Shown here one piece after another: positions 1 to 16,588 of a stretch of DNA of 16,588 nt; within the stretch, counting starts at the first letter, position 1, and every line of letters begins with the position of its first letter. A program made the position numbers and the translations under genes. The notes below the pieces were generated by a model, which was given only the letters and a program-made list of their open reading frames with translations, had not been told where the DNA came from and searched no databases. The DNA is from an uncultured Pseudomonadota bacterium (lineage in GTDB: Bacteria > Oederibacteriota > Muellerivitia > Muellerivitales > Muellerivitaceae), in NCBI GenBank assembly GCA_963770835.1, contig CAVYRH010000017.1:1-16588 (forward strand). The letters are read 5' to 3'.

Positions 1-25
1 TCCACGACGGGTCCCGTCGTGGACA
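1..25. repeat. 28-bp palindromic inter-module site, copy 1 (cut by window edge, one C short in the core)
   Basis: TCCACGACGGG-T-CCCGTCGTGGACA; matches the six other copies. Confidence 0.9.
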
Positions 26-78
26 ACCCGTAACACCTCATCCGAAGCGGCGCGATCTAAATAATTTACTGAATAAGC

Positions 79-1476
79 TTATTCAAAAAGTTCCTGTCCG
101 ACATACTTCCCGGGCTTGGCCCCAGGCGGGCAGGCAAAGATGCCGCTACCCACATGAGTGAGAAACTGGTTCATCATGTCGAACCGGGACATTTTAGTGA
201 ACATCTGAACAAAAGCGGTCCGAGGGTCTTTTTGATAACACTGAAATAACAAACCTGCGTCCATCTCCATGCCCTGGCGCCAAGGCGGCCAGCGTTCGGC
301 AGTAAAAGCCAGGTTATTGTCATAAGAGTAAGCGCGCCGAAGCATCTGAGCGCCGTTATTTTCCTCAGGCGCTCCCAGACGGGCATGGGAATTTTCGGGT
401 ATCACCGAATTACCGTCCTTATCATTGGCCGCCAAATCTAATTTATCGTTCTCAACATTTCCAGTAAGCGGGGCGCCCGAATATTTTTTCCGCCCTACAG
501 TTTGTTCTTGGAAAGCCTTCTTCATACGATCCCAATGCTCCAGGGCGATGCGAATAGGCCGCACTACCATATAAGAACCACCTCTCATCCACTGGGGACC
601 CTCTTTGCCGACCCAGACAAATTGATCCATCGCTTTTGGGTCATCCGTTTTGGGGTTCATGGTACCGTCTTTAAAACCCATCAGGTTACGGGGCGTTTGG
701 CCCTTGGGGGTTTTTGGCACAAAACCATTTTGTTCCCAGCGCAAAGCGGCCAAGCCATCAGCTAGGCGGGTAAATTGCCGCACCGCATGCAAGGCCACTT
801 CAGCGTCATCGGAGCAGGCCTGGATGGAAATATCCCCGCCCGTATGGCTTTCTACTAATTGATCACCGGGAAATTTAGGCAGATCGATCAGCGCCTCGGG
901 ACGGCGGTTAGCCAAACCATAACGGTCTTTGCCGTCTTTACTAAAAAGACCGGGACCAAAACCAAAAGTGACGGTTAGACGGTCAGGAGAAATATCCAGC
1001 ACATCGCCCGAATCCCCTGGGGCCTGGCGCGGGTCCGCGCCCAAATCCTGCCCCGGCTTGCCGCTGGTCATGAGAGCGGCGGCCTTAGTCCAGCTTTTAA
1101 GCAAGGCAATGAGCTGTTTGCGGTCTTTTGCCGTGACATCAAACACCGCGAAGCAGGTGTAGGTTTGCATGGAAGTAAGAATGCCTCCCTGATGAGGGCC
1201 GTAAAAGGGTTCTAATTCGGAAGCGGGTATGGTCACGGTTTCAGGCAGGGCGTCGGTTTCCGAAACGGAGGCCGAACCTGGCAAATCTTCCGTGGTAGTG
1301 GAATCGGTGCCGGAAGAGTAGGAAGACGAATCCGTCTTGGGCGCAGCAGCCTTCGCCGGTGAATCGGCGTAAGAATCCGCCATCAAGACCGAGGTCAAGG
1401 CGAAGAAACCGACACAGATTAAGATCGCGCCCTGTTGAGTCAAATTTTTAGCGCTATCAACAATGATTTTTTTCAT
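79..1476 (-). CDS. Dyp-type heme peroxidase, EfeB/deferrochelatase-like, exported
   Basis: 465 aa. PFYGPHQGGI, RNLMGFKDGT (GxxDG), SHARL (proximal His) and MLRRAYSY (distal Arg) motifs; hydrophobic N-terminus followed by Ser/Thr-rich linker. Confidence 0.92.
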   Translation of the reverse strand: MKKIIVDSAKNLTQQGAILICVGFFALTSVLMADSYADSPAKAAAPKTDSSSYSSGTDSTTTEDLPGSASVSETDALPETVTIPASELEPFYGPHQGGILTSMQTYTCFAVFDVTAKDRKQLIALLKSWTKAAALMTSGKPGQDLGADPRQAPGDSGDVLDISPDRLTVTFGFGPGLFSKDGKDRYGLANRRPEALIDLPKFPGDQLVESHTGGDISIQACSDDAEVALHAVRQFTRLADGLAALRWEQNGFVPKTPKGQTPRNLMGFKDGTMNPKTDDPKAMDQFVWVGKEGPQWMRGGSYMVVRPIRIALEHWDRMKKAFQEQTVGRKKYSGAPLTGNVENDKLDLAANDKDGNSVIPENSHARLGAPEENNGAQMLRRAYSYDNNLAFTAERWPPWRQGMEMDAGLLFQCYQKDPRTAFVQMFTKMSRFDMMNQFLTHVGSGIFACPPGAKPGKYVGQELFE

Positions 1477-1477
1477 A

Positions 1478-2704
1478 CTAGGGTATGGACTCCATCAAAG
1501 TATTCGTATCGTCTTGCACGTAATAAAAAGCTTTTCCATCCGGCGTTAAAGCCAGACCAAACAGATCACCGTTACCTGGCGGCGACTGAGCCTGATCAGG
1601 ATCAATCCACTGGGCGTAAATCTGCTGGCCCGTCGCCGGGTCCACTTCCACCGCTTTACCGTCTTTACCATTACAAACTAGCAAATGACCTTCGGGCGTG
1701 AGAATCATGGCCAGTGGCCAGGCCAATTGGCCGTTCTGCGAGACTATTCTTCCGGTCCCAGCGCTATCCGCACGGGTTCCCGGGTCATCAATGGCGGCGA
1801 TTAAATTATCCAGACCATCGGTGACGTAAAGTGTTTTTTGGTCAGCCGAAAGGGCCAAACCGGTGGGGCCAAATAAAAAATTGTCCCTGTCCGCCCGCTG
1901 GGAAAAGCCGCTGCCGATAACCGCCTGGTCTACCAGCACAGGCGGCTTGCCATCGGGGATGGAAAGTTTTAAACGCAAGACAGTTGAACTATGCAAAACA
2001 GGTGGATAGCCCGTCTTAGGGTCCGTCACATCCGGCCCTGGCACGTCAAACCCTGCCATGCTGATGAAGAGTGTTGCCGTATCACCATTATCAATGACCG
2101 CCATGTCTCCCCAAGGCCCATTGATAGTCTTGTCGGTCCAAACCGAAACTAGATGACCGTTCGGGTCCAGCACCAGCAAACAACCCGGCCCCTTGGTCTT
2201 GGTGGTTCCATCGGTGCTGGGCATGCTGCCCACAATGACCCAACCGCTTTTGAGCATAGCTAAAGCCGTGGTCAACCCCACGCCCACCGGGCTTTGCGGC
2301 AGCTTGTTGGGCAATTGGGCGAAGAGGGTCATCTTTTTTGTGGAAGGGCGGTAGTCCATCAAGGTGGTCCCCGTCCCTTGCAGGTTCGAAATAGCGTTAA
2401 AGTTGGAGATAAGAACATCACCCTTTTCAATGGTCCCCGCCGAAACCGGCGCGATGAAGACCGCGTAGGGATTGACGTCCCCATTGTCCGGAATGGTCGA
2501 GCCCAAAGTAATATGCCGATGAATGGTCTCTAAAAAACCTTTTCGACCATTGGCCTGGGCTGTCGGGGTTGGGCCTACCGGCGCCGATGCGGCCTTATCC
2601 CCATTCGACTGATAATCCCCCGAGTCTCTGGAAGCCGCCATGCCTGGCACTGTCAAAACTGCCGCTATCAACAAACATAAAGCGTTGTATCGGTTCATTT
2701 TCAT
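1478..2704 (-). CDS. Secreted hypothetical protein, probable NHL-like beta-propeller
   Basis: 408 aa. Sec-type signal peptide; repeated blade-like motifs (NGPWGDMAV, GPTGLALSADQKTLYVTD, WPLAMILTPEGHLLV, LFGLALTPDG); 1 bp from the DyP start. Confidence 0.75.
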   Translation of the reverse strand: MKMNRYNALCLLIAAVLTVPGMAASRDSGDYQSNGDKAASAPVGPTPTAQANGRKGFLETIHRHITLGSTIPDNGDVNPYAVFIAPVSAGTIEKGDVLISNFNAISNLQGTGTTLMDYRPSTKKMTLFAQLPNKLPQSPVGVGLTTALAMLKSGWVIVGSMPSTDGTTKTKGPGCLLVLDPNGHLVSVWTDKTINGPWGDMAVIDNGDTATLFISMAGFDVPGPDVTDPKTGYPPVLHSSTVLRLKLSIPDGKPPVLVDQAVIGSGFSQRADRDNFLFGPTGLALSADQKTLYVTDGLDNLIAAIDDPGTRADSAGTGRIVSQNGQLAWPLAMILTPEGHLLVCNGKDGKAVEVDPATGQQIYAQWIDPDQAQSPPGNGDLFGLALTPDGKAFYYVQDDTNTLMESIP

Positions 2705-2727
2705 TTTTTATCCCTTTCTCTTCTAGA

Positions 2728-4206
2728 TCAAAACTGCAAAATGGCTCTGGATCCAATGACAAATTCGTTGCCGATCAAAGTGCCCGGTGCGTTGGGGTTT
2801 TCGATGCCGCCGCTTGGATTGAAGACGTACTGTATGTCCGGCTGAAGCTGGAACCAAGGAAAAACAAAGTATTGGTAAGTGGCCTCAACAAAAGTTTCTC
2901 CGCCCTGTTGAGGGCTGAAGGTACCCGGATTGAAATTACCCGTATCCGCCTCATATCCAGCCACCGCAGAACTGACATGGGCATAGCCCATGCCCAAACC
3001 GAAAACATCGTCCGTACGGTAAGCAAAAGGATCTTTCAGAACGAAGCCGAAATTAGCGCTGAAGTCGATCAAGTTCCGGTCCGGCGGGGCCCATAGAACC
3101 CGAGCGAACAAGCTAAGAGTACGATTCGGGTCTTTATCGCTCCGCCAGATCATTTGGTCTACTACGCCATAGATGGAGTAATTGCCCGTGTGATTCTGCG
3201 GGTTGCCATCGCTGTTGGGGTCCGCCAAGGACAAGCCATCGTCGCTATAGCGTTCATCCGCGAAATATTCACTGTTATACCAAGCGCCTAAACGGTAGGT
3301 GCCCGACAAGGCCGGCTTGGAGTCGTAAACCATGTCGCCCAAGGACGGAAAGGAATATTGGATCTCGGCGATGGCCATCACCCCGCCATTGAGTGGAAAG
3401 CTGAGGCCGTAGGGATCATCCATCTGCGAGTCCGCGCCCGGAGTCGGGTTGGGAGCTCCGTTGAAAACCCCGGCGAGAATATTAATACCGTCCACAGGCT
3501 TCCATTGCAAACGTACACCTAAGTCAGAAAGGGGATAAGCGGGTCCACCGCCCGGCATATCCGCTGAAGGCACCATGGGCCAGCCGAACATGGTATTAAC
3601 GAAGTAAGCAGCGTTACTGCTGTCCATAAATTCTTGGTCCAAGCTCTGTTGCCCAACTTTAACATCAAGACGACTGACCCCACTGCCGTCATAAAATTTT
3701 TGGTCATACCAAATTTCCCAGAAGCGGAACCCGTCTTCTGCCTCGATACCGCTGGCCGTCTGAAGAGTATCCAGATTCTGTTGACTTAGATTGATACCAT
3801 GAACGTTCAAACCGCTAATGTTCAAAAGGCCACCGTGCAGACCAAAGGCTCGAGATGTATCCAATTGAAGGACCGCCTGAGTCAGCCCATCGTAAGTCGC
3901 GCCCTGCTGAATACCACCCGTCAGGTTACCCAAAACCTCGCTGGTCTCTTGCAGGCTCAGCGACATACCAATACTGCTGAGCGCCTTTCGAAATCCCCAA
4001 AGATCACCGAAGAAATATTGGTTACGACTCATCCCATCCAGAAAACCAAAAAATCCAGTGTCCGGGTTCGAAAGAGTAGAATAATCCACCGGCACCGACA
4101 TCGGTGGTGGCGCGGCAAAAACCACGCCAGTCCCCATATAGAAAGCCACAAAAAGAACGACCCGTCTCAATGACAAAACCTGATGAAGTTTTAAATGGAT
4201 CTGCAA
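2728..4206 (-). CDS. OprB-family (carbohydrate-selective-type) outer membrane porin
   Basis: 492 aa. GDLWGFRKAL, EVLGNLTGG, KVGQQSLDQEF, GGGPAYP, EATY..QLQPDIQYVFNP motifs; C-terminal Phe; TTG start preceded by GGGGAG. Confidence 0.9.
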   Translation of the reverse strand: MQIHLKLHQVLSLRRVVLFVAFYMGTGVVFAAPPPMSVPVDYSTLSNPDTGFFGFLDGMSRNQYFFGDLWGFRKALSSIGMSLSLQETSEVLGNLTGGIQQGATYDGLTQAVLQLDTSRAFGLHGGLLNISGLNVHGINLSQQNLDTLQTASGIEAEDGFRFWEIWYDQKFYDGSGVSRLDVKVGQQSLDQEFMDSSNAAYFVNTMFGWPMVPSADMPGGGPAYPLSDLGVRLQWKPVDGINILAGVFNGAPNPTPGADSQMDDPYGLSFPLNGGVMAIAEIQYSFPSLGDMVYDSKPALSGTYRLGAWYNSEYFADERYSDDGLSLADPNSDGNPQNHTGNYSIYGVVDQMIWRSDKDPNRTLSLFARVLWAPPDRNLIDFSANFGFVLKDPFAYRTDDVFGLGMGYAHVSSAVAGYEADTGNFNPGTFSPQQGGETFVEATYQYFVFPWFQLQPDIQYVFNPSGGIENPNAPGTLIGNEFVIGSRAILQF

Positions 4207-4292
4207 CTTGATCTCCCCAATTGAGTATTTTTAGCTCGGTGTGTTTTACGCCCATCCCTGGCTTTCAAAAGGGCGACCCACATTCCACCCGC

Positions 4293-4556
4293 TTATTGCG
4301 GAAAGGAAAATTCTTCCCACTTGCCGCTATCGGTCAAACGATTCAATTGATCGACTAACCCCGGCAACGGGACAGCCGTCTCAGCGGCTAAACTCGAAAA
4401 AAGCTTGGTCATCGCCTTGATCTCCTCGGCGGATAAAAGAATGGTCTTGTTATTCAACTTCAGTGCCCCACGGCCGCACGAACACTGGCTCAAATGGCAT
4501 TGGCCCGCGCTGAATTGGCGTTCAATAGAATGTCCCACAATTACCCCCTCATTCAT
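4293..4556 (-). CDS. Small hypothetical protein with C-H-x3-C-x-C cluster
   Basis: 87 aa, co-oriented between hemP and the porin, ATG preceded by AGGGA; no family recognised. Confidence 0.55.
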   Translation of the reverse strand: MNEGVIVGHSIERQFSAGQCHLSQCSCGRGALKLNNKTILLSAEEIKAMTKLFSSLAAETAVPLPGLVDQLNRLTDSGKWEEFSFPQ

Positions 4557-4577
4557 TTCCCTGGCGATAGCTGGGTC

Positions 4578-4739
4578 TTACTTGGTCAAGTTCAACTTGT
4601 CATTCTTGGTGATACGCAATCGATACTCTTCATCACCGTGAACGATCAAAATTTCGTTCCGCCCCTCAAAAAGTAGCTCGGTGGTCAACCGAAGGGCTTT
4701 AGAAACGCCCTGTGCCTCAGTTTTGTTTTTCTGGTCCAA
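4578..4739 (-). CDS. hemP: Hemin uptake protein HemP/HmuP family (53 aa, absent from ORF track)
   Basis: Manual translation MDQKNKTEAQGVSKALRLTTELLFEGRNEILIVHGDEEYRLRITKNDKLNLTK matches the HemP pattern LF-G--E--I-H----Y-LR-T---KL-LTK; TTG start with GGAG RBS; Fur box directly upstream. Confidence 0.88.
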   Translation of the reverse strand: MDQKNKTEAQGVSKALRLTTELLFEGRNEILIVHGDEEYRLRITKNDKLNLTK

Positions 4740-4755
4740 AGGCCGCTCCACCTAA

Positions 4756-4772
4756 TTGATAATGATTATCAA
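4756..4772. promoter_or_regulatory. Fur box
   Basis: TTGATAAT-G-ATTATCAA contains the perfect 7-1-7 Fur consensus TGATAATnATTATCA, upstream of an iron/heme operon. Confidence 0.88.
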
Positions 4773-4792
4773 CATCACCACAATGATGTCAA
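4765..4792 (-). promoter_or_regulatory. Sigma70-type promoter of the hemP operon, -10 overlapped by the Fur box
   Basis: Minus strand TTGACA (4792-4787), 16 bp spacer, GATAAT (4770-4765). Confidence 0.65.
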
Positions 4793-5059
4793 CACAAAAT
4801 CCAAAAAAAGTTCCAAACTGACTCAACTTAGTATTTAAGAGATTAAAAAGAAGATCCGTACACACTGAGTGGGCGGTTGTTTCTGCGGCAAAAATACTCG
4901 GTCCGAAGATCAAGAAATCTGGATAGGCCTCTAGATCATACGTTTTCAACTAAACCCTCTGATCCAGCTTTGCTTCTACATTAGGCTGACGGCTATATAA
5001 ACCGGCAAGATTAAATAATTTGGTTCCATTAGAAATCCTTGTCCACCGCTTCGTTCTTT

Positions 5060-5087
5060 TGTCCACTCTGGGTCCCCATCGTGGACA
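5060..5087. repeat. 28-bp palindromic inter-module site, copy 2
   Basis: TGTCCACTCTGGG-TC-CCCATCGTGGACA. Confidence 0.92.
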
Positions 5088-5124
5088 ACTTAATCATCCC
5101 AAGTCTCGCCCTTTTTGTTGAATT

Positions 5125-5820
5125 CTAGTAAGTCGTTGTGGCGATATAATCCAGAACGAACTCCGAGTAAGAAGAGGCCCCTGGAAAACATCCATATTGG
5201 GTTGTATCGGCTCCCATATTGAGGGTATAGGATCCAGGGCTATAACCGGGCAAAGAACTATTCAAGAGGGTGTAGGGTGAAGTGAGGTTGGGCCCAAAGG
5301 TTTTGGAATAACTTCCGTTGATGGCAGTGAGATCGTTTTCATTTCCTCCTCCCACCCAAGTAATAGTCAAACTACCCGAACCCGGGGTGAATGTAATATT
5401 ACCTGGCGCTATTTCCGAAGCGGAATAAGTCTTTCCTCCAAAAATGGCCGTGACGGTATAGGGTTGGTTGGCCGTGTAGGTCCAGCCGCCATTGGTTGTT
5501 TGATAAGCGGCACAGGTTATGACCGTCGACCCGCCGGAATAGCTCAAGGTTTCGGTAGAGGTGGAACTTCCATTGGTGACATATGTCAAAGGTGCTGAAC
5601 CTCCGGAATAAGATAACGTAACGGCCGCATTGGTGACGGGTTGAGCGTTACTGTCGACAATACCAGCCGACATTTCCGTTAAACCGGTTGACACCAGGGT
5701 CGTGACGAAGATACCCGCGCCGTTCATTTGGAAGGTGGTCGGGCTGGTTGTGGGTTTGGAGGAACAGGAAACGAACATGACCATGGAGGTTATCAAAAAG
5801 GCAAAAATACAATTTTTCAT
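5125..5820 (-). CDS. Hypothetical lipoprotein, Ser/Thr/Gly-rich, beta-rich
   Basis: 231 aa. Signal peptide II with lipobox-like FVS-C; GAGGGG RBS; sole gene between sites 2 and 3. Confidence 0.8.
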   Translation of the reverse strand: MKNCIFAFLITSMVMFVSCSSKPTTSPTTFQMNGAGIFVTTLVSTGLTEMSAGIVDSNAQPVTNAAVTLSYSGGSAPLTYVTNGSSTSTETLSYSGGSTVITCAAYQTTNGGWTYTANQPYTVTAIFGGKTYSASEIAPGNITFTPGSGSLTITWVGGGNENDLTAINGSYSKTFGPNLTSPYTLLNSSLPGYSPGSYTLNMGADTTQYGCFPGASSYSEFVLDYIATTTY

Positions 5821-5885
5821 AATTACTTCCCCTCCATCAAATAACTTCTTTTAGGATACCACTTCCTTTAGAGAACCCAAGACCC

Positions 5886-5913
5886 TGTCCACTCTGGGTC
5901 CCCGTCGTGGACA
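5886..5913. repeat. 28-bp palindromic inter-module site, copy 3
   Basis: TGTCCACTCTGGG-TC-CCCGTCGTGGACA. Confidence 0.92.
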
Positions 5914-5953
5914 ACCCTTTTCCTCGAAATTTACCCGATTTTACACCTTTTGA

Positions 5954-7656
5954 CCGGAATTTCCCAGATGACCTTCTCTGAAAACATTGCCGGGTAATTT
6001 GTTTCTCATTATATCGCCCCCCCCCGCTTCTTCCATCCGAATCCGGAATTTTCCGTCCTGGGCCACTGAAATAAGCCCCAGGAAAAGGTTTCTGTGCCCA
6101 AAAAAGCTGAAATTGACCTTCTGGAAAGCCAATTCTCGTTGTGAGCGCACACCTATCCTGCGGTAGTCGCTCGGGTTGAAGCCTTGATGCCTTCCTGCGG
6201 TTATCGCAGTACTGGCGCTCGCGGCCTTACCATTGCCAGTAGCCGTATCCGATTGAGGATTTCAGCAAACAGGCGTCGGGAAACCATCACCTCCGCCATC
6301 TGGAAAATAACGTACCGCGAATGACGGATGACATTAGCCCCGATCTTGATGAGTTTTTCCCTCAAGGTCGTTAGCGACCAATGTTTCACCAGTTCTGGCA
6401 GTGCCAGTCGGCGCAGGAAGTTGCCCAGATTGTAGGCCAGGGCGAATAGTTGTAAGCGCACTTGGTTGTCCGCGAAGTCGTGGCAGCTTAGTCTTGTCCA
6501 CTTCATCGCATACTTTCCCTCTTTGATCCACTGCTCAGCCGTGCCTCTTCCGTTGTAGAATTTCACCACCTGGGGTGCCGGTCGTCGCATGTTCGTTACG
6601 ATGAAACCCACCTTTGGGAACAATTCCCCGTTGTGATGTTCGATCTTCGCCACCACGCGGCGGGGTTTGTCCCAGCTGACGGCTTGGTATTGGAAGCTGT
6701 GAAACCGGACAACCGGCTTGTGGGAGGGGCGGCCCACGGGACGGGTTAAAAATGGCTCGATTTCCCGTTGGAGTATGGCATTGGCAGGTTGGCGGATCGC
6801 GTAAAGATATCCTTCGTCTTCTAGGTATTCGTATAGTTCCTGACGGGCGAAAGCCGCGTCACCCCGGAAAAACCGGCTGATGGAAAGACCCCGGTAGCGG
6901 GCAACTACCGGTTCAAGAACCGAACGCCATTCGTGGGCACTGGCCACATTGCCGTTGCGCAACATAGCCCGTTCCAAATCGCCGAACTGGTTGAAGCAAA
7001 ACAGGGGATGGTAACAGGTACAGCCAAAGTAACCGTTGTACAAGGAACCTTCCTGATCCCCGTAGGTCTCGCTCACTGAGCTATCCATGTCGAGGATGAT
7101 CTGTTGTATGGGCTTTTTCTCATGGACTCCATCGATCCATTGGCCCGATAAGTCAATTAAGCCGGTCAAATTCTTCGACTGGGTGAGGACCTCCGTCTCG
7201 AAACGACCCATCTGGCTGGTGGAGGCGGCCTGTTTTTCCCTGGCCCGTCCTCCGATCACATGCCGCATCGCAGGATCGACACTCAGGCGTTCTGCGTCGT
7301 TGGTATCCTCATAACCGGCCAAGCGGCTGAATACCGACTGGCGAAGAAGCGCCGTCATCGTGTGTTGCGTATTCTTACCGGTCCGCCGATCCCAAAGGAT
7401 GTTTTCTGTTCTGTCAGTCAAACCAAAAGCTTCGTCGAGTTCGCGATAGGGAATCAACCCGCCATCGGAAGTGACCTTCGCACCATGGAACTCCAACTTG
7501 AGGCCAGGATCAAAAACCACCCGAAGAGCGTCTTTTCCGCCTTCACCCATTGCATTTCCCCCTCTCATGTTCCCCAACACGAAGAAAAACCTTTGTTTAT
7601 ATGGCCAAACGTTGTCTTATTATACTCGAAAGGAAATTCCATCTGGGAAATCCGGG
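5954..7656 (-). mobile_element. IS1380-family insertion sequence, 1703 bp, intact
   Basis: Terminal IRs CCGGAATTTCCCAGATG (5954-5970) and CATCTGGGAAATCCGGG (7640-7656), 15/17 match; 5-bp target duplication TTTGA at 5949-5953 and 7657-7661. Confidence 0.93.
6201..7550 (-). CDS. IS1380-family DDE transposase
   Basis: TSDGG, GYEDTND, ILDMDSS, YNGYFGCTCYHPL, RGDAAF and YNGRGTAEQWIKEGK motifs; start set at MGEGGK (ORF open from 7580). Confidence 0.95.
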   Translation of the reverse strand: MGEGGKDALRVVFDPGLKLEFHGAKVTSDGGLIPYRELDEAFGLTDRTENILWDRRTGKNTQHTMTALLRQSVFSRLAGYEDTNDAERLSVDPAMRHVIGGRAREKQAASTSQMGRFETEVLTQSKNLTGLIDLSGQWIDGVHEKKPIQQIILDMDSSVSETYGDQEGSLYNGYFGCTCYHPLFCFNQFGDLERAMLRNGNVASAHEWRSVLEPVVARYRGLSISRFFRGDAAFARQELYEYLEDEGYLYAIRQPANAILQREIEPFLTRPVGRPSHKPVVRFHSFQYQAVSWDKPRRVVAKIEHHNGELFPKVGFIVTNMRRPAPQVVKFYNGRGTAEQWIKEGKYAMKWTRLSCHDFADNQVRLQLFALAYNLGNFLRRLALPELVKHWSLTTLREKLIKIGANVIRHSRYVIFQMAEVMVSRRLFAEILNRIRLLAMVRPRAPVLR

Positions 7657-7814
7657 TTTGAAGCATATCGGGGTGTTGGTTCTGCCTGCGTTGAGGCCTC
7701 TAGCCGAAACGCAAGCCTTGGTAGTGCCGGTTCCATAAAGAACCGGCCTTTCTCCGGGGAGGGTCAAGGGAGGGGGTAGTTCCCTTCCCTGCAAATACAA
7801 CGAGGCCCGGCATT

Positions 7815-7865
7815 GGGAAGGTTACACGGCCAAAGGCCGGCGAACCTTCCTCAATCCCGATAGGG
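7815..7865. repeat. 51-bp exact direct repeat, copy 1 (hairpin-forming)
   Basis: GGGAAGGTTACACGGCCAAAGGCCGGCGAACCTTCCTCAATCCCGATAGGG, identical to 9739-9789. Confidence 0.9.
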
Positions 7866-7939
7866 CTGCCGGTCCGAGCAAAAAATAAAAGGCCTCAACT
7901 CCTGCGACGAGACCTCAAGTCGAGTCGTGCGGTTTGGAT

Positions 7940-7970
7940 GTGCCGAATCAACTAAAAAAAGATTCGGCAC
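7940..7970. terminator. Hairpin downstream of the radC operon, possible terminator
   Basis: GTGCCGAATC-N11-GATTCGGCAC, about 14 bp past the stop at 7984; no clear U-tract on the minus strand. Confidence 0.35.
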
Positions 7971-7983
7971 GGGGCCTCCGTTT

Positions 7984-8373
7984 TTAAACCGCCTTAACGT
8001 CCGGCAATTCGTTAATGTGTTTCTTTAAACATTTGGCGCATTGCTTCCCCTCCTTCCCGGCGATTGGATAGGAATCCTTCAAGAGAATTTCCTCGTTGCA
8101 CCCGTGGCACCAGGTCGCATAGGTATCATCCGAAAGGATTTGAGGAACCAATTTTTTAATAAGTCCCTTCCCTACCGTGGCCCGGCCAAATTCATAAGCC
8201 CAACGGGTGGCGGTGTACTTATCCTTTCCCGGCCAAGTAAGGCGGCGGTATTCGTCTCCCTGGGCGGCGTCCCCTCCGTCGTCGTCCTCCACCTTAAAAA
8301 CTTGTACGTCCGGAATATCCGAAACCACGTCGGACAAAACCCCACCTTCCATAAAAATGATAATTTTCGGCAT
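7984..8373 (-). CDS. Hypothetical protein with C-terminal CxxC..CxxC putative zinc finger
   Basis: Start reassigned to MPKIIIF (AAGGAGG RBS), 129 aa; CHGC and CAKC motifs. Confidence 0.7.
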   Translation of the reverse strand: MPKIIIFMEGGVLSDVVSDIPDVQVFKVEDDDGGDAAQGDEYRRLTWPGKDKYTATRWAYEFGRATVGKGLIKKLVPQILSDDTYATWCHGCNEEILLKDSYPIAGKEGKQCAKCLKKHINELPDVKAV

Positions 8374-8383
8374 AACGTCCTCC

Positions 8384-8680
8384 TTAAAGTTCGTATTTTT
8401 CGGCAAAGTATGAAAGCGATTCGACGGAAGCGGCGCAAACGTCCAGCGCGCGCGCGGCGGCCAAGCCGACAAGGGCGCTCCCGCCTTCCTCAAAATCCAG
8501 TTTTGAAAATATCGTTTCGGCCTGGTCGGTGAGGTAGTTGTTTAAAGCTCCCGCAACTTCCAAAAGGCCGTGATGGCTTACGAGAAACGCTAAAACGTCA
8601 TAAGGCTCGTAAGTCTCAAGGCGGTATTTTTTAAACTCCTTTACGGTTTCTTTTTCCGGCCCTAACAATTTGATTTCCAT
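8384..8680 (-). CDS. Hypothetical protein
   Basis: 98 aa, AGGAGG RBS, operonic between radC and the zinc-finger ORF. Confidence 0.7.
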   Translation of the reverse strand: MEIKLLGPEKETVKEFKKYRLETYEPYDVLAFLVSHHGLLEVAGALNNYLTDQAETIFSKLDFEEGGSALVGLAAARALDVCAASVESLSYFAEKYEL

Positions 8681-8720
8681 AAATCCTCCTAAAATTTTTC
8701 ACCCCCAAAGGGGCGATTTC

Positions 8721-9210
8721 TTAAACCAAAAGCCCTGCGGTACGGAAGGAAAAATGTCCTTCGTGGGTGACGATTAAATGGTCGTGAACGGTGATGCCCA
8801 AGGCACGGGCGGCGGTGATGATTTGGCGGGTCAATTGCTTTGTCCCCTTCGGAAGGTTCAAGGCTTCCGGCTGGGTGATTGTGGGAAAATATGATGCCCG
8901 TGGCGTTTAACTCCAAAGCTTTTTTTAGTACCTCTCTTGGATAAACGGCGGTATGGTCAACCGTTCCTTCGCTGTTCAAAACCGTTTCTAAAACATGGTT
9001 GCGGTGGTCGAGGTACATGGTGACAAAAGCCTCTTTGTCCCTGCCTCCGATGTATTTGGCAAAATAGGCCACTACATCATCCGGGCTTGTTACAACCGGG
9101 CCTCTCTCGTAATCGGCCCTTGCTTCGGACCATGAAACCGGGGGAACCGTGGGGGGAATTTTGAACATCACTTCCAAAGGCATTTCTAACTGCTTGATTC
9201 TCTTGCTCAT
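8721..9210 (-). pseudogene. radC: RadC-like JAB/MPN domain protein with a 1-base frameshift (real or sequencing error)
   Basis: EAF..YLD..N, GTVDHTAVYPREV, HNHPAGSLEPSEGD. Removing one T at 8839-8841 restores KQLTRQIITAARALGITVHDHLIV..HFSFRTAGLLV and a stop at 8721-8723. Confidence 0.88.
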
Positions 9211-9227
9211 TTTGAACGCTCCGCTTT

Positions 9228-9573
9228 TTTATTAGAGGAGAGAGCACCCTCCGGGTGCGCCCCCTCAAAAATCCTTGGGGGCGCATACGGAGCGAGTAAG
9301 GTGTTTGTGTTGGGGCAAATCAATGTCGGCGGGTCCTGCGCTTTGGTGTTAGCAGACCGGGAAAATTCCCAAACAGGTTTTGGGCCGAAAGACGAGGAAC
9401 GAGGCGTGGCCCGTTTGGGAATTTAGGCGCTGACCGATCCCGGCGGCGATAGCCGCCCGTCGATTTGGTTTGCTTCCACTATGTCTTTCGTTTCTGGGGT
9501 TGCCAGGGGTCACTGTCCCTTGGCTAGGGTGGGGATAAAGGGGAGGGTCTTTTCCCTCCCCCTGGGGGGTTCC
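9228..9573. repeat. Long structured non-coding leader, copy A, upstream of radC
   Basis: Collinear homology with 11576-11975; several hairpins conserved in position. Confidence 0.8.
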
Positions 9574-9738
9574 GGGGGATGGCTCGAACGAGCCCACCGC
9601 CCGGGCTAGGGTGGGCACCTGGCCCGTCGCTTTCAAAGCGAGGGCCTCGCAGTGGTGGTGCAAACAGCATTGAAGCTGTTTGCAAAAGGGTAGGGGTACT
9701 TCCCTTCCCTGCTTTTATGATTTTCGAGGCGCGGCAAA

Positions 9739-9789
9739 GGGAAGGTTACACGGCCAAAGGCCGGCGAACCTTCCTCAATCCCGATAGGG
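9739..9789. repeat. 51-bp exact direct repeat, copy 2
   Basis: Identical to 7815-7865. Confidence 0.9.
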
Positions 9790-9812
9790 GCCGCACCGAG
9801 ACAAAGAACACC
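9776..9812. repeat. 37-bp direct repeat flanking the addiction module, left copy
   Basis: CAATCCCGATAGGGGCCGCACCGAGACAAAGAACACC, one mismatch to 10586-10622. Confidence 0.9.
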
Positions 9813-9819
9813 TTAAAAC

Positions 9820-9856
9820 AAAAAAAGCCCCAACCGGTACAGAACCGGGGGGCTTT
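9820..9856 (-). terminator. Rho-independent terminator after the antitoxin gene
   Basis: AAAGCCCC(AA)CCGGT..ACCGGGGGGCTTT imperfect stem with a T7 tract on the minus strand. Confidence 0.65.
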
Positions 9857-9877
9857 ACATTTGAATTAGTTTTTTAT

Positions 9878-10195
9878 TTAGGCACTCTTTTTCCCGCGGG
9901 CGAGTTCCCTTTCAAATAGAATCCGCACCCCGAAAGCGTGAAGAACCTTTTCTAAACTCGAAAGGGTGGGATTTCCCTTCTCGGAAAGCATCGTGTAAAG
10001 GGATTCCCTCGCAAGTTGTGTTTCCTTGGAAAGCTTTTTCATCCCGCCTAGGGCGTCGGCCACGTTCTTCAATGCCTTCAAAAAGTATTTAAAATCTCCG
10101 GTTTCCCAAGCGGCGTTTATGTATCGGACCCGTGTTTTAAGGTCTTGAAGTTCTTCAAACAAATAACTTTTATGGTCAATCAATCCAAATTTCAT
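9878..10195 (-). CDS. Addiction module antidote, HTH antitoxin (HigA-like)
   Basis: 105 aa. FLKALKNVADALGGMKKLSKETQLARESLYTMLSEKGNPTLSSLEKVLHAFG; 4-bp overlap with the upstream toxin. Confidence 0.9.
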   Translation of the reverse strand: MKFGLIDHKSYLFEELQDLKTRVRYINAAWETGDFKYFLKALKNVADALGGMKKLSKETQLARESLYTMLSEKGNPTLSSLEKVLHAFGVRILFERELARGKKSA

Positions 10196-10530
10196 TTCAC
10201 GCTCCCTTTAAAAGCCGCCCATAGCTTGGTGGCTTTCTTTGTGTCATTATCCTGATTGTCTTTTTCTCCCCCACAAACCACGACGATGATGGCTCCCTTA
10301 TGATAGCCGTAATAAACCCGGAAACCTCTTCCGTAATGAATCCTTAATTCCCAAAGGCCCCCGGTCTTTGGCAGGTCGTGATGATCGCCAAAATTCCCGT
10401 CCTCCATCCGGTCAACCGCCATCCGTATAAGGTCCTTGGCGGTTTCGTCCTTTAAGCGGCGGTGCCACTCCTTGTATAAAACCTTACCGTCTACCTCCAA
10501 ATATTTAACTACAAAGGGGTGGTTTTCCAT
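10192..10530 (-). CDS. Addiction module killer, RelE/ParE-superfamily toxin (HigB-like)
   Basis: GNFGD, GGLWELRIHYGRGFRVYY and CGGEKDNQDND motifs; toxin-first order; start set at MENHPF just below the promoter. Confidence 0.9.
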   Translation of the reverse strand: MENHPFVVKYLEVDGKVLYKEWHRRLKDETAKDLIRMAVDRMEDGNFGDHHDLPKTGGLWELRIHYGRGFRVYYGYHKGAIIVVVCGGEKDNQDNDTKKATKLWAAFKGSVK

Positions 10531-10540
10531 GCCTGAACCT

Positions 10541-10569
10541 AGTGTAATATTTATATTACTCATTGTCAA
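10541..10569 (-). promoter_or_regulatory. Promoter and operator of the addiction module
   Basis: Minus strand TTGACA-17 bp-TACACT; inverted repeat GTAATAT-TT-ATATTAC at 10544-10559. Confidence 0.72.
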
Positions 10570-10585
10570 ATCTTCCTTTCGAAAA

Positions 10586-10622
10586 CAATCCCGAAAGGGG
10601 CCGCACCGAGACAAAGAACACC
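10586..10622. repeat. 37-bp direct repeat flanking the addiction module, right copy
   Basis: CAATCCCGAAAGGGGCCGCACCGAGACAAAGAACACC. Confidence 0.9.
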
Positions 10623-10624
10623 CC

Positions 10625-10660
10625 AAAAAAAGCCCCCCGGTTTGAAACCGGGGGGCTTTT
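10625..10660 (-). terminator. Rho-independent terminator after ardC, possibly bidirectional
   Basis: AAAAGCCCCCCGGTTT-G-AAACCGGGGGGCTTTT perfect inverted repeat with A/T tracts on both sides. Confidence 0.82.
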
Positions 10661-10684
10661 CTTCCTGAAAGGATGGAGCTGTTA

Positions 10685-11557
10685 TTAAGCGGCTTCCTCC
10701 TTCTTTTCAAATTTCACGCCTAAGATAAAGTCGGCTGCGGATTGGGCGAGTGATGCCGCCCGGAAAATGGCGCGGGTGTCATCCTTTAAAACCTTGATCC
10801 AGTTTTGGACATAGGCGGCGTGTTGGGTGTCGTATTCGTAGCCGACATGCCCAGCCAAGAAAGCCCCGCCTATTTCGGCGACAAGTTCCTCGAAGGCATA
10901 ATCAACTGAACCGAAAACCAGGGACTGCTTGCGGTTAAGCCGTTTTGGGTGGCCGCTCCAGTGCGTCAGCTCATGGTAACTCGTGGAAAAAAATTTCTCC
11001 TCCGTCTTGAAGGAATTGCGAGGGGGCAGGTTGATATAGTCCAAAGTTGGGGAGTAAAAAGCCTTGTCGGGGTTTTCCTCCACGATCTTCGCCCCGGATT
11101 GGGTGAGGATGCGCTCGGCCTCCTCGTTCTTGTTGAAAGGCTTTTCCTCGGCGCTCTTGGGCCGCAAGTGGTCAAGTCCCTCGGTCTGGTCAAGGTTGAA
11201 AACCGTAAAATATTTTAGGTATTTGATGACCTTCTTTTCAAAGTCCCCTTCCGCTTTTTCCTCCTTCACCGTTAAGGGCTTGAAGAAAATGACCTCAACC
11301 CCCTTGGCCCCGGCCTTGATGTTGCCTCCCGCTGTTTTGGCCTGTTGGTAGGTGAGCCAAGAGTTACAGGAAAAACCCTGATGGCTCGCAACCGAGGTAA
11401 GCCAAATGACATTCACCCCCCGGTAAGCCTTCCGGGTGGCGGCGTTCTTGGGGAAGTTCCCGGTTTTGATCCAGGGCGTTTCCCAAAAAAGATTTCCTTT
11501 CTCCATGTCCTCCAAAATTTGCTTGGTGATTTTCTCCATCAAATCGTTTGTTTTCAT
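10685..11557 (-). CDS. ardC: ArdC-family anti-restriction / ssDNA-binding protein (DUF1738 plus zincin-like domain)
   Basis: 290 aa. WETPW, YRGVN, WLTYQQA, FTVFNLDQTEG, AFYSPTLDYINLP, HELTHWSGH, YAFEELVAEIG and YVQNWIKVL motifs. Confidence 0.93.
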   Translation of the reverse strand: MKTNDLMEKITKQILEDMEKGNLFWETPWIKTGNFPKNAATRKAYRGVNVIWLTSVASHQGFSCNSWLTYQQAKTAGGNIKAGAKGVEVIFFKPLTVKEEKAEGDFEKKVIKYLKYFTVFNLDQTEGLDHLRPKSAEEKPFNKNEEAERILTQSGAKIVEENPDKAFYSPTLDYINLPPRNSFKTEEKFFSTSYHELTHWSGHPKRLNRKQSLVFGSVDYAFEELVAEIGGAFLAGHVGYEYDTQHAAYVQNWIKVLKDDTRAIFRAASLAQSAADFILGVKFEKKEEAA

Positions 11558-11575
11558 CTGGCCTGCTCCCTTTGA

Positions 11576-11975
11576 TTTATTAGAGGAGAGCCGCCCTCCG
11601 GGTGGGCCCCCTCAAAAATCCTTGGGGGCCCAAACGGAGCGAAAGAGGTGTTGTTTATGGAAAACCGAAGACCGGGGGTTGTGCGCTTTTCGGTTTTAAG
11701 CAAACGGGGATTTCTCTCCCCTGGCCTTGCTGGCCGGATAAGACGACAGAGGAGTCCCGGCCAAGGGGAGAGAAAAGGCGCTGACCGGTCCCCGCGACGA
11801 AGTCGCCCACGGATTTGGTTTTCTTCGAGAATGTTCTTTGCGGGTTTCAGGGGGGTACATAGGGGGAATTTCCCCTATGAGCGAAGCAAGGGGGTGTGGG
11901 GGATCGTGGGGTCACTTCCCGCCGGGCTAGGGATGGGAAAAGGGAAGGGTCTGTTCCCTTCCCTTGGGGGGTCCC
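11576..11975. repeat. Long structured non-coding leader, copy B, upstream of ardC
   Basis: Collinear homology with 9228-9573. Confidence 0.8.
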
Positions 11976-12077
11976 CACCCGGGCCAGGGCGGGTGAAGGG
12001 CAGGGGTAATTCCCTGCGGAAGGAAAAGTCAAAGAAGATAATCGTTTCCTAAAAAATCTGGTCTTAGAGGAGAGGAA

Positions 12078-12905
12078 ATGATAAATACCCCAAAAAAATC
12101 CATCCAAGCGGTTCTTTATGTCCGTGTTTCTTCGAAGGAACAGGAAAAAGGGGGCTTCTCCATCCCAGCTCAATTGAGATTGCTTCGGCAATATGGGCAA
12201 ACCCAAGGGTTTACCATTTTGAAAGAGTTCCAGGATGTGGAAACCGCCAAGCGATCCGGGCGGGAAGGCTTTGGGGAAATGGTCAATTTTCTTTTAAAAA
12301 ATTCGAGCTGCAAATATTTGTTAGTCGAGAAAACAGACCGCTTGTACAGAAATTTTAAGGATTATGTTTCTTTAGAAGATATGGATGTGGAGATCCACCT
12401 GGTCAAGGAAGGGTCCATCGTCTCGAATAATTCCAAATCGGCGGAAAAGTTCATCCACGGCATTAAGGTCTTAATGGCCAAGAACTATATTGATAACCTC
12501 TCCGAGGAAACGCGAAAAGGAATGACCGAAAAGGCGGCGCAAGGCATTTGGCCTACCGCTGCCCCTCTAGGTTACAAGAACATCACCGGTCGCAACGGCA
12601 AGAGAACCATAAAGCCAGTTCCCAAAATGAGCAGGATGATTCAATCACTGTATAAGGACTATTCGAAAGGTTGTTTTTCCCTCAATGAATTAACAAAAAG
12701 GTACTGGAAAAAGGGATTGGTGGTCCGCAAAAACAAAAGGAACCTGTCCAAGAGTTCCGTTTATAAAATCCTGACCAACCGGATGTATACGGGGTATTTC
12801 AAGTGGAGGGGGATCCTTTACCGTGGAAAGTACAAGCCCATCATTCCGCAAAAGCTTTGGGATAAAACCCAAAAGGTTTTGGGAAAACATTTCCGAATAC
12901 GATAG
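12078..12905 (+). CDS. Serine recombinase (resolvase catalytic domain plus recombinase DNA-binding domain, no zinc ribbon)
   Basis: 275 aa. YVRVSSKEQ catalytic Ser motif, S..AQ, VEKTDRLYRN, LSEETRKGM, APLGY, ILTNRMYTG, PII..LW; GAGGAG RBS. Confidence 0.92.
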   Translation: MINTPKKSIQAVLYVRVSSKEQEKGGFSIPAQLRLLRQYGQTQGFTILKEFQDVETAKRSGREGFGEMVNFLLKNSSCKYLLVEKTDRLYRNFKDYVSLEDMDVEIHLVKEGSIVSNNSKSAEKFIHGIKVLMAKNYIDNLSEETRKGMTEKAAQGIWPTAAPLGYKNITGRNGKRTIKPVPKMSRMIQSLYKDYSKGCFSLNELTKRYWKKGLVVRKNKRNLSKSSVYKILTNRMYTGYFKWRGILYRGKYKPIIPQKLWDKTQKVLGKHFRIR

Positions 12906-12919
12906 TCAGTAGTACTGAC

Positions 12920-12947
12920 TGTTCACTTTGGGTCCCCGTCGTGGACA
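12920..12947. repeat. 28-bp palindromic inter-module site, copy 4 (degenerate left arm, beside the recombinase)
   Basis: TGTTCACTTTGGG-TC-CCCGTCGTGGACA. Confidence 0.88.
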
Positions 12948-12961
12948 GCTGTTTTCGTTGA

Positions 12962-13246
12962 TTAATGGACGGCCAGATGGTGGCGTTTCTTCTTAGCCAA
13001 GTAGTGCTGGTCCAACCCCTGGCGAAGGATCGATTTGATCACTGCTTGCCGGCTAACATTCATTTCGCGAACTAATCCGTCTAATTCCTTAAGCATGTTT
13101 TCCGCAAAATCCACGTTAACTCTGCGGATGGCCGGCATCATTTTTCCGTGGTTCGTGAAATGTTTTGAAACATCCTCCCCCTTGTCTGCCATTTGAGCGA
13201 TTTTTTCCGCCGTTGGGGCAGCTTTTGATTTATGAATGCTTTTCAT
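12962..13246 (-). CDS. CopG/RHH antitoxin, BrnA-type
   Basis: Start set at MKSIHK (94 aa); RRVNVDF..ELD...NVSRQAVIK RHH motif; overlaps the BrnT stop. Confidence 0.82.
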   Translation of the reverse strand: MKSIHKSKAAPTAEKIAQMADKGEDVSKHFTNHGKMMPAIRRVNVDFAENMLKELDGLVREMNVSRQAVIKSILRQGLDQHYLAKKKRHHLAVH

Positions 13247-13508
13247 ATAGCTTCCTTTCTTCCTTGGTGGATTTCCAGAGAGTGACCAGGTGAAGGTATT
13301 CCCCCTCCCTGTCATACCTCTCTTCATAGATCACCGTATAAAGCCTATCCCCAACCCAACCAATAGCCCGCCATTGCTCCGGCACCTCGGATCGTTGATC
13401 CAAGTAGTAAGGGCTTTCCCAGAGTACCTGAACTTCCTCAAAACCGATTCCCCGTGTGGGGTTCCGGCGGAGACTATTGCTCTTTTTAGCATCGAACTTA
13501 AAACGCAT
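13230..13508 (-). CDS. BrnT-family ribonuclease toxin
   Basis: 92 aa. F.FD..K..., GIGFEE, RAIG, TVIYEER and KEERKLYE motifs. Confidence 0.85.
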   Translation of the reverse strand: MRFKFDAKKSNSLRRNPTRGIGFEEVQVLWESPYYLDQRSEVPEQWRAIGWVGDRLYTVIYEERYDREGEYLHLVTLWKSTKEERKLYEKHS

Positions 13509-13519
13509 CTAGGCTCCAT

Positions 13520-13556
13520 GTATAACTGTTATACCATCAATAATTTGATATCGCAA
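13520..13556 (-). promoter_or_regulatory. Promoter and operator of the BrnT/BrnA module
   Basis: Minus strand TTGCGA-17 bp-TATAAC; palindrome GTATAAC-T-GTTATAC at 13520-13534 over the -10. Confidence 0.7.
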
Positions 13557-13580
13557 GAAGGTTAATATTGTGAAATTTGC

Positions 13581-13608
13581 TGTCCACGACGGGTCCCCGT
13601 CGTGGACA
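13581..13608. repeat. 28-bp palindromic inter-module site, copy 5 (perfect)
   Basis: TGTCCACGACGGG-TC-CCCGTCGTGGACA. Confidence 0.95.
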
Positions 13609-13682
13609 ATAAACTTACTCGATTTTACCCATCAAGAATTGTTGGTGGCGAGTTCACCTAACATTTGTAGAGTCCAAACGAT

Positions 13683-14546
13683 CTATTTCTTATTTTTCAA
13701 AGCAGAAATATAAGGGTCCGTTTTCAATTTATTTTTAATTACTTCGTAAACACCGCCATCCACATCTTTTAGTTTATTAACGATCTGATCAGCCTCATCC
13801 CCCTTGAATATCCCGTAAAATTTATCCCATCCCTCCTTCATGCGGCCTTGATACCAATATAAAGTGGCGACTTTGCAAGCGTCATCTAGTATCCCATCCT
13901 GGCACTTGTCCCCCTTTAATTTTTCGAGCTCTTGGTCAAAAAACTTGGGAAACTTATCGTTTGCGGGAACATATTTTCGGATTTTCAGGTCATAAGCGAA
14001 AATGAGTTTTGGAACAACGCAAGAACCAAAGGCACCCAATAGATGCTTCCAAGGATCTGATAAATCGATTATTTCGACGTTCCCGTCGCCATTAATATCC
14101 TCCAACTCAAAATAACCCGCTCCCAACTGTCCGAAATCCCTGCCGCTGAATAAAACCGTCATTTCTTTTCCGAGGTTCAAAAACAGATAATCGCCGCCGC
14201 CATTCGCGCCTCCACCCCACCAACTGAGGACCAATTGGGTATCGGGGCCGGGGAATAACTTCCCGACTTGGATTTTGTTCCATTCCCGGCTCTGGTCATC
14301 CGTCCAGTCCGGATAGCTTTTCATCGCCATCCCCCAATAGGATTCGAGCACTTTTCCATTCTTTTTTACTTGGATTAAGATTGGATCTCCATAATCATCG
14401 GGATCGGTTGGCTTTGGTTTCAAATTGCGAACAATTTCATATTCCCCTATTTTTAAGTCATCACTTTTTATAACTTTGACTTCCGAACTAAAGAGTTCCG
14501 TCGGGAGAAGTATTAAAAAAAATATTCCAATTAATACTTTTTTCAT
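13683..14546 (-). CDS. Secreted hypothetical protein with one FG-GAP/EF-hand-like DxNGDG loop
   Basis: Start reassigned to MKKVLIGIFFLILLP (signal peptide; 287 aa); EDINGDGNVEI motif; sole gene between sites 5 and 6. Confidence 0.78.
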   Translation of the reverse strand: MKKVLIGIFFLILLPTELFSSEVKVIKSDDLKIGEYEIVRNLKPKPTDPDDYGDPILIQVKKNGKVLESYWGMAMKSYPDWTDDQSREWNKIQVGKLFPGPDTQLVLSWWGGGANGGGDYLFLNLGKEMTVLFSGRDFGQLGAGYFELEDINGDGNVEIIDLSDPWKHLLGAFGSCVVPKLIFAYDLKIRKYVPANDKFPKFFDQELEKLKGDKCQDGILDDACKVATLYWYQGRMKEGWDKFYGIFKGDEADQIVNKLKDVDGGVYEVIKNKLKTDPYISALKNKK

Positions 14547-14571
14547 CGTTGTATACCTTTCCAAAACTGTT

Positions 14572-14599
14572 TGTCCACGACGGGTCCCCATCGTGGAGA
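14572..14599. repeat. 28-bp palindromic inter-module site, copy 6
   Basis: TGTCCACGACGGG-TC-CCCATCGTGGAGA. Confidence 0.92.
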
Positions 14600-14617
14600 A
14601 GAAATACCGACTGCGTG

Positions 14618-15016
14618 TTAAAAGATTTGAACTTCCTTGATAACCCTGGCCATGTGGTTGAAATCCGCGTCATTATGCAAAAGCTGTAGCTTGTGCTCAA
14701 TCGCAACCTGGCAGATCAGGCAGTCTATGGAACTGCGGGGCGTAACACCTTTTTCCCGGCAGCGGAAATAAATCCGCGCCGCTTGGGCGTAGGATTCCAG
14801 GCCCCGCGTAACTCCATAAATGATTTGGGTATCCAGGTATTCCCGGAGATTCCGGAAATCTTTCTCGGAGGAAGCGCCCTGGAGGATTTCCTGATAGACG
14901 TGTTCGGTGATCCCATAGGGAACCCTGCGATCCAAAATCCCCTCAAACCGGTCCACTGCGGCGTTCCGCCGTTCCCTTAGGAAATCAATAAGAACCGACG
15001 TATCCACGAGGATCAA
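14618..15016 (-). CDS. vapC: VapC PIN-domain toxin
   Basis: 132 aa. MILVDTSVLID, EILQG, SSIDCLI and LLHNDADF PIN motifs. Confidence 0.93.
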   Translation of the reverse strand: MILVDTSVLIDFLRERRNAAVDRFEGILDRRVPYGITEHVYQEILQGASSEKDFRNLREYLDTQIIYGVTRGLESYAQAARIYFRCREKGVTPRSSIDCLICQVAIEHKLQLLHNDADFNHMARVIKEVQIF

Positions 15017-15219
15017 GAGCCGTGACTTACACGAAGCATTTTGTGGTCGTACCCTTTTCGAAAATGGACCTTGCCCTTCAGGTCCCGCAAATCGCGCCGG
15101 CCATGATGGGCCACGAATTCCCGCAAGGCGACCTCAAAAAGTTCTTTTTTTGTTTTAGCCCCTGAAAAGCGAAGGGCTTTTTGAACCAAGTCATCATCCA
15201 ACACAACATTCGTGCGCAT
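15013..15219 (-). CDS. vapB: VapB antitoxin
   Basis: Start set at MRTNVVLDDDLV..A....G.KTKKE (68 aa); AAGGAGG RBS; 4-bp overlap with vapC. Confidence 0.9.
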   Translation of the reverse strand: MRTNVVLDDDLVQKALRFSGAKTKKELFEVALREFVAHHGRRDLRDLKGKVHFRKGYDHKMLRVSHGS

Positions 15220-15235
15220 TTTTATACACCTCCTT

Positions 15236-15272
15236 ATACACCATCCTAGTGTATCGAAAGCCCGCCCGTCAA
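15236..15272 (-). promoter_or_regulatory. Putative vapBC promoter and operator
   Basis: Minus strand TTGACG-18 bp-TAGGAT; inverted repeat ATACAC-N7-GTGTAT at 15236-15254 straddling the -10. Confidence 0.55.
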
Positions 15273-15365
15273 CGAACGTTGTCCGTTCCATCGGGGCTTA
15301 ATCATTTCACCCTGAGCGGCTAACAGGCCCTGGTAGCCCAAAGTCAAATAATCAGTACCACTGAT

Positions 15366-15393
15366 TGTCCACGACGGGTCCCCGTCGTGGACA
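15366..15393. repeat. 28-bp palindromic inter-module site, copy 7 (perfect)
   Basis: TGTCCACGACGGG-TC-CCCGTCGTGGACA. Confidence 0.95.
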
Positions 15394-15465
15394 GGTGTTT
15401 CGTCAATCCCATAATTCATGTTAGCGATCATTCGCAAGGAAAATTTTAACTTATTTAAGGCGGCT

Positions 15466-16588
15466 TTAGCGGATGACCAGAACCTTTAATATTTTAGAGG
15501 CCTTGACCGGGCCGGTGACTTGAACCCTTAAGTAGTAAAGCCCGCTGGCCACCGGTTTTTTCCAGGCATCTTCCATATCCCAAACCAGAACCGTGCTATT
15601 GCCACTAACCCCATTGGAAACATCGAGTATCTTGCGGAAAGCCGTCGTGAAAACACTCCACTCGACGGTGGAACCAGCCGGTAACTGTATTTGTAAGGAC
15701 ACTGGACTCGGGCCTTGGACTGGGTTGGGATAAGGTGGGCCGATGCTGACCGTGGAAACGGTGGCCGAAGGACTGGGAGTCGCGGAGGCCGTGGGCGTGC
15801 CGGTGGGCTGGGGGGTCGGGCTCCAAGACGGGGTCGGCGTTTCCGTGCGGGTAGGGCTGTCCGAGGGCGACGGGGTGGGCGTAAAGGTCGCCGTGGGTGA
15901 GGAGGTGTCGGTAATCGTCGGCGTCAGGGTGGAGGTGGAGGTGGGAGTCCAAGTCGGAGTGAGCGTGGTGGAATTGGTGGCGGTTTCCGTCGCGGTGAAG
16001 GTGGCAGTCCAGCTTGCGGTGGGGGTCGGCGTAGCCGTCATCGAACTAGTGGGCGTGCCGGTGGGGGTCGAAGTGGCCGTCCAGGTGAGGGTGGCCGTCG
16101 GGCTCAAGGTCGCCGTATGGGTGGGTGTGAGAGTGGGGCTATTGGTGGCGGTCAGGGTGGGGGTGGATGTGGGAGTGGAAGTGTACCAGGTTCCCGTGGG
16201 GGTGGCGGTGGGCAGGTGGAGACGCCCGGGTAAAGCTGCAGGGAAGAAACCCCCTGGAAGGTGATCCCCGGCCCGGCCCAGTACAAAGCCGCCTCGGCGG
16301 CGGCAGTGTCCTGGTAGTAATCCATTTCGATGGGATAAAGGGCTCCCGCCTGCATGGTGAAGGGGGTGTGCCGGCCAGAAGGTATACGATTGGTCGGCCC
16401 AGTGGTTGACGATGGTGTAGGGCGTGGAAGTGGCGATGTCGGTCACGATCAGCCGACAGCCGTCGTCCGTCAAGGTGTAGAAAGTGTAGACACCCGTATT
16501 GGGCGGCTGTACGAACCCGGTGTATTCAATGGAAAATTTTGTCGATAAAACCCCGCAACCGGTGACCGTCAAGCCGCCACCCGACGAT
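15466..16588 (-). CDS. 5'-truncated secreted/surface protein: PA14 domain, Thr/Pro-rich linker, C-terminal FlgD-Ig / T9SS-CTD-like domain; two compensating frameshifts
   Basis: Frame open to the window edge. PA14-like [16 protein letters not shown]...DDG.RL, continued in another frame as [22 protein letters not shown]; long TPT repeats; tail PYPNP..VFT...RKI..WD..D....VASGLYY..KVLVIR. Confidence 0.8.

Follow-up and report, generated by a model that had tools for sequence, protein, structure and literature searches.

To our knowledge, all integrons are built from one lineage of enzyme, IntI, and from folded attC sites. In pdif modules the sites that bound the modules lie in alternating, that is inverted, orientation. 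Large serine integrases, finally, owe the directionality of the attP x attB reaction to their zinc-ribbon/coiled-coil part. Here we describe arrays of small gene modules in the MAG of an uncultured peat/soil bacterium of candidate division FCPU426 (genome size 4.58 Mb), which are bounded by conserved 28-bp sites. We favour, if by a modest degree, the reading that these sites are gene-cassette junctions exchanged in the middle of the site and that the enzyme is probably a serine recombinase of 275 aa, encoded at positions 12078-12905 of the DNA analysed. A literature search found no paper on a cassette system with this 28-bp site.

Sites and cassettes of the window

The window, i.e. the whole stretch of DNA that was analysed (16,588 nucleotides), had been described from its letters alone as carrying seven co-oriented 28-bp intergenic sites. 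That they share one orientation and lie between genes is confirmed. Six of these are full copies, and GGGTCCCC is read on the + strand in every one of them; the seventh is a partial, slightly aberrant copy. Four of the seven lie within three mismatches of the perfect 28-mer, compared to zero matches expected from 200 shuffles, and the remaining three differ in the left arm, where CTCTG or CTTTG replaces CGACG. The features of the window are as follows.

1-25, + strand: site 1, partial, truncated by the contig start, its centre with one C fewer
26-5059, - strand: module 1, with the three genes listed next and small ORFs (Pfam)
79-1476, - strand: Dyp-type peroxidase (Pfam)
1478-2704, - strand: SGL/beta-propeller protein (Pfam)
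2728-4206, - strand: OprB porin (Pfam)
5060-5087, + strand: site 2, TGTCCACTCTGGG TC CCCATCGTGGACA
5088-5885, - strand: cassette 2, 231-aa lipobox protein (5125-5820), no Pfam family
5886-5913, + strand: site 3, junction of the array and the recombinase-bearing backbone; right flank homologous to the far-end flank of the array in genome G004
5914-12919, no strand assigned: backbone module with IS, RadC, antitoxin/toxin, ArdC and serine recombinase (Pfam; synteny with genomes G043 and G020)
6201-7580, in the backbone module: IS (DDE_Tnp_1_4; Pfam)
8689-9210, in the backbone module: RadC (Pfam)
9878-10710, in the backbone module: HI1420-type antitoxin and Gp49-like toxin (Pfam)
10685-11557, in the backbone module: ArdC (Pfam)
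12078-12905, + strand: short serine recombinase, 275 aa, with PF00239 catalytic and PF07508 recombinase domains and without zinc ribbon/coiled coil
12905-12919, + strand: small palindrome GTCAGTAGTACTGAC, separating the stop codon of the recombinase from site 4
12920-12947, + strand: site 4, adjoining the recombinase; special left arm (TGTTCACTTTGGG), consensus right arm
12948-13580, - strand: cassette 4, BrnT-like toxin (13230-13508) and RHH antitoxin (12962-13327; Pfam)
13581-13608, + strand: site 5, consensus without mismatch
13609-14571, - strand: cassette 5, 293-aa signal-peptide protein (13683-14564)
14572-14599, + strand: site 6, TGTCCACGACGGG TC CCCATCGTGGAGA
14600-15365, - strand: cassette 6, VapB (15013-15291) and VapC PIN toxin (14618-15016; Pfam)
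15341-15365, + strand: likely remnant of a recombinase gene 3' end with a small palindrome (aagtcaaaTAAtcagtaccactgat), a tentative assignment by short similarity
15366-15393, + strand: site 7, consensus without mismatch
15394-16588, - strand: cassette 7, truncated by the contig end, C-terminal part of a PA14-domain protein

The start-to-start spacings of the sites (5062, 826, 7034, 661, 991 and 794 nt) reproduce the module lengths given in the sequence-only reading. In the window, 14-74 nt separate stop codons from the downstream site. The gene labels of the sequence-only reading (Dyp peroxidase/SGL/OprB porin, lipobox protein, BrnT/RHH, signal-peptide protein and VapBC) are confirmed. That all cargo shares one strand is correct for the other Pfam-supported genes of the window, but not for the serine recombinase, which lies on the opposite, + strand. 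Another + strand ORF, of 134 aa (11648-12052), has a low-complexity translation and matches no family. The array had been suspected to run on past the window, and a continuation beyond it was indeed found.

Co-oriented arrays in the genome and its relatives

Genome-wide, 93 sites were detected, 83 of which are found within 18 arrays, and in all 65 neighbouring pairs the two sites point the same way. Scattering in both orientations, named in the sequence-only reading as the mark of REP-like repeats, is thus not what the genome shows. Neighbour gaps of at most 12 kb number 65, whereas 2000 random placements gave 19.3 on average and never more than 33. In single-ORF cassettes of up to 1.6 kb the gene invariably lies on the same relative strand (36/36). 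The median stop-to-site distance is 27 nt and the median site-to-start distance 50 nt. Arrays number about 11-18 per genome. The compared genomes are related MAGs, so that counts across them are not independent. In public sequencing runs the contigs are short and end at sites, and circular excision products were not seen.

Cas1 was found solely as cassette cargo. A CRISPR array was rejected as an identity for the repeats, since the "spacers" measure 0.3-12 kb and bear genes, and a simple repeat scan found no CRISPR array. In CRISPR arrays, direct repeats of 28-37 bp alternate with spacers of 25-50 bp, and cas genes lie alongside.

Cassettes re-assort at breakpoints inside the site

A fixed gene order in relatives would have spoken against shuffling. 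Instead, cassette gain, loss and re-assortment are seen, with breakpoints inside the site. Identical cassettes are flanked by differing neighbours in other arrays and other genomes. For module 1, the same left flank adjoins a site in another MAG (L039). Cassette 5 is also present in contig C15 of this genome, there with another left neighbour. The same contig holds a second copy of cassette 6 (26433-27198) and, as a cassette, the complete 980-aa PA14-domain protein (2938-6437). An 891-bp cassette occurs at four places in this genome, where some of the "duplicates" may be strain variants.

The comparison covered 336 unique sites from this genome and its relatives, and 28 sites with introns or IS at their flanks were left out of it. 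Eleven flank clusters have the left flank alone in common and 20 the right flank alone. Each half-site stays linked to the flank on its own side; site variants at positions 11, 12 and 13 segregate with the left flank, those at positions 18 and 21 with the right. Because the arm variants segregate by flank, the exchange is placed within T14-C17, i.e. after position 13 and before position 18. Variability is among the lowest at the central T14 and C15 (mismatch rates 0.030 and 0.018). There are exceptions: the left arm differs despite a common flank in 2 of the 11 left-shared clusters, and the right arm in 7 of the 20 right-shared ones, mostly at the hypervariable position 19. Array co-orientation and site-internal breakpoints together support the earlier proposal of site-specific gene capture and shuffling. 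With its 13-2-13 layout and asymmetric TC centre, the site fits the definition of a serine-recombinase crossover site. One arm, however, is far more variable than the other, and a symmetric dimer does not obviously account for this.

The sites are perfect or near-perfect palindromes directly 3' of genes, and they could be REP-like structural or regulatory hairpins, shuffled by homologous or replication-slippage events without a dedicated recombinase. In other bacteria, IS110-type elements and group II introns target REPs and terminator hairpins, and the genome has two RAYT-like genes (86.4 bits to NF047646, cut-off 80). We consider this explanation very unlikely. The sites are clustered in accessory-gene arrays rather than dispersed, the hairpin has no following T-run on the coding strand, and the breakpoints are central and precise. 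Moreover, the sequence of one arm is retained where that of the other changes uncompensated, which argues that the sequence is conserved and not merely the pairing; the same 28-mer is conserved across at least 14 genera. The RAYT-like genes (C3:276294 and C26:665960) lie far from any site, and over 24 family genomes RAYT and sites do not co-vary: G021, with about 47 sites, gave no RAYT match, whereas G011 and G019 gave one but are free of sites. A REP/REPIN system, in which hundreds of intergenic copies are dispersed, often as inverted pairs, and a RAYT gene has REPs on either side, was therefore rejected, the sites being clustered and co-oriented and the RAYT-like genes distant and uncorrelated.

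A short serine recombinase abuts the sites

The recombinase gene of the window is the sole PF00239 gene in the 4.58 Mb, and it ends 14 bp before the site at 12920. All 12 intact or decayed copies, from eight family genomes, have a site directly at their 3' end, always in the same orientation; a group II intron splits one of these sites. Both G021 and the G004 remnant conserve the palindrome GTCAGTAGTACTGAC. Sites are present in all five genomes whose short recombinase is intact, and four of these genomes are among the six richest in sites.

The C-terminus of the protein coincides with the start of the CxxC zinc ribbon in relatives of 510-515 aa. Among database clusters with at least 68% identity, all 19 consist of proteins of 275-283 aa without PF13408, and dN/dS is 0.08-0.16 (7 of 10 pairs computable). 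This conservation of length and the low dN/dS indicate that the short form is real. A standard large serine integrase was rejected, since the zinc ribbon/coiled-coil part is absent; the protein is a derivative of that family. No characterised example of such a truncated large serine recombinase was found in the literature. In the LI integrase-attP structure, half-site positions 16-24 are contacted by the zinc ribbon for readout, and the inner part of the half-site is read by the recombinase domain, with helix H at positions 9-11 (PMC3783163). A ribbon-less enzyme should therefore need about 13 bp per half-site.

The recombinase is set among plasmid/ICE-type genes (ArdC, RadC, PRiA4_ORF3), and ArdC adjoins it in the window, in G043 and in G020. 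It could thus be no more than the integrase of an ArdC/RadC element for which the 28-bp site serves for attachment, the cassettes being moved by another agent. The 7-kb module of the window lies between two direct sites, like an integrated element, and other mobile elements demonstrably target the sites, namely two IS110-type elements and two group II introns. This seems to us improbable, however, since for 10 of the 12 recombinase copies the adjoining 4-8 kb on the 5' side contain no second site, the neighbours of the recombinase in G004 and G024 are unrelated genes, and the protein does not have the domain by which integrases distinguish attP from attB. In addition, whole arrays separate the recombinase from the rest of the backbone in G043 and G004, so that cassettes accumulate exactly at the recombinase site. 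In G004, the array next to the recombinase is bounded by two special arms that form an inverted repeat, which would be expected had the cassettes entered a single ancestral site.

Most arrays have no intact recombinase gene, and this genome has about 18 arrays and a single such gene. No recombinase match was found at E <= 1e-20 in G041 (about 40 sites, 89% complete) and G044 (about 21 sites, 86% complete), nor at E <= 1e-5 in G012 (about 14 sites, 99% complete) and G018 (about 12 sites, 89% complete); G023 (about 25 sites) has just a probable short remnant of the 3' end of the gene. A housekeeping enzyme would account for arrays in such genomes, and a real cassette system could be driven by a tyrosine recombinase, e.g. 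the host's single stand-alone Xer-like protein (C11:156053-157117; 161.6 bits to XerC, 147.8 to XerD), as in pdif modules or IMEX elements. The 28-bp site also parses as 11-6-11 like dif, and dif sites, too, have one of the XerD/XerC arms conserved and the other variable. Yet we hold this to be unlikely. The scores of the Xer-like protein are far under the curated cut-offs (335 for XerC, 330 for XerD), and none of the 12 PF00589 tyrosine recombinase genes is recurrently in or beside an array. Position 13, which would be part of the 6-bp overlap, is variable (mismatch rate 0.177), and its variants follow the left flank, so that a 2-bp overlap fits better than one of 6-8 bp. All sites are direct repeats (65/65 neighbours), unlike those of pdif modules, and the abutment of recombinase and site in 12 of 12 copies is left unexplained. 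A genome scan with a generic dif motif gave no clear chromosomal dif.

Discussion

We infer that the cassette enzyme is likely to be the short serine recombinase, cutting at the central TC. In the mechanism that we propose, a dimer would bind both 13-bp arms, two sites would synapse, and all four strands would be cut at TC via phosphoserine links, after which one half would turn by 180 degrees and the ends be rejoined. Since TC is not self-complementary, viable products would arise from sites in the same orientation alone, and this requirement would keep the arrays co-oriented. Between direct repeats, a cassette would be excised as a circle with one site and could re-enter at any site. Because the part that imposes directionality is absent, action on identical sites is expected to be bidirectional. 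The ArdC/RadC backbone would carry the recombinase together with its own "home" site, where cassettes accumulate, and the arrays without an intact recombinase, which are most of them, may be served in trans or be fossil. The widest reading is that of an independently evolved second integron, family-wide within candidate division FCPU426, in which a large serine integrase that has lost its zinc ribbon and coiled coil acts in both directions on minimal 13-TC-13 sites and has given rise to dozens of arrays per genome from a plasmid/ICE-borne home site; for us it is evenly balanced between true and false.

A cassette system from unrelated parts would make cassette arrays a convergent solution, and would expose a traffic of accessory genes in uncultured soil/peat phyla that integron finders overlook. 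Should the 275-aa enzyme act on the 28-bp site, nature would have produced a minimised serine recombinase that probably works in both directions. The enzyme would then provide a direct test of whether zinc ribbon and coiled coil impose directionality in serine integrases, and possibly a compact tool.

Among serine recombinase systems, res site I of Tn3/gamma-delta (28 bp), hix/gix of Hin/Gin (26 bp) and the att sites of large serine integrases have, as here, two half-sites inverted about a 2-bp centre, whose asymmetric dinucleotide sets the polarity. The outer TGTCC of our site resembles the resolvase motif TGTCYNNTA. Those systems serve cointegrate resolution, inversion switches and phage/ICE integration with one or few sites per replicon, whereas dozens are found here, with no accessory sites or enhancer save the small palindrome at the recombinase-proximal site. 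In SCCmec, Ccr serine recombinases likewise move "cassettes" that can be stacked in tandem at one site between direct repeats, and the best NCBIfam matches of our recombinase are Ccr models. SCC elements, however, are tens of kb long, each bringing along full-length ccr genes of its own, and rely on a single chromosomal attB, in contrast to cassettes of 0.3-3 kb that are mostly enzyme-less and occupy many loci, and to an enzyme without zinc ribbon/coiled coil. Membership in SCC/Ccr was rejected, the CcrB score (70.2 bits) being far below the curated cut-off of 900.

The pdif modules (XerC/XerD) of Acinetobacter plasmids are similar in that 28-bp sites bound small accessory modules, including toxin-antitoxin pairs, which re-assort between replicons and mostly have no dedicated recombinase gene. 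Besides the uniformly direct orientation and the flank-linked variation in the would-be spacer, the system described here differs from them in a site sequence unrelated to dif and in the physically linked serine recombinase gene.

An integron proper was rejected, as neither IntI nor attC was found. A whole-genome profile search for IntI, a tyrosine recombinase with an extra segment, gave at best 44.6 bits with TIGR02249 (cut-off 265), and, in agreement with the sequence-only reading, the sites do not have the GTT or AAC boxes. The attC sites of integrons are imperfect palindromes 57-141 bp long, conserved in structure and provided with R''/L''/L'/R' boxes (RYYYAAC ... GTTRRRY), whereas ours are 28-bp palindromes conserved in sequence across genera; the crossover is at G|TT of R' there and at the site centre here; and a tyrosine recombinase stands against a candidate serine recombinase. 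Furthermore, the recombinase gene here points towards the cassettes, where that of integrons points away, and genomes here hold many arrays. The likenesses are as follows. As in integrons, above all sedentary chromosomal ones and the integrase-less attC clusters (CALINs), rows of compact, co-oriented, mostly single-gene cassettes re-assort at their sites, with a cargo of toxin-antitoxin pairs, GNAT acetyltransferases, secreted proteins and unknowns. As in integrons, too, the recombinase gene lies at one end by a special site, many arrays are enzyme-less, and the sites are parasitised by IS110/IS1111-type elements and group II introns.

Co-oriented sites in the window

The window comprises contig C17 in its entirety, one of 26 contigs in a 4.58-Mb MAG (G000). 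It contains seven copies of a near-palindromic site, in which two 13-bp arms flank a central TC, and all of them have one polarity, reading GGGTCCCC on the + strand.

Sites in the window
1-25, + polarity, partial seventh site, cut by the contig start, centre one C shorter
5060 (start), + strand, full 28-bp site
5886 (start), + strand, full 28-bp site
12920 (start), + strand, full 28-bp site
13581 (start), + strand, full 28-bp site
14572 (start), + strand, full 28-bp site
15366 (start), + strand, full 28-bp site

The sequence-only reading had described seven co-oriented 28-bp sites. This is borne out, with six full copies and one partial copy of the same polarity, and the spacings it gave agree with those we measured. 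Its gene content was also correct, but its claim that all cargo genes share one strand fails for a serine recombinase gene (12078-12905), which lies on the + strand, whereas every other Pfam-supported gene of the window lies on the opposite one. The only sequences in the window with at most three mismatches to a perfect palindrome were four of the sites (none expected, from 200 shuffles); the remaining sites deviate from the palindrome at left-arm positions 7-11.

Arrays across the genome and the family

Allowing up to seven mismatches, and adding five indel variants detected by nhmmer, we found 93 sites in the genome, 83 of which lie within 18 arrays. Neighbouring sites are separated by no more than 12 kb in 65 cases, whereas 2000 random placements gave 19.3 such gaps on average and never more than 33; all 65 pairs are co-oriented. 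The clustering and common orientation that the sequence-only reading had proposed to look for genome-wide are thus present. Sites are spaced by a median of 1132 nt. Among the 42 cassettes of up to 1.6 kb, 36 have one dominant ORF, and this ORF runs antiparallel to the + form of the site in every case. The median gap between stop codon and site is 27 nt, and that between site and start codon 50 nt. The cargo (GNAT acetyltransferases, BrnTA, VapBC, MazF, beta-lactamase-fold proteins, hydrolases, secreted proteins and many unknowns) is what integron cassettes typically carry. Sites form the start or end of several contigs, as would be expected where arrays interrupt an assembly.

The polarity of the sites is uniform along whole contigs of this genome, including arrays that are hundreds of kb from one another (C3: 21/21 minus). 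On a 2-Mb contig of the long-read relative G004 it flips once, between 1,202,680 and 1,231,169 of C2; elsewhere in G004 there are two exceptions. Such a pattern suggests polarity at the replichore level; GC skew was considered as an explanation, and the skew is too weak to read.

With at most three mismatches, the 28-mer occurs in 19 of the 24 other genomes of the family, counts across which are not independent since the MAGs are related, and some duplicates inside a MAG may be strain variants. A sister family contributed one more match, and the 15 other genomes of the phylum covered by the search gave none. Candidate division FCPU426 is the title given to relatives bearing the motif. A scan of one genome per bacterial or archaeal species returned 96 stretches with the motif; the 80 of these that were listed come from MAGs titled FCPU426 or Firestonebacteria, or unnamed or probably mislabelled. 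The 5-contig assembly of G004 contains 63 sites, grouped into about 11 arrays; one of these is a model array of 14 sites, with a single gene or toxin-antitoxin pair in each cassette. The cassette system is real and spans the family.

Exchange of cassettes at the site centre

From this genome and its relatives we gathered 336 unique sites with their 40-nt flanks, and then dropped 28 of them that are flanked by introns or IS elements. Among the rest, eleven clusters share only the left flank and 20 only the right one. Therefore, the same cassette end has different neighbours, and the switch falls exactly at the site, both within the MAG and between genomes, which is the reordering that the sequence-only reading had suggested seeking in relatives. 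Rare variants at positions 11, 12 and 13 follow the left flank, and those at positions 18 and 21 the right flank, which places the exchange within T14-C17. Some clusters depart from this pattern: 2 of the 11 left-shared ones have unlike left arms, and 7 of the 20 right-shared ones have unlike right arms, mostly at position 19. Positions 19 and 10, which are symmetric CpG positions, resemble mutational hot spots. Variation is among the lowest at the central T14 and C15, and position 13 has a mismatch rate of 0.177. One arm is conserved and the other variable, an inequality that we count as a weak point of the model. Part of the window is present in ten public sequencing runs (5 studies), the best one containing a fraction of 0.36 of the sampled words; four runs yielded only short contigs, which end or diverge at sites and whose "joint" sides of 20-28 nt are the repeat itself, and showed no usable sign of circular modules or deletions. 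The cassettes are very probably moved by site-specific recombination at the 28-bp sites.

The short serine recombinase

The window's serine recombinase gene, the only one in the genome, ends 14 bp short of the site at 12920. Its 275-aa product has the catalytic and recombinase domains and ends exactly where the zinc ribbon starts in relatives of 510-515 aa. In a large protein database, all 19 clusters of at least 68% identity lack the zinc-ribbon family PF13408 and are 275-283 aa long; matches below 60% identity are ordinary large serine recombinases or fragments thereof. Pairwise dN/dS among five intact genes is 0.08-0.16 (7 of 10 pairs; dS is saturated in the rest), so that the short form has been maintained as a protein. 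A PDB sequence search returned catalytic-domain matches only. According to the structure of a large serine integrase with an attP half-site (PMC3783163), the zinc ribbon contacts positions 16-24, and the part further in is read by the recombinase domain, whose helix H lies at positions 9-11; the coiled coil of the ribbon domain controls attP x attB selectivity. A recombinase devoid of this domain would be expected to need about 13 bp per half-site and to have no directionality control, and a 13-2-13 site serving excision and insertion alike would match such an enzyme.

Among 31 family genomes, five carry an intact copy of the gene (G000, G004, G020, G024, G043), and there are seven 5'-truncated or remnant copies (G021, G002, G004, three in G043, G046). 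The 3' end of all 12 copies adjoins a site in the same orientation, the site of G020 being split by a group II intron. Two more short remnants are probable (loci L046 and L090). Since 10 of the 12 copies have no site 5' of the gene within 4-8 kb, the gene delimits its array at one end. The gene-proximal arm is special and conserved, reading TGTTCCTTTTGGG in three genera and TGTTCACTTTGGG in the window genome. In the array beside the recombinase in G004, the far-end arm is the inverted repeat of the gene-proximal arm, as would be expected if cassettes entered one ancestral "home" site. ArdC adjoins the recombinase in G043 and G020, and RadC lies past the array in G043; thus, the 7-kb backbone module of the window (5914-12919) is circularly permuted relative to the order recombinase, site, array, RadC to ArdC. 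G021 (L151:4349-4902) and G002 (L154:4789-5099) share a deletion derivative in which the 3' half of the recombinase is fused directly to a homologue of window 5944-6119, the other end of the 7-kb module.

The short serine recombinase may, alternatively, serve only its own element, and its gene neighbourhood is indeed plasmid-like. Several site-rich MAGs in which the arrays assemble poorly gave no recombinase match at E <= 1e-20 (G041, G044) or E <= 1e-5 (G012, G018), or a probable remnant only (G023). Weighing linkage and protein architecture, we lean slightly towards the short serine recombinase as the putative cassette enzyme.

Other candidate enzymes and readings

An integron integrase was not found in the genome. 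None of its 12 tyrosine recombinase genes recurrently adjoins an array, and a multi-copy family of 356-371-aa tyrosine integrases, present in the site-less G011 and G019 and in other families of the phylum, is not array-linked and does not co-vary with the sites. Three successive tyrosine recombinase genes of the "recombinase in trio" type lie at C10:6765-10013, beside a palindrome (C10:6594-6620). Two RAYT-like Y1 transposase genes neither co-vary with the sites nor adjoin them. In G014, a RAYT-like gene with a DnaA-C-like tail is amplified (about 19 matches); most full-length copies are about 66% identical to the query and have one or two TGA codons in frame, so that they could be pseudogenes or reflect recoding.

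Cas1 was rejected as the integrase, being cassette cargo itself. It occurs in 4 of the 15 family genomes searched, two of these matches being weak and partial (E about 1e-7), and solo Cas1 is a recurrent cassette whose 5' end is joined to a site every time.

Solo Cas1 cassettes
G000, C15:16146-17186
G000, C16:36080-36925
G000, C3:47275-48120, with an in-frame TAG; genes for a Dam-type methylase and a DndB-like protein come next
G004, C1:431976
G014

A simple repeat scan of the genome detected no CRISPR array. IS110-type transposases and group II introns were set aside as insertions that interrupt or adjoin sites, cassettes being absent from their flanks. We also rejected an intrinsic terminator, as the coding strand has no T-run after the hairpin. 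A generic motif for chromosomal dif gave no exact match and five unconvincing one-mismatch matches, two of which are both strands of one palindrome.

Mobile elements and other repeats

Two kinds of group II intron are found at sites (G000 C15:216-1015, locus L009, and C20:about 2092-4031, locus L005; G020 L150:about 7170-9110), and there are ten RF02003 matches. An intron of about 0.8 kb without ORF begins directly past the site, on the coding strand, and explains the recurring flank "...ctggcacga|site", of which there are about 12 copies. A 1.95-kb intron with an RT/maturase gene lies inside the site, 2 nt off centre. These introns parallel the group IIC-attC introns of integrons. Likewise, two IS110-family elements, with 358-aa and 381-aa transposases, resemble IS1111-attC elements (G000 C3:45328-46500, C3:81921-83100, C8:165072-166200, C3:102573-103117; also C3:40298-41443 and C11:94771-95916). 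The former adjoins sites at their outer edge, on one side or the other, and its end sequence is constant; the latter lies inside arrays or 1.5 kb from lone sites.

The 7-kb module, in addition, holds 90-95% identical repeat pairs (7801-7865/9725-9789 and 9247-9305/11594-11652) and five G-rich hairpins between genes (7756, 9527, 9676, 11930, 11986). Within the PA14-domain gene, a stretch with a G+C content of 63% (window 15863-16182) contains eight degenerate repeat copies whose spacings, of 24-72 nt, are multiples of 6 nt. The edge of the cassette-rich contig C15 bears a fluoride riboswitch (C15:31-96; RF01734, 51 bits).

Comparison with known systems

Among the matches listed by a full-text literature search on serine recombinases with gene cassettes or integron-like arrays, no description of such a system was found, and the listed papers that mention FCPU426 appear to be of the survey type. 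The 28-bp sites differ from those of pdif modules in orientation and sequence. The cassette system works like an integron, but without both defining integron features, IntI and attC, and its candidate enzyme derives from the large serine recombinases, minus one of their defining domains.

Follow-up and report, generated by a model that had tools for sequence, protein, structure and literature searches.

A short serine recombinase as the probable partner of a 28-bp cassette site conserved in a family of the candidate phylum FCPU426

The 28-bp site that lies behind the stop codon of a 275-aa serine recombinase gene is probably the recombination site of that recombinase itself; of the readings that we weighed, this one was the best supported by the comparative sequence data described below. 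The window, i.e., the whole stretch of 16,588 nt that was analyzed, is the entire contig C17 of the source genome G000, a 4.58-Mb metagenome bin of 26 contigs, which was placed via named relatives in the candidate phylum FCPU426 and represents a soil bacterium. The comparison genomes were likewise metagenome bins, with 99 in the phylum, 30 others in the family of G000 (f1), and one in the sister family (f2).

The features of the window are listed in Table 1. All ORFs of the window with a Pfam match lie on the minus strand, with the exception of the recombinase gene, and the two toxin-antitoxin pairs, BrnT/BrnA and VapBC, are each found between two sites. PADLOC and NCBIfam searches gave no matches for the window ORFs of unknown family, and a promoter and terminator scan around the recombinase gene yielded nothing that exceeded shuffled sequences. 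The sole Rfam match in the window was a sub-threshold one to the sX6 sRNA on the minus strand (10610-10749; 29 bits, gathering score 40), which is probably a chance match. The structured repeat of about 280 nt is positioned upstream of radC and of ardC and directly in front of the recombinase gene. Further copies were found elsewhere in G000 (C3:407516-407871 and 409934-410215) and at the loci L001 and L002. The repeat is conserved among relatives; as single-stranded DNA it has a strong fold (z = -5.45), and it may be a single-strand promoter of the leading-region type. The genomes G048 and G054, which belong to other genera, have copies of the DDE transposase (DDE_Tnp_1_4) with a protein identity of 100% for the G048 copy and 99% for the partial G054 copy, and such near-identity across genera indicates either recent transfer or cross-binning. 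Two further repeats were observed in the window, a 24-nt-periodic G-rich coding repeat in the PA14/GLEYA-like gene (15863-16182; eight copies, 61-74% alike) and five copies of a GGGAAGGG...CCCTTCCC hairpin repeat (7756-7790, 9527-9561, 9676-9710, 11930-11964, and 11986-12020).

Table 1. Features of the 16,588-nt window, in order of position
Feature	Position	Strand	Basis or remark
Cut site at contig start	1..25	+	TCCACGACGGGTCCCGTCGTGGACA, consensus minus one C
5-kb inter-site segment: Dyp peroxidase 79-1476, SGL-like 1478-2704, OprB porin 2728-4206, 87-aa ORF	26..5059	-	ORF calls, Pfam
28-bp site TGTCCACTCTGGG-TC-CCCATCGTGGACA	5060..5087	+	Site scan
Single-gene cassette, ORF 5125-5820, 231 aa, without family match	5088..5885	-	ORF calls, Pfam/PADLOC/NCBIfam
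28-bp site TGTCCACTCTGGG-TC-CCCGTCGTGGACA	5886..5913	+	Site scan
7-kb segment with the recombinase at its right end	5914..12919		Pfam, locus comparison
Content of the 7-kb segment: DDE transposase 6201-7580, RadC 8689-9210, HigA/HigB-like pair 9878-10710, ArdC-like 10685-11557			
Structured repeat within the 7-kb segment	9218-9499, 11558-11840		
Short serine recombinase, 275 aa, ATG start	12078..12905	+	Catalytic and recombinase domain only
14-nt spacer with small palindrome TCAGTAGTACTGA	12906..12919	+	Palindrome present too behind the G048 ortholog
Recombinase-adjacent 28-bp site TGTTCACTTTGGG-TC-CCCGTCGTGGACA, variant left arm	12920..12947	+	Site scan
BrnT/BrnA-like toxin-antitoxin cassette (12962-13327, 13230-13508)	12948..13580	-	Pfam
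Perfect 13-TC-13 site	13581..13608	+	Site scan
Cassette, ORF 13683-14591, 302 aa, no known family; identical copy on contig C15 with a different left neighbour	13609..14571	-	
28-bp site TGTCCACGACGGG-TC-CCCATCGTGGAGA	14572..14599	+	Site scan
VapBC toxin-antitoxin cassette; identical copy on C15 with a different right neighbour	14600..15365	-	Pfam
Perfect 13-TC-13 site	15366..15393	+	Site scan
Start of the next segment: repeat-rich PA14/GLEYA-like protein, runs off the contig	15394..16588	-	ORF calls, Pfam

A genome-wide domain search identified the window gene as the sole gene of G000 with a Resolvase domain and its sole serine recombinase gene, so that a competitor of the same class is absent from this genome. 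Pfam placed a Resolvase domain (PF00239, E 2.1e-22) at residues 11-157 and a Recombinase domain (PF07508) at residues 186-268 of the protein, and a zinc-ribbon domain (PF13408) was not found by the same search; the earlier note, which had described the only plus-strand gene as encoding a 275-aa serine recombinase that ends after its DNA-binding domain, was therefore correct on both counts as far as ORFs with Pfam matches are concerned. Residues Y14, R16, S18, and D87-R88..R91 (the YxRxS and DR..R motifs) were invariant in 25/25 aligned sequences, and these motifs correspond to R8/S10/D67/R68/R71 of gamma-delta resolvase. The protein thus has the Resolvase-type catalytic domain, the nucleophile serine, and the Arg and Asp-Arg..Arg motifs of the serine recombinase superfamily. 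Its C-terminal half is the larger recombinase domain, in contrast to the short helix-turn-helix of small serine recombinases, which are about 180-210 aa in length. With the large serine recombinases it shares PF07508 behind a long E helix, but neither the zinc ribbon with its embedded coiled coil nor the length of about 450-700 aa. The best NCBIfam matches were to CcrB and CcrA, far under cut-off.

The short length was a constant feature of the closest relatives. In all 19 of the closest protein clusters (65-88% identity) the protein consisted of 275-283 aa with Resolvase and Recombinase domains only, and alignment placed the end of all 19 short sequences where the CGHCG zinc-ribbon stretch of their long relatives starts. 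The short forms made up one clade in a quick tree (SH-aLRT 99). Homologs at 59% identity or less were ordinary large serine recombinases of 350-650 aa, with the closest of these longer relatives at 46-59% identity, and the best 80 genome loci comprised three short forms and 77 proteins of 350-650 aa. The dN/dS values among five orthologs were 0.08-0.16 (seven of the ten pairs had an estimable dS), which indicates that the short recombinases are under purifying selection. An AlphaFold model of the protein (mean pLDDT 77; helix 120-154) contained a complete recombinase domain, and its best structural matches were integrases in complex with DNA, namely those of SPbeta, Bxb1, and PhiC31. The C-terminal half of the model fitted the recombinase domain of LI integrase (4kis_C) with 2.1 A over 131 columns, and resolvase structures matched the N-terminal part only. 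The predicted fold is accordingly that of a large serine integrase minus its tail. Taken together, these comparisons demonstrate that the 275-aa protein is full-length and belongs to a conserved subfamily of short serine recombinases.

The TAG stop codon of the recombinase gene (12903-12905) precedes the adjacent site by 14 nt; the adjacency that the earlier note had reported was confirmed, with a spacing one nucleotide shorter than the 15 given there. A perfect 13-TC-13 palindrome had also been ascribed to this copy, whose left arm in fact deviates at four of the 13 positions, so that it is an imperfect palindrome; two other copies in the window, beginning at 13581 and 15366, do have the perfect form. 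The 28-mer was found at four places in the window at three mismatches or fewer and never in 200 shuffles, and its right-arm 17-mer occurred in six full sites as well as in the cut one at bases 1-25; the repeat in the window is thus beyond chance. Across G000 we counted 82 copies at up to five mismatches and 85 at up to six, in co-oriented arrays on 15-16 contigs. Conservation among 83 aligned copies was limited to the 28 bp, with its peak at T14-C17 and in the right arm and its minimum at left-arm positions 7-10, and no T-run followed the hairpin on the gene strand. With a frequent right-arm variant, CCCCATCG, an ATG arises on the gene strand; ORF 13683-14591 begins inside site 14572-14599. 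The T-rich consensus to the left of the sites, taken from left flanks genome-wide, corresponds to AGGA-type ribosome-binding sites on the gene strand. From the in-site ATG and these ribosome-binding sites, many cassettes may be promoterless and read through the sites.

To define the distribution of the site, the right-arm 17-mer was scanned at up to one mismatch and was found in 26 of the 30 other family genomes and in the single sister-family genome, which gives 27 site-bearing family genomes with G000 counted. The remaining genomes among the 99 in the phylum yielded merely three mismatched 17-mer matches, in two genomes, and the reversed pattern, used as a control, gave almost no matches; a site scan at three mismatches produced noise in site-poor genomes. 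The right arm was nearly invariant across 17 genera, and G054, a near-complete genome of five contigs, had at least ten separate site clusters. These alignments and scans demonstrate that the site is conserved family-wide. A site or array was located 42-48 kb from the gene for a Xer-like protein in five genomes that represent three genera (G000 C11, G047 C12, G048 C6, G050 C1, and G054 C1), which suggests that this array position is old and syntenic.

Next to the sites themselves, we analyzed what lies between them. The 55 inter-site intervals of up to 4 kb in G000 had a median length of 963 bp (range 293-3608), the genes ran opposite to the site orientation in 53 of them, and neighbouring sites of mixed orientation within 10 kb were absent from this genome. 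Three cassettes were present in two to four identical copies with differing neighbours, and the breakpoints fell in the site. Because G000 is a metagenome bin, identical copies on different contigs could be strain variants in one bin and not two loci; the breakpoints lie in the site whichever holds. The point of exchange was mapped with 146 sites from G000 and the fetched loci. In 26 pairs with only the left flank in common, the differences were found at positions 19-23 and never at 12-18, and in nine pairs with only the right flank in common, they extended up to position 13 and were never found at 14-19. The differences in these flank-sharing pairs place the exchange within positions 14-18, around the central TC, and, as far as aligned sites can tell, demonstrate shuffling of cassettes by exchange inside this interval. 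Public sequencing contigs (short; four runs from three studies) also end at site borders, one contig of 826 nt covering exactly 14572-15393 and another linking an intron end to 14572; since what supports these joints is 20-30 nt of the repeat itself, they were not counted as evidence of excision. The cassette genes point toward the recombinase, i.e., they are convergent with it, so that there is no integron-style expression platform.

The linkage between gene and site was examined at 14 recombinase 3' ends, truncated copies and remnants included, and in all 14 a site was found 14-36 nt past the stop codon (G000; four copies in G048; one each in G070, G072, and G067; two in G054; G052; G055; and the metagenome contigs L111 and L112). 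Two expectations raised with the earlier note, a conserved length of about 275 aa and palindromes beside the homologs, were thus borne out. The copies of G048, one intact and three 5'-truncated, all abut a site, as do one intact copy and one 26-aa remnant in G054 and the truncated copies or remnants in G070, G072, and G067; in G055 the recombinase-adjacent site is cut after position 16-17 by the end of a group II intron, and the L111 contig ends inside its site. A metagenome scan recovered L111 and L112 as the only divergent short-form loci. The site was found at none of 155 long-form loci (0/77 genome loci, at up to seven mismatches to the 28-mer, and 0/78 metagenome loci). The G000 and G048 loci cease to be homologous precisely where the site ends. 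Of the 12 genome copies, nine head an array: the 7.7-36.8 kb that was fetched upstream of them is free of like-oriented sites, and arrays run downstream. Truncated copies head several of the arrays; no recombinase remnants were found at the other arrays of G000. In the window, sites flank the recombinase gene on both sides, and the gene lies inside the 7-kb two-site segment.

An intact short recombinase was found in 5 of the 27 site-bearing family genomes (G000, G048, G052, G054, and G055), with remnants in three more, and no Resolvase domain at all was detected in G047, G050, and G067, which are 90-99% complete and have 31-40 site matches. As the genomes are metagenome bins, absence of the gene is weak evidence either way. 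Site matches numbered 74, 62, 59, 46, and 19 in the genomes with an intact gene, and the 22 remaining site-bearing family genomes had a median of 8.5, a contrast that is only suggestive because relatives are not independent. A gene so scarce beside a right arm so nearly invariant implies that the recombinase visits often, that the site has a second function, or that a different enzyme is at work. The surroundings of the gene varied: in G054, core genes (ligA and the rib operon) reach right up to the recombinase, with no mobile-element genes upstream; in G048, the recombinase is at the end of an ICE-like element with a TraG/VirB4-like P-loop protein, ArdC, and DUF2958; and in G000 and G055 it is found beside ArdC and RadC. 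The ICE-like element and the ArdC/RadC contexts suggest that the recombinase-carrying unit is itself mobile and may serve arrays in trans.

From these data we infer that the short recombinase, and not another enzyme, performs the cassette exchange. A recombinase dimer would bind the two 13-bp arms via its recombinase domains and make a 2-base staggered cut at the central TC, the presumed cut position. The protein has no zinc ribbon and coiled coil, which confine large serine integrases to the attP x attB reaction, and it would thus recombine any two like-oriented sites, probably without directionality. Circular cassettes would in this way be excised and re-inserted, and likewise the larger element that carries the recombinase gene, and a single recombinase copy would be able to serve many arrays in trans, at times arriving on a mobile element. 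In the structure of LI integrase bound to attP, half-site positions 1-12 are taken up by the recombinase domain, whose helix H contacts positions 9-11, and the zinc ribbon reads positions 16-24 (PMC3783163). About 13 bp per half-site would be expected for a recombinase without the zinc ribbon, and the size of the site appears to fit the recombinase domain by analogy, its best-conserved outer block, TGGACA, being at half-site positions 9-14.

The short recombinase could instead be the integrase of its own ICE or IME only, using the abundant 28-bp sites as landing pads while some other enzyme moves the small cassettes. We regard this as unlikely, since a second candidate enzyme near the arrays was not found, and since an enzyme that joins its own element to identical sites, with no coiled-coil control, would act on pairs of cassette sites too. 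The ICE-like genes upstream of the recombinase in G048, the occurrence of ArdC/RadC in G000, G048, and G055, the location of the window gene within a two-site segment, and the many site-bearing genomes that are devoid of the gene, which are the majority, would all be in accord with an element-bound integrase; the G054 gene, which abuts core chromosomal genes, and the several arrays headed by truncated recombinase copies would not.

The 28-bp site can also be parsed as 11-6-11, and the earlier note had offered as an alternative that the sites are of the Xer/dif type. The single Xer-like tyrosine recombinase of the family, encoded elsewhere, would then shuffle the cassettes as in IMEX and pdif modules, and the serine recombinase would be a passenger. 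A phylum-wide scan found f1 and f2 to be without the canonical dif core that is present in most other families of the phylum, and one divergent Xer-like protein was detected in 29/30 genomes of f1 and 1/1 of f2, with two matches at 26-34% identity in other families; its distribution equals that of the site, a match that amounts to a single clade-level event and not to many independent ones. In 11/11 genomes, however, the Xer-like gene is preceded at 10-60 nt by an AT-rich palindrome of the 11-6-11 type whose outer arms co-vary (xxxxxxTATAA-TTACAG-TTATAxxxxxx; in G000, palindrome C11:156017-156046 and gene C11:156053-157114; in relatives, loci L100-L110). This palindrome is likely the dif of the Xer-like protein, which argues that the enzyme reads a sequence other than the GC-rich cassette site. 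Furthermore, positions 12-13, which would fall inside a 6-bp overlap, are not the same in recombined partners and go with the left flank, and the ten or more separate arrays in the near-complete G054 also speak against Xer. With the only Xer-like enzyme that matches the site distribution having a different site of its own, we consider it quite improbable that this enzyme moves the cassettes. Tyrosine recombinases were not a feature of the array surroundings: none of 23 matches in G047, G050, and G067 was within 40 kb of a listed site, and only one of 12 matches in G000 was within 1.5 kb of a site.

As to the Xer-like protein itself, it scored below the XerC and XerD cut-offs of NCBIfam, and f1 and f2 appear to have swapped XerC/XerD and the canonical dif for this one divergent recombinase. 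A search of G000 with a canonical dif core gave nothing, a result that has meaning only through the phylum-wide scan. A second, similar AT-rich palindrome was noted at G000 C12:15232. The GC skew in G000, with which we attempted to place the arrays and the Xer-like gene relative to the replication terminus, was weak.

It is very improbable that the palindromes are REP-like or terminator hairpins that spread by non-recombinational means between immobile "cassettes": the site is indeed a GC-rich hairpin between genes, and G000 does have Y1 transposase genes, but these are multi-copy, IS200/IS605-like, and not paired with sites, the hairpin has no T-run on the gene strand, the sites are in co-oriented arrays with no mixed-orientation neighbours within 10 kb, and identical cassettes have different neighbours with breakpoints inside the site. 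Least credible of all is a truncated, decaying, and now functionless remnant of a large serine recombinase, the passenger gene of the earlier note, because the length of the relatives at 59% identity or less and the truncated copies in G048, G070, and G072 are outweighed by the identical end point in 19/19 clusters, the low dN/dS, the invariant catalytic motifs, and the complete recombinase domain of the model.

Several other elements were associated with the sites. Two group II introns target the 28-bp site, at G000 C11:109925-110725 (L097) and C3 about 106000-107984 (L098), with none in the window. One is an ORF-less intron of 802 nt (Rfam RF02003, RF00029) that begins directly after the site and is present in about ten copies; the other has a 455-aa ORF, is present in five copies, and interrupts the site behind position 17, and the intron end that cuts the recombinase-adjacent site of G055 is the same as that of this second intron. 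An IS110-family transposase of 360 aa was found directly beside sites, and a second type, of 387 aa, inside copies of the ORF-less intron (IS110-family loci in G000: C3:45465-45899, C3:82058-82492, C8:165209-165643, C3:102573-102980; C26:878874-880034). IS110 was considered as a cassette mover and rejected, and so were RAYT, as the 11 Y1_Tnp matches were to IS-like genes in multiple copies (one lies within an array) and the sites were clustered, not single, and IntI, as the 3 of the 12 tyrosine recombinases of G000 that were scanned against NCBIfam fell far under the integron-integrase cut-offs.

To our knowledge, no well-established system other than the integron stores single-gene cassettes and shuffles them. 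Integrons rely on a tyrosine recombinase and on folded single-stranded attC sites, which are imperfect, 57-141 nt in length, and composed of R''/L''/L'/R' boxes, and which serve as targets for group II introns and IS110-family elements. Like integrons, sedentary chromosomal integrons, and CALINs, the arrays described here consist of cassettes in one orientation, most of them with a single gene and many with toxin-antitoxin pairs, with one short site between cassettes, a fixed polarity of genes relative to sites, and many arrays without a recombinase, and the 28-bp sites are likewise targets of group II introns and IS110-family elements. In contrast to integrons, the linked enzyme is a serine recombinase and not the tyrosine recombinase IntI, the site is a 28-bp double-strand palindrome and not a folded attC with R and L boxes, and there are many arrays per genome whose cassettes face the recombinase, with no Pc-type platform. 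Of the marks of an integron, we thus found the co-oriented array with one site per cassette, but neither IntI, attC, nor a platform promoter. The serine-recombinase analogue of an integron put forward in the earlier note was upheld in part, namely in the conserved length and the site linkage; the lack of a fixed platform, the intact copy in only 5/27 genomes, the sites on either side of the window gene, the cassette genes that face the recombinase, and the ICE-like context in G048 do not agree with it.

In comparison with the large serine integrases (LI/A118, Bxb1, PhiC31, and SPbeta), the short recombinase has the same catalytic and recombinase domains in sequence and fold, but it is half the size, lacks the zinc ribbon and coiled coil, and is associated with sites that are alike and of 28 bp, whereas theirs are distinct attP and attB of 40-50 bp. 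In SCC/SCCmec with CcrAB/CcrC, a serine recombinase and repeated attachment sites part tandemly stacked mobile units. The present system resembles SCC in its serine recombinase and in repeated sites that separate stacked mobile units, whereas the Ccr proteins are full-length large serine recombinases that move units of 3-60 kb at one insertion point, the end of rlmH. In IMEX elements and the pdif modules of Acinetobacter, 28-bp sites bound small modules, often toxin-antitoxin pairs. Such Xer-dependent modules have in common with the present cassettes the 28-bp sites with a possible 11-6-11 parse around small toxin-antitoxin modules; the present case differs in that the host Xer-like enzyme has its own AT-rich neighbour site in 11/11 genomes, that all sites are in direct orientation, and that a serine recombinase is physically linked.

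Among the titles and abstracts listed by our literature searches, none described such a serine-recombinase cassette system. We see the evidence as evenly balanced on the broader proposal that a minimal serine recombinase and one 28-bp site may form a complete, family-wide gene-capture system, a convergent, double-strand serine counterpart of the integron in which one recombinase copy, sometimes brought in by a conjugative element, would be sufficient for ten or more arrays in a genome. This recombinase would then be the smallest natural integrase of the large serine lineage, acting on identical short sites with no control of direction. If this is true, it would provide a compact enzyme and a short site for DNA engineering, it would reveal how a large serine integrase behaves once the zinc-ribbon/coiled-coil control module is removed, and it would mean that gene-cassette capture evolved more than once.
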